A stretch of 64,000 bases of DNA, taken from Mytilus trossulus (lineage: Eukaryota). Numbering within the stretch: position 1 is the first letter of the stretch; each line of letters starts with the position of its first letter. This document shows positions 1 through 64,000 of this stretch, piece by piece. Where the stretch lies: positions 17,980,001 through 18,044,000 of the forward strand of contig NC_086386.1 in the NCBI RefSeq assembly GCF_036588685.1, given 5' to 3'. Below the pieces are notes generated by a model. That model ran no database searches. It was not told where the DNA came from and saw nothing but the letters and a program-made list of their open reading frames with translations. The position numbers and the translations under genes are program-made.

Positions 1-151
1 TTATACGACTTAATTTAATGTAAAGTCTACCCATAAAGGACAGAAGGTTTTTAGTACTGGTGTAAAATTGCAAGTTTGAAAATCGCACAGGTAAAATGAA
101 AAGGCTCTAAATTATCTCCCCTTTGTGAAAAATGCCATTTCTTGGGATTAA

Positions 152-723
152 AGTCATAAGAAACCTCAAATAAAAAAAAAATAATGCATATGTTTTTTAT
201 AACTCAATGGATAGTTTTCATTGTAAAACTTATGTACATATACTTTTTTCTGAAGAAAATTCTTTAATTTATTCATATTTAGAAGAAGTTTACTTTATTT
301 GAATTGCTTCCTTCCAGCAAGCAATTCCCCCGATATATTTTCCGTATGCAAGGTGACCTCAGTGTGACCCATCTCGTAAAAATCTGGTGACCACAATACG
401 CATGGATGTCCTTAAAATAAACTATTATCTGAATTTACATGTTAAACACGTGCTCAATTTCCATGCTTTTTTGTTTATTTTTCGTCAATTGTTGACAAAC
501 AGGTGACAATCGTTAAACTTCGGCTTCAAAACACGAACTTTAATTACCTGCCATATTTTCACAACAACACTGACCGATTGAAAAAAAAATTGACGATTAT
601 ACGAAATTTACACGAAAAAAATGATAAATTTGAGCACAGAAGACTAAGTTTATGATGTTTGTATGCATTGGTTTAAGAATTGGAAGAACATTATTTTTCA
701 CCGGTCACTCGTTTCTTATGACT
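152..723. mobile_element. Non-autonomous DNA transposon with TTAA target duplication (Kolobok/piggyBac-like MITE)
   Basis: 13-bp TIR AGTCATAAGAAAC ... GTTTCTTATGACT, flanked by TTAA at 148-151 and 724-727. Confidence 0.75.
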
Positions 724-1022
724 TTAAGATTGATTTTTTTTTTTTCAGTGACCTATATTTTTTATTATATTTTTCACTTAAACTGTATTTGAATTATGAC
801 TATGATTCTTTTAACACCTACAGTTAAGTGACTATGATTCTTTTAAAAACTGCAGCCAAGTGAGTATGATATAGCTAAATACAATATAAAAGGATATTGA
901 ACATATATATATCAGTTAAGAAAAAATAAGCAATTAAAGTAAGTGAAATATAAAAATTCTTGCAACTGTTTGAATTAATTTGTTCTTAAATTGATTATAT
1001 AAGGGTCAGATGTGTGTTATAG

Positions 1023-4000
1023 GTACCATGTTCCAGAGCAGATGTATTTAACAGTAAAGAAGTATCTATGTTAGAGAAGAGAATGTTGATGAAGTTTCTA
1101 ACATCATGTGCAGAATATAATAAAAATCCAGCAGATTATGAAGGTACATTTACAATATATTGATGGTTTATTTTACAATATATCTCTATATAATTCTTAT
1201 ATGATTTGCATGTCTTTAAATTAATGAATTAGTTTTGTCAATTCGAATTTTTCTCAAAGTTTATACCTCGATAAACCAGGTTTCCAAAACTACTTTCGTA
1301 ATCTATTCATGCATGATACACAAGCTTGCAGGGATCCGGGGATTTTCAGCAAATGGAAATTAAAAAACAAATATATAACAGTTGTGTCTATTTTAGTGCA
1401 TATATAACAAAGAAAAAATACAATAAATGCACTAAAGCTTCGCAAATGTATAAATTACAAATTCAAATAAAATTCTGTGAAATTGAACATATACTGTGGG
1501 ATTGTTATTATGTACAACAATTTATTGAGAAAACTGAAATGTGGTTTCTCCAGAATGGTATTAGTATACCATTTACACAAGATATATTTTTGTTTGAAAT
1601 CTATCACGAATGTACAAAGGTGACCCTCAAAACAATATTTTTCTCTGGATTAAACAATATATATATAATACACGATATTTTAAAGGAAAATTAAGTTTAA
1701 CAGCATTGATTGAAAAAATAAAGCATCATTATATTTTGGAGAAGAAGATATCAATTAAAAATAAATGTTTTGACAAGTTTAATCAAGCTTTGCATTTACC
1801 AAGAGGCTTTGCAGGATAATTTGGTGGATTAGGAACTATTAAAAAAAATATCAGACATCAAAGTAAATTTTTTTATAATAGTTTTTTTTGGTTTTTTTGT
1901 TTTGTTTTTTTTCTTTTTCTTTATCATCTTTTAATTCTTTTATTTATTAATTCTCTATACTTTATTTTTGTATGTCCTTTTTAATAAGATACAATTATAA
2001 AATCCAAACAAAATGTTATTTTCAAGTTCTATACATTTTCTGATAGGTTGTATTATATTACATTTATATATATGAACTTACTGTTTGATAACTGTACTGT
2101 TGTATATTATATATATGTTGGATAAAAAAATAAATAAAAAAATCTGTGAAATTTCATGAATGATTTGGCAAATTTCAAATGGAATTCTCAATTAGATAAG
2201 CAAGCTAACAATAAGTTGTTTAAACCTACAATTTGTCAAAATTTACTGGTGCAAACTTAGACCAAGTAGTAACAAATAGAATGATAAGAATTCTTAATGT
2301 TTTCAGCTTTTACAGACAGACCCTTTACAGATTATTTGGAATCAAAGAAACTAACCAAAAATATAAAACATTTTGTACAGCATTCCATTGCCATGGCTAC
2401 TAGTGAAACATTAACTCCTGAGGTAAGTTATGAACGAATATATATATATGTATACATATATGTGTTTAATTTTTTAATCAGTGAATACAATTTCATACTG
2501 ATGGTGAAAGTAACCCAAATTTAGATCTATGTTTTTGATGTATTCATCAGTTCTATACTAGTTTAAATAGTTGATATTTTTTTGACTTGTTTTTTATACT
2601 TCAAGCTATGAGCAATGTTATATGATATATAAAAACGAAGATGTGGTATGATTGCCAATTAGACAACTCTCCACAAGAGACCAAATGAAACAGAAATTAA
2701 CAACTATAGGTCACTGTACGGTCTCCAACAATGAACAAAGCCAATACCACATAATCAGCTATAAAAGACCTCAAATTGACAAATGTTAAACAATTCAAAT
2801 GAGAAAACTTATGATGTTATCATATTGATCAAGACATATAGTCTTACATATATTTGCTATAATTTACAGGGTTTAGCCAAAACCAAGAAGTTTTTACATT
2901 CCCTTGGACGTTATGGAAATACAGCATTCCTCTGGCCTTTATATGGATGTGGTGAACTTCCCCAAGGTTTCTGCAGGTATTTTATTCAATAATAAATGAC
3001 ATGATAGAAACATAAAAATTGTAAGCTTATATTGAAATGAAATGCAATTACAGAATATTATATTATATCTTGAATAGTATCACTGTATCATCAGGGAAAA
3101 AAAACATAAAACTCAGTCAATCATAAAAATAAAACTAGATTTGAAGAAGGTCTGTTTCAAAAAAAACTTTTGACAGTTTAAGATAAGTAAATAGATGTTG
3201 ACGGGGAGTATTTTGATAGCTATTTCGCTTAGGTTAAGTCATTGTTGATATTTTCATAAGTTTGAAGCAGTAATTAATGAGAGTTTATTTTGTTACAGAA
3301 TGTGTGCTGTTTTTGGTGGTGTTTATTGCCTGAAAATGTCAGCTAGTCATTTGGTTGTAGACAAAGACAATAAGTAAGTTAATTACTCTTGAAGATACAA
3401 AAGATAAAATGTTAAAATATGAATAGAATAGTTTTGATGGACATTTGAAAATATTAAAATTTACTCCCCATTGATAAATGAAAGCAATCTTTACCCTTCA
3501 ATGCTTACAAGCACTTGGATATTTCAGTCACTCAACCTTTTTTAAACAAATGAAAGTAGTGTTAACTCTTCAAAATGTTATTTTTAATAACAATGTTTTA
3601 TCAGTTATATTTACACATCAGAAGATTGAAAGTAACTAAAGGAGGTAATGAAAATTGACAATGCATTTAGAAAAAGTCTTCAAATTAAAAATTGTAATAT
3701 ATAAATGAAAGGAGATACATTTATTGGGTTAATATTAATATGAAAGCAATCAAACAACACAAAAAAAACATCATGAACATTTTAAATTGTTGAAAATATG
3801 ATACCAGTATACAAAGCTATTGTTCAAGATTCAAAATATTAACAGTTATCTCCCATTGTCCACCAAATAATATTTACTTTTTTTTATAGATGTACTGGTG
3901 TGATATCAACAGATGGAAAGAAATTGACTGCTAAGTAAGTTATCTCTGTTTCTCTAAAATTAAGAATGGAAATAGGGAATGTGTCAAAGATACAATAACC

Positions 4001-7000
4001 CGACCATAGAGCAGAAAACAGACAAAAGCCTTCAAAGGGTCTTTAACACAGTGAGAAAATCACACAACCAGAGGATTAACTGACCCTAAAGAAAGATGAA
4101 TATATTTAATACAATTATAAATATAAAGTGTATCTCAGAGTTTTATTGACAAAATTTATAGTGGTTTTGACCTATGTTGAGAAGAAAACAATTATAACTC
4201 ATCTGTTATCATATCTTAATAGTCATATAGTCCATATTTTAAGATACCCAAAAATTTAAAAGGCAGTTACAAAAACTAGTGTTTATTTTAAGTGATAGAT
4301 ATGGCTACATTTTATATTGATACATGTTTTGTTCTATAATTTTGATACTTTTATTTTCAGATATGCGATAATAGAAGAATCATCTGTGCCTGTTCCACTG
4401 TTTAATGCTTCCAATAAAAGGTAAATCATTATGAGTATTTACCCAATCTTTTTCCAAGAAAAAATTAGCTTGAAAAGCTCTGACATCTGAAAGTCAAAAT
4501 TGCGTTTTTATACCAGGAAGGTGCAATAAAACAGATTATGAGAACTAGTCAAATCAGGTTTAAAAAATTTGAAGACAACAATGGAAACCTAAAAAAAATA
4601 TATATACAAAGCATGCAAAATATGCTAATTTTAAGTGAAGATTTACTCTAGAAGGTACATATGTATTAGTTTAGTATAAGTGTTAGTTTTATATTCTTTT
4701 CTAACTTACTTCTATTAAGAATTTTGTGTAATAATTTAAGACTTTATACTGGACATACACATTCTTTCTATTAATATTATGTCATTCCTTTGTTATATGA
4801 TTTGTTTTATATTTGTATTAGGTATATATCCAGAGCAGTGCTGGTTACAGACAAAAGTATAGTACATGGTTCCATTTATATTATGTCATTCCTTTGTTAT
4901 ATGATTTGTTTTATATTTGTATTAGGTATATATCCAGAGCAGTGCTGGTTACAGACAAAAGTATAGTACATGATGGTTCACAACAGGTAGGCTTTAACAA
5001 TGTGTCGTATTGTAAAGACGTATATATTATCGGGTTTTCTACACATTGATATCGTAAAATATCATCCGCAAGCCATAATATGAAACTTTTTGGCGAGTGA
5101 GTGTAGCGAACAAGCTAAAAAGTTTCACATTGTGTCAAGCAGCTAATATTTTAGGATATCAATGTGTAGAAAACTCGATTATCTGTTTATCGTTCTATTA
5201 ATGGTCTATTTTCCTCTCCCTAAGACAGTTCTACGCTTGACGAAAGCAAGCTTGATAACGTCTCCTCTTGCATTGTGACGTCCCTGATAACTTCTCGCAC
5301 ATTGTGATGTCGCTGATAATGCCTGGTCTTGTTTTAAAGTCTTGATACGAGGATTACTGAGCAACAGAGCAGGGTGATATAGGCGTAGGGAAGGACATTA
5401 AATGTTATTTATCAGACACATCAAAATGTAGATAAATTTCAATCCTTTATTGCCTATGCTTTTATATGCAAATATGGATTCCAATGGTGTACATATTTTT
5501 AAGACTGTAAATAAATGTTTCCATTTCAAAAATCAGAAATAAACACATTACTTATATGGAAAGCTTTGGAATCCTGATTTGAGATAAGTAAGTCAAGTTG
5601 ATTTTTTTATGGTACAGGTGGGGACAGAAATCTGAATTTATTTCGGTCCACCCTGCAAGCACAGTTAAAATTTTGATTGGATTGATTTTCTTCATTTTAT
5701 TTTTTTAACATAATATTTCGAAGGTTATTTCCCTTTGACTGTTGATGAAAAGATTTTGTTTTACATCATTATTAGACAAGACAATTCTTTACTTTCTTTT
5801 ACCCTTTACTTATTTAATAAGCCTGCTAATAGATCCCAATGATTGGTTGACTGAAGGTTACCTATTGTCAACAACAAATATAACATGCAGGACACACACA
5901 TGCCATTGTTATATAGTTCATCTTCTGTTGATTTTTTCAGTTATCTTTGTTACAAATACCTAATAGTGATGGACGCTACTTAACAACTGTAATAGAGTTA
6001 CCACCCTCTTCTATGTCCAGTCCTTCACCTCTAAGTAAGTATAATGTACACTGTATTTTGATGAAATTTATTTATACTTTATCATTGTCTGTTTAGTATT
6101 GATTCATGCAATAATAGACAACAATTATTTTTGAGATTTTCAATTGTAAATCTTTACCACGATTTGAATAGATTTCTTGAGGCTAGAAATTTGTCAAAAC
6201 GATGTAGTCAAGTATGCATAAAAGTACAATTTTACCTCAATCCACAACAATTGGTCCCATTAATAATAGATAAATCCACAATATTTGTTACTGGTAGTGG
6301 ACTATGTATTGGTATGCATTACTCTCATAATGCTTATTATAGTTAGTTTTGATGAAATATTTAGGACCTGTTTAAATCACTTTAGTGTATCACCTGTTTT
6401 GAGCGTCTTTATGCTTTTATAGATTTTGTAATCATGTGAGTTTTCCTTACGAGGGTTAGTTCAGATAAGCTCTCAAAATGCATTAAAGATAGGATTCATG
6501 TTGGTTTTTTTTTCAGCAATAAAAACTAGACCATCATGAAAATTTTGTGAACAGTAACTTTAAATACTACCATACAACAGTGATTACTAGATGTACACAT
6601 GGATACACACAAAACAATAAATATTGATTGCTCCTTTAAATTTTAGATGTTGTACATATAACCATGGAAACAGAAAATGAAGATACTACACCAGAATTAG
6701 ATTTACAAGATATTGTAAATAAACTATTCCAGACAGAACCTAGTCAAGGTAAATCAAATGTTTTAAGTACAAGTGAGAGATTTAGGTTTAATCCACCATT
6801 TTGTACAGAAGGAAATGCCTGTAACTAGTCTGGAATTTGACAGTTGTTTTCCATTTCTTGATGTTTTTGAGCTCTTGATTTTGCCATTTTAGAAAGGGGT
6901 TTCCATTTTGAATTTCCTTTGAGTTTGGTAGTATTGCTATTTTACTGTTAACACTATTTTACTGTTAAAGGTTTATTATTAAAAAAGTAGATTCACAATT

Positions 7001-8174
7001 TGTCAGGTCTTCAGGCCCAAATCTATTTAGACTTTGACTATAAATGATTTTTTTTTATAATTGAAGATCATTTATTGACTTTAATTTTTCAAGTTTTATT
7101 TTAATGCTTGGTTTCTTTCTTATGTATATCACCTGACATATTGATTTATTGGTATTTGTCTGATATTCTCATTATTTTTATGTTTTAGATGATAGTAAGC
7201 CAGTGATAATGTGGTCCATGTTTTTCAAGAGAGAATTTTACTGTGATGTATCAGTAGATAGGACTGTGGTCCCAGAGAATGTGATAGTGATTCCTGGACC
7301 AGGGCCACAGTTGGACCTAGATATTGTTGTAGACCAGGTAAAATGACAGGGTTTTAACTGTTTGGTGACTCATAATTGATTTTCAGAATTGTAACAATTT
7401 TATAACATAACATTTTTGAAGATATTTATTTTCAAGGTGATTATTGATTGATATATTATTTATTTGTATATTTTGGAATAAGATCTTTTTAGTTTTAAGG
7501 CTAATTGAACAAATGAAAGTATAAACATATGGAAATTTAAAAATTTTAAACAGTCAATTCAACTTTTTATTCTAGTACTATGTTTGACTAGGGTCACTTG
7601 AGTTGTAACAGCTTGGAACAGCTACATGTGTTAAGTTACAGGTTTAAACTATTTCTACCGCACCAACCCTTCCCTAACCTGGGACAGATGTCAGTTTCAT
7701 GTTTTTGATTTCCTTTTTGTTTATCCCACTTATATCATATTTTAATCAGATATTGTTTTCTTTCTTTAGTCAAGAGCTATATTTGAGAAGTTAATGCCAG
7801 GAGAAGACTTCTTACCCAGACCACCAAATCCAGAGGATATCATATATATTGATGATGCAGAAAAGGCTGTTAAGGATGAAAGTAACAAATCAGACTTTAC
7901 AGAATCTGACCAATCAGAATCTATCAATAAGCCAAATGACCAATCACAGTCAGATAATTTAGACACCACAGAATCTAAATCAGACCAATCAGAATCTATC
8001 GATATACCAAAAGACCAATCACAGTCTGAAAATTCAAACTCAAAAGAATCTAAATGTGACCAATTAGAATCTATCAATAAGCCAGATAACCAATCACAGT
8101 CTGATATTTCTAGCCAAAGAGGATCATCAGATCAAACAGTTACAACTGACAAAGTAGAACCAAAAACAAAATAA
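1023..8174 (+). CDS. CHM: Rab escort protein (Rab geranylgeranyltransferase component A, REP/GDI family); 3' 11 coding exons, 5' part upstream of window
   Basis: AG/GT-bounded, phase-compatible exons 1023-1143, 2307-2422, 2870-2976, 3299-3373, 3890-3934, 4361-4420, 4926-4986, 5941-6034, 6647-6748, 7189-7337, 7770-8174 (1335 nt, open). They translate [26 protein letters not shown]...HSIAM...[40 protein letters not shown]...[12 protein letters not shown]...[10 protein letters not shown]...[16 protein letters not shown], which are hallmark REP-1 motifs. Confidence 0.95.
2630..2810 (+). repeat. Dispersed short repeat family (AGATGTGGTATGATTGCCAATGAGACAACTCTCCAC...)
   Basis: Related copies at ~20940-21120 (+), ~26225-26410 (-), ~40530-40800, ~46585-46750 (+), ~51290-51460 (-) and ~55025-55160 (-). 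Confidence 0.75.
4774..4972 (+). repeat. ~95-bp direct duplication (offset 104 bp) of an intron 3' end plus most of a CHM exon
   Basis: ATATTATGTCATTCCTTTG...GTATTAG|GTATATATCCAGAGCAGTG...GTACATG occurs at 4774 and at 4878. Confidence 0.9.
5027..5180. repeat. Imperfect palindrome, probable transposon end
   Basis: ATCGGGTTTTCTACACATTGATATCGTAAAATAT ... ATATTTTAGGATATCAATGTGTAGAAAACTCGAT, with inner arms TGAAACTTTTT/AAAAAGTTTCA. Confidence 0.6.
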
Positions 8175-9200
8175 TATGAATTTGTATATGAGAAAACACT
8201 TATATATCATGTAATAAAAAAAGATTATCAGTCTTTGCGAAAAGGTGCAGATACTTTATAAAGCATTTTCTTTTGGAATAAGATTTAATGATGTTGAATT
8301 TTTGAACAATTTTCAAATGATGTAAGACTTCAAGATATCTTTTAGTTCTCTGTCATTTCTTATTATCTGACAGAAAGTGTCATGCATTTGATTGAACCTT
8401 GGTGTCCGTAGCTCATGATTCTCAAAGGAAGACATTTCTATAATAAAGAAAATTTTAGCTTTCTCCGCTACTTATGCATGTTATGTGTATATGTTTATGT
8501 ATAAGGTATGTGATATTTATAAGGGAATGCTGCAATATTTTCGTTTAGTTTATTATGTTTTTAATTGTTACTGACTGTTTGATGTGATTGAAAAACTGTT
8601 TTGTTACAGTTGTGAAAACATGTTGTTGATGAAAAGCATTTCCTGCATTATTTAATAGTTTTATGTTATTGTCTAAAGATAAAGAGAGGTTTTGTAACCA
8701 TTGTTTATTGATATCGAATTAATATCAGATCATATAAATTATGGAAAGTAAACAAATGATCTTATTTTTGTTTGTATTTTTATTACATTTGAGTAATGCA
8801 TAACCTATTTTTGTTGTTCTGAGCTGTAATTTATAGTAAGCATGTCAATAAAATATGAATTACTATTTCATTTAATAATTCCAAACAATGACATTTGTAT
8901 TAAGTGACAAATCAAAATATTACACCTAGTCTTTAAAGATTACATGTACATCATTATCCTTGAAATAAGTATTCTATTTTAGTACTCTTCATGTATGCAA
9001 TGTAATTGATCAATAATGATGCTAGAAGAAAAGTTTAACCGAAAAAGAACAGTATAAATATATAAATAAGAAAAATAAGTTTAAATCACAATTTGATTAA
9101 CTGTGTATATTTTATTAAAGTTACATTTATATAACAATAACGAAAAAATGATACCTGCAATATTAACATATAAAGTTTATATAAATGAAAACAGAAAATA

Positions 9201-12200
9201 TTATTGTTGAGGTCTATGACTCTTTTCATCTAAAGCCTGGACTACACCTTTCTGTAAGACAACTCCATGGTTGTGAAGAAGCATAGCAGGCCATACAATA
9301 AAGTCAACATAGATACCAGTTTTTGTAAACATTTCAAAACAGTTTGTATCTAGCTCCCAACTAACACCAGTATCAAATACAAAGCCTAATGGTGGATCCT
9401 GGATGGCACTATACCAACAGACCTCCAAACAGGACCTTACATAGGGTTCCAGCTCTGAGGGTATGTCCTTGGTTCCTGTTCCTGATTCTGGGGACATAAA
9501 TAACTGAAATGGAAAGTTAGGAAAACTACTTTAATTTCTATTCCTTTCTTAGCAATTGGCTGGACACATTTATCAATATAATATTTAAGGAAAGAAGCAA
9601 GGTTTATCTTCCTGATTTAGAACTTCAAGTTTTCAACAGTAATCTTCCAATATTGTAAATTTGTTTGTCTACCAATTACTGATGTACATTTGATAAATTA
9701 TATGCCCTTTACAAATCCATCTGATGTTTAGTTAAGTTTTACAATGGAGTCTTTTATATGTATGAACTCACATTTAGAATTATTATGTTAAAGATGACTT
9801 GTTTACAGACTTTTAAAAAAATGTATTGTTACAAGCAGAACACCTTGGTAGCAAATACAGAAGTCCTTCGACTTCCTTACCTTTTTTGCACCCTAGAAGT
9901 TGCTGTAATTGGTATAGACAGAAAAATGTAATCTTTATTTGACTTTGAAAACACCTTATTGCTATTTTGTCCTATCTGGGGAAAACACACATTTATACCA
10001 CATCGGTTTGGGTCAGGCCGCCAAAAAAGAGGTCATCAGTAGTGAGCTGAGGGAGGAAAAACTTAAGAAAGCTATAATCAAGAAAGAGTATGATTCACTT
10101 TTAAATTAAAATTGAAGTAAAAATATATTTTGTTTGAAGTATTTACGTTAGTTTAAACAAGTCTCATTAAAAAGTATCATGCATGGTGAATTGTTTAAAC
10201 AGGGTCCCAAATAGCTTCAACTAGATACAAAAAAGTTGTGTAATTTTATAACTTATCCGGAATGGAATAAATAGAGATTAGGTGTATAGCCAGGTTATGC
10301 ATGGATACAGTGCTTTAATATAACATGTGTCTTGTGCTGTTTGTAGATTCCTTGTGGGATCTTTGATTTAATATGCAACACAAAAGGAAGTTATGTAGTT
10401 TGAGGGGTTTGTGTCATTGTTATTTTGTTTATCAATATGGACAATAAGTGAATCTACTTACACCATATAAATTTGCTATTGTCTGTTTAGCTATATGTTT
10501 TCTTGTTTCTTTTACTACCTTTAAGTTTTTAACTGACAGTTGAGGAATGTTGAACTGAAAAAAAATATATGAAAATGAATAAAAGGAGATAATAGTTAAT
10601 TTCAATCAGAGAGAAACCATAACATAATTTAAACCCTTTTTTTTTATTTCCTTATTAAACATGTGAAAACATCATCCAATAATTCTGCAATGGTTTATTT
10701 TATTCAGCTTCATGTTTCATCTATTTTTGCCGAAAACTAGACTATTAACCTAAACCAGTTTAACATCCATCACACCTCTGACAACTTGGTCATGATTTCT
10801 TAACCAAGAGCCACTCATTTATACACGATATATGTTATGGGAAATACATATTGATCTTTTTAACAACTTCTCTGTACTTAGTAATAGATCACATGATTAC
10901 CATCCACTTATTTTCTTTTTTTTTTTGCTTGATGAAGTGCTATTAGTTAAAGACTTTTTTTATTGTATTTTATAAAAGATATTTACCGTTGACTCCACAC
11001 TCATGTTAGGACCATAAGGTACTAGATAAGTCATCTCTAAAATGTGTAACTGGTGCCTAGATAAAGCACAGCAGAACTCCCAACAATCCTGGTATAAATG
11101 AGAAAAAATATTATCAGTATTTAGCTTCTTAGTAAATGTGGTTTAAAAAGAAATTGTAAAGGATATATTTCTTAAAAATACAACAAATTCATTGGCAGTC
11201 CAAAAAAATGAGCAAAATGAGCATGTCTGACTAAAACAAGATATGCTGTAAGCAGGTTTAATGATTCCTGTACATTTAACAGCTCTATTACACCATTATA
11301 TTTTATAACAAATAAACTTATATTTATACCTTAAATATTGTAAGCAAATAAACACAGGACAGTTTTTCATCATTTAGTTTCTCGTTTGCTATTTCATAGG
11401 CTCTGGGCCATACATTCTGGTAAACTTGATTAAACATGTCTGCTATCTTTGTTGGTCTGATATTCTCCTCCATATTAGGTATATCTGGCATTTCATCAGG
11501 TGTTTTCTCTGTTATATATTTTGAAAGTCTGCAACAACAAAAAAGATGGATACTGATCATGCTAGGGTAAATGTATGTGAGGTTGGTCATATAAAAAGGT
11601 AAATGATCTCCAAATAACTTAGGATTACCTAAGTAAATACAGAAACTGGTGTTGCTTTTTTAAGTGAAACTCTTGATCCTTACTTTAAAATCAATGTATG
11701 AGTATTTTTCTTTCTCAAGTATCTCCTCATGTAATTAATAAAATAGAACTGCATGGTGAACTTGTTCCTGCAGAGGATGTTACAAATGTTTTGTAGTGTT
11801 GTGCCCATCATTTATTTTGTTGTGTTATAAATATTCAGTTTGGACAAAAATGTTCCTGAAACAGCTCACATGCAGAATTAAAACGTGTAAGATATTGACC
11901 ATTTTCCTCATTTTCATGAAAAACAAATGTTTGTACTTGCGTTGTCATATACAGTTCTTTATCTCCAAGGATTTCTGTCTTCTCTTTCTCTATACCCTCA
12001 ATTTGTTTCTGTAGCTTTTCTACTTGCTGATTTAAATCCACAATAACTGAATCTCTAGATTTTCCAGCCTTTTCCATAACAAACTGTGTCATTTGTTTGT
12101 TTAAATCTACGTTTTCTGTTTTATAGTTTTCCAACTCATCGTGTTGTTGACGTATTGAATTCTCAAAGTCAAGAACTTGTCTGAACAATGAAAATGTTGA

Positions 12201-14083
12201 CATTAACAATACAATTTTTCTTAGATATAATAAAAGTTCCTGATTCCAATATACGTTATATATATGTGTATAGAATATAGTTCATGTTTTAACTGTAGGC
12301 TCAAGCTTTGGGTTAACAATCGATTTCAAATCAACCAATGTGTAAATACTGTAACTTAAATAAAAATGAGAAATGAACTGGGGAATGTGTCAATTGTATC
12401 AGTAAAGCAATTACAGCACTTTCTTTGCCCTCGTGAGTTTTTTTTCTGTGCATGTACTTATTTTGTGTCATGGATGGACATCCCATATCCTTTGTTTTGT
12501 CATTATTTAACGTTTTGTGTATCTGTGTAGCATTACTGTCGGATAGAGAGACACAAACCTAACAATACTCCAAATTAATAGTATTACAGATTCAACTTTG
12601 TTGTTTAAATTTCGACTCCTATTTGATAAAGAAATTGCAAACAGTCTTGAACTTCTTAATGTGAAAGGACCTTTAAGAATCCACTTACGATTTCATATTC
12701 ACTATCTGTATCTTGAGCTCTGTCATCTCAGGCGGCTCCTTTTTCTTCCTTGGGTCATTACCTCTGTAAAAATTAAAGCTTTACTTATTTCCAAACTTGT
12801 AAAATACGTTAATTGGCTAAGAAATTTGACATCCTCATTTATTTAAAGTATCTGTTCCATATTCATTCCTTGATGAGTCAATTATGTTTCATGAAATCGG
12901 ACTAAAATCAATTGTTATGAGATTATGATGTCCATTTCATTTATAATGTATTAAGACACATAGATGACCGTCTAGAGATTGCAAGGTTCACAAGTAACAC
13001 CGTCTCTCGAACGATAAATGACTCAGGAAAAAACTGCTATACACAATGAACAAGAAAAAGTAATGTTGCAGAATTTAGATAGTTTCTAAGACTATTACAT
13101 TAGGTAACTGCATTACAATACAAAGACAGAAATTTCAATCTTGTCGTGATACTTTTAACTGAATGTTAAAACAAGTATTGTAACTTAACAAAGGCTTGTT
13201 GCTTACCCGGGTGGCTTCTTTCTAGGATTAACAGCAGCTGTCTTCCCAGAACGGTCAGTCTGTTGTCCCTATAAAAACGATTGAGAATAAAGTGGAATAA
13301 ATAATGTCAATGAAGTACGACCCGTGATTTTCCTGCTATATTTCTTCCATTAATTTTGAAAGAGAGCTTTATCCATTAAAAAATCTTAGCTCGTCTTATT
13401 TTTGTTGTTATTGGGTATGTTATTGAGTAACATGAGGTTTCAATCCCTTTCTTGATCAAAAGAATGCAACGTCAGAAACTATAAGAATCGGTATTTTACA
13501 TTCTTTGTTATCATATTTGACGGGTTGTTTATATTGCAAAATTAAATTTTCATTTCAAAATGTAATTTGACTTCAAACTTGTTATTTTTTATCCAAGAAG
13601 ACAATGCTCAAACTGAATGACAACACTATATATAATGAATAAATTAACGTAGAAGATACACGACATACAATTGTCGTTTAAGCAAGATATATACCGTTTT
13701 ATTACTGGCAGCTGATTTCTGTGATTGCACATTTTGTATACCTTTAGCGTTACTCCTATAACGACAAAACACGTGAAATCATTATACGACAGTTTTGTAC
13801 ATCAAACACACCACCGCACATTATCATATAACCTTACGCAGCTCATATTCACTATCTGAATAAAATAAGATCTGTGCAATTGCTGTGCTTATAATGAATT
13901 TAATCAGATTGCATGTACTCGTCAATAAATTTTACTGTCTGTAAACTTTGCATACATACCAAGAGTAAAATGTATGCTTAAAGGAATAAAAACAAAGATG
14001 TGAACCGTAATGGAAAAATGGACCCTTACATAAAAAGTACTGGAAAATACTTACATACCAGCTTTCATCTGCACTTTACTCAT
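9201..14083 (-). CDS. Mieap/SPATA18-like coiled-coil + MIEAP C-terminal domain protein, paralog A (~387 aa, 9 coding exons)
   Basis: Exons 14055-14083 (MSKVQMKAG), 13695-13755, 13207-13268, 12689-12763, 11941-12180 (coiled coil, GC donor), 11330-11528 (LSK...RPTKIADMFNQVYQNVW), 10987-11088 (DCWEFC), 10462-10554 (KETRK), 9201-9503 (YVRSCLEVCWYSAIQDPPL...VDFIVWPAMLLHNHGVVLQKGVVQ). Total 1164 nt, in frame. Confidence 0.85.
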
Positions 14084-14875
14084 ACCTCATATTCCCTAAA
14101 AGATATTAGCATCTAGATTTAATCTCAATAAATCTTAACAAGTACAGAATCTTTTTAATCAGTGTATGTCTTACTTTCTTTAACACAAAAAAACAATCAA
14201 CTTTCAACCTATATATTCTATGTTAAAAGATAAGTTTGAAGCTCCCTAGCTAGTAATATATATATATATATATAAATCAACTCCTCTTGAATATATTTAC
14301 TACTAACAAATATATTGAACTTTCCATATCTTACCTTAATGAAAGAAAAAAAAACCTTTTAAATTTGGAATGACATACTAAATAAATGCAGTTTTGATAT
14401 CTGATACATTAAATTATAAAGACCGTGTAAGAGTTGTAAAAATTCTTTAGACAACCAAACTTTTAAATAACCTTTGAAAATTAATGAATTGCATCCGACC
14501 AGTGAACGATTAAAAATGAAACAATATCAAGTTTTCGATCGATTGAAACATTTAATAAAGTTATACTACTGATTTATTGCGAACGGCCAATAGTTCCTGA
14601 GCGATAGAAGTCGGTCGTCTGAGCATTTTCTTCTCTTTGCGGTCTAAATTTCGGAAAGCAGGAAAAACTACGGACTAGCCTACTGTTCATGAAAAGAAGT
14701 TACATAAGTGTAGCATCTAACCAATGTTATTTCAACTGAACGGGCGTATGTTTTAATTTGCATAAGGGCAGTTTAGTTAAATGTGTGTGATAAGAACGAT
14801 TACCGTTATAATTATTATTGAATTATGATTACCTATCAGTATCATTATACGCATATACAAGAGAAGTCAGTTTTA

Positions 14876-15143
14876 CAGCAGATTTCAGTCAGTCTGTAGC
14901 TTTTGCTAACATCTTTGGTTAGCTTGCTTGTTAGCTGAACCGTGAAGTCATTGTAAGATAAGGTTTATTAACCTCCTTTTAAAGTAGCTTAGTCCTACAG
15001 AGAGATAAATTGGTTATCTGTTGGGCTAGTCTACTATTAAAGGAGGGTAGTTTACCTAACCTAGCAATGACTTCACGGTTCAGCTAACAAGCAAGCTAAC
15101 AAAAAATATTACACATTAGCTACATACTGACTGAAATCTGCTG
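14876..15143. mobile_element. Fold-back MITE, PIF/Harbinger-like (TTA TSD)
   Basis: 268-bp near-palindrome CAGCAGATTTCAGTCAGT ... ACTGACTGAAATCTGCTG with TTA on both sides. Inner arms GTTAGCTTGCTTGTTAGCTGAACCGTGAAGTCATTG and their reverse complement. Confidence 0.75.
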
Positions 15144-17072
15144 TTATATTTAGTTTATAAATACATTTGTATTTGAGCAAAATTGCAAAAATACAGGGTC
15201 GATTGTTTAATCGCTAATAAGTACAACTCTTCACACAATCATTATTAACAATTTACAACATATCAATACCGTGAAACAAAATCAATTCCAAGACTTAAAA
15301 TGTCCCCATTCTGACCGGACGTTTCTGAGTACTTGTTCATACCCCAAAGTCAAGCGAACGCCCCACTTTTAGCAAAGTGACCATTTTCTATTCACCAGTC
15401 ACCCACCCTTGGTGCTCAATGTTTTCGAAAATATGATGTTAATAATATGCAATTTCATCAATACTGGCCGTTTTCAATTATTAAATAATTCCGACACCTG
15501 AAAAAGGTCAAGTTGCCTTATTTTATTATAATTTTTGCCTTTGAATGGTGCTATCATGTGAGCACGAAATTCATTCTCATCACTACAAAGGTCAGTTCCT
15601 CCTTTGACGGACAATAAAATAACGATACCAAACACACCAAAGTAACAACTACCAACTCGCATTGGTTAAAGAAATGTTTTTGAACAATAAAAATAGATGC
15701 TAGAATTAAAGGTTTTGAAGTAATTACATAATATCGTTTTAGTTTTTTTTTATAATGAATTATCTAGTCGTATGTTAATGTTATTCTACAAAATCCGCCA
15801 TAGGGTCTTTAAATTGAAGTGGGATGAATTTTTTTTTTGATTCCATGTGACTGAGATGAAGAACGGCAACACATGGGCGTTTCCTTAGTGTTTTATGTTT
15901 TTATGTACACTTACTTTTTTAGTATTATAAATACATATATATCATATCCTTTTTTGTCTTTTATACATAGGCTTACTGTCTGAGTTCTGTCATTAAATAA
16001 CGTGAGTATTTCGTTTTCTTGTCATTTTGTTTGATAAATTAAAGATATCGTCCTTCAATATATTGCAGAATATTCCATAACTTAATTTTTAGTTTCTCTC
16101 AACCAGTTGCATCTTATCACAATGTTTACTCTATTGCAATCTGCTCAGTCAAAAAGCTCAGTCTGGTCGTACCAAACTGCATGCTGTTGTTGAAATGATA
16201 TAAAATGGAACAACATGTTCATTTGAAACAAACATCTCATTCTGAGTATCACTTGCTTGACAACAGACAAATGTTCAGCACTTTTTTTTACAGTAGTCTG
16301 GACAAGTATTGTAATTATTTAAAATTAGATTATCAGCAATGTATCAGCACAAAAATCATAAGAGAAAAATATCTAGAGATATCAATATATATAACTTGAA
16401 GCGTTAACTCGGACTCTTTTTCACTCAATCAGTAGTTTAACCAAATGTTCAGCGACGCTAGCGCAAAACAACTGATAATATCTGTATAAATATAGCAAAA
16501 CATAACAATAGAAAATAAAACCGTATCAATTACTATATTTGAAGGAAGATATCTAAAAGTATATATTCTGTTTACAAATGTCAACTACTGATAAATTGAG
16601 TGGACTTCATAAACAACAAAACATTGCATAGAACTACCCGTACATGTTGGTGCAATTCACTGTACCCAGAGTGAATGTGTTTTGTTTCAAATTTATACAT
16701 AGTCTAACAAATAAGAAGAATTTACTCTTTATCCTACAAATATCAGACGTAATGATTTATTAATAGGAATACAATGTAATAGTCACCAATAAGTCTACTC
16801 AGCCAAAAAGAAAGACTAGAAGATACCATATATTATATTATGTCTCACAGGAAATAAAACGGATAAGTAAGTAAGTATATATCAAATACTATTTATTGCA
16901 AATACATTTACACATACATTACGTTGATTTCTATATGCATTGAATGTGATATATTTCTAATATAAAATGTATAATAAAAAGAAATGTGCATACTATGCAC
17001 TTTCCTTTTTTCTATAATAAATAATAAATTATTATTTCTGATTTGTAACATAATCATTGTTCACATCCTATT

Positions 17073-20000
17073 TCAGTTTTTATACTGTGCAACTCCTTTG
17101 TATAAAATAGGTCCATTTATAAACAAATGCATTGCTGGCCAAACAACGAAGTCCACTGTATTCCCGCCTTGTGTATATTTCCTGAAGTCGTCTGCCTGTT
17201 CTTCTGCATCAAACCCATAATGCATCGGCGGTTCATTTATTGCACTATACCAACAAACTTCCAAACAACTTTCGACATAGGTGTGCAAATCTTCTTTTAT
17301 ATCTTTCTTCGCAGATTTAAATTTCTGAAACAGAAAATGTTCTTACGTTACAGAAATTGGGTACCTCTTTTGAATTTTGCATGCATGAACTAAAAGTTTG
17401 ACCTTGTAATTTGAACTTCTACTTTTAAACACAATAAGACAACAATCTGTATTTTTTTTTAAAGAAATGCCGATATTTCCGGAACACCTGCAAACAACCC
17501 CAGGTTTTGTGTGTTTCGTGTTTCTCAGTCTATTGTTTTATTTATTACTGGTTTGGTATCTCCCACTTCTTGTTTATCGTCATTATTATATCATGCTTTT
17601 TATCTGTTTTTTATGTTGTGTTATGTGTACTGTTATTTGGGTTTTTTTTGTCATGGCGTGTGAGCTTATTTGCGACATATGAGTTTTAAATCCCTTTGGT
17701 ATCTTATTTTCGCTTCTCCTCACTTGAACATGCTTCTGATTAGTAATACGACCAAAGCTATAACCAAAGACAAACAGGGACCATTTGATTCATGATCCGT
17801 GTAGTTCATATTGCAATGTTTATTTTTTTGGATAATTTTTCAAAAATCTATATTTAAATGACATTTATTATCTACTTGTTATAAACATACTGAATCTGTT
17901 TATATTGTAATATTTTCCTCTAAATTAACAACACGATTCAAAGTTTCATTCGTTTCATTTTGTCTAGTTAAAACAGCAGTTTTATCTGGACAAATTGTAT
18001 GTATCATTTTTAAACTTATATTGTACATAGATCTATTTTTCTTACATATTTTTTATCTATCATATTTTTTATATAAACTTTGTTCTGTTCAGATACTGAT
18101 TTTTACTTTGTCTTGTTGTGCATCTTTTTTAAAACAAAGCAAGATTAAAAAGGGTAGTTGAAATCTAGATGAAATAATGTTCTCATTCAAATCCCATTGT
18201 CGAAAACATCGTCAGTGGTGGTCTTCATCATATTTTGTTTGCATTTTTTATTTCGAGAATTTGTTAATGGTAGATCTTTAATGGTCCCTGTCAATATTTC
18301 CTGATTTTTTTTTACTCTTGGTAATTTTGTTTCTGTTTTGTATTGTTCAAATACATGTACCCGTCTAACGTGGAAGACTGACAAGCTGTATGTTAAATTC
18401 TTACTGTGAGTTTTAGGTACTTGTGTCGTTCGGTTGCTGTTTCATTGGAGTATAAAACTCCAAATATCGGGGTTTTATTTTCAACGATACCTAAAACTTC
18501 GTATGATTGAATTATATCTTATAAGTTTAGCACTGAATCCCAAATTGAACTGTATTTAAAATCTGTGAAATGTCCATTATAACAGCTGATTGAATTATTG
18601 GGTATGAAATATGATGTTTGCCTTTACGGAATCATCGATTCGCACTTTGTTACAATATAACTCTTTAAAAACTTTGAATTTTTGAATACTCCGGCTTTCA
18701 ATCTCAGGAATAGACTACCTTAGCTGTATTTGGCAAAACGTTTAGGATTTTATGGTTCTCAATGGTCTTCAACTTTATTTGGCCTCTTAAACTCTTAAAA
18801 CGCGCGTCTGGCGCAAGTTATTTTTTTATCCTGGTATCTATGATGAGTTTATTTATCTGTGTACCAACCTCGTACAAATTAGGCATCATTTCTTTAGCTG
18901 ATCGTTTTCGTGTTTCAGTCAGTAACGTCGAGCTTCCTGGTGACAATGCATACACACCATCCTAGAATAAAGAAACATTGACATATGATATTCATTTGTT
19001 CGTTCTACATATATATCTATCATTTGTCTTTTTTCGATCCACACGTTTGTGCTTTTAACGTCTGCATGTTTGTCTTTTTTATATGTGAAAATGAATAATT
19101 GAGCTATGTTTTGCTGTCAATAACAAGATTAAGTATTGTTATTGAAGTGAGTGCACTCATCACCCAACTGTCTAAAGGAAAACATTTATTGAAACCTAGA
19201 ATGATTCCTACGTATGTTGTCTTTTGTCAAAATGATGTTACATGTTTCTACAACACGACGCGTATTTAACCAATATAGCCACCTTTGTGAAAATAGAAGA
19301 TAAAAAAGTACAATCTTTTCCACTTTTGGAACGACAAATACTCTAAAAAATTGTGATATCATATCAGGTTATATATCTGTTAACTTTTACAATTGACATA
19401 AATCATCCCTCTTGAGAGTTATTGCTACTAATGTCGACGAATTGTTTTTGATGAAAAATGTAAAATGACAAAAAATATCGAACCATGAGGAATATTCTAA
19501 ATAGAAAGTCATTAAGCAAATGATAAAATCAAAAGCTATAACACAAAAAAGAAATGAATAACAACTGTCATATTACTGACTTGGTACAGGAATTTCTAAT
19601 GTTGAAAAGGATGGATGGAATCTGATTTTATAGCTAGCTAAAACTCTCTCTTGTATGAGCGTCGCCTACAATTCCATTATTTTGTCTACGATGTGTGAAC
19701 AAAAACAAACAGACATTATTGATAAAATTTAAAAAAATAGGGGTACAGCAAATCACTAATTGTTACAAGGATCGGGTTTTAAGAATTATGGGTTCTAAGT
19801 ATTAACCTTGAAATAACCATCTTTTTGTGGACTACATATTATACCCGTGTATATATAACTAAAGACTGAACAAAATCGCTACAAACCTAAGACAGGGCTT
19901 TTTTATCGATCGAAATAAAAATCATCCGGTTAAACCTTATATATAAGGCCAGGAGTTTGTGTTGCCTAGTCTTTAGTTTTCTATGTTATGTCTTCTGTAC

Positions 20001-23000
20001 TATTGTTTGTCTGTTTGTCTTTTTGTTTTTTGGCCATGACGTTGTCAGTTTATTTTCAATTTCTCAGTTTGACTGTCCCTCTGGTATCTTTCACGTCTCT
20101 TCAACCGCATTTAAAAACATTGGCTTACAGTATCATATAAATAGAAAAATGTAAATTCGATAATATTAGGACGCTTCTTTGGATGAGAATATGGTATCAA
20201 CTTTCAAGGTTTTAAGTGCCGAAAATTTATCCTGGCATTTGCGAATAACAATATTTGTTTCTACAAATCAAAATTACCTTGTTTTCTGATGCAAGTAGTA
20301 AGTTTTGTTCTAAGATTTTTGTCTGTTGTTCACAGGTTTCTTTACAGTAATTCCAACATTCCTATAAGAAACGTGTTACACTATATTTTAGATAATTGTA
20401 CCTTCAGTTAAAAAAATAAATTTCTTTTTACACATTGTAACTTAGAACTTCTGAAAATATCTATAATTAAGGACACAATAGTTAACCGATTATCAAATCT
20501 CGTTAGGGACGACATCAAAAGATCGATGTAGGATGAAAAACTTAGATCAAATAGTTTGGGGGTGGGGGGGGGGGGGTGTCAACATTGCTGCAAGTTTTGT
20601 TAATCTAAAATCGATTTTACATATATCCCTATTGGTCAATCAATTTTCCCCAAATTAAGTTAAGAGGGGGGGTGGGGTGTGGGGTCAGTGAAAAAACTAT
20701 ATGAATTAAGTTTTTTTTATCCTTCATTGAACTTTTGATGTCGTCCCTTAATCAATTAGGAACAGACCAAAACTGAGGGAATTAAAAGTGATGAAGATTG
20801 TTGCATTTTTATAGAAGAAAGTTATGATGAAAATTTCTTTTATAAAAAAAGCGTATTCTGTACACACGTAATGTGCTATTATTGCTGTGAAATTATATAT
20901 CCGTCTGACGTTTCTATACAGTTTAAAGAATTTAGAATATGCGGTATGTACTAATGAGACAACTCTCAATGCAAGTCACAATTTGTAAAAGTAAACCATT
21001 AACGGTCAAAGTACGGTCTTAACACAGATACTAGACTCACACCGACAGCAAGCTATGAAGGGTTCACAAAAAGACTATAGTGCAACATCATTCGATTGGG
21101 AAAACCAACGGTCTAGTCTTTTTAAAAATCGAGGATTGAGAAACACTTATAAACCACATAGACAAACGATAACTACTAAACATCAGATGGCAGATTTAGA
21201 ACAGGTGCAAACAAATGCAGAGGGTTAAAACGTTTAAATAGGTACAACACTTCACCCTTATCTTAAACAATAGGCTCACACTCACAAAATAGAAAGAAAC
21301 ACCATTAGATAACAATTGAAATGGCTTAACTCAATCCAATATACATGTATATGATATCAGATGCCTTTGCCTGTGGATTTTCCAATTGTCAAAAATGATG
21401 TCCTAAATACACACACATATAATCGCCATCAATGATAGTGATACATGGCTGTGTACATAATGTATATACAACTCGTCTAAACATCAACCCAACAATGTTA
21501 GATCTGTAAATTTGCTTTCGCAAATTTTTGGTTCTTCCCTCGCCGGGATTCGAACCCACTGCAGCCGTCCCGCTAGACCACACGACCACCTGGGCTCTAA
21601 AAAAAGAGCTTTCGCTGTTTCCACGTCAGTGTTAATCTAGCGGCGTACTAAAGTACATGCTATATAAGGCATGAAGATGTTATTGTTACAGATCAGCTTA
21701 ATTATCTATAGTAAAGGATCCTACAAATTAATGTAAGATACAGTCACAGAAAATAATTATATTAATAAGTACGTCTGAGTTAGTGACAACCCTACAACAG
21801 ATGTATTCATCGGATCGCCATCAATAATAGTGATACATGGCTGTGAACATAATGTATATATAACTCGTCTAAACATCAACCCAACAATGTTAGATCTGTA
21901 AATTTGCTTTCGCAAATTTTTGGTTCTTCCCTCGCCGGGATTCGAACCCATGCTACTGTGATATCGTGACACCAAATCGCCTGCACTGCAGCCGTCCCGC
22001 TAGACCACACGACCACCTGGGCTCTCAAAAAAAGAGCTTACGCTGGCCATGTGTTACCTTTCCACGTCAGTGTTAATCTAGCGGCGTACTACAGTACATG
22101 ATATATAAGGCATGAAGATGTTATTGTTACAGATCAGCTGAATTATCTATAGTAAAGGATCCTACAAATTAATGTAAGATACAGTCACAGAAAATAATTA
22201 TATTCATAAGTACGTCTGAGTCAGTGACAACCCTACAACAGATGTATCCATCGGATCGCCATCAATGATAGTGATACATGGCTGTGTACATAATGTATAT
22301 ACAACTCGTCTAAACATCAACCCAACAATGTTAGATCTGTAAATTTGCTTTCGCAAATTTTTGGTTCTTCCCTCGCCGGGATTCGAACCCATGCTACTGT
22401 GATATCGTGACACCAAATCGCCTGCACTGCAGCCGTCCCGCTAGAACACACGACCACCTGGGCTCTAAAAAAAAGAGCTTTCGCTGTTTCCACGTCAGTG
22501 TTAATCTAGCGGCGTACTAAAGTACATGCTATATAAGGCATGAAGATGTTATTGTTACAGATCAGCTTAATTATCTATAGTAAAGGATCCTACAAATTAA
22601 TGTAAGATACAGTCACAGAAAATAATTATATTAATAAGTACGTCTGAGTTAGTGACAACCCTACAACAGATGTATTCATCGGATCGCCATCAATAATAGT
22701 GATACATGGCTGTGAACATAATGTATATATAACTCGTCTAAACATCAACCCAACAATGTTAGATCTGTAAATTTGCTTTCGCAAATTTTTGGTTCTTCCC
22801 TCGCCGGGATTCGAACCCATGCTTCTGTGATATCGTGACACCAAATCGCCTGCACTGCAGCCGTCCCGCTAGACCACACGACCACCTGGGCTCTCAAAAA
22901 AAGAGCTTACGCTGGCCATGTGTTACCTTTCCACGTCAGTGTTAATCTAGCGGCGTACTAAAGTACATGATATATAAGGCATGAAGATGTTATTGTTTCA

Positions 23001-26000
23001 GATCAGCTAAATTATCTATAGTAAAGGATCCTACCAATTAATGTAATATACAGTCACAGAAAATAATTATATTCATAAGTACGTCTGAGTCAGTGACAAC
23101 CCTACTACAGATGTATCCATCGGATCGCCATCAATGATAGTGATACATGGCTGTGTACATAATGTATATACAACTCGTCTAAACATCAACTCAACAATGT
23201 TAGATCTGTAAATTTGCTTTCGCAAATATATATATATATATATGCATACCGACCAACATAAAGTCATTTGTATAAGATGGATTAAATAAATTTAACGGGT
23301 CGAAGCATGAACACAGCCAAAGACAGCTCTGAAACATTATATAGCTTAGTGCACTTCACAGTTTATGGAATCATTTACTTATATATATATTGACTTTATA
23401 AAAAAGACAGAAGTAAGAAAATAACCTTAAATATATTCAATAGGTAAATACAAATTTGTTTTTCATCCCCCTTATCTTCCGATTTCTCAAACGCGTCTGT
23501 CCATTTGTTATCATACAGGATAGAAATCATTTCCACCAGTTTCTGTGGCCGACGTGGATCACTCAGGTCAGCTATTTGGGGATTCTTATCGAGCATCTTT
23601 TCACCAGAAACTTTACCTAGTCTGGAATATTGATGAATTTTGTTAATAAGTGCATACAAAACTGGGCCTCGTATTGTTGAATCTGCAATGTATTCGTGTT
23701 TCGTTTTGAAATATATAAAAAAAAAAAATTAAAAAAAATTAAAGCATTTCCCAGAGCGAAGAGGACGTAACTTTTCACGGAAACTTTTATCGTTTCGGCT
23801 AAAATATAAACCATATTATATTTGTTCACGGAGTAACCGTTATTATTATGACGGAGATATTGGAATATTACTAAATCGGTCATAAATCTTTTATTTTTAT
23901 AAATGGACATTTTGTCTGAATGCTAGCGGGAAAAAAATATTATTCAATGTTGACTATGTTTTCCGCTGAACTCTTGCTAGTGTATATATTTTGGTTATTT
24001 TTGTTTACATTTTTACCTATTATGTCTGTTTGTCTTGTTTACGCACTATAATGGAATTTGATACGACTGTCACACAAGGTATAATACCAGGTTAATGCAC
24101 AACTATTTACATAATAAAATGCCTATACCAAGTCAGGAGATTATGACAGTTGTTTAAGTTCGTTGAATTTGTTTGAGCTTTTGTTACTGACATTTGAAAA
24201 GCAACGTTCCGATGTTAATTTTGTTCATTATTTTGTTCTTTTTCTTTGTGCTCACTGAAAAAGCTTTTTATACCATGCTTTATTCTATGATTGGAAAAAC
24301 TTTATTAAAGCATTTACGCCATTTAAGCTGAACGTGTGCATTCAAATTTGATTGCAGGGACCTTTTTTGCGACTAAAATAAGACGTCGGTTATTGTTTCT
24401 GTCTTTTCTTTTACGTTTACTGTCATGTGTTGCATTTTCTATATTCACTTATACATTTAAATAAGATTAATCTTTACTTTGATTGTAGTTCATCTTTGTC
24501 AGCCTTAAGGTCAGCGATATGTTTGTCCCTGTCATCCCGTTCTGCTTGTAGTCTTTTTACATCTTCTTTTAAGGTGACTATTATTGCCTCTTTTTGATTA
24601 TGCACCAAGTCCTTCATGGTTTTATTATGCGTGTTTTCGAGATCATGCTTTTGTTTCTCCAGTGTCTTAAGCTCATTCTGTAACTTTTTGAAGTCATAGT
24701 GGATTTGTTCAATATAGGCATCTGTATGGTGCAATCGACTGTAAATAGACAATTAAGTCCTAGATATATAATTCATTTTAGTTACTATTGGATTTGCTTC
24801 AGCAAATAGCTGTAAGTACTCTTAAATATGTATTTTGTTCATTAGGGTTTTTAATAGGATTTTTTTTAAACGATTTAAAATATGATTTGTTTAGTATGAT
24901 CTTGTCAAATTCTTTATTTGCGTGTACCATGCTAAAAGCACATACTTCTATAATGGTTACAGTTTGTGATATTTATCTAACCTCCTATACATGTCTAGGA
25001 ATATGATTGGTTAAAAGCGTCCGCGTGGAGACCGTGTAAATTTCATTTTAGGTTAATAGGGAGGCGGGGGTTATTGCATACACGGTTAGTAATGGTGTTA
25101 CGCCCTGTTATATATTCCATATTAGCTTTAAAGGGAGGCGGGGTTTATTCCATACACGGTAAGTAGTGGTGTTCAGCCCCTTTATCTTCCATATTAGCTT
25201 AAAAGGGAGGCGGCGGTTATTTCATACACGGTTAGTAGTGGTGTAAAGTCCCTTTATACGAACAAAACGGTACTGAAAAAAATCCTAATGGTTTCAACAG
25301 ACAAAGAAATTGATGATTAAGGTTGAAATAAATTCATAAAACACATTTAAACCTTACAAGTTGTTATTGTTGGCATCTGTTTTTGTAGGATCAATGGAAG
25401 TGGTTTCTTAATGCTTACAGTATTGAAGACATGCTCAGTTTGATAGGTATCTAGTCTAAATTTCACACGTTAAGATAGTCGGTAAGATAAATTCGTTACT
25501 TAAGAGGGCACATGGGTACAAAAATAATAGCAAATATTTAAACATTATTTTTTTCATAACAAATTTTATTCATTACATTATAAGTTTTAACATTATGATC
25601 ACATGGTTAAAAAATCAACCCAAAATATCAAGGCTTTTTAGCCCCAGATGATTTTTTAAATTTTGATGTCATTGAAAAAGCTCCAAATTATCTCCCTTTG
25701 GTGAAAAAAATGACATTTTTTGGCATTAAAATTGAAATATCTTTTTAAACGCATCGGTGACCTATATTTTTATTATTTTTTTCAAATAAGCGGCACTTAA
25801 ACTAAACAATTGTAAAATTTAAGCAATTAATTATATTAGGTTCTTTTTTTATTTCGATTTTACCTTTTTTTCTCCTATTAGTGTAACAAAGTACCTAAAC
25901 AAAAATGCATGCTTTTTTTGATGGCAGATTTTGAGCTTAAATGAACGGTGACCCCATATTTTTATTTTATTTTTCTATTAGGTATAGGATTAAGTTTATT

Positions 26001-27828
26001 TAGAGAAAAATATAGCAAAATCCTATATTACAAAAACAATTTGATTTATACACTGGAGCCCCCTTAATGTGCTTAACGTAATACGGTATGTATGGGGTCA
26101 GTAAATTCCATATGGGGATTCGAGCTTCCCTCTCACTCTATATGGAATTTACTGACACCATATATATCGTATTAGGTCACTAGCATACTATGTAACTAAT
26201 AATATCATAAGCTTATTGTTTTGTCCATAAATCTGGCTGTTAGTTTTCTTGTTTGAATTAACTTTCATTTTTCCGTTTTTATTTCGGTGTCTTTTACAGT
26301 TTACTATACGTTATGCTCATTATTGAAGGTTGTACCTATGATTATTTTCTATGTCATTTAGTCTCTGGTAGAGTGTTGTCTTATTGGCAATCTTTCCACA
26401 TCTTCTTATTTTCATCTTCATCAGTTCCGAAAAAAAGTTACAATACTAAAAAAAGCTTCTGACAATAAACGACGAAACTTCTCACTTTAAACTTTTAACC
26501 TTAAACTCGTCCACCATTATGCAAACATTTTGGCATTCGAGAATTAATGGTTTGCTATGCTATCTTCAAAATAATTTTAACAAAATCTCAATCTCATTTT
26601 TTATTGTATAAAACGTAGATAAATCAACTTTTTTTCACATATTGACATAAAGTGTAGAGAAAAGTGCTTATTGTCAGGTTATATCAACAGTACGTTTGAT
26701 TTGACATTCATATGCACAATTGACGTTTTACTTACTGAGCTAGTGAATCTCTTTCTTGCCTTAATCGCAGAATATTGGCTTCGTAGTCAGCCTGGGTCAG
26801 AACTTTGGTCCTCCTAAGAATGATATAAACATTACTGCACATGCAATATGTTGGCTATATAATATTATGATGTTAATCGAGATCATTCACATATTATTTA
26901 GGTGTGGCACGCATAGAAAATTATAATACTGGTAATTATAAAGGAAGACAAAGTTTGGGAACAGGTGAAACAAATTCCAACGGGATTATTCTCTTCCAAT
27001 TAATAAATATTATGTGTGTTCCATATTAACATGTTTAGAAAATTCTATTCTGTTCAACTGTATATCCCATCAATGTATAGTTATGTGCCAGGACCATGCA
27101 CACTTATCACAAATCATGCGATCAATATTCACTTAATGTTTAGTTTAACTGGTATTCTTCATTATCGCTTTTTTGTGCATTTTTCCTTTGATCTTTTGTT
27201 GTGATAATTTTCATATCATGCTTCTCGCTTGATGATGGAAAATTATCGCTAGAATCGCTAACAAAATTGACATTGAAATTGACAACGTCGTCATAGGTAA
27301 AATAGTGATAAACAGATTATCATTGTCACTTTCGCTGTACCAGCTCAAGCGAGAAAATCAATCTCGTTGAGAAAATCAACGATAATCTATAATTAGCATT
27401 TGATATTTGTTTGACACGAAAGTATGATAAGCGATATTGACACAAACAGAAAAAGGTTATCTGCAATTCGAAAAACATTGCATATAAAGGGGAGGGGAAT
27501 TTGAAAAAAATCAGAAAGGCGAACTAAACACACATTTTCGAGCATACATGAGTAAGGGAAGGCGGAAGAGCGTGGGTTGAACATAACATCCCCTGATTGG
27601 ATTACTTATGCAAAGGAATATGCAAGGCTTTACTAAAAAGTTTAAACACATCCAGTGTTATCAATATGTATTTTAAATGCGATGCACTTTATGATTTAGT
27701 CGCCAATCAATATAGCGAAAAGAACTTCAAAGCGTATTTAAAACCAAAACAAAATAAATATAACGAATATAAAGAAACCTCGGTTAATATAGTGTTTAAA
27801 GTGAAAATTACCTATTTCCTGCAAACAT
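17073..27828 (-). CDS. Mieap/SPATA18-like protein, paralog B (~326 aa, 7 coding exons)
   Basis: Exons 27812-27828 (MFAGN, tentative), 26736-26813, 24478-24738 (coiled coil), 23426-23621 (LGKVSGEKMLDKNPQIADLSDPRRPQKL...LYDNKWTDAF), 20278-20361 (ECWNYC), 18869-18961 (ETRKR), 17073-17324 (YVESCLEVCWYSAINEPPM...VDFVVWPAMHLFINGPILYKGVAQ). Total 981 nt, in frame. Confidence 0.85.
20506..20747. mobile_element. MITE, PIF/Harbinger-like (TTA TSD, GGG termini)
   Basis: ~50-bp TIR GGGACGACATCAAAAG... / ...CTTTTGATGTCGTCCC with TTA at 20503-20505 and 20748-20750. Internal G-runs. Confidence 0.8.
21422..23227 (-). repeat. tRNA-derived tandem repeat/satellite, ~4.2 units of 428/441 bp, in an intron of paralog B
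   Basis: Unit starts at 21422, 21814, 22255, 22683, 23124. Each unit carries on the minus strand A-box-like GGTGGTCGTGTGGTCTAG and B box GGGTTCGAATCCC. The array ends in (TA)n. Confidence 0.9.
25058..25250 (+). repeat. Three ~73-bp tandem repeats within an older interspersed element
   Basis: AGGGAGGCGG...TTATT.CATACACGGT.AGTA.TGGTGT at 25058, 25132 and 25204. Confidence 0.75.
25504..26063. mobile_element. Non-autonomous TTAA-flanked DNA transposon (Kolobok-like)
   Basis: TTAA|GAGGG... and ...GAGCCCCC|TTAA ends. The internal sequence matches the host element around 105-150 and 725-790. Confidence 0.6.
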
Positions 27829-29001
27829 GGTTACCTCAATCAAAGGTAAACTTTAAAACCAAAAGTAAACATATGGAAAACCGTTATTTCTACAGTTATT
27901 ACTTCCTTGTTCCATTTTTTACTTTAAGCTTTATAAGCTAAATTGACGGTGACAAGATCTCAATTTTTATTAAAATCGTTTTTGTTTCAAAATATACAAC
28001 ATTTATTATGTGTCAATCATTTAAAATGTTTATATATGCTTATTCAAACAAGGTCACTTATCATGCATATCAGGTTAGATACCGAGAAGTCATTTCAATC
28101 ATAAACATTGGAGACTTCAAAAAAGAAAGTAAGTATACTAACTTCTGAGACACATTAACTTTATACGATCTTCCAAAATTAGAGTATACTTATGTGGGGG
28201 TCATGTTGACCGATATTTGTCTTTAAAACCAAAAATATCCTCACGGAAAAGAAGTCGAGACATAATAATAAAGACTTTTAAATATACTCTCTACTTTCGC
28301 AATGATCAACATAAATTGGCTTTTATTGATCCTGAACCTGTTTATTAAGTCAAAAATTTAGAAATGTTATTATAGTGTTTATTGCAAACTAATGTTAAAC
28401 ATTCGTTTTGAAAGGTCACAACATGGACGTCCAGAAAAACGATAATAAATCTCATCAACGATGATATATATTGCCTAAGATATAAATAGCTTTCAATCAT
28501 AGAAAATCAACAACAATCAAAGAGACATATAAAACCAAGGGTAAAAGCAAAAAGAAAGACAACAAAGAACAGTTAACAAAATATTTCATATATAATTTAA
28601 GATTGAGCAATACTATCAACAAAATAAAATACGAAAGTTAACAATTCGATATGGTGACCTCTAGATTTGCCAGGGGGACACTATGTTTCATTTGAACTCA
28701 CAATACAAACGATTAATACTTGTAATTGAAAATTCGTAACATTTGAAAAAAAAAACCCCAATTTTGAAGTAAGATTGTTTTTGGAAGAAACAGATTACGT
28801 TTAGTATAGACGTCATACACTTATATCTGGTAAGTGCTAGTTATAACTTATGCAACATCCACACACACCTTTAATTAAATCAACAATAAATGTAAAACGT
28901 CAAACCAATACATATTTAACATATTCTAGAATATTTTCAGAGGAGAACAAATATCCGACGAAAGAAGGCAATAACTCATTGAAATGACGATATAATAAAT
29001 T

Positions 29002-29821
29002 AAAGGAGTAGATTCAATAAGACCCCTTTTTGGCCCCAAAATATAGCAGTTTTACAAAATTATTTAAATGTAAACTTTTAGTTATTTTTCGGAAGGTATA
29101 ATGCCTCTGATACATAAATATAGAATGTTTTTGGCATTATAATGCACATATATCGGGTATTTGCATAATTAAGTCATGCTTAATTACTGAAAGCTTCACA
29201 ATTTCAGCATTTTAGTTAAATTTTAGACGGTTTCGTCTTAAATGAAAGTGGCCGCATTTGTGTTCATTTTTGATATTGAAATGTAAGTTGTGTTTAATGA
29301 TGAGACATAACATATATAAAGGTCGAGATTGAACACGGGTGCGGCCACTTTCATTTTTGACAAAAACCATAGGAAAAGTAACAGTTTTTGGCATATTTGA
29401 CAGATTTCTCATATTTAAGCTTGAATCGGAGATAAGACGTATGACGGTACTTGTCTATCCCAAATTCATGTATTTGGTTTTGATGTTATATTTGTTATTC
29501 TCGTGGGATTTTGTCTGATGCTTGGTCCGTTTCTGTGTGTGTAACATTTTAGTGTTGTGTCGTTGTTCTCCATTTATAGTAAATGCGTTTCCCTGGTTTT
29601 AGTTTTTACCCCGATTTTGTTTTTTTGTCCATGGATTTTTGAGTTTTGAACAGCGGTATATTACTGTTGCCTTTATTTTATGAGTGAATCAGTTAAAATC
29701 TTTCACAAAAATAATTGAATCAATTAAGATAGACATTTAAGTGTTTGAAGTGTCCAAAATCTTTCGTCAGATGAACTTGAAATTTGAGGCCAAAACAGGC
29801 CCATACAGGACCTACTCCTTT
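29002..29821 (-). mobile_element. MITE with AAAGGAGTAG TIRs, interrupted by a ~250-bp repeat at ~29431-29680
   Basis: Inverted relative of the uninterrupted copy at 48377-48926. The inserted repeat recurs at ~30277-30520. Confidence 0.75.
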
Positions 29822-31777
29822 GTAGCGACTTGTGTTGAACTCTTCATATTTTTTGTTAAACAACTAAAGATATTGTGAAAAAAACGCAAACAAAAGAATC
29901 AATCAAGAAAAACATCATATTAAATGATACAGGAATTCGAATATCTTTTACAAACAAAAAGATAAAATCAGTAATAGTGTATTTATAAAACAATGACAGG
30001 ATTCATGTTGTGTTGTACCAATGATAAAGTCACAGTTAGAAAGAAAACGTATAGATGAAATTTAAATTAAGTTAACCCCCAAAAACAAGAAAGATAAGAT
30101 TTAACACGAATGATGTAAACATGGCTAGGAAGATTCAACAGAAAAAAACTATGTGAATTTATTTCTTTGTATACGACGTTACCTTAGGATGCTGGCTGGT
30201 GGATACTTTTTACATAACTTATGTGTTTTTTATGTCGTTTATTTCCTCTTATATTTGAGTGTGAATTCACATTGTTATAAGACGTGTAACAGAACTTTTC
30301 TATCCCAAATTTATGTATTTAGTTTTGATGTTATACCTGCTATTTTCATCGGATTTTGTCTGATGCTTAGTTCGTTTCTGTGTGTGTTACATTTTAATGT
30401 TGTGTCGTTGTTCTCTTATATTTAATGCGTTTCCCTCAGTTTTAGTTTGGTACCGGGATTTGTTTTTTTTTCTATCGATTTATGAGTTTTGAACAGCGGA
30501 ATACTGATGTGGCATTTATATATAATCGAAATAAAACATTCAAAATAAAAATTCTCTGGAAATGTAGAATACATTGGTGGGAATAAAATTTTCGATATAG
30601 AAAGCATTTGATAGAATATTTCATAGAAAAAAGATCTAACTTACTTAAAATTTTGAGCTAGCTAAACTTCTCACTTGTATGAAAGTTGCATCAAATTCCA
30701 TTATATTGACAACGAGGCGTGAACAAAACAAACAGACATAATAGGTAAAAATTTCAAAAATAAGGTAACACAATCAACATGTCTTACTTGACAAATATAA
30801 TTGGATTGACAGATTTTTAAAAAACATTTTCTGTTTCTTAAGGTTTTGTTGATGATTATAAGCTTTATATGACTGTATAAATAAAGTAAGAAATTAAATG
30901 TTCATTATAGAATTTTGAAAGATACTGTATCAATGTTTAATAAAATTTCGATATCTTTTTCTGTTCTTTGCTTAATTGCCTGACAATATTTTGGTAGGTT
31001 TCTTTTTTCTAACTTATGTAAAAACTATTTTTTTGAATTCTATATAATTAAATGTTTTTTTTATGAAGTTAAATCCTTTAGAAACGAAGCTTAAATTGTC
31101 TATTGAGATTTATGATTTTGTGCTAAGTTTTCAAGTTGGTACAAAAAGGTGTTGAAAATTAATCTGTGTGAGATTTCAACATATATTAAAAATATATAAG
31201 GTTCTTTCAAATGATGAATCTAAATTTGTGTTTATTTTCATTATTAATAAGATGATACAGCAATGAGGCCAAAGGTTTCTTAATTAATCTTTGTTTAATT
31301 TCAACAAAAACAAAGTTCTTTGGGTTCTTTGATATGTTGTATCTAACAATATATATTAAGTGATTTAATCATAATGTTGAAAAATTTAGTCATCACTGGT
31401 TGTTGATTTTATATGAATTTAAGTTAAAAAAAAGTATGAATTTTGAGTAATTTGACAATATTTATTTTGGGTAATCCAAACCTATGATGTGTTAAATGTT
31501 CAATCACGATCCAAATTCAGAGTAGTTGTAAGCTTAACTGTTGTGTCCGAACTTGCTCAACTGTTCAGGGTTTGACCTCTGAAGGAACAATCCGGTTGGC
31601 TGTCACTATGAAAGCCTCTTGTTTTAGATTTTTTGAAATTCCAAAGTCATTTGCATTGTTGTTGTACAAAAAAATGATTCACTAAGTTTAAGTGTACACA
31701 ATCTAAGTTATCAAGAACTGAGTAGTTTTGTTGTGTAATTATACTTATTTTTTTTTATAATCAGATTGATGCTAACC

Positions 31778-34700
31778 ATGTCCAAAACGACATACGGACG
31801 GATACAAATGGCGGCACCAAACGGGTAAGTGTATATGTGATATATATATATATATAAGTGTATGCACAACAAGTTTCAATATATTGATACATCTTTATCT
31901 ACTGATTAAAACAATTAAACAATCGATAAGCCTTGACTTCGACTCAAAAACAGAAAGATAATAGTTAACTTTCATTGGCACAAGTTAAGGGAAATTGTAA
32001 ACGGATAAAACGAATGAAAAAAAACCCCAAAAGTTTGTATTCACCAGTTGTGGTCAAACAACATTTGGCGGACATTTCAAAATATTAATCAAATGTTCGA
32101 CCACAATAGTAGTTCATAAAAATGAGTAAACGATCTAAAATGATGCTTGTATCTTTTTTTATTTATTTTGTCTTATATCTTGAAAACACTTTTAGAAAAT
32201 TGGCAAATATTTCCGAGACTTACATCCTGCACTGCCGACTAAAATTCACATGTATATGCTTTGAAAGTAAGCAATAAAGTCCTTATGAATCCAGACTGAA
32301 ACTAAAGTAGTTTTAAATCTAAAAGAAAAAGAAAGTTTGATAAGGCTTCTTGTTGGTACTTGATTTGAAAAATATATTATATTCTAGTATCTTACAGACA
32401 ACATCATTTAAAAAAGTTCGTTCTTATGAATGTTGGCGGTTTTTTTTTTATAGTTCAGTGTTTCTGTTTATCCGTTGTTGCCATCGTTTCCCTCGGCTTT
32501 AGTTTGACACCCGTTTTTGCGTTTGCTTTATCAAATTGTGACTTTTGAACAGCGTCATACTACTGTAACCTTAATTCTTACACTATAAATTAAACCAGAA
32601 ACAGTCTGAGGTGGTGATTTCTTTTACTCGACTATTCTTAATTAGTCCATTACTGGTTAATCATATATAACTTGAATGTAGTCTGAATCATGCTAAGAAT
32701 TCTGATGTTGTAATCGATAATTATCTAAGCCATACTTAAATTCTTAACTCATAATCGACAACCTTGAAACAATCTGAATACATTCCCGACCTTTGTTTAA
32801 CCTATACCTAACAAATTCTCGACTTGTTTTCAATTTTTTTTTAACAATACTAAATCAGAGAAATTCAAGGTTTGAACCATTATTGACCAGTCTGATAAAT
32901 ACTTGACCAATAACTTCTTATTTATTTATCTTGAATGATGATAATAATTTATTCGACTTTAATCCCTTTTTTTCGTTGATTTTTTTTTATATTTGACTAT
33001 CACTTTCTTTAATGGTACTTCTTGGTCAAATTTCTAGCCATGGGAAACAAATCTTGTAAAAACTGTACAAAGAAGCATAAGTGAAATGAATTAACAATAG
33101 GTCGTGGATTGTTTAGACTTTAAATTAAATATTGAGATTTGAAAAACAAATTTTGGATTGCAGGCTGTAGGTCAAAGTAAGAAAAGGAGAAAACGTTTTC
33201 TATTCCAAAATCTTTTATACATGTCAAAATATTGAGCAATAAAGGCTGTAGTAGTGTAAACATATTCAATAGTCTAAAAATCGATTTAACTGAAACAAAT
33301 CCAAGTCACACACCAAAAAATAGAAAAACACATCAACCATAAAAGGAGAAAAAAAAAACCCAGAAGACACACTGAACAACTACATAAGCAAACGCAAACA
33401 AACGGACCATGTAGTTACGTCTGCCTTTTCCTACTGTCAACGTATATTTGTTCCACCTAACAGAAGTTCCAGTGGAAACTTTATTATAAACAATGTCATA
33501 ATACCTGTACCTGATGGAACAAATATTCTATACTATTTATTCCGTTAGGAACATCTACTGTAATATTTATTCCTGTGGAAATAATATTCCAGAATAGTTT
33601 TTCCATTTGGAACTTATATTATGAAGGAACTTCTATTCCGTGACACTACTAGGTTCAAAGCATTTTAAGAAAAATAAATGATTGAACCTGATGTTATGGC
33701 TAGGTAAACTTCTCACTTGTATGACAGTTGCATTGAAATCAATAATATTGGCAACAATGTGTGAGGAAATCCAACAGCTATAGTAGGTATAAAAGGTGGG
33801 GAATAAGAAACAGATAGATAGATAGATATTTTATTCTCTAAAAACTAGATACAAGTTTACAGAGACAATATAAATACAGACACAATAGTTAAGGTAAACA
33901 AATACAGTAATTATGATGACATACATGTTTAGTAACATGTAGAATTAATGATGTAAGAAGGAAAACTAATCGGTAAGATGCTTATGCTTGTGCAATACAG
34001 CAGTCAACAATAATTTTACACCGGTTTGATTATTTTACTTTAGCACTTACTCCCTATTACTTTTACCTTTTGACTTTTTCTAGTGAAAATGGAGGAATCG
34101 TTTTTGCAAAACTTAATCCTACAAATCAGAAGAAAAAAGACGGAGTAAGTATAAAATTGTTAAAAAAAAAAGATTATTGTAATTGTGTTTTTAGAAAATA
34201 AAGCAAATTTAACAAAAACTAGTTTGTGATTATCGTGGTATTATTTATACAAGCCTGCTTGTTACTAATGGCAGTTATTATTCCAAATTAGTATTTGCGG
34301 CTCTTTCAACAACAAATTATTTCGTGAATCGTCTGATGCTCTATAACTCCCGTGTGCTGAATTGTTAATTACTCAACATGACATCAAACAATCTTCAGAG
34401 TCGATGCTTTAAAACCAATGTACCAAATTGTTTTATAGCTCAGGCGAATCAACTACTATGGAAGTTAAGTCTTCTGTAAAAACATAATTTCAATTTTAAT
34501 TTATTTTCAGAATGAAGTATTTGATTCGAAAAAAGAAGAAGTTAATCAAAAACTCATCAATGAAAACCAAAGATTAAAAAAGTATATAAATAAACAATAA
34601 ATATATATATATATATATTATGATGAAGTATTGGGTTTATCAATTTTGAATTATTCAAGATAGTTGTAGATTGAACATCTTCGAAATCGATTTGAGAAGA

Positions 34701-37700
34701 ATAATGTACCAATACCTATATTGTTGTATAGCTCGATTCCTAAATAATATGCTTTACAAATACATAAAATGAATGAAAAGAAATTCTGACGAATAAACTC
34801 TATCCATCTCAAACGAGTAATACAAGACCATTCTCATTTTGATTTTTTTGATATTACAGTGATGTATCAGTTTAACTTTAAAATCTCTTATTTTGTCATC
34901 ATTAAGCAATTCATGTTCTGTTTGGGCAATATTTTTGCGTTTAAGTGTACTTTTAAGGCAAAACACTATATGGTCAGATTAAAGAATCTTATTGAAGTAG
35001 AAAAAGTGTTTTGAATTTATGTTTTTTAATGGCTACACCCGTTTTTATACATAATTATCATTCTGAAAAAAAGAAATGTATGTTTTCAGGGAAAACAAAG
35101 AATTGAATCAAAGGTTACTCGAACAAAAGAAGCAATATGATAAGCTACTAGCTGTAGTGGACGCAGGGAAAAAACAAACAAATAGATTAAGTATGGAACG
35201 GGATAAAACAGTTATTGATTTTAAAAAGACGTCTGGTGATAAATTTTTAAAGGATGAGCATTCGAGACAAAAAGAAGAACTGAACAAACTTACCATCGAA
35301 AATACTGGTCTTCGTAAAGAGGTTGATCGTATTCGAACTAGGTAAAACTATACTGATTTAGAGATTTAGATTCAATATAATGTCATTATTGCACATATTC
35401 TACATTATAGTAATAAAGAGACGGAACATTGAGATCGGTTGAGAGTGTTATTAAATATTCTAAGACAATCTCCTTAAATGATGAGATTTTTTATTTTGAA
35501 ATGTACTTTCCAGTCCATGTCCATTAATATCATAATGTTTGATCGAAGTTCGTTTTACCAGGTTTCTCTATCTACTTTTCTTTACTATTTACTTTATGTG
35601 AAATTTGATCAAATTAACTTAGTTATAGTGTAGACTAAGAAGGTTCCATCCGATTAGATGTGTGTGCTTCTGTTGTGATCTGATTTATGACATAATATTT
35701 TAATATTTCACGTTGATAGATAAGGAAGCTATTGATAACTTAGGACCGAACTCAATCGGGCAAAGTTAACCTGATATGAATGTGACTGTGTTTTTTTAAT
35801 CACTTTTAGTCAAAAAGCACCTACTGATTAACCTATAGATCCCTGACTTTCAGCAAAGGTAAAGGAATAAAACCAGGTCGGAAGCACAAACTTTAAAAAG
35901 TGTTATTTTCATTAATTGAGAGTAACACTTTGAACGTTTGTTATGCGTAAGAAGTTAAGTTATTTTGTTTTAAACAAACACTATTCAAGCAACGTTTTAT
36001 ACAAGATGTGCAACACTAAGATTTTAATTGACACATTTAATACAGAACCCAAGAACTATCTTTGTTCATTTTGTATGATATCTCTGTAATCTATGCTTTT
36101 ATAGTTTAAGTAAAATAGCAGGAGAAAGAATGACTGATGGAAATCCTTACATAACAGATTTAAGTGACCCTCAACGTCCACAGAAACTTTCAGAAAAATT
36201 CAATAGTCTATACGACAATTCTTGGACTGATGCATATGAAATTATCAACAACGAAGACATGGACGAGAAAATGACATGTGAAAAACTGATAGCTATTTTC
36301 AAAGTAAGAAATTATGAAAAATTAATAAAAAAACCCAAATTAAACCTACTGATATTTGATGTTTATAATCAATTTAAATCCATGTATGATATGTCTTGAC
36401 CATTCACGACACATATATGGAACAAGATAACAATCTGTACGAAATTTGTTTTATTTATTCTTTTAACAAATAAAATGCTGTATACTCAAGTCAGATAAGT
36501 TCTACCGGTATATAGTCTATCATATCACAATGTTACCAATTTAACATTGAAACATCTTAACATTTCAGAGTTGCTGGGACTTTTGTTGTGAAGTTGCAAA
36601 AATGCAGCTGTCAGACCTGCATACCATACTGCTTTCTCTGGATGAAAAAGAATCAAAGAATGAGGTATTACAACATTTGATCAAAGCTGAGTGAATATTT
36701 GAACTTTTTATATCATCCATTAGTTTTGCCTTCATTTAACATTCTGATTCATCTTGTTTTATCTGTTATATGCTTTATTCCTGTTGTTTAAGGAGTAGAA
36801 GGCTTTGAAACTGAAACTAAATTGGTCAATTCAAGTTTACCAAGACCTCCATTGTTTATGAAAACCATAAAGTTAAGGATGTATACTTTGGTTTGAAAAT
36901 AATCCTCTGAGAAATGATTTCGTTAAATCTTCTAAACGTTCTGACTTATGAAATAACTTATCATTTTTACATTTAAACTATATACTTTAAATTGCAGAAA
37001 AAGGTAAAAAACGACTTTCCAGTTCAAAACAGTAAAATAATAAAAGAAACAAGAAGATTGTTCGCTGAACAGTTTATACCAACGTTGTGTGAGGTGAGTA
37101 AACAATGTCGGTCTCAAATCATTTGTTTCCACTATATACATTAAAAGATAAGACTACCTTTCTGGTATATAAAGATCAATACAATGAGTACAAATTGTTT
37201 TTTTTCAATTTTCTTTATGATATTGATTTGAGTAATTTTGATTGCGAAACGCTAACTTTTCATCACTGATTGCTTGACAGTATAATGAACAGTAATATAT
37301 TATGTAACCGCCGTTGAATTTTCGAATTGTAGAGTTACTGGCAAAGACAGAAAGATACTGGATTAGTTGAAGACTTACAGCCATATGTAGATAAATGCAT
37401 TGAGCTTTGTTGGTATAGTGCCATCAGTGATCCACCCTTAGTTTATACCTTTGAAGCAAATACAAATGTGGATGATTTCAGAGGATACACAAAGAGTGGT
37501 GATAAAATAGACTACGTTGTGTGGCCTTCAATGTATTTACATGAATATGGTCCGCTGTTATACAAAGGTGTTGTCCAATACAAAATGACTGACAAACAAG
37601 AGGATAAACCCGAACATCAAAAGAAAGTTAAAGATGATGTGACTGACAGAACAGATGTAAAACCCGAACCTCAAGAGAAAACTGAAGATCATGCAACAGA

Positions 37701-37926
37701 CAAAATGGATAGAAAACCCGAATGTGAAGAGCAAACTGCTGATCAAATGACCGAGAAATTGGATGGTAAACCAAAACTTCAAGAGAAACCAGAGGAGCAC
37801 GTGGCACGTGGGGAAACACATGTTAACCTCGTGCCTCAAGAGAAAACTGAAAATCTTGAGACAGACAAAATGGATGATAAACCTGAATTTAAAGAGAAAG
37901 CGGAAGAGAATGTCGAAAAGAATTAA
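31778..37926 (+). CDS. Mieap/SPATA18-like protein, paralog C (~471 aa, 8 coding exons) with acidic repeat C-terminal extension
   Basis: Exons 31778-31824 (an in-frame ATG also lies at 31769), 34084-34144, 34511-34581, 35090-35341, 36105-36303 (LSKIAGERMTDGNPYITDLSDPQRPQKL...LYDNSWTDAY), 36569-36664 (SCWDFC), 36998-37093 (KETRR), 37333-37926 (YVDKCIELCWYSAISDPPL...FRGYTKSG...VWPSMYLHEYGPLLYKGVVQ + tail). Total 1416 nt, in frame. Confidence 0.88.
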
Positions 37927-38152
37927 CAGAACTTATCAGTTTAACATTTTATTCACTTTTTTTATTGTCACATCTTCAACATTTAGTTTCAACAAGCACT
38001 ACAGTATGTTTGTTATACAACTAGTTAATCAGATATTATTATGTTTGCAATAATTTATATATTTATAGTCAGATGATCTTACACATATGTAGGTAATAAA
38101 GTGATATTCTAACTTAGATCTATTCTAACTCTAAGTATAGATTTGTTTGCCT

Positions 38153-38154
<2 letters not shown>

Positions 38155-38183
<29 letters not shown>
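38155..38183 (+). repeat. (GT)n microsatellite
   Basis: About 14 GT units downstream of the paralog C stop codon. Confidence 0.95.
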
Positions 38184-38187
<4 letters not shown>

Positions 38188-38355
38188 TGTTAATATATAA
38201 GTGGAATAAAGCAACTCAATTTGGAATATATTTTGACAAAATATATCAAGGGGTTAATGCATGAACATTTATAGAATAGGATAGAATGTGTGTATGCAAT
38301 GTATCTATTCAAAATATATAAATAGTTATCAAAGGTACCATGATTATAAATTAGT

Positions 38356-38397
38356 ACGCCAGACACTCGTTTCGTCTACATAAGATTCGTCAGTGAC
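38356..38397 (-). ncRNA. Degenerate type I hammerhead ribozyme motif in a retrozyme/PLE-type repeat
   Basis: Minus strand GTCA-CTGACGA-ATCT-TATGT-AGAC-GAAA-CGAGTG-TC-TGGC. Core intact; stems II and III carry mismatches. Confidence 0.6.
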
Positions 38398-38941
38398 TCT
38401 CTTTTCAAAATAAAAGGTAACAACAGTTTATCGATGTTAAATCTCATTATAGAAAACACAAAAACTGAATGAATCGCTAGAATCATGTAAGGATAAAATT
38501 TGGGTATAAATAATGAATAGGGAATTTTGATATTAAATTGCAGTATTTCGTCTGAATAGTTTCAATAATGCAATATTTGTTAATGTTTGATTTTAGTTTC
38601 AGAGCTATGGACATTTGTAAACAGACTCATCGTCTGCACATTTTCTTTAAGGTGTTACAATATTAAGAATATTCTTTTTGTTATTATTTTTGCAACAAAT
38701 ATGTTGTTTCCGCAAGACATATATAACCCGTAAAATTGATGGATTGTTGGTTGCTCTACGCCGCATTTGCACAACAAGGTTATATCGCAGCGGTACCCGT
38801 AAGAGATTACAACCTAATCTGTTTTAATATTAGTGCGATCAGCATTGACATAAACCACACGTATATTTTCCCTATTTTACAACAAACCAGAGTATGAAAT
38901 AATTCAGTTACAGAAAAATTTGTGATAGTTTGCAGCTGACC

Positions 38942-39339
38942 TTTCCTAAGACTTTACAAACAAAACTTTCTGAGCGTAGTAAGACTTTACACACAAAACT
39001 TTCTGATCTTCCTAAGACTTTACAAACAAAACTTTCTGAGCTTCCTAAGACTTTACAAACAAAACTTTCTGAGCGTAGTAAGACTTTACACACAAAACTT
39101 TCTGAGCTTCCTAAGACTTTACAAACAAAACTTTCTGAGCTTCCTAAGACTTTACAAACAAAACTTTCTGAGCGTAGTAAGACTTTACACACAAAACTTT
39201 CTGAGCTTCCTAAGACTTTACAAACAAAACTTTCTGAGCTTCCTAAGACTTTACAAACAAAACTTTCTGAGCTTCCTAAGACTTTACAAACAAAACTTTC
39301 TGAGCTTCCTAAGACTTTACAAACAAAACTTTCTGAGCT
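38942..39339. repeat. 33-bp minisatellite, ~12 units, with 99-bp higher-order period
   Basis: Unit A CTTCCTAAGACTTTACAAACAAAACTTTCTGAG and unit B CGTAGTAAGACTTTACACACAAAACTTTCTGAG, in the order A B A A B A A B A A A A. Confidence 0.95.
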
Positions 39340-39779
39340 TTACTGGTGAATACAACAGGTTTTTGAAACGATGTGTTAATAAAAAAAGAAAAACAAATTG
39401 TCATGGCCTATGCTCGTTTTAACATGACATCATATGTCTATAGTTATATGATAGGACAAGTCAAAACGTTTAGTGTCCAAAGCAGGCATATAAAACACGT
39501 TTTAAAGGTAGCAATTTTAAGGAATAGAAATATAGACATAGCTCGTTAGCAAAAATGAAAGTCAAGAATTCAAAAAATTACCATCGCACAATAGCACAAT
39601 GTCGGGATGTACAAGTACCGAGACACCTCAAATACATATCGCGCAAAAAAAAGACAAATAAAACCATACTGTAACACGTGCACGTTATTAAGAGGATAAA
39701 CATGCAACGTCAGTACATAACATCTATACTTGAAGACCATCGTGTAGTATTTGTGAAGTTAATACGAAATATTTACCAA

Positions 39780-40110
39780 CAAGGTCTTGGTATCCTATCC
39801 TTTGCTCCGATGCTTTGCTAGTGATGTTTTTCAAAGTCTGAGTAGTAGCTGCAAGTTTTTGAATACCGAATGAATTAGGAAATATGTAACCCATACGCAG
39901 GTGAAGTTGGTATATTGCTACTTTGGTTCGGGAAATGGATAATTTCAAAACTAAAATAGTATCGTTTGTCATAGATTCTGTTTCTGAAGTTTATCTTCTT
40001 GTTTTTAACATGTATCTGAAGGAACTCTGATTTTTATGAAACCAGAGCAGGTCGGCAAGTAGAGGCGCACAGTTCGTTTCCATAGGAATGACGACAATTT
40101 TAAGAAAAAT
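39780..40110 (-). mobile_element. Decayed Penelope-like element reverse transcriptase fragment
   Basis: Minus-strand translations KIVVIPMETNCAPLLADLL (cf. Q..GIPMGTNCAPLLADL) and RIYDKRYYFSFEIIHFPNQSSNIPTSPAYGLHIS*FIRYSKTCSYYSDF (cf. LYDKRDDF..FP.LSSNIP.SPAYGVYISQLIRY). It contains a stop and lacks the YIDD segment. Confidence 0.8.
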
Positions 40111-41792
40111 TATATCTCTAAATTCAGTTTAAATACGATTTACATACAAAGACAACAGTATAAAGATCAATAAAGAATAAGGATCAAGTAGTAATGTTAA
40201 CAGAAAAGTATACTTATTTTTTTTAATAATTAGATCTAGGTACTAGTAAAACATCATATATATCTCACAAAATAAAATTGAGAAAGGAAATTGGGTATGT
40301 GTCAACGCAACAACCCGATCATATAGAGCAGACAACAGCCGAAGGTCACCAATGGGTCTTCAATGTAGCGAAAAAAAACCCGCACCCGTAGGGGGGTTAA
40401 TATGATTTATGTATTTACAATTGAACATGAGGTACGAACATATCCTATTTGTCTAAATTCATTGTGGTAAATATATTATAAACATTGATGAATAATTAAA
40501 AATATTTGTATGGTTTACTTTTACAAATTGTGACTTGGATGGAGAGTTGTGTCATTGACACGCATACCACGTCTTCATATTTATCTATGTATATAAAAAT
40601 ATGAAGATGGAGTATGACTTTAATGAGACAACTCTCCAAAAGAGACAAAATGACAAATACATTTTTGTACATTAACAATTATAATAGCTCACCGCACAGC
40701 CTTAAAAAATTAGCAAAGCCCATACCGCATATTAGAAGTCTATATAAGGCCCTTAAATGACAAATATAAAACAATGCAAACGAGAAAATCATAACGGCTA
40801 AATTTATGTACAAAATGATGAATGAAAAACAAATGCGTTACACATCAACAAACGACAACCACTGAATAACAGGTTCCTTACGTTGAACAGACACAATGTA
40901 TACAGAATGTGGCGGGGTCAAAACAGTTAGATTGCGCTAAATTCTCCCCCTTTACATAGGACAGTCGTATAAATGGCCCCCTCGTGTAACAGTACAATTT
41001 AAGAACAGACTTTTAAAATCAGTTGAAAAAATATGAATATTTTCGTTGTTAATTAGTTTCAGGTTATTTGCCATTTTCTAGTAATAGGATTCGTCAGGTT
41101 TCTGTCTAGATATTCATGCTTTTTTTATAACTATATAATTACATTAGATGTATGCTTCATTATAATACTTTATTTTGATTGACAAACTGCACATCACGTG
41201 TTATTCCGTACGCAATTGCATCACTCAATTCATGATAACACGTGGTCCCACAATAAAGTGCACAGGTGACTAAAATACAAAAATTTATAATTTATTAAAT
41301 TCGTGTTTTCATGTTCATAGCTAAAAAATGTAATTATAAGTATTGAATGCTTCTTTTTGTAACGTTATAGTGGTGTAAACCCAATAAATTAACAAGAAGA
41401 AGCATTCAATTCTTAAATATATGCGATTAAAGATACTCTACATATGGACTAGCATAAGAGTGCGTTTTTATCGTGTCCGACTATAAAATCATTAAAGGGA
41501 CATAACGCGAAAAAAAAAATCAATGTTCCGTAAAAAATTCTTTGGAAGCGTTTATAAGAACCAACAATTTAATGTAAAATCGTGTAATGAACATTTAATT
41601 TAATTCATTTATAAATCAGTTATATTAATCTAAGGTAAGTAAAACAATTTCTTTGTTCATATACATCGCCATGATTGTAATGACTGTAATGTGTATTATC
41701 GAAACAAACCGGTATATCGGTTTAACACTTCACCTTTGGTGTCATTTTATATGTACACATTTATTTACATTTCAGGTAAACTTGCAAAGAAA

Positions 41793-44700
41793 ATGTCAGG
41801 CAAAAAGTAAGTGTATAAGAAACAATATGAATGATATAAATTGTGTATATAAGATAAAGATTTATAGAATATGAAAGTAGCATATCGCTGATATCAGCAT
41901 ATCATAAACTAAGCTACTAAATAAACGCAACATTGATTTTTTATCTGTTAAGGTGAAGAGTAGAATAAATTAATTACTAAATCAGAGAACTTTTGTCTTT
42001 AACAGGAATGATCATGTCGTTATGTTACGCCCAATTGTATACCAGATTGGATTGTGTCAAATTTTGTTTTGTAAATATGTATATCTCTGACGAAGCTCTT
42101 TGTATATATATATAGAGAGAGAACCTGGGAACAGTATATAGTCAATATATATTTGTTCCTGATAGAATCCTCCAATTTAACAAAAGAAGAATTATTGGGA
42201 ACAACAAGTTATAATTCAGAATAAGATGTCAAAAACAACAAGAGGCTATCAAGAGCCTGAATCGCTCACCTTATTTTTTTTATTAAATCTCTCATCAATG
42301 ATTATTTTGGCTTTTCAATTTATTTAAATGTTCTTTGAATCGTCCTATTTTCTTTAAAATCAAAAAAAATCATTTTCTCCTATGTTCTATTTTAGCTATG
42401 TTTCTTGACATACAAGGAAATAGAATATAAAATTTATACTAGATACTCTGAAACTCATTTAGTCTAAGTTTGGCTGAAATTGATACAGCAGTTTAAAAGG
42501 AGAAGGTTTTTTTTAAAGTGAGTCAACATGGTGAACAAATTTTGAAAAAAATTGTTTAAAGGGCAATAACTCCTTAAGGGATCAATTGACAATTTTGGTC
42601 TAAATGATTTTTTTGTAGATCTTACTTTGCTTAACATTTTTGCTATTAATAGTTTATCTGTATCTATAATAATATTCAAGATAATAACCAAAACTGGCAA
42701 AATTTCTTTAAAATCATCAATTCAGGGGCATTTTACCTGAAAAACCAGTTACCCAATTCGGCTGAAATTTTCAGTACAGGGCAGGTAAACCTTGACCTAA
42801 AAAATACTTTAACTTCTTGTCTTATTTGCTCTAAATGCTGGAGTTTTTGAGATATAAGCCAAAAACTGCATTTTACCCTGTGTTCTATTTTTAGCCATGA
42901 CGGCCATGTTTTTTGACGAAATAGAAAATAAAACACAAAACTTTATTTTATACACCCTACTGATCATTCAGTTGAAGTTTGGTTGAATTTGGTTGAGTAG
43001 TTTTAGAGGAGAAGATTTTTTAAAGTTATAGCAAATATGATGAACAAATTGTGAAAAATTGTCATTAAAGGACAATAACCCCTTAAGGGGTCAATTGACA
43101 ATTGTGGTCTATTAACTTAGTTGTAGATCTTACTTTGCTGATCATTTTTGCTGTTTACAGTTTATCTGTATCTATAATAATATTCAAGATAATGACAAAA
43201 ACTACAAAATTTCCTTAAAATTACATATTAAGTGGCAGCAACCCAACAATGGGTTGTTTGATTCATCTGAAAATTTCAGGGCTGATAGATTTTTACCTAA
43301 ATGAACACCCATGTCAGATTTGCTCTAAATGCTTTCGTTTTTGAGATATAAGCCAAAAACTGCAATTTACCCCCATGTTCTATTTTTAGCCATGGCGGCC
43401 ATGTTTTTTTCACAAAATGGAAAATAAAACACAAACTTTATTCTAGATACCCTAAGGATCATTCAGCTAAAGTTTGGTTGTAATTGGTTCAATTGTTTCA
43501 GAGGAGAAGATCTTTGAAATAGTTTACGACGACAACGACGACGGACGACGACGGACGCCAAGTGATGGCAAAAGCTCACATTTCCTTTTAGGAAAGGTGA
43601 GCTAAAAATGGAAAGAAAATCTTAGTTTTTCAAGATTCAAGATTCAAGATTCAGAGTTTTATTTAGAGTCGATATTCATTAAACTACATAACACAAGCTC
43701 TAGTGAGCTTTTCAAATCGATTTAATAACAAAATACAATACACACATACAAAAGTCATGAAAAACAACACAATTCTAAACATATAATGCATAGTAAGTTA
43801 CCATAATGACATATTTAAGTTAAAGCATATAGTACACTTAAAATATAGGACAAGTTAATAATAAGATTGCACAATTCAGATATTTACACAGAAAATAAAA
43901 ATAAAAATAGAATAGGCATCAACACTAAATGCATGCACTGCACTGGCATGAGCTGTTACTTAGATCCCATGTTTGTACAAATTTTTTGAATTTGTCAAAA
44001 GATGTTTCCACTCGACAATGGTTCGGTAGCTCATTCCAGTTGAAAATCTCAGTATTATTTAAACTTCATTAGCTGACCAGAAAGGAGTGGAATAGGAGTG
44101 GTCCTGATCCCGCAACTCCGGGTTTAAAAACACGAAATTCCGAAATCCCGGTATAAAATTCGAAATCCCGAGGTCCCGAAATCCGAAAAAAAGGATTCCC
44201 GGAACCCGAAAGGGTGAATCTTGAAATCCCGAGCTTAAAAATAACCGATCCCGGAGAACCGATTAAGGTCCTATCCCCCCCTTAGAAAGGTTAAGTGAGC
44301 TATATTTTCTCCAACGTAAATATTTACGAAATTCCTTCTCATTGCAGCTTCGTTGTCAATGAGAATCAAATTTGGACACAATCATCATTTGGGTCTCTTA
44401 TACTTGTGTCCGCTGATCCCTCATGCTAACTTACCAACAATTGCCGAAATGACTAATTTAAAGATAAAACTGACAGTGGTAAAGTGCAAGTTTGGTCCAT
44501 TATTTTTAAACAACAACTAGAGACTAGCAGATAATACTTAATGAGATTTAAAAGACTTATAATTACATACCGAGAAAATACATGAAATATTTTCAGCTGG
44601 ATATTAAATTACAAGAAAAAGATTGTTGATAATTAAATGAACTCGAAACACTTCGAACTGAGCTGTACGTTGCATCTCGATACTTATACGGCAATCTTTC

Positions 44701-47700
44701 GTAACGACGAGTGATAAATGAATATCGCTTGATATTATTAAAATTAGTTAATTCAAAAAGTATACTGAAATTAAAAACCTGAGATGATATCAAGCAATGT
44801 TCAATTGACACTCGTTATGAATCCATTATGATACATATATTATATCTTATGAATCATCCAATATAAGTGTTTTAAAACATGAAGGATGCTACCTATGTAT
44901 TTGAAAAGTAGTGAACAGCCACATCTCCGTTACAATTTAAATTCTTAGAATTAGACGGAAGATACCAATGGGACATTCCATATTTTCTTATTTTAGGGAT
45001 TCGACAAAGCCTAAACTACACAAGACAACGATTAACCATACAGTCGTAAGTATTTGATTCTTTTGAGAACGAGTTCTAATCTATATTGCATGCATTCACT
45101 CGAAAACAAGAAATTTTTAAAAACATATTATCCTAAATATTTGCCACTGCACAGCCAAAAATAAAAATAAAATACTGTCTCAAAGTTTATTTTTCTAGTA
45201 AATTGCTAAACTGCGTGCAACTTGATTTATTGTTGTTTGCCGCTGTCATCTTTTGCTTTTTCTATGAAACCTGATTAATCCTGGTTGGTCATTTAAAAGT
45301 GTCACAGTTCATATTCAAATGCACAGGTGACTTTATTATATCTACATTTATGACACACTATATATACACGATTAATTGATTTAAACGGAGGTTCAAATTG
45401 CTATACATCATGTCAATTGTTGTCTTTAACAGGGGAAACCTGTATACGACTCGAGTGTTGCGAAACGTTTGGATGAAGAAAAGAGGTAGATTCAATATTT
45501 ATTAAAGTCTCACCACTTGTATAACATTATATATTCCAATAAACATATAAAACATTGCGTATAAAATGAAATATTGGATACGATTTATAAAACATATTGT
45601 ATATTAAAACTAACAGTAAAATATCATTAGCTTAGATAGATTAGCTTAGCGGATGCATATATTCTGAAGAAACGAATGAAGCTCAGCTTAACAGAGAAAA
45701 AGAACCACAACACAAAATACATAAGATTTTAAATAACAGATGTTTAAAAACAACATATTTTATATCCCAAATATGAACCACAGGATATTTTGACAGATAA
45801 CAGATATTAATATAAAAAAAATATGATTAGTCTTTTATCATCACTTTTTGATTTGAACTCAAAAATCAAAAGTATTAATAAAATATGTATTACATAATAT
45901 ATTGTTTAGTCGTTGTTATCAGTAATTATACCATCACACAATTTTCTGCGGACTAAACATTGTGCATTTTAAAAAATCTAGGATCACTGCATATGAACAA
46001 AATATGAAATAATATAATATTCCGCAAGTGTTCGTGACACTTGTCAAGGTGCTTATACATTTTTACTCTACCTCTACTTGGCAGATACAGGAAACTTGTT
46101 TTTCTATGTCCTTTTGGGGTAATGAGATACGAGTACAAACTAAAGGGAAAATGAATAACCCATTATTTTTTAGCAATTCTTATTATTTATGGTTTTATAT
46201 AATAGAGAATCGAAGGAGAAAGACAAGCGGATAGAAGAATTGGAAAAGGAATTATCGAGAGTGGAAAAAAAGCTTAAAAAGGAAACAGCTGAAAGAGAAA
46301 AGTTAAACCATGAACATGACAAGATGATATCAGATTTGAAACATGCTCGTGGAAAAAATCTTGATAAAACTTTAAAAGAGGAAAACGACAGACTGAAACA
46401 TGAAGTTGACAAAATAATAATAGAGAAGGAGGATCTTGGAAAAGAAGTCGATCGTTTGAGAACAAAGTTAGTGTTGTTTAAGATTTATAATCAAACAAGT
46501 CAGAGTTCGAACAAAGAATACTAAAAGATGTAAACTTCGATGTCAGCACAAATTAAAAAGAAAGTAACAGTGTATAATAAAGAAAATGTGGTATGATTGC
46601 CAATTTAGACAACTCTTCACTAGAGCAGACTGACAAGGAAATTTACAACTATATATCACTGTACAGCCTTCAACAACGAGCAAATCCCAAACCGCATAGC
46701 CCGCTATAAAAGGCACCGACATGACAAATATAAAACAATTCAAACGACAACATAAATGGAATTGTCAGATAACTGCGAGTACTCTCAGATCTGTTCATCG
46801 TGTGTTTTTGTGTCCGGATGTACAACTACCCGGAAACGTCCACTTGTATTTTTGTTCATCTGATTAGTTAATCCTTTTCAACTGATATTTATAGTTCGTT
46901 CTTATGTTGTACTGTTATACCATTGTCCCAGGTTAGGGGGAGGGTTGAGACATGTAAGTGATCTCCCTCTTATTAATAAATGTTATTGCTAAGAGTTAAC
47001 ACCTTAGATATTATTTATTGAATCCTTAATAATTGATGTTCTGTGGAAATCGAAAAAAACCCACTTAGCAGATGTGTTTTAATTACCTTTCTCACTTTTG
47101 ACCAAATGAGGTATACCAAATCTAAAGTAAGACTGTATTCACATGTCATTTTAGTTTGAGTAAAGTAGCTGGGGACAAAATGATGGACGGCAATCCTTAT
47201 GTAACTGATCTGAGTGACCCAAACCGACCACAGAGATTAGCAGAGAAATTCAACTGTCTATACGATAACTCATGGACTGATGCATACGAAATCCTGTTAG
47301 CGAAGAACAAAGATGAAAAATCCATTTGTGAAATTTTATTGAAAATTTTAGAGGTATGAATTGTTCTGTCCAGAGTATAACTTTTCAATTAATTTAATTA
47401 AGTCGATTTGTTAAAAGTTTTTGAATGTTTTGTTATTTTTTCAGGCATGTTGGAGGTTTTGTTCTGGAGTTTCAAAACACCAGTTTTCCAGTTTACAAAA
47501 AGCTTGTATGGAACCTGTTACAATCTCTGTACGTAAGTTACAAATTCACACTGTAAAGTGTGATTATAAATAACAGTTATTTAGTAGTGTAGTTGGATTC
47601 GTTTTTAATTGTTTACAAGAAGGGGTATTTGGTATTTGGTAAGGGCGACAACCACTGAATAACATGTTCCTGATCTTATAATGCGCTGTAACACTTCAGT

Positions 47701-50674
47701 ACCTGGTTCTGGAAATAGTTTTTGTTCTAGCAAACACGTTTCATCCAGCCACAAAATATATGTTTCTATCCAAGGTTAGGAGTCTCTAAGTCAGACTGAG
47801 TCGTTGTTGTAGTATATAATTTGTGTATTGTATGTAATCAGGCCGTTAGTTGTCTAGCTTGTTTGGGACTTAAATAGGTTGCTATGAGGTGAGGGTGTCG
47901 TGCATTTATAAAGGCAACTACTATGACACAAGTTGATAACTTTTACGTCATTTATTTAAAAGAAAGGATATTGGTATCCACACACAACACAAAATTGTTA
48001 CATGTACAATAAAAAAAATCACAAAAAGTAAACTTAAGAAACAGTGCTTTTATTGTTGATAATCTTCTTTAAATCATAGTTAGACCTTCAACACGGAGCA
48101 GAAACACCTCATCTCACTTTAAGTCTTAGACGACCCCTAGCACCGGTTTTAGTGGAATTATTTGCTAACTGACGATCACGCCACAACTGTGAATTGAAGA
48201 ATAAAGCACAAGAGTTTAATAACTAAAAATAAACCTGACAAAGAAATTAATCATTTGATGTCACGATTTAGCCGAACAATCACTCTGAAGCGTGCTAAAA
48301 CTATACAGATTCAGAAAACCACGGGATACATTGACATATATCATATATAATTGAGAACACCACAAGAAGCAACTGCAAAGGAGTAGGTCCGGTAAGGACC
48401 GAATTTGGTCTCAATTTTCAAGTTCATTTAACGAAAGATTTTGGACACTTTTTAAATCAGTTTATGTGATAGATTTTAACTGATTTAGTCATTAAAAACG
48501 CTCCGATCTAAGCTTCAATATGAAAAATCTATCAAATATGCCAAAAAACGTCACTTTTCAGATGGTTTTTGTCAAAATTGTAATTGTTCATCCTCAACCT
48601 TTATATATATTATGTATTATCATCAAATACAACTAACATTTTAATATTATGAATGAACACGAATGCGGCCACTTTCATTTAAGACGGAAACCGTCTGAAA
48701 TTTAACTAAAATGCTAAAATTTTGAAGATTTCAGTAATTTAGCATGACTTAATGAGGCTAGTACAAAAGATATGTGCATTGCATTGTCAAAAAAAAAACA
48801 TATTTATGTAGCAGAAACATTCTACTTTCCAATAAATAGCGTTATTGAATAACATTACATTTTCACACTTTTGTAAAACTGCTAAATTTTGGGGTCAAAA
48901 AGGGGTCTTACTGAACCTACTCCTTTTAATTTGTAGAGATTTTAGAATACAATAAAAAGAATTCTAGAAATCCCATATTTAGAAAGCATCTTTGTTGTTA
49001 CAAACTGACAGAGATTAAAATATGTGTGTGTGTGTGGGAGGGGGGGAGGTGTTGATTATAAAGCGGCTTTAACAGCAGTTGTTGACTTTTGTCTTAAATC
49101 TACATCAGCATAACAAATACACGATCACGATACATTAATCTTATCAATCTATGAATACTTGTAAATCCCCAAAATTGACAAATCCCCTATTTATAATAAA
49201 CTCCACACACACATTCGAAAATTTAAAAAATCGAACAATTTTTTTTTGTAATGTATATTTTATTATTTTCATATCATTTTCAAATCTCATCTACAAATAA
49301 AGATGCACAAACAAATTATTCTGCTATAAATCCTAAACATATAGTTAACCATACTTGTTACAAATTATAAAATACGAAGTCAGTAACAGAATACAGAGTA
49401 CATCTGCATTGAGGTCTATTTCTTAATAATATTATCAATGCTTGACCATTTTTCTTTTAATCTTATTGCTTTACTGGTAGAGCACAAATTCATAGAGACC
49501 ATGTCAACCCTATAATAATAGTTGAGCCATTCAGTTGCTTCAGCAACAGAAAAAAAATCGAACAATTTAACCTTTTCGTGTGTTTTAAATTTCGTCAATT
49601 TTAAACACATTTTAAAAGATATGACGTTACTGTGTCAATTCTGTAATTTTTGTTTTGAAGACTGAGATGAAAGAAGACTCTGGTGCCTATACAAAACACC
49701 TCACGGACGCAAGACGGTCATGTGCTCGAACGTTTATTCCATTGATGTGTCAGGTAAGACTCTTCATATAGAGATTAGAAATACTCTTTTTATGCCCCAC
49801 CTACGATAGTAGAGGGGCATTATGTTTTCTGGTCTGTGGCTTCGTTCTTTCGTCCGTCTGTGCGTCCGTTCAGGTTAAAGTTTTTGTTCAAGGTTGTTTT
49901 TGATGAAGCTGAAGTCCAATCAACTTGAAACTTAGTACACTTGTTGCTTTTGATATGATCTTTCTAATTTTAAAGCCATATTAGACTTTTGACTTCAATT
50001 TCACGGTCAACTGAACATAGAAAATGAAAATGGGAGTTTCAGGTTAAAATTTTTGGTCAAGGTAGTTTTTGATGAAATTGAAGTCCAATCAACTTGAAAC
50101 TTAGTAAATAATATGTTCCCTATAGTATATTCTTTCTAATTTTAGTGCCAAATTAGATTATTACCAAATTTCACGGTCCATGGAACATGCAAAAGGATAG
50201 TGCGAGTGGGGCATCCGTGTACTTTGGACACATTCTTGTTTATTTATGATTTGAGTCGAGTTTTGAAATTATACATGACGACATTTATTAAGTTTTGATA
50301 GTCAACGATGTGTTCATTTCTTTTCAAGTTTTGATATTCTAAAAACTGTTTAAAAGTTAAATAAAAATGTTTAGCTTTGGTTTTACATTTTTTAATATAG
50401 TTCTTGGATTTTGTAGCACTTTTGGGAAAAGGAAATGAATAAAGACCATAAAAAAGACGAAACATTGAAACCCTATGTAGACGCCTGCCTTGAACTCTTT
50501 TGGTACAGTGCAATTACTGATCCACCTCTATATTATTCATTTACTGCTGATAATCTTGACAACTTCAGGGGATATACAAAAAATGGTGATGAAGTGGACT
50601 TTATTGTATGGCCGGCAATGTATTTGCATGAAAACGGCCCGCTTTTGTATCAAGGAGTAGTCCAATATAAATAG
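41793..50674 (+). CDS. Mieap/SPATA18-like protein, paralog D (~336 aa, 8 coding exons)
   Basis: Exons 41793-41806 (MSGK), 44997-45045, 45433-45485, 46206-46466, 47155-47353 (LSKVAGDKMMDGNPYVTDLSDPNRPQRL), 47445-47528 (ACWRFC), 49661-49753 (DARR), 50417-50674 (YVDACLELFWYSAITDPPL...VWPAMYLHENGPLLYQGVVQYK). Total 1011 nt, in frame. Confidence 0.87.
42237..43608 (-). mobile_element. Helentron-associated non-autonomous element (HINE/DINE-like) with internal ~495-bp tandem repeats
   Basis: Ends AACAAGAGGC...GCTCACCT and GCTCAC...AGGTGAGCTAAAAA. (GACG)n-type microsatellite near 43530-43558. Motif TGTTCTATTTT(T)AGC.ATG recurs at ~42380, 42880 and 43375. Confidence 0.75.
43629..44039 (-). mobile_element. 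5'-truncated LINE (CR1/L2 group) 3' end
   Basis: ORF2 C-terminus WNELPNHCRVETSFDKFKKFVQTWDLSNSSCQCSACI*, followed by a 3' UTR and a (TTGAATC)n tail. Probable TSD GAAAATCTTAGTTTT (43615) / GAAAATCTCAGTATT (44042). Confidence 0.8.
48377..48926 (+). mobile_element. MITE with AAAGGAGTAGG TIRs (intact copy), in an intron of paralog D
   Basis: AAAGGAGTAGGT... and ...ACCTACTCCTTT. Homologous to 29002-29821. Confidence 0.8.
49787..50241 (+). mobile_element. Helentron-associated element (HINE) with two ~169-bp internal repeats
   Basis: TTTTTATGCCCC...GGGGCAT 5' hairpin, CGTC/CGTT microsatellite, repeats starting TTCAGGTTAAA at ~49869 and ~50038, and 3' end GGGGCAT...TTCTTGTTT. Confidence 0.75.
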
Positions 50675-52104
50675 AATGATAAGAGATAATTGTATTTCAT
50701 CATACAATTATGTCTCTTATTAATGGATTTGATATTATTTAGTACGAATCTAGGTGACTGTGTTTATTGCACAGTTGTTTCATAGCATTTTCTTTACAGT
50801 TTATTATTTTGAAATAATTTTACCAATAACCTTTGTATGTTTTTGTATTACAAGTGTCGAGACTAATGAAATATCAAATTTTCAATCTTGAATTCACGTT
50901 GCAGCTTGTTGTTTCGAATCATAATGCACACACATGAAAACATAAAAGTTTCATAGTGTTTGTTTAAACAAATACATGTATGTGCTTCATCAACACCCAT
51001 TTCCATTTGTCTATAAAGTTTCTGACAAATTACTTGATAGTCCACCAAATAATCATGATTACTGTCATATAAACAGTAAAGTTAACAACTATTTGGTTTT
51101 CCTCTCAATCAATGTGTTTTCATTTTCGTCCAGTTTTGACAACGATGATCCCTTGATAGCAAAAGAAGTCCAGAATTGATACTATTTTCATCGTGTACCT
51201 TTGCCAAATACATACGTAGACAGCCTATCATGTGTGGCTTTATATGATATTTGTTTTTCGTTTATTATTTGTAAATATATCATGCTGTTAGTTTCTCCTT
51301 TACGTTTGTCGTTTTTGGGTCTCTCATCGCTGACTATGCGGTATGGTTTTTACTAATTTTTGATGACCGTACGGTGACCTATAGTTATTATTTTCGATAT
51401 CATTTGGTCTCTTGTGGAGAGTTGTTTCAGTGGCAATCATACCACTGTGACATCTTCTTTTTTTATATATACATAACGTGCCTTGATTGGTGTTCCTAAA
51501 GTCCAAGGAAGAGACACATCTTCTATTTAGATATTGTTACCAAACATATAATTAACATGCCTTTATCCGTAAGGCTTATTAAGTCTTCCAAACATGGATG
51601 TTACAACAGTTTTTTACACTGCCACATTTCCTTGTGATTTAAAAAACTGCTTCAAAATCTTAAACTAGGTTTAAAAAAACGTTATTTCCGCATAAACGTT
51701 TTGGTAGTGAAAACGTTTTTGAAATCTTTTAAAGTACTCCACACAGGCTTTTGGGTTGGATAGCATAGTTATGTGTAATAGTAAAACCATGAGCACTTTA
51801 CTCATGTATTCTACAACAAAGAGAGGGGACACATACACCCCCTCCCCAAGAAGTCTTTGCACTAGCTAATAATAAACTTGTGCATCTATATGTCTATACC
51901 GTGGCAAAACTGTGCATGTCAGCTTCAAAAGAATGAAAATACCGAACTCAAAATAATTCAAAAGATAGGGAAGTTAATAAAAACTGAGAAAAGCAGACGT
52001 TATCAACCAACGGTACGAGTTAACAAATAGTTGTCATATTCCTGACTTGGTGCAGACAATTTCCGAAAGAAAACGGTTGGTTAAACCTGATTTTACAAAT
52101 AGAC

Positions 52105-52504
52105 TTTTATTTTGAATTGCTATAAAAATATCCGAACTAAGCTTTTATATAGTTTTTCTTTCGAAAAGTATTCTATATTCATAAGAATCACACATTATGT
52201 GAATAAAAACATTTCATATTCAGTAAAATATTTGTGAAATTGCAATATGTTTGTAAGAAGGGGAGATAATTGTTTTTTTGGTTTCAATAAGTCCTTATTC
52301 AAAAGAATAGTATTTTAGCATTGTTTAGGTTATCTCCCCAAGGAAACTTATCAATAGCATATTGTTATTTCACATATATTTTACTAAATATATGATGTAT
52401 TATTTTAAATGATATATATAATTCTTATAAATATAAAATCCTTTTCGAAAGAAAAACTATATAAAAGCTTAGTTTGGACATTTTTATAGCAATTCAAAAT
52501 AAAA
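52105..52504. repeat. ~400-bp fold-back inverted repeat between convergent paralogs D and E
   Basis: TTTTATTTTGAATTGCTATAAAAAT...TTTCTTTCGAAAAG, with its reverse complement ending at 52504. Confidence 0.8.
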
Positions 52505-53081
52505 CAATTGACCTTTAGTATGGTAATGGCTATAATATAACTATACAGATTGATAGACAGATTTAGTAACTACATCAACACAGTGGAGTTAAAGTCTTAT
52601 AGGATTGTAAGTATGTTTTATTTTATCACCTTACACTTTTACATTTTGACTGAAAAATTCGTTCAAATTTCTGACCAGTTGAACAATTTGGTTTAATAAA
52701 AAAAATTGCAATTTTGGCAAAATTTTGAATGAGTTGCAATTGGTGGAGAGCAACACTAACAGTCAAGTCACTGTAACAATATCTGATATTCTTATTTCGA
52801 CAATAAAAATATATTTTTGTAAAAAAAATAACAGCTCCCCTCTCCCCCCAAAAAACAGACCCCAAAAAAACGAGAAGCATAACTCAATACTTTGAGGGAT
52901 TTTCTGCACTGTAACAAAAAATCTATTATTTTTTCATTTTCCTCCAGCATTGTCTAAAAATGTCATGTGCAATGAAATAATTAAACTTGATATAACAGTT
53001 TAATAAATTTACTGGAGACGTGATTATTTCTAAATGCCGAAAAAAAAATCAGACTACATTATTAATTCAACAATATTTATT

Positions 53082-56000
53082 TCACATTTGTTCTCTTTCT
53101 CCTTCGGAATCTTTCAGTTGCACAACACCTTTATAAAGCAATGGCCCATCAATATGGAGATACATTGCTGGCCATACTAGATAGTCTACAAATTTTCCTG
53201 ATTTTGTATAACCTCTAAAATCTTCTTTATTCTTTGTTGGATCAAAACTAAAATCCAGTTTCGGGTCATTAATAGCAGCGTACCAACAAATTTCCATACA
53301 AGCATCTACATACAGTCGTAATTCTTCTTTCTGCCTCGCTTTCGTTTTCCAGTAAAACTTAAAAACAAAAGTCGTTAAAATAACAAATTTACCGACAACA
53401 AACTACATGTATATGTATCTATAAACACTTAAATGGTAATAACATACCATAATTTAGGATAACTATATTTTAACAGAAATATAATAAGCCTTGTCGTGAA
53501 CCTACCTTAAAATTGAGTATTGACTGCAGTAAAAATGATGAATATGACTAAGTGGTCGTTGCTTACCATAGTGCTTGAATTGCCCATTTAACACTAGTCT
53601 AAATCATATACATTCCTTTAATCTTTTATTTAGAATATATTGTCAATTTTACTTAAACTTGCATTTTCTCAGTTGTTAACCATATTCAAAGGTCACATGC
53701 GAGTCAATTATACATGTTACCCTTTCGATATCTTTGTTATCTTTCAAATTGTTTCTTATGTATATTTAATATTGGGATATGTCTGTTTTGTTAGTCCAAG
53801 AACCTTTGTAATATTGTTTTGATTCATCACGGTCTTAGTTATTTCCATTCGAATTTTCATTCTTCTACAACAACGTTGTTTCGGTATCTAACATGCTACT
53901 ATATTATTCTTATAACTATTTTGTTCTACATGTACATTTGGTTTTGTCTGTATTCTTTTTAATTGCTTTGACGAAGGTCTGCGTGTAAGTACCGTAACAA
54001 TAATAAGATTGGATATAATTGAATTTATTACCTGGGTTAAATTAACTAACGTATGTTTTGCGACTGCTTTTCTTGCGTCTTTTATCATTTTCAGTTCTGA
54101 CTTTGAGAATGTCTGTATTAATCCCTGTAGATGGTAAAATCAACTTAACACAAAATCACAAACCGATCATGTCTATAGTATATGAGAAGAGTTTCTAATC
54201 AAACATATTTACATATTGAACCCATACACGTATGCAGGTGCTTTTATAAAGTTAATTACGTCGTCGGAGCGCCGGGCCACACTTACACATATTTTGGTTT
54301 GCCCAAACCCTACCCAAAGGTAGTGACAATGGATAGGTAAGTAAGCATTTTTTTTATTTCGACAAAGAGAAATTGAAGTGTCTGATGTTTTTTAGTCTGA
54401 GTGAGTGATGCTGATCTGATAAAAAAAAAACTAATTTCAAAGCTCACCGATAAAAGTTTTTGAGTAGGCAGCTTTTTTCTGGGTAGGTTAACTTGGGGCA
54501 AACATACATATTTTTTTTTCATCGCCCGGATTGTCTTGACTTTTTGTCATTTGAGGTGGTGATTGTAACTGTTAATCATTTTAGTTTAGATAAAGACGAT
54601 TTGGAATTTAATATGTAATGAATATCGAAAAGCTTACTACGATGTATCTGTTTGATGCTTATTCTATTGACTTTAAGTTTTCATCTTCTTTTTTTTACGT
54701 ATATTTGTTAAAAAAAACTTGACTTCGTGAAAAAGGTCTATGTATCAATTTTAACTACAGCATCCCTGAGTCACGCAATAAGGCAGCAACCATTTGATTT
54801 TCGGGGGGGGGGGGGGGGGGGGCTATGTTTTTTTTTCTTGACAATCTATTTTTTTGGCGACAAGTCGAAAACAATTTTTTTTTCAATTTTAGCATAACAT
54901 ATAGTGGCAGCTGAGGGTGAAACAAACACAATTGTTTTTTCTCAGGGTAAAAAACAAATTATTTTTTTCTCCAAAAACTGGAAACAATTTTTTTTCCAAA
55001 AATAAGGCCCTTAAGAATTCTCGCTTGGATTGTTTTTCATTTGTCATTTTTTTGGAATTTGCTTTGAAGGCCGTACGGTGATCTTTAATTGTTAATTTCT
55101 GATTCATTCGGTCTCTTGTGGAGTGTTGTCTCATTGGCAATCATACCACATCTTCTTTTTACATATATCGTTTGTTGTACATATATTTTTGTTTATGTCT
55201 TTTTATGGTTTTGTTCCTATCACTTAATTAATGTAAGGTTTGTTATTTTCCTTTATTTTCTTTTCTTTTCATATGATATTGAGAACGTACCTGTCTATTC
55301 ATTTCTTCCGTGATAACTTCTGGTCGCACGAACTTTTCCTGTAATATTTCCAGTTGGTTATCAGCGCATTCGCGACAGAACTCCCAGCATTTCTGAAATT
55401 TGAGTTAAAGCACCTAAATATTTATTGATCTTTATTTATTGTTTTGATGGAATAGTAAATTGTAATTTATGGTCATTATCATAAAAAAAAAATGTGTTAA
55501 ATGTATACTTTTAAAAACATATTTGAAATATTTATTTGATTGATTCATAGCTTTACTGATATCTTGCTTTTATTATAAATTGTTTTGAATTCAAGAATGT
55601 TGTAAATTTTCAAATCAGAAGTAAGGTTTTAATGATTTTTAAGCAAGTCAAAATGATTATAAAAATGTAGAATCACAATTAAAGTCTATATATTTACCCT
55701 GAATATATCTACCAGTCTTTCAGCGGATAATTTCTCATTATTTTCATCTTTGAAAACATGTTCAAATGCATCAGTCCATAAGTTGTCATACAAGCTATTG
55801 AATTTTTCACAGAGTTTCTGAGGACGGTTTGGATCACTAAGATCAGTAATGGTAGGGTTACCATCAGTCAACTTATCTCCTGCAGCTTTACTTAGACTTT
55901 ATAAATATAATACTCAGCATTTTAATAGCATAAAGATAAAAGTGTAAATGGTTATTCATTAGTAATGTTTGATAACAAGAACAACAAGTAACGTGTAAAC

Positions 56001-59000
56001 CTCTGATGGTCAACGGTATGGCTTCTGTTTTAATTATTTTGGTATTTTAGTGAAAAAAAGTAAAACTGTATATCTTTTTGTATTGCTAAATTTTTGATTT
56101 CTATTATCTAGTAATATACATACAATGGGCCAACGTTGGCCCTATGTATTGCATATAACCGTACAACGTTGGGCCATCATGTTGGGCCAACGTAAGCCCA
56201 CTTTTTATTACTTCCAATGGGTCGATGCCTCTGCTGGTGGACTATTAGTCCCCGAGGGTATCACCAGCCCAGTAGCCAGTACTTCGGTACTGGCATAAAA
56301 ATACGGATTTTTTTGTGTTATTAAAATTTGCTGTAACAAAATGATAAAAATTATTATAAATTAAGGAATGCATCTCCCTCATGCAAAGCTCTGATTCCTT
56401 TCACGGATTTGGCTATACTTTTTGGACCTTTTGGATTATAGCTCTCCATCTTTTATATAAGCTTTAGATTTCAAATATTTTGGCCACGAGCATCACTGAA
56501 GAGACATGTATTGTCGAAATGCGCATCTGGTGCAAGAAAATTGGTACGGTTAATTTTATTGCACTTACATGTTGGGCCAACGAAGGCCCACTTTGCACTT
56601 ATACGTTGGGCCAACGTTAAAATACAACGATGGGCCAATGCAATGATATACGTTGTGCCAATGTTGGGCCAACATACTCATGTTGTCTGGGTACATCATT
56701 GACTTTCTGTGTATATTGAACACTTACTCATTTGTTATAATGACCAATATAATTATTGTACACGTAAAGTGTGTTTTTGTTCGGTATAATGTTGTATAAT
56801 TACTGTCCAACTTGACGTAAATCCAACGTTTATTGATAGAGATATTCATATTACCTTGTTCTCAAGCTCTCCACTTCCTTCTTCAATTTTTCAGTTTCCT
56901 CTTTAAGTCCTGTGGTTTCTTTTCGAAGTTCTGTTATTTCTTTCTCTTTTTCTGTCATTTCTTTTTGTGTTTGTGTCGTTCTGTGTTTTTCGTTTCTTTC
57001 TCTCTCTTCCTTTAGTAACCTTGATAGTTCTTCTGTTTTCTGTTTTAGTTCTTCTATCATTTCTGTATCTTTCTGCTTACTTTTAAACGAAATTGAATCC
57101 AAGTTGTAATTACGTGTATGTATTGTCATAACACAAAGCGTTATCGTATGCAACAGATCTTTTTTATAATGCAGACTTTATACTTAATCTATTGGAAGTT
57201 GGATGTGTACTGATTGATATTTTAGTCTTAGATACACTGTAACGTCCTGTATGTGTTTTCGTTTTAAGTTAACCTTTCTTTATATTGATCTATAATTACA
57301 AATAATGAGTTAAGCTTTATCAAATGATTTTTCAAAGTTTTTTTTTCTTGTATGTTGTGCTGTTACACAACCGTCCCAGTTTGGGTTGAGCGATCACAAA
57401 AATGTTTTACTGCACCACATGTGTATTTGCTAGTCCCAAGTCAGAATCCTGTAGTTTAGTGATTGTCGTTGGTTCAAGCCTTATGTTTGTAACCACAGAG
57501 TAGCAAGCAAGTTTTAAATTTGCAATCCGGAGTCAAAAGTCCTTAATATTAAAATAGCTGTTTTCATTTTATATACCCCTAACCTTTTCCCCTTACCTTT
57601 CTATCAATTCTTGCACTTTTTGATGAAGAACCTCCATTGACGACTGACCACCTTCTAGGGCTTCTTTTAGGATTTGACGAATTGCATCCAAATCTTGTAC
57701 TCCAGTCGGTTTCCAATTACTCCATTGATTTCCATCTATCTTATTTTCATGTTTAGTCCCTCCTCGCAGTTGTGCAGTCTTTGCCTTTTCAAGCATACCA
57801 GGTTTAGTAACATCACTCAATGTAAATAAAAAAAGACGTTGAACTAATGTCATATGAGACAGCAACTTAAAACACAATAACAAAAAATGCATTGTTAGCA
57901 GCAATTTGTTGGTAGTGCATCATAAAATTTACACAATGGTATTCTTTAAATGGATGTCGAAATCTAGAAACGTATTTTAAAACCTGTTATTTTTTTTAAA
58001 ACTATTATTGAAATGTGACAAGTTCATATCAACAATATTCATACATTTTTGAAAATAAATATCAAATATCAAGTATTTTTTTCTTCAGATCTCTATCGGA
58101 TACACCTACATGTATTTGTACAACAGAATGAAAGAATTATCGTTGATTTCTAGTACCTGACAATCTTTCCATAACGTTTTCTGGTAACTTTGATTTGTTT
58201 TGTCCAGAAAGTTTAAAACCTTGAATTTTGAGCGAGGTTTCATGTAATATTCAATGTCAAAATAGTGCTTTGTGTACACACAAATGCACTTCCAACAACT
58301 TGCTGCTGAGAAGTTATCGAATATTAGTGCGAAATGTGTTGACACGCTGCCACTTACGACTATCGACTATAGTCATTGACTAGTTAACTTGAACTTATGT
58401 GACGTCATACACCTTAATTGTTTGAAAATAATTATATTCCCCCTAAAATTTGACAATACGTATTGACATTGATTGTTTTAACCAAAATTTTGAAATTTGA
58501 TAAATAAACGTTGCAATGACTTGGCGGGAAATATTTTATATGAAATAAACCACCAAAATTTAGTTCCACTATACCTGTTTTGTGTTGTAGCAGTAATGTT
58601 TAAAGCCTGTTCTGTAGCAGTAGTTTCTGTTTTGTCCACTTCTTTCGTTGCTTGCTATTTCATAGAAAAACACTTTATATCGTTGTCCAGCGTAAACAGA
58701 ATTTCACATTTTCAAACAAAATTAGTATATGTATTTAGTTTATGTTATAACAAGTCATAGAATAAGTATTACGATCAACTACAAGAAACTCGGGGCCAAA
58801 TTCCCTCGAAATATGGTTCAAAGTAATACAAACTAGCTAACTATGATACAATAACGACACAAGAACAGGGCTCTTGAATTGAAGTATGAAGTTTTGCATA
58901 TTCTTTTCAGGCCCGACCTGAAAAATCAGGTGTATATTTCCACGTTTGATGGACAGTTGCGTCTGTAGCAATAACACCGTATCATCTTATTTTCTTATCG

Positions 59001-60155
59001 TTGAATGATTGTGAAAACATGTTTCCAACAATATACAAGACAGAAATCTTAGGAACTCGACACACAAACAGTAAATAGAAAAGTTACTCAAGTTGCTGCA
59101 ACTTGAAAAAAAAACAATACAACTTAGAACATACATGTACCTCTGCTAATGGACTTTGTTAGTTTAATATACTTTTTTGTCATTCTTGGTTTATATCATC
59201 ATTACATTTTCTTTTTTAAAGGTTTTGTCCTCGGGCATAACTGTGATATTTATATGAAATATATTTTGTAAAAATTTGCATCTGGTGTTTATTACTTTTA
59301 CTTTTGTCGGAAGAGAAAGAAAGAGAGGGGGGATTTCAGGAGGAATTTGAAAATGATTATTCTGGCCAGGTAATACTAGTAACTGAGGGAAAAAATTCCA
59401 CAGAAAACAGGACGAAAATGAATAGTCTGCACTAAACATTTAGGGAATGAATGTGTACAAAATACAAAAGTGAAGATAAAATGAAACATATTGTAAACGA
59501 TATTATAGATACGACTATAGAACAGGACACAAGATTTCTTTATTTATAATTTGTGTAATAAAAGATAATAGCCAAAGAACTTCAGTTTTCGATTTATATT
59601 TAAAATGAAGGTCGTTTGACGTTTAAATTTTATAATAAATGCAACGACTTCAATATTACTGGTGTAAAACCGAGAAAACATTTACTACTGGTTTGAACCT
59701 GCAATTCTGATTCATAATATCGCTCTCTAGCCCGACCTCTTGAATAAACCATTACCAAGTTCAGCTTATCATCAGTGTAACACGACAGGTAAAAATGAGG
59801 AAATTCTGTGTTTCTTTATATTTCGATATGCATAAAATCACTCTGGTTTCAAGTATTGTTTGTGTTGCCTTTTGTAATATATTTTCTGTATTTCCATCCT
59901 TAATTTTTTTAGTGTGTTTTCTACTTTTTTCACTTTCTTATGGTTTCGTCGGTCTTTTTTTTTGTAAATTGCACCTGAACAGCTTTTTCATGACAGGCTT
60001 TGGCAAGAGATTGTTGTAATTGATGAAATTCATTATTAATTTATTAATTTTGGCCTTTTTGATATTGTGACTAGAAACCAAAAAATGCAAAACATTACCG
60101 TTGAAACCAGCACTGTTGATTTATAAGGACCGGTACCTTCAGTACTGGAAGCCAT
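53082..60155 (-). CDS. Mieap/SPATA18-like protein, paralog E (~415 aa, 9 coding exons)
   Basis: Exons 60137-60155 (MASSTE, tentative), 59206-59240 (tentative), 58575-58654, 57597-57815, 56855-57079, 55698-55896 (LSKAAGDKLTDGNPTITDLSDPNRPQKL), 55291-55392 (KCWEFC), 54032-54124 (KDARK), 53082-53357 (YVDACMEICWYAAINDPKL...VWPAMYLHIDGPLLYKGVVQ). Total 1248 nt, in frame. Confidence 0.83.
56203..56560 (+). mobile_element. Retrozyme-like non-autonomous retroelement monomer (~351 nt)
   Basis: Bounded by direct repeat TTTTATT (56203-56209 and 56554-56560). Structured 5' domain with a C(TTCG)G hairpin and a hammerhead near the 3' end. Confidence 0.75.
56490..56533 (+). ncRNA. Type I hammerhead ribozyme (minimal, palindromic stem III)
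   Basis: GCATCA-CTGAAGA-GACA-TGTAT-TGTC-GAAA-TGCGCA-TC-TGGTGC. Stem I GCAUCA/UGGUGC, conserved CUGANGA and GAAA, stem II GACA/UGUC. Predicted cleavage after C56527. Confidence 0.85.
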
Positions 60156-62170
60156 TGCTAATCTTCTACAAGAAAATGTTAGTATTATGTTTTTTTTATT
60201 ATAGTTTGCAAAAATGTTCAAGATCTTTTTAATGGCTAATGTAAAAGGACACATCTTTGGAAATTTCTTTATGGGTCTTAAACATTTCAATAAAGGTATT
60301 AAGTTTTTTGCAATTTTGTAATTTTAATTTTGCATTTACCTTGCTTTTTTTTTTACTTGTGTTTATTTCTAGATACATACCTGATTTGCATTTCCGAAAA
60401 TAAACTCGAAACAAGCAGTATCAACGTACTTTTAATGATATTCTGTCAATGAGGTACGATACCTGCCTATATACGGTTATTTAAGTGAAAAGTGTAAATA
60501 TAGCAAATGCGTGGGATGATGAGTAGGAGTTCTTGTCAAAAAGTTTCGCTTGGTTATTTTGAGTGTATAAAGAGATGTAAAAATTGGAATATATAGATAA
60601 ACATTACCGTGCGACATAAAACCTGGTTCATAGCACCAATGGTACAATGTATAGACAAGTTCATGTCCGACGCCTAGTGTAAATCACCATTTGTTTAGAT
60701 ATTTGTCGTTTGTGGAAAATAATCCCCAAGAAATAAGCATATATATAATGGAAAATAGTTTTTAGTGTTGAAGTATTATACTTTTGTGTATACCGTAGCG
60801 TGATAATAAAATAAAGTGGTAAATGTTATGGGGAGGAGGTCTTTTTTTAACTGTGTTGGATATGTCGAAACGCACACACGTTCGGTAAAATTGAGACATC
60901 AGTTAATTCAATACTTTTTATAGGGAGCTCTAACAACAATATGCATGTTGAAAAACTCTCCTAACAACATTTTAAGGTGTCTTCAATTGGCCCCTTTTAA
61001 GAGGAATTTCTGAATATACCTGTGTCCTCTGTTGACCCTTTTGCCATTGACAGTCCAAAGTCCCACTCTTCGTTCAGTTGAAAAAAAGTGTTCGGTTACC
61101 TAGAATTGATTGTTAATCCTGTTTTCGCCCTGACCATGCATGAAACAGTTGCTACTGGACGTCAGGAGAACAATAACTCATTAATTCATTATGAAATGCT
61201 CCAGCAGTAGAAATTAATTAACGTGTATTCGGCCAACCCCTTTCTCGTATCTCAATATCAATTCGTATGCCTTTTGAACCAATGCAATATATTGCTTTTT
61301 TGTTACAAGAATCCATAATAACAGAAGAACTCAAGAAATACAGAACATATATATACATTAGAATTAATGTTTAAGGCGTGTCTAATATAAAGTTAGACCC
61401 AACTTGAAGAAAACCATGGTTTTGTCCGAAAAAATGTATGATATTTTAATGTATATTCTCATTTTAATATATGCTTATGTTCTACCCTTTTCATGAACAT
61501 TAGGCTACAAGCAAACGTTTGTTTTAAATCGAACAAAATAATCAAACAAAATTAAAATAAAGTATTAAAATATTTACCAGGAAGTCAATTTCATCGTTGT
61601 ATTTCTATAAATTCGATGAATTTCCCCAAAACAGGTTTGTTATTTATAGAATTTAGGCTACCCGTTTTTAAATTTAAATTCCGATTAACTGAATTAACGC
61701 ATGATTAAGAAGTTAGAAAACAAATCTACAAACGACTAATGTATTATATTTCTTTCACACATGCACTATCTTTATTTGATCTTTATAGGCTAGTACATTT
61801 TAAAGGAAGCTATTGTACTTATAAGCTGAACATTTGGTTGATCATCCAAATGTGAAATATATTGTCATTCATTTGATTCAGTATAATGAGGTTTGTTCTG
61901 CTCGGCCAATATGCACAAAACTACTTTAAGTTTTGAGATATCTTATTTGCAGAAAAATTTATCGTAGGACACGAAGAAAAATCCGTCCGTTCGGAAGAAT
62001 TCTTAACCTAAGTCATTGTATGCATATTAGCCCAGCGGAACAGTACATAACTAGTAAGAGTTATTTGTCTTTGAGCACTTCGTATGAATATCTTGCATAA
62101 ACAATATTGTATAAATCATATATATTTTTTTATCAATAAAGTGAAGTTTTAATGCTTGACTTGCAACACG

Positions 62171-63159
62171 TCACTTCATTTGCATCACTCCTTTCACAAC
62201 TAAAGGACCTTGGTCATAAAACAAAAGTGCAGACCACACTGCAAAGTCTAACTGTATTCCAGATTTTGTATAATGTCTAAAATTTTCAGCTAGATCTTCT
62301 GCCTTTTGGTGTTCCATGGGCCATTTCAGTACCATTGGGGGATCGAGAACATTCATAAACCAGCATATTTCTATACACTTGTCCATATATTTATTCACAT
62401 TAAAATTGTCTTGATATTTTTGAAGGCTCGGACGTAGTTCAGTCGTTTTGAAATCCTAAAATAACCATAAACATTTTAATCATTTTTGATAATTTTATTT
62501 CTATCAATATGTTATCAACCATGCTTTAAAAAACAGCTGCATATTTGTTAACCTGCGTTACAAGAAATTTTGAATTGAATTTTGAGACAACCTGCAGCAT
62601 ACATTGTGTGTCAATCTTTCGCTTATAGTTATTCTGTCTTGCTTATATAGTTCCCTGTTCCAATCCATTTGTTGTTTTGAGTCAACGGATACTATTTCTA
62701 ACTTTCCTATCTTTCTGTAAAAATAACACCATCATCTTTGCACCGTAATATCATCAACAAATTTTTATCATCTACCAATTACTTGATTGCATGTGTAGTC
62801 AATAATACATGACATATACATTCCTAAAATATGTAATACAGTTTTGATTGATTGATTGATTGCTTAAAGTCCAGTGGCAAATAGTTCATGCAAGTTCAGG
62901 GCGAAGACAGTTTTGAATGATTATCTGCTCTTGAAAATAATTTAGCTTGAGGTAGGAATCTTAATGGTTATTTCTTGAAATGAATTTAATATCGATATAT
63001 AAAACATAAATGTGTCACGAGCGCCGGTAAGCTTTGCGGCACCTATGTTATATACATTACCTGAATCAGAGCCTGGATGCTTAATTTCGCTGTCTCTTTG
63101 ACACAAGTTTTAGCATACCGCTGAAACTTGCTATTGTGTATCACACTCGGATTTGTAAC
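62171..63159 (-). CDS. Mieap/SPATA18-like protein, paralog F; last two exons only, rest presumably beyond window
   Basis: Exon 63061-63159 (VTNPSVIHNSKFQRYAKTCVKETAKLSIQALIQ, phase 0-0) and exon 62171-62455 (…YMDKCIEICWFMNVLDPPMVL…FRHYTKSG…FAVWSALLFYDQGPLVVKGVMQMK*). Confidence 0.8.
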
Positions 63160-64000
63160 CTTAAAATAAAAAAATCGAACAGATTTGCACACAATGAATT
63201 ACTTCAATTCTATTGGATCTAGATTTAGTATGTATATTCTACATTTCTGACATCTGCTTGCATTTATACAACATCTTATATACTGTTACCAAAATGCAGA
63301 TCAATGTTCATGCATTTGTCAGAAGAAAGTGGTAAATCTAAAGAACAGGACAGACACAAATAATTTAACACATTGCCGAATACTTTCAACTCATTAAAAA
63401 ATACTATTTTCATCTATTAAAGAAACAAGAAACATCACATGATTGATCTTACTGCTCTTGGCGTATTCCCTTAGTACCTCAACCAACACGCAAGTTGAAA
63501 AAAAAGTCGCTACGAAATATATCCTTTTGATTCAGTTAGACCTTCATATTCTATGAATTATTTTTTTTATTAAAACTTCATTTATATACTCCGTACTCAA
63601 CAACATAATGTGTTGTAATGTTTGGCAATAAAACTGTATGTACAGTCTCAGTAAATTCATTGTAGTTTTTCAAGTGAATTGTTGAGGTGATTTTTTTTAC
63701 TATAATGTCTTTGTTTATGCATGGATGTTTAAAATAAACAATCGTACTTTTTCTTTTGTACTGCTTACTGGATCTAACATCGTCTGTTCCAATTGTAGTG
63801 CGATATTGTCTACCAGAGCTGGAACTCGTTTTACTGTATATACGTAAATATTCTAAAACAATATATAAAGTCATTAATAAAAGCTAGGAAAAAAACAACA
63901 TCATAAAAACACGTAACTAGTCTTATATCTTCAGTTCTAGTACTGAATAGCAATAAAACTTCAAACCTTCAAAAGTAAAACATTTTGGAAAAATTCAATG

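What the first reader, a model, noticed from the sequence alone, without database searches (positions are those of the whole stretch)
9201..63159. Six-member tandem array of diverged Mieap/SPATA18-domain genes with a conserved core and variable N-termini
Seen: six paralogs in ~54 kb next to CHM. The five complete ones share a fixed 3' module: a phase-2 coiled-coil exon (225-261 nt), a 196-199-nt LSK..NP.I.DLSDP.RP..LYDN.WTDA exon, an 84-102-nt CW.FC exon, a 93-99-nt KETRK exon, and a terminal YV..C.E.CW....DPP...V.WPA..L...GP.L.KGV.Q exon. The truncated sixth shows the last two exons. Their 5' micro-exons and tails look unrelated. All five complete models splice in frame despite strong divergence, which argues for purifying selection rather than pseudogene debris. 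Established: vertebrate SPATA18/Mieap is a single-copy, p53-induced mitochondrial quality-control protein enriched in spermatids. Inference: this is a lineage-specific diversified system with a constant effector core and variable targeting modules. It could act in mitochondrial sorting or elimination (mussels have doubly uniparental mtDNA inheritance) or in stress and immune responses.
Basis: partly seen in the sequence, partly recalled or inferred. Interest (0 to 1): 0.85.

Follow-up and report, generated by a model that had tools for sequence, protein, structure and literature searches.

The report
Mussel Mieap-like gene cluster
The window holds six intact, spliced paralogs of the mitochondrial quality-control gene SPATA18/Mieap; they are one corner of a bivalve-wide gene-family expansion that has already been published, so they are real but ordinary, and they show no tie to paternal mitochondrial inheritance.

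Summary
Six MIEAP-domain (Pfam PF16026) genes lie at the stated places in this Mytilus trossulus chromosome window. Each has a coiled-coil exon followed by a four-exon MIEAP module with conserved phases and sizes.

- **Models and transcripts:** Public gene models match A, C, D, E and F. Transcript contigs from four studies splice gene D at GT..AG sites, as predicted. Gene B rests on splice sites and phases only.
- **Window effects:** "Six" and "truncated" come from the window edge. Gene F continues past the window end. The local cluster has 17 genes in 200 kb. At least 68 of about 83 family loci lie on this one chromosome.
- **Age and selection:** A–E form one old clade; F belongs to the neighbouring clade. 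Synonymous sites between paralogs are saturated while replacement sites are not. Orthologs in other Mytilus species are 95–98% identical in the domain.
- **Prior knowledge:** The expansion is published (Regan et al. 2021: about 53 genes per bivalve, with duplications in the bivalve ancestor). This undercuts the doubly-uniparental-inheritance idea.
- **Likely mechanism (inferred):** a dimeric, amphiphilic Mieap-like scaffold.
- **Side lead:** The closest solved fold to the MIEAP domain is GrpE, with weak scores and no sequence support. MIEAP genes lie beside HSPA12-like genes more often than chance. Two other first-reader notes in this scan raised the same idea on nearby DNA.

The parts
9201..14083 (-). 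Gene A (~360 aa). Exons: TE 9201-9503, KE 10462-10554, CW 10987/10999-11088, DL 11330-11528, coiled coil ~11901-12179. 5' micro-exons: 12688-12762, 13206-13268, 13695-13754, 14054-14083. The DLSDP motif is degenerate.
   Evidence: M. coruscus ortholog P0062 maps at 89-100% identity, but that model skips the in-frame CW exon. Splice sites and phases. Pfam MIEAP on the terminal exon: 32.5 bits.
17073..24752 (-). Gene B. Exons: TE 17073-17324, KE 18869-18961, CW 20278-20361, DL 23426-23621, coiled coil ~24474-24752. The 5' end was not defined. A 441-bp satellite (21557-23227) lies in the CW-DL intron.
   Evidence: Exon HMM and tblastn hits. Canonical AG/GT sites in the family's phases give 196/84/93 nt. 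No public protein model was found.
34511..37926 (+). Gene C (~460-470 aa). Exons: 5' exon 34511-34582, coiled coil ~35091-35342, DL 36105-36303, CW 36569-36664, KE 36998-37093, TE 37333-37926. The terminal exon carries a 54-nt-repeat acidic tail (37586-37907).
   Evidence: M. galloprovincialis models P0007, P0154 and P0170 map at 81-100% identity. TRF. Phases.
44983..50674 (+). Gene D (336 aa, LOC134697526). Exons: 44983-45043, 45433-45486, 46204-46466 (coiled coil), 47155-47353 (DL), 47445-47528 (CW), 49661-49753 (KE), 50417-50674 (TE).
   Evidence: RefSeq protein P0002 is 99-100% identical on most exons; the residual mismatches sit at HSP ends that run into introns. Single 1.1-1.4-kb contigs in 4 runs from 4 studies join the exons at GT..AG introns. 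Full MIEAP domain: 51.3 bits.
53082..60155 (-). Gene E (416 aa, LOC134696562). Exons: TE 53082-53357, KE 54032-54124, CW 55291-55392, DL 55698-55896, coiled coil 56857-57084, then 57599-57817, 58577-58654, 60099-60155.
   Evidence: M. trossulus RefSeq protein P0155 is 100% identical on five exons and 97% on CW and KE; the terminal-exon HSP reads 89% because it runs into the intron. Orthologs P0010 (M. edulis), P0172 (M. galloprovincialis) and P0157 (M. coruscus).
62171..64000 (-). Gene F, 3' part. Exons: TE 62171-~62470, KE 63061-63162, CW 63745-63852. The gene runs on past the window end; its DL exon is at +391 to +624. It is the first member of the neighbouring subfamily.
   Evidence: M. coruscus orthologs P0156 and P0158 (387-388 aa) map at 88-100% identity. 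DL exon in L031. Tree placement.
2783..2989 (+). That gene occupies about 1-8200(+).
   Evidence: Pfam GDI PF00996, 30.9 bits. CHM as opposed to GDI was not told apart.

Best explanation
The window holds six intact members of the bivalve-wide expansion of SPATA18/Mieap-like genes in Mytilus trossulus chromosome C14.

Protein design: each gene encodes a 330-470-aa protein with three parts. First comes a short, disordered, paralog-specific N-tail. Next is a ~100-residue charged helix predicted to form a parallel dimeric coiled coil. Last is a C-terminal MIEAP domain (a four-helix bundle plus a small beta sheet) encoded by four exons of fixed phase.

Origin: the genes arose by old tandem duplications. 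A-E are one clade. F opens a second clade that continues downstream.

Shown: the genes are kept by purifying selection, have one-to-one orthologs across Mytilus species, and gene D is transcribed and spliced.

Mechanism (inferred by homology to vertebrate Mieap, not shown): they act as dimeric, amphiphilic scaffolds. The conserved hydrophobic MIEAP domain is the binding module, for mitochondrial phospholipid in the vertebrate model. The fast-evolving hydrophilic N-half makes multivalent weak contacts. Paralogs would differ in tissue or stress use, in somatic mitochondrial or proteostasis quality control.
For: - Family identity: MIEAP hits on single exons and on full models.
- Species and annotation: Mytilus trossulus; D and E are RefSeq LOC genes.
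- Exon phases and sizes are conserved in A-E.
- Gene D is spliced in contigs from 4 runs of 4 studies.
- Scale: 17-gene local cluster and 88 exon matches genome-wide, 72 of them on C14.
- Tree: A-E form a clade at 95/93 support; F joins 10 downstream genes at 98/95.
- Selection: pS is saturated while pN is 0.26-0.49. Orthologs are 95-98% identical in the domain against 84-88% in the N-half.
- Structure: AF2 model at pLDDT 83, with one helix over residues 30-136, then four helices and a beta sheet.
- Dimer: homodimer prediction scores 0.35 against 0.00 for the best control. The partner's pLDDT is 72 and the runs agree in at least 64% of contacts. The coiled coil is in register. On eukaryotes the mark was reached by 17 of 29 proteins solved as pairs of one chain and by 0 of 30 solved as single chains.
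- Amphiphilic design: charged N-half (31-52% KRDE) against a more hydrophobic C-half, as described for vertebrate Mieap (PMC10845071).
- Published context: bivalve expansion (PMC8382680) and gill enrichment (PMC5549309).
Against: - No functional data exist for any bivalve paralog.
- Lipid binding, condensate formation and mitochondrial localisation are carried over from vertebrate SPATA18, whose domain shares only a Pfam-level match.
- These genes are not its orthologs. A better-scoring canonical copy lies at C4:72.43 Mb.
- Gene B has no public model or transcript evidence.
- The runs laid on gene D are coded and only guessed to be RNA, and they give no tissue.
- The dimer pass comes from a model's own confidence. 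Coiled coils can pass from memory.
Confidence: 0.8

Rival explanations
1. GrpE-like co-chaperones. The coiled coil plus the MIEAP domain would be a divergent GrpE-type module: a dimeric long helix, a helix bundle and a C-terminal beta domain. It would partner with Hsp70-family ATPases, in particular the HSPA12-like genes that are also expanded in bivalves.
For: - Domain-only model (pLDDT 89.9): Foldseek ranks 1-10 are all GrpE or GrpEL1, at E 0.24-1.1.
- VIA-align against 48,161 chains, without Foldseek: ranks 1-3 are E. coli GrpE, Geobacillus GrpE and human GrpEL1. Z is 6.7, 6.7 and 5.8, rmsd 3.6-5.7 A, about 100 residues aligned.
- Gene D full model: GrpE chains align over 144 of 154-161 residues, Z 5.3-5.9. 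This spans the helix tail, the bundle and the beta domain.
- The predicted parallel dimer includes contacts between bundle helices.
- A 352-aa HSPA12-like open frame sits inside this 17-gene cluster at C14:18,170,974-18,172,029.
- Four MIEAP loci on C14 have such a gene within 10 kb, against 0.43 expected. Circular-shift P is 0.0008 at 10 kb and 0.003-0.017 at 20-100 kb.
- Share of matches on C14: 82% of MIEAP, 35% of HSPA12-like and 64% of canonical HSP70 rows, against 4% of C1q and 0.7% of BIR.
- HSP70 and Mieap are both listed as ancestral bivalve expansions.
Against: - All Z values are under 8, which is within the tool's stated background. Foldseek probabilities are at most 0.33.
- No sequence support: 0 of 50 family members hit Pfam GrpE, and hhalign of the MIEAP profile against a 31-sequence GrpE profile gives probability 0.4%.
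- The MIEAP bundle has four helices within one chain, where GrpE has two per chain.
- No HSPA12-like gene lies inside this window.
- No paper in the library links Mieap to GrpE or Hsp70.
- The adjacency test used lower-bound hit lists and several thresholds.
Confidence: 0.15
2. Diversified immune or stress effector family. A constant MIEAP 'effector' would be aimed by variable N-terminal targeting modules, as the first reader proposed in general form.
For: - N-terminal micro-exons are unrelated between paralogs.
- The N-half evolves 3-4 times faster than the domain.
- Large tandem expansions in bivalves often concern stress and immune genes (PMC8382680).
Against: - The N-tails are 30-120 residues of low-complexity sequence. 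They have no Pfam domain and pLDDT under 50.
- One-to-one orthologs are conserved across five Mytilus species, which does not suggest rapid arms-race turnover.
- No infection-response data were found.
Confidence: 0.15
3. The array serves doubly uniparental inheritance: sorting or elimination of sperm mitochondria in mussels.
For:
- Mytilus has DUI.
Against: - The expansion dates to the bivalve ancestor. It is present in all 15 bivalves analysed, at a mean of 53 genes. To my knowledge these include oysters and scallops, which lack DUI.
- Paralogs A-F diverged long before Mytilus, since dS is saturated.
- MIEAP genes are gill-enriched in a mytilid.
Confidence: 0.04

Closest known systems
Vertebrate SPATA18/Mieap (p53-inducible mitochondrial quality-control protein; Pfam PF16026)
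   Same: - C-terminal MIEAP domain over its full length.
- Preceding coiled coil, with a hydrophilic N-half and a hydrophobic structured C-half (PMC10845071).
   Different: - These are paralogs, not orthologs, at 50-52 bits against 103 bits for a single exon of the canonical copy at C4:72.43 Mb.
- They are shorter (330-470 aa).
- There are dozens of copies instead of one.
- No data exist on p53 control, cardiolipin or condensates.
Bivalve Mieap orthogroup expansion (OG24 of Regan et al. 2021, PMC8382680)
   Same: A large multi-copy MIEAP family in a bivalve genome. The duplications are ancient and the copies retained.
   Different: The paper gives counts and a gene tree only. It does not describe this locus, the fixed four-exon module, the concentration on one chromosome, the two subfamilies or the predicted structure. 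Membership of these genes in OG24 itself was not checked.
GrpE / GrpEL1 nucleotide-exchange factors of Hsp70 (Pfam PF01025)
   Same: - Same order of parts: a long dimerising helix, a helix bundle and a small C-terminal beta domain.
- GrpE is the top-ranked solved fold by two aligners.
   Different: - No sequence similarity.
- The scores are weak.
- The bundle is built differently.
- No partner has been shown.

Membership tests
MIEAP / SPATA18 family (Pfam PF16026) | Match to the MIEAP profile above the 27-bit gathering score | tested here: met
   Terminal exons alone score 30-35 bits for A, B, D and F. C (13.6) and E (21.3) fall below as single exons. Full models score 51.3 (D), 51.8 (C) and 50.1 (E) bits over 1-194 of 195 positions. 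Model A, which lacks the CW exon, scores 34 bits.
MIEAP / SPATA18 family (Pfam PF16026) | Coiled-coil, hydrophilic N-half followed by a hydrophobic structured C-half | tested here: met
   AF2 gives one helix over residues 30-136, then a four-helix bundle and a beta sheet. Composition differs between the two halves. The design is described for vertebrate Mieap in PMC10845071.
MIEAP / SPATA18 family (Pfam PF16026) | One-to-one orthology with vertebrate SPATA18 | tested here: not met
   The genome has a far better canonical match at C4:72.43 Mb (102.7 bits on one exon). In the tree that copy is the long-branched outgroup. The window genes are lineage paralogs.
MIEAP / SPATA18 family (Pfam PF16026) | Mitochondrial action: cardiolipin or phospholipid binding, condensates, p53 induction | not testable with these tools
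   This needs localisation, lipid-binding and expression experiments.
GrpE (Pfam PF01025) | Sequence match to the GrpE profile or signature | tested here: not met
   0 of 50 MIEAP family members hit PF01025. hhalign against E. coli GrpE gives probability 0.3%. hhalign against a 31-sequence GrpE profile gives 0.4%.
GrpE (Pfam PF01025) | Fold: a long paired helix, a helix bundle and a C-terminal beta domain, as a dimer | tested here: inconclusive
   GrpE ranks first in Foldseek (E 0.24-1.1) and in VIA-align (Z 6.7, rmsd 3.6 A, 100 aligned), but the scores lie within background. A parallel dimer is predicted at 0.35 against 0.00 for the controls.
GrpE (Pfam PF01025) | Binds an Hsp70 nucleotide-binding domain and speeds nucleotide exchange | not tested
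The one complex job went to the homodimer.

The most novel reading that the evidence does not exclude
The MIEAP domain with its coiled coil is a divergent GrpE-like module. The bivalve Mieap expansion would then be a set of co-chaperones, or exchange factors, that co-evolved with the expanded HSPA12/HSP70 genes. These lie beside MIEAP genes and on the same chromosome. If so, 'mitochondria-eating protein' function would be recast, in vertebrates too, as Hsp70-linked proteostasis.
Probability: 0.15. Interest if true: 0.75.

Novelty: already known. Interest (0 to 1): 0.3.

Why it matters
As found, it matters little. The genes are annotated as uncharacterised LOC genes or 'MIEAP C-terminal domain-containing' proteins, and the bivalve-wide Mieap expansion is in print.

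This report adds:
- a clean anatomy of the family: a fixed four-exon domain module, a dimeric coiled coil and a disordered tail;
- the scale and layout of the family: a 17-gene cluster in two subfamilies, with more than 80% of loci on one chromosome;
- evidence for long-term purifying selection;
- a reasoned rejection of the DUI idea.

The GrpE-like fold and the HSPA12 neighbourhood are the only parts that could interest a specialist. If they hold, they give a testable biochemical function for a domain whose mechanism is still debated.

Tried and rejected
- **Interspecies dN/dS:** I used paralog pN/pS per exon and ortholog protein identity instead.
- **Remaining loci:** The tree therefore holds 63 of about 83 loci, and no MIEAP-HSP70 co-fold was run.
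- **Joined exon models:** Exons were searched one by one by reference, and full-length work used public protein ids.
- **PDB by sequence:** only coiled-coil or spurious hits.
- **Foldseek and VIA-align on the full-length model:** the long helix swamped the results.
- **Sequence link to GrpE:** none found.
- **The search for related loci for GrpE:** returned only near-identical enterobacterial copies. These were replaced by a phylum-wide draw.
- **The search for homologous proteins on the D domain:** found only Mytilus and one clam relative, so it says nothing about taxonomic range.
- **Protein atlas:** added nothing beyond the family name.
- **Literature:** no paper on bivalve MIEAP function, on infection response, or on a Mieap-GrpE or Mieap-Hsp70 link.
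- **Pseudogene debris:** rejected. Frames are open, splice phases are conserved, pN is far below pS, and transcripts exist.
- **Runs laid on gene D:** they are coded, so no tissue or sex could be read.


Full report
**What is in the window.** The window is G000:C14:17,980,001-18,044,000, AT-rich at about 31% GC. The genome is Mytilus trossulus: the protein of gene D is RefSeq XP_063415875.1 (LOC134697526), on a contig of exactly C14's length. All six hit Pfam MIEAP (PF16026) at profile positions ~120-194, and four pass the 27-bit cut-off on that exon alone. All-against-all blastp of open frames, tblastn and exon HMMs recover the other exon classes. These are five 'DLSDP' exons, five 'CW' exons (B weakly), five 'KETRK' exons (B weakly) and a coiled-coil exon upstream of each.

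**Gene models.** Exons were searched one by one by reference, and full-length work used public protein ids. A library-wide phmmer search with D's terminal exon found 1043 proteins at E<=0.001. Among the listed hits were models that map back onto the window:
- P0002 is gene D (336 aa).
- P0007 and P0170 match gene C.
- P0010 and P0155 match gene E. P0155 is M. trossulus's own protein, 100% identical on five exons.
- P0062 matches gene A.
- P0156 and P0158 match gene F.

The full models hit MIEAP over 1-194 of 195 positions at 50-52 bits. Canonical AG/GT sites in identical phases give these exon sizes in nt:

| Exon | A | B | C | D | E |
|---|---|---|---|---|---|
| DL | 199 | 196 | 199 | 199 | 199 |
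| CW | 90 or 102 | 84 | 96 | 84 | 102 |
| KE | 93 | 93 | 96 | 93 | 93 |

Gene B has no public model; its integrity rests on open frames, splice sites and phases.

**Transcripts.** 24 runs from 13 studies hold about a tenth of the sampled words of the 5.8-kb gene D stretch, which is about the exonic share. I laid four runs from four studies on it. In each, a single contig of 1.1-1.4 kb joins the exons across GT..AG introns. The joins are 46466>47155, 47351>47443 (+2), 47528>49661 and 49751>50415 (+2). This is the P0002 structure. The runs are coded and only guessed to be RNA. However, intron-less joined contigs in small assemblies from four studies are best read as mRNA. No tissue could be read.

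**Window-edge effects and scale.** Gene F is not truncated. Its CW exon is at 63745-63852, and its DLSDP exon lies 0.4-0.6 kb beyond the window end. I fetched 244 kb around the window. There are 17 terminal exons, each paired with a DLSDP exon, between 17.989 and 18.190 Mb. None lie in the 29 kb upstream. A six-frame scan of the genome with PF16026 gives 88 exon matches, which is a lower bound and amounts to about 83 loci. Of these matches 72 are on C14. Some copies on scaffold C26 are identical to C14 copies and may be alternative-haplotype duplicates. A canonical-looking SPATA18 copy, at 102.7 bits on one exon, lies at C4:72.43 Mb. Intronless full-domain open frames lie on C2 and C5.

**History and selection.**
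- An IQ-TREE tree of 63 terminal exons (91 columns, so many forks are open) puts A-E in one supported clade (95/93). F falls in another (98/95) with ten downstream cluster members and two copies at 71.1 Mb. The window therefore straddles two subfamilies.
- End branches are 0.4-1.1 changes per site.
- Per-exon Nei-Gojobori counts, summed but never joined, give pS of 0.67-0.88, which is saturated. pN is 0.26-0.49. The duplications are old, and replacement changes have been held back.
- Orthologs in M. edulis, M. galloprovincialis and M. coruscus are 95-98% identical in the domain half and 84-88% in the N-half.
- M. californianus orthologs also exist.
- A fused M. coruscus model (P0159) shows that the F-E adjacency is conserved.

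**Protein anatomy.**
- AlphaFold2 on P0002 with a 47-sequence alignment reaches pLDDT 83. It shows a disordered tail (1-32), one helix over 30-136, four helices (151-284) and a small beta sheet (290-335).
- The N-halves are 31-52% charged. The C-halves are more hydrophobic, at 27-37% against 21-24%. This is the amphiphilic design described for vertebrate Mieap (PMC10845071).
- The 5' micro-exons have no detectable relatives in other paralogs. Only the coiled-coil exons of C and D align.
- A homodimer prediction passes its controls, at 0.35 against 0.00. The partner's pLDDT is 72 and the runs agree in at least 64% of contacts. On eukaryotes the mark was reached by 17 of 29 proteins solved as pairs of one chain and by 0 of 30 solved as single chains. 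The predicted coiled coil is parallel and in register over 30-127, with added contacts between bundle helices. This supports dimerisation but does not show it.

**Comparison with what is known.** Regan et al. 2021 (PMC8382680) list the Mieap orthogroup OG24 at 807 genes. That is 53.1 per species in 15 bivalves against 0.6 in 17 other molluscs. They find three duplications in the bivalve ancestor, kept by all the bivalves studied. Gerdol et al. 2017 (PMC5549309) find the MIEAP domain over-represented among gill-specific genes of another mytilid. The expansion is therefore published, ancient and not tied to DUI taxa, and the one tissue survey points to gill rather than gonad.

**A lead met on the way.**
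- A domain-only model was made from an intronless paralog (L002:1489-2148(-), pLDDT 89.9). It finds no significant PDB match.
- Even so, Foldseek's ranks 1-10 are all GrpE or GrpEL1, at E 0.24-1.1.
- VIA-align, run without Foldseek against 48,161 chains, also ranks three GrpE clusters first: Z 6.7, 6.7 and 5.8, rmsd 3.6-5.7 A, about 100 aligned.
- With gene D's full model, GrpE chains align over 144 of 154-161 residues, at Z 5.3-5.9. This covers the helix tail, the bundle and the beta domain.
- All of these scores are within the tool's stated background. Sequence gives nothing: 0 of 50 members hit Pfam GrpE, and hhalign probability is 0.3-0.4%.
- After these searches I looked up the scan's notes. 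Two first-reader notes on nearby DNA make the same suggestion (s1-830239, s1-829979).
- I then tested the second note. A 352-aa open frame at C14:18,170,974-18,172,029, inside this 17-gene cluster, is a divergent HSP70-family (HSPA12-like) exon.
- The genome has at least 115 such exons, 41 of them on C14.
- Four separate MIEAP loci on C14 have one within 10 kb, where circular shifts expect 0.43. P is 0.0008 at 10 kb and 0.003-0.017 at 20-100 kb.
- As a control, only 4% of the best 150 C1q hits and 0.7% of the best 150 BIR hits lie on C14.
- None of the HSPA12-like genes is inside the present window.
- I rate this a real but unproven lead, at about 0.15.

**Limits.**
- All functional statements are inference.

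**Verdict.** They are not lineage-specific, and nothing links them to DUI. The feature is a slice of a known bivalve expansion.

Noticed in passing
window 21557-23227: A 441-bp tandem repeat of 3.8 copies (93% matches) lies in the CW-DL intron of gene B. It produces repeated spurious ORFs on both strands. ARAGORN finds no tRNA gene in 21000-23600.
   Followed up: partly
window 55900-56850 (intron of gene E): Another note places a hammerhead ribozyme at 56203-56560. Rfam finds nothing there, even at E<=1. The whole window has no Rfam hit at gathering score.
   Followed up: partly
window 37586-37907 and 38943-39340: Gene C's terminal exon carries a 54-nt coding repeat of about 5.5 copies, which gives an acidic, K/E/D-rich C-terminal tail absent from the other paralogs. 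A 33-nt repeat of 12 copies lies 1 kb downstream.
   Followed up: no
window 10987-11088: Gene A's CW exon is open, has splice sites in phase 0/0 and measures 90 or 102 nt. The M. coruscus ortholog model P0062 skips it. This could be alternative splicing or an annotation miss.
   Followed up: partly
window 46452-47033, 48198-48973, 49750-50331 (introns of gene D): Contig depth here is hundreds to tens of thousands of times that of the exons, with many internal joints, in all four runs. These look like abundant, transcribed or multi-copy repeats inside the introns.
   Followed up: no
G000 C14 as a whole: Three families crowd onto one 82-Mb chromosome, which is 6% of the genome: MIEAP (72 of 88 matches), HSPA12-like (41 of 116) and canonical HSP70 (14 of 22 rows, including intronless copies at 43.76-43.79, 54.19-54.21 and 57.93 Mb). 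C1q (6 of 150) and BIR (1 of 150) do not.
   Followed up: partly
L002 (C2:83.75 Mb), L004, L050 (C5:36.73 Mb): Single-exon open frames of 295-803 aa carry the whole MIEAP domain (71 bits in L002). They may be retrocopies of the multi-exon family that stayed open.
   Followed up: partly
L054/L055, L029/L025, L061/L060 (scaffold C26 vs C14): Terminal exons on the 4.3-Mb scaffold C26 are identical or nearly identical to copies at C14:39.6 and 42.3 Mb. C26 may be an unplaced alternative haplotype, which would inflate family counts slightly.
   Followed up: no
window 1-8200 (+): The upstream gene has a GDI/REP-family exon at 2783-2989. It also has a 75-nt coding repeat (7903-8110) in a serine/aspartate-rich terminal open frame.
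   Followed up: partly

What the first reader, a model, noticed from the sequence alone, without database searches (positions are those of the whole stretch)
56203..56560. Intact hammerhead ribozyme in a ~351-nt retrozyme-like monomer inside an intron of paralog E
Seen: a complete type I hammerhead core (CUGAAGA, GAAA, UC) with 6-bp stem I, 4-bp stem II and a 6-nt palindromic stem III (UGCGCA). The unit is delimited by TTTTATT direct repeats 351 nt apart and is inserted into another repeat. Established: minimal type I hammerheads with palindromic stem III typify Penelope-like elements and non-LTR retrozymes, cleave best as dimers, and yield small circular RNAs in metazoans, including mussels as I recall. 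The ribozyme is antisense to the host pre-mRNA, so it would not cut it; this may explain why it is tolerated.
Basis: partly seen in the sequence, partly recalled or inferred. Interest (0 to 1): 0.75.

Follow-up and report, generated by a model that had tools for sequence, protein, structure and literature searches.

The report
Solo mussel retrozyme copy inside intron
This is one stranded copy of a very common Mytilus mussel repeat carrying a hammerhead ribozyme motif predicted to self-cleave, very likely the published retrozyme family; it sits antisense in an intron and likely does nothing there, but its copies stop at one shared point, which likely marks where reverse transcription starts.

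Summary
56490-56533 (+) is a complete type I hammerhead motif; 1 of 300 shuffles gave an equal one, and 4 of 12 pairs change on both sides in a sister family. It lies in a 351-nt unit inserted into another high-copy repeat, antisense in a 958-nt GT-AG intron of a Mytilus MIEAP-domain gene. The unit is very high-copy and occurs in tandem elsewhere, matching the published Mytilus non-LTR retrozyme.

Corrections:
- The ribozyme is not the minimal PLE type, and the published mussel monomer cleaves alone (~0.1/min).
- TTTTATT is the unit's own junction, not a target-site duplication.
- A solo copy has one cut site, so it cannot make a circle.
- Antisense tolerance is untested.

The useful by-product is that copies share a 3' end and have scattered 5' ends. 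Four clean copies from three subfamilies stop 33-47 nt past the cut but always 4-6 nt before a conserved hairpin module. That suggests internal, Penelope-like priming positioned by the module. I did not find it in the main texts I read. Known family, modest interest.

The parts
56203..56560 (+). Solo retrozyme copy: one 351-nt unit plus up to 7 nt terminal redundancy, running junction to junction
   Evidence: 341/356 identical to the tandem unit in L002; summed contig depth about 0.9-2.5 million in run X1 vs 12-71 in unique flanks (not a copy number)
56490..56533 (+). Type I hammerhead motif; predicted cut after C56527
   Evidence: Sequence; descriptor and shuffles; covariation with sister family, 4 of 12 pairs; same letters as the first L002 copy
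56528..56560 (+). 33-nt segment between the cut site and the shared 3' insertion end
   Evidence: Loose ends behind 56560 in 144/11/81/85 contigs with unrelated AT-rich flanks; L002 ends at the same base
56216..56294 (+). Conserved two-hairpin module; in tandem or circular RNA it lies 4-6 nt 3' of the insertion end point
   Evidence: z -3.85; 5 of 31 pairs compensatory in 5 copies; 74/86 identical to the sister family vs 53-70% elsewhere (23 of those bases are the search pattern); sister-family contigs align here and diverge behind 56288
56203..56209 (+). TTTTATT, left copy of the unit junction (host T run and unit T run overlap by about 2 nt)
56554..56560 (+). TTTTATT, right copy of the unit junction and 3' end of the insertion
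56115..56202 (.). Left part of the host repeat (high-copy, rich in GGGCCAACG units, left-truncated copy)
   Evidence: Depth 470-2400 in the 3 DNA runs; other copies continue left of 56119; X2 record 17 lacks 56115-56694; internal repeats
56561..56694 (.). Right part of the host repeat
   Evidence: Depth 980-9450 over 56609-56710 in the 3 DNA runs; empty site in X2 record 17
55897..56854 (-). Host intron, 958 nt, GT..AG, phase 2
   Evidence: contigs of run X17 (RNA by guess) cover both flanking exons but not the unique intron bins
53085..60155 (-). Host gene: coiled-coil plus MIEAP (PF16026) protein, fifth of six paralogs in the window
   Evidence: Pfam; last exon 96% to M. galloprovincialis, 93% to M. 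edulis; exon chain
38319..38412 (-). Second family copy: 5'-truncated, sister subfamily, decayed ribozyme, 3' end at the same junction
   Evidence: 73/85 to L001
18650..18855 (+). Third family copy: 5'-truncated, L003-type subfamily, 5' half of the ribozyme deleted, 3' end at the same junction

Best explanation
This is a single, slightly aged copy of a high-copy Mytilus hammerhead repeat, very likely the published non-LTR retrozyme, that was likely inserted by reverse transcription into another repeat inside an intron, antisense to the host gene, where it is predicted to be inert. Steps: (1) Tandem copies elsewhere exist (shown); they are transcribed, self-cleave and are ligated to ~350-nt circles (published for M. 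galloprovincialis; inferred for this subfamily). (2) A Penelope-like RT/endonuclease nicks AT-rich DNA and starts reverse transcription inside the RNA at the U-rich junction 4-6 nt upstream of a conserved hairpin module. The shared end is shown; the enzyme and the module's role are inferred by analogy to the anole PLE. (3) cDNA runs back through the ribozyme's scissile bond, so the template was a circle or an uncut multimer, not the linear cut-to-cut monomer (follows from the sequence). (4) Synthesis usually stops early, giving 5'-truncated copies (shown). Here it ran one full unit and joined at the same T run, which makes the TTTTATT repeat with at most a 2-3 nt target duplication (repeat shown; joining inferred). 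(5) With one cut site and no module downstream of its 3' end, this copy cannot make a circle and likely cannot be copied again; the pre-mRNA strand holds no ribozyme core (shown).
For: Ribozyme motif. Family and tandem form: (periods 350 in L002, 355 in L001). Genus. Published match: PMC7229834 reports ~5000 HHRs in two similar families in 350-390-bp repeats in M. galloprovincialis, with circRNA. Shared 3' end: loose ends behind 56560 in 144 (X1), 11 (X17), 81 (X2) and 85 (X3) contigs, median about 250 nt, consensus agreement 0.39-0.5; this is the largest listed class in each run. Listed 5' ends with long flanks are scattered, 1-10 contigs per place. Four clean copies (window 56560, L002:1208, window 38319, window 18855) end 33, 33, 43 and 47 nt after the cut but 6, 6, 4 and 5 nt before the module helix; a fifth, degenerate one (L003) ends about there. 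No listed pile of ends at the cut itself or at the unit's other T runs. PLE precedent: internal RT start downstream of the HHR, nick at 5'-ATT-3', need for RNA 3' of the start site (PMC11167929). Retrozymes derive from PLE pLTRs in Xenopus, and solo monomers are common (10.64898/2026.07.22.740005). No CUGANGA on the minus strand of the unit.
Against: No direct sequence comparison with the published Mytilus clones: the supplement was unreadable and the GenBank entries are not on hand. Rfam gave no hammerhead hit. The active monomer fold is not the minimum-energy fold (-3.7 vs -7.8 kcal/mol), and stem I has probability about 0.01 in the circle and in context, so cleavage of this copy is not shown. 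The covariation is one subfamily split (3 vs 3 rows); the measure 'pairs with a change on both sides' was reached by 110 of 500 shuffles. One search shows only the best-supported loose-end rows (1205 not shown), counts contigs rather than insertions, and pools at 56560 any end a few bases further along the unit. No autonomous PLE sharing this junction or module was found or could be searched for. An automatic measure put L002's end at 27 nt against its own variant junction, while BLAST against the window gives 33. In the anole PLE the start site is not homologous to the cut DNA, whereas here 2-nt T overlaps exist at both ends.
Confidence: 0.75

Rival explanations
1. Same retrozyme, but the shared end is set only by pairing of an A-rich nicked target with the U-rich junction (LINE- or PLE-type microhomology priming); the hairpin module does something else (promoter, RNA stability, ligation).
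For: All clean ends fall in a TATT(T) run and flank consensus is AT-rich; both junctions of this copy overlap host T's by about 2 nt.
Against: The unit has five other runs of 4-7 T and no listed pile of 3' ends at them (top rows only). The spacing to the module is constant (4-6 nt) while the spacing to the cut varies.
Confidence: 0.25
2. The unit is the pseudo-LTR of an autonomous or deleted Penelope-like element, and these copies are 5'-truncated PLE insertions made from long linear RNA, with no circle involved.
For: PLE insertions are mostly 5'-truncated with one terminal repeat, and pLTRs are related to retrozymes. Uncut RNA was the main substrate for the anole PLE in vitro.
Against: L001 and L002 are unit-on-unit tandems with no other sequence between units. 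The listed loose ends before 56203 are the previous unit's tail. Circles are the main RNA form in mussel.
Confidence: 0.12
3. The copy has a host function: an antisense ribozyme or structure that regulates the MIEAP-domain gene, kept by selection.
For: The ribozyme core is intact and shows no listed difference from the family majority; run X1 carries the same flanking junctions of the host repeat.
Against: The whole 56115-56694 stretch is absent from the matching contig of organism B (X2 record 17, one contig at depth 4.1). The copy differs from the family majority at 6 listed places outside the core, and one change breaks a module pair. The neighbouring family copies are decayed.
Confidence: 0.04
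4. DNA-level spread: the unit is a satellite monomer moved by recombination or excised DNA circles, not by reverse transcription.
For: The insert is exactly one unit with a short repeat at both ends, as recombination of a one-unit circle at the T run would give.
Against: Most other copies are 5'-truncated with a fixed 3' end in sense polarity, the pattern expected of target-primed reverse transcription.
Confidence: 0.06

Closest known systems
Mytilus galloprovincialis non-LTR retrozyme (Cervera and de la Pena 2020, PMC7229834)
   Same: Genus Mytilus; type I HHR; unit of 350-355 nt; two related ribozyme families; tandem copies; low GC (38%); very high copy; predicted circle fold that does not present the ribozyme
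   Different: This is a solo monomer, not a tandem. The paper's main text does not describe insertion ends or a conserved module. Sequence identity to its clones was not testable.
Solo retrozyme monomers of vertebrates (Li, Clavereau, Pollet 2026, 10.64898/2026.07.22.740005)
   Same: Dispersed single units regarded as inactive offspring; 42-44% of Xenopus copies overlap introns; PLE origin proposed
   Different: No mollusc sampled; the main text has no analysis of insertion ends, RT start or orientation.
Penelope/Poseidon PLE of Anolis (PAc; Frangieh 2024, PMC11167929)
   Same: Type I HHR upstream of a fixed internal end point; AT-rich targets; RNA 3' of the start site needed
   Different: PAc encodes RT and endonuclease, starts about 85-92 nt past its cut in an AC-rich stem-loop, has two start sites that define the 30-40-bp tail, and shows no target homology. 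Here there is no ORF, one end point seen, U-rich and just 5' of a hairpin.
Minimal type I HHRs of PLEs and Terminons (PMC7761336 passages)
   Same: Type I topology; palindromic segment that allows a two-strand fold
   Different: Those lack helix III; this one has a 2-bp helix III with tetraloop and a 4-bp stem II.

Membership tests
Type I hammerhead ribozyme | Conserved core CUGANGA / GAAA / UH with three helices, helix I open | tested here: met
   covariation
Type I hammerhead ribozyme | Match to an Rfam hammerhead model | tested here: not met
   no hammerhead family at gathering score or E<=10. This tests library coverage; whether Rfam's models cover this variant was not checked.
Type I hammerhead ribozyme | Self-cleavage at the predicted site | not testable with these tools
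   Published for one mussel repeat (~0.1/min), subfamily unknown
Metazoan non-LTR retrozyme | Type I HHR within a 150-450-bp, low-GC, non-coding unit | tested here: met
   351 nt, GC 0.376
Metazoan non-LTR retrozyme | Family occurs as head-to-tail tandem repeats and in many copies | tested here: met
   L001, L002; joint 56553->56203 and depth. This locus itself is a monomer.
Metazoan non-LTR retrozyme | Expressed as linear and circular unit-length RNA | tested here: inconclusive
   Run X17 (RNA by guess) holds the unit at depth up to 6800 vs 35-70 on host exons, but contigs cannot show circles, strand or locus
Active (circle-forming) retrozyme locus | At least two ribozymes in tandem | tested here: not met
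   One motif only at this locus
Published M. galloprovincialis retrozyme families | Sequence identity to the deposited clones | not testable with these tools
   Supplement unreadable; genus, size and two-family pattern agree
Minimal PLE-type HHR | Lacks helix III | tested here: not met
   A-U and U-A pairs close a GCGC tetraloop; U-A changes to C-G in the sister family
Penelope-like element (autonomous) | RT plus GIY-YIG ORF next to the pLTR | tested here: not met
   No such ORF: the unit is flanked by host repeat and MIEAP exons
PLE-mobilised non-autonomous element | Fixed internal 3' end downstream of the HHR, 5' truncation, AT-rich target | tested here: met
   (top rows only)
PLE-mobilised non-autonomous element | Shared terminal sequence with an autonomous Mytilus PLE | not testable with these tools
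   No genome held

The most novel reading that the evidence does not exclude
Mussel retrozymes carry a dedicated cis-signal for their mobilising enzyme: a conserved ~80-nt hairpin module that positions an internal reverse-transcription start 4-6 nt upstream of itself. Because the module lies downstream of the start, only circles or multimers can be copied and solo copies like this one are dead ends. This would name the missing recognition element of animal retrozymes, tie them mechanistically to Penelope-like RTs, and give the circle a reason to exist.
Probability: 0.45. Interest if true: 0.6.

Novelty: already known. Interest (0 to 1): 0.3.

Why it matters
The locus itself is ordinary: one of thousands of copies of a family described in this genus, and intronic solo copies are common in other animals. 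What may matter is the pattern of ends. A 2020 review (PMC7761336, passage) says animal retrozymes show no conserved motif pointing to the enzyme that moves them, and a 2026 preprint links them to PLEs only by distribution and phylogeny. A fixed 3' end held at a constant distance from a conserved hairpin gives a concrete candidate signal. It can be tested with a genome-wide tally and with the existing in vitro PLE assay.

Tried and rejected
- Rfam: no hammerhead or other credible family; 7 weak chance hits at E 1.2-9.7.
- No whole genome is held, so orientation bias, copy number and a partner PLE could not be tallied.
- Pattern scans found 0 loci in viral contigs, 0 in genome contigs and 3 in metagenome contigs.
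- Earlier-findings look-ups were empty.
- TTTTATT as a target-site duplication: rejected, it is the tandem junction.
- The 27-nt host repeat on both sides (56178-204 / 56568-94) as a long duplication: rejected. Seven other bases lie between the insert and the right copy, and the copies differ at 2 of 27 places. The listed retrozyme-free form has only one such unit, so this duplication's origin stays open.
- A Pol III A/B-box promoter across the junction (box consensus recalled, no call): not pursued; the B-box-like bases are paired in the module and the unit has T runs of up to 7.
- An HDV-like or pseudoknotted second ribozyme in the module (topology recalled): an alternative 7-bp helix exists but is invariant, leaves no room for P4 or J4/2, and had no Rfam hit.
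- A distal extension of stem I is possible but not column-homologous between families, so it was not counted.
- Literature on whether a sense intronic ribozyme harms splicing: search listing only, not used.

Full report
Observation. The described motif is present at 56490-56533 on the plus strand with the predicted cut after C56527, and TTTTATT occurs at 56203-09 and 56554-60. My descriptor found 1 type I hammerhead in the 64 kb, both strands; 1 of 300 dinucleotide shuffles gave an equally strict hit. Rfam did not recognise it. On 6 aligned copies (window, 2 in L002, 2 in L001, 1 in L003), 68 of 72 cells pair and 4 of 12 pairs change on both sides: one in stem I, two in stem II, one in stem III. 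Slid controls pair 14-44%. The changes reflect one split between two subfamilies, and 110 of 500 shuffles reached the 4-pair count, so this is good but not deep covariation.

Setting. The window holds six paralogs with a MIEAP (PF16026) last exon. The fifth, on the minus strand, matches Mytilus proteins (96% M. galloprovincialis and 93% M. edulis on the last exon). The element sits in its 958-nt GT..AG intron, 55897-56854, antisense, and the pre-mRNA strand of the unit has no CUGANGA. It interrupts a different high-copy repeat at 56115-56694. That repeat's retrozyme-free form is in all 4 runs laid, and one contig of organism B (X2 record 17, depth 4.1) lacks the whole stretch. Run X1 carries the same flanks as the window.

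Family. A scan of metagenome contigs gave 3 loci. L002 is a 1.35-mer, 341/356 identical, period 350. L001 is a tandem of a sister family, period 355, 68% identical overall. L003 is a third subtype. In the four runs laid (4 of 24 listed), summed depth over the unit in DNA runs is of order 10^5-10^6 against 4-70 in unique flanks; this is not a copy number. A head-to-tail joint 56553->56203 is listed in 3 of 4 runs. The window copy differs from the majority at 6 listed places (56297, 56335, 56347, 56371, 56446, 56466), none in the ribozyme; 59 rows were not shown. This matches PMC7229834: ~5000 type I HHRs in M. galloprovincialis, two similar families, 350-390-bp repeats, monomer cleavage ~0.1/min, abundant circles, and mussel circles predicted not to present the ribozyme. 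My circular fold likewise gives stem I a probability of about 0.01. I could not compare sequences with the published clones; that supplement may also bear on the end pattern and module below.

The motif has a 2-bp helix III with a tetraloop, so it is the invertebrate retrozyme type, not the minimal PLE type that lacks helix III. The need for dimers is published for amphibians. Still, the two-strand fold is the minimum-energy state here (-27.3 vs 2 x -7.8 kcal/mol; active monomer -3.7), and the palindrome is kept in the sister family, so dimer help is possible. TTTTATT is the unit's own junction; comparison with the neighbouring host unit leaves at most 2-3 T's as target duplication. One cut site cannot release a unit, so this locus makes no circle. 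Antisense tolerance is untested: two more family copies lie in the window, 18650-18855 (+, between exons of a minus-strand paralog) and 38319-38412 (-, about 400 nt past a plus-strand paralog's last ORF). All 3 are antisense (1 in 8 by chance) and those 2 have damaged ribozymes.

The ends. Loose ends behind 56560 number 144, 11, 81 and 85 contigs in X1, X17, X2 and X3, with long, unrelated AT-rich flanks (agreement 0.39-0.5); this is the largest listed class in each run. Listed 5' ends with long flanks are scattered at 1-10 contigs per place, and no pile is listed at the cut (1205 rows not shown; ends a few bases past 56560 are pooled there). Four clean copies of three subfamilies end 33, 33, 43 and 47 nt after the cut but 6, 6, 4 and 5 nt before the first helix of the next unit's module; L003 is degenerate and ends about there. 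The module (56216-56294) folds well (z -3.85), has 5 compensatory pairs of 31 in 5 copies, and is the best-conserved part between families (74/86, or 51/63 without the 23 search bases, vs 53-70% elsewhere). Sister-family contigs not chosen by my pattern also align there and diverge behind 56288.

Mechanism. Shown: shared 3' end, scattered 5' ends, copies that span the scissile bond. It follows that the template was a circle or an uncut multimer. Inferred: target-primed reverse transcription starting internally, positioned by the downstream module, by a Penelope-like enzyme. The anole PLE starts internally downstream of its HHR, nicks at ATT and needs RNA 3' of the start; it differs in start sequence and distance and shows no target homology. 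The exact one-unit length here may come from one lap of a circle or from annealing at the same T run; the data do not separate these. No partner PLE could be sought.

What is known. The family, its circles and the suspected PLE link are published, and the 2026 preprint adds phylogenetic support in Xenopus and shows solo and intronic copies are common. I did not find the fixed end or the module in the main texts of PMC7229834 or the preprint, or in the listings of searches; supplements were not seen. Papers seen: PMC7229834, parts 1-4 of 6 (whole main text, no supplement); PMC11167929, parts 1-2 of 4; 10.64898/2026.07.22.740005, parts 1-3 of 5 (supplements not seen); PMC7761336, PMC8557442 and 10.1101/721605, passages only; all others, search listings only.

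Verdict. A real, correctly spotted ribozyme motif in a solo copy of a known mussel retrozyme, likely inert. Interest 0.3, carried mostly by the insertion-end signature, which gives a testable candidate for the element's mobilisation signal.

Noticed in passing
window 38319-38412 (-): 5'-truncated sister-family retrozyme copy with a decayed ribozyme, ending at the unit junction; TATTTTGAA occurs on both sides, possibly a duplication but partly element-derived.
   Followed up: yes
window 18650-18855 (+): 5'-truncated L003-type retrozyme copy with the 5' half of the ribozyme deleted, inside another paralog, ending at the unit junction.
   Followed up: yes
window 56115-56694: Host repeat: high-copy, built of GGGCCAACG units, left-truncated here, with TACAT at both edges and absent from one contig of organism B; class (MITE or Helitron-like) not determined.
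   Followed up: partly
window 9200-62400: Cluster of six coiled-coil plus MIEAP-domain paralogs in mixed orientation (last exons near 9207-, 17076-, 37336+, 50450+, 53085-, 62174-).
   Followed up: partly
loose ends before 56491 in run X1: 9 contigs join a different upstream sequence to the start of stem I, perhaps a further subfamily sharing this ribozyme.
   Followed up: no
window 21557-23227: Tandem array of a 441-nt unit, 3.8 copies, 93% matches; no hammerhead core spacing found in it.
   Followed up: partly
window 14875-15144, 52105-52504, 5026-5182: Long imperfect palindromes, MITE-like.
   Followed up: no
window 38943-39340: 33-nt tandem array, 12 copies, open in several frames, about 1 kb after a paralog's last exon.
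   Followed up: no
window 56233-56239 and 56262-56268: A perfect 7-bp alternative helix inside the conserved module, incompatible with the predicted fold; possible conformational switch, no covariation evidence.
   Followed up: no
window 55863-56171, run X1 record 4: Identical contig at depth 58 against 12-15 for neighbouring unique pieces; may mean this part of the locus is multi-copy in that sample.
   Followed up: no
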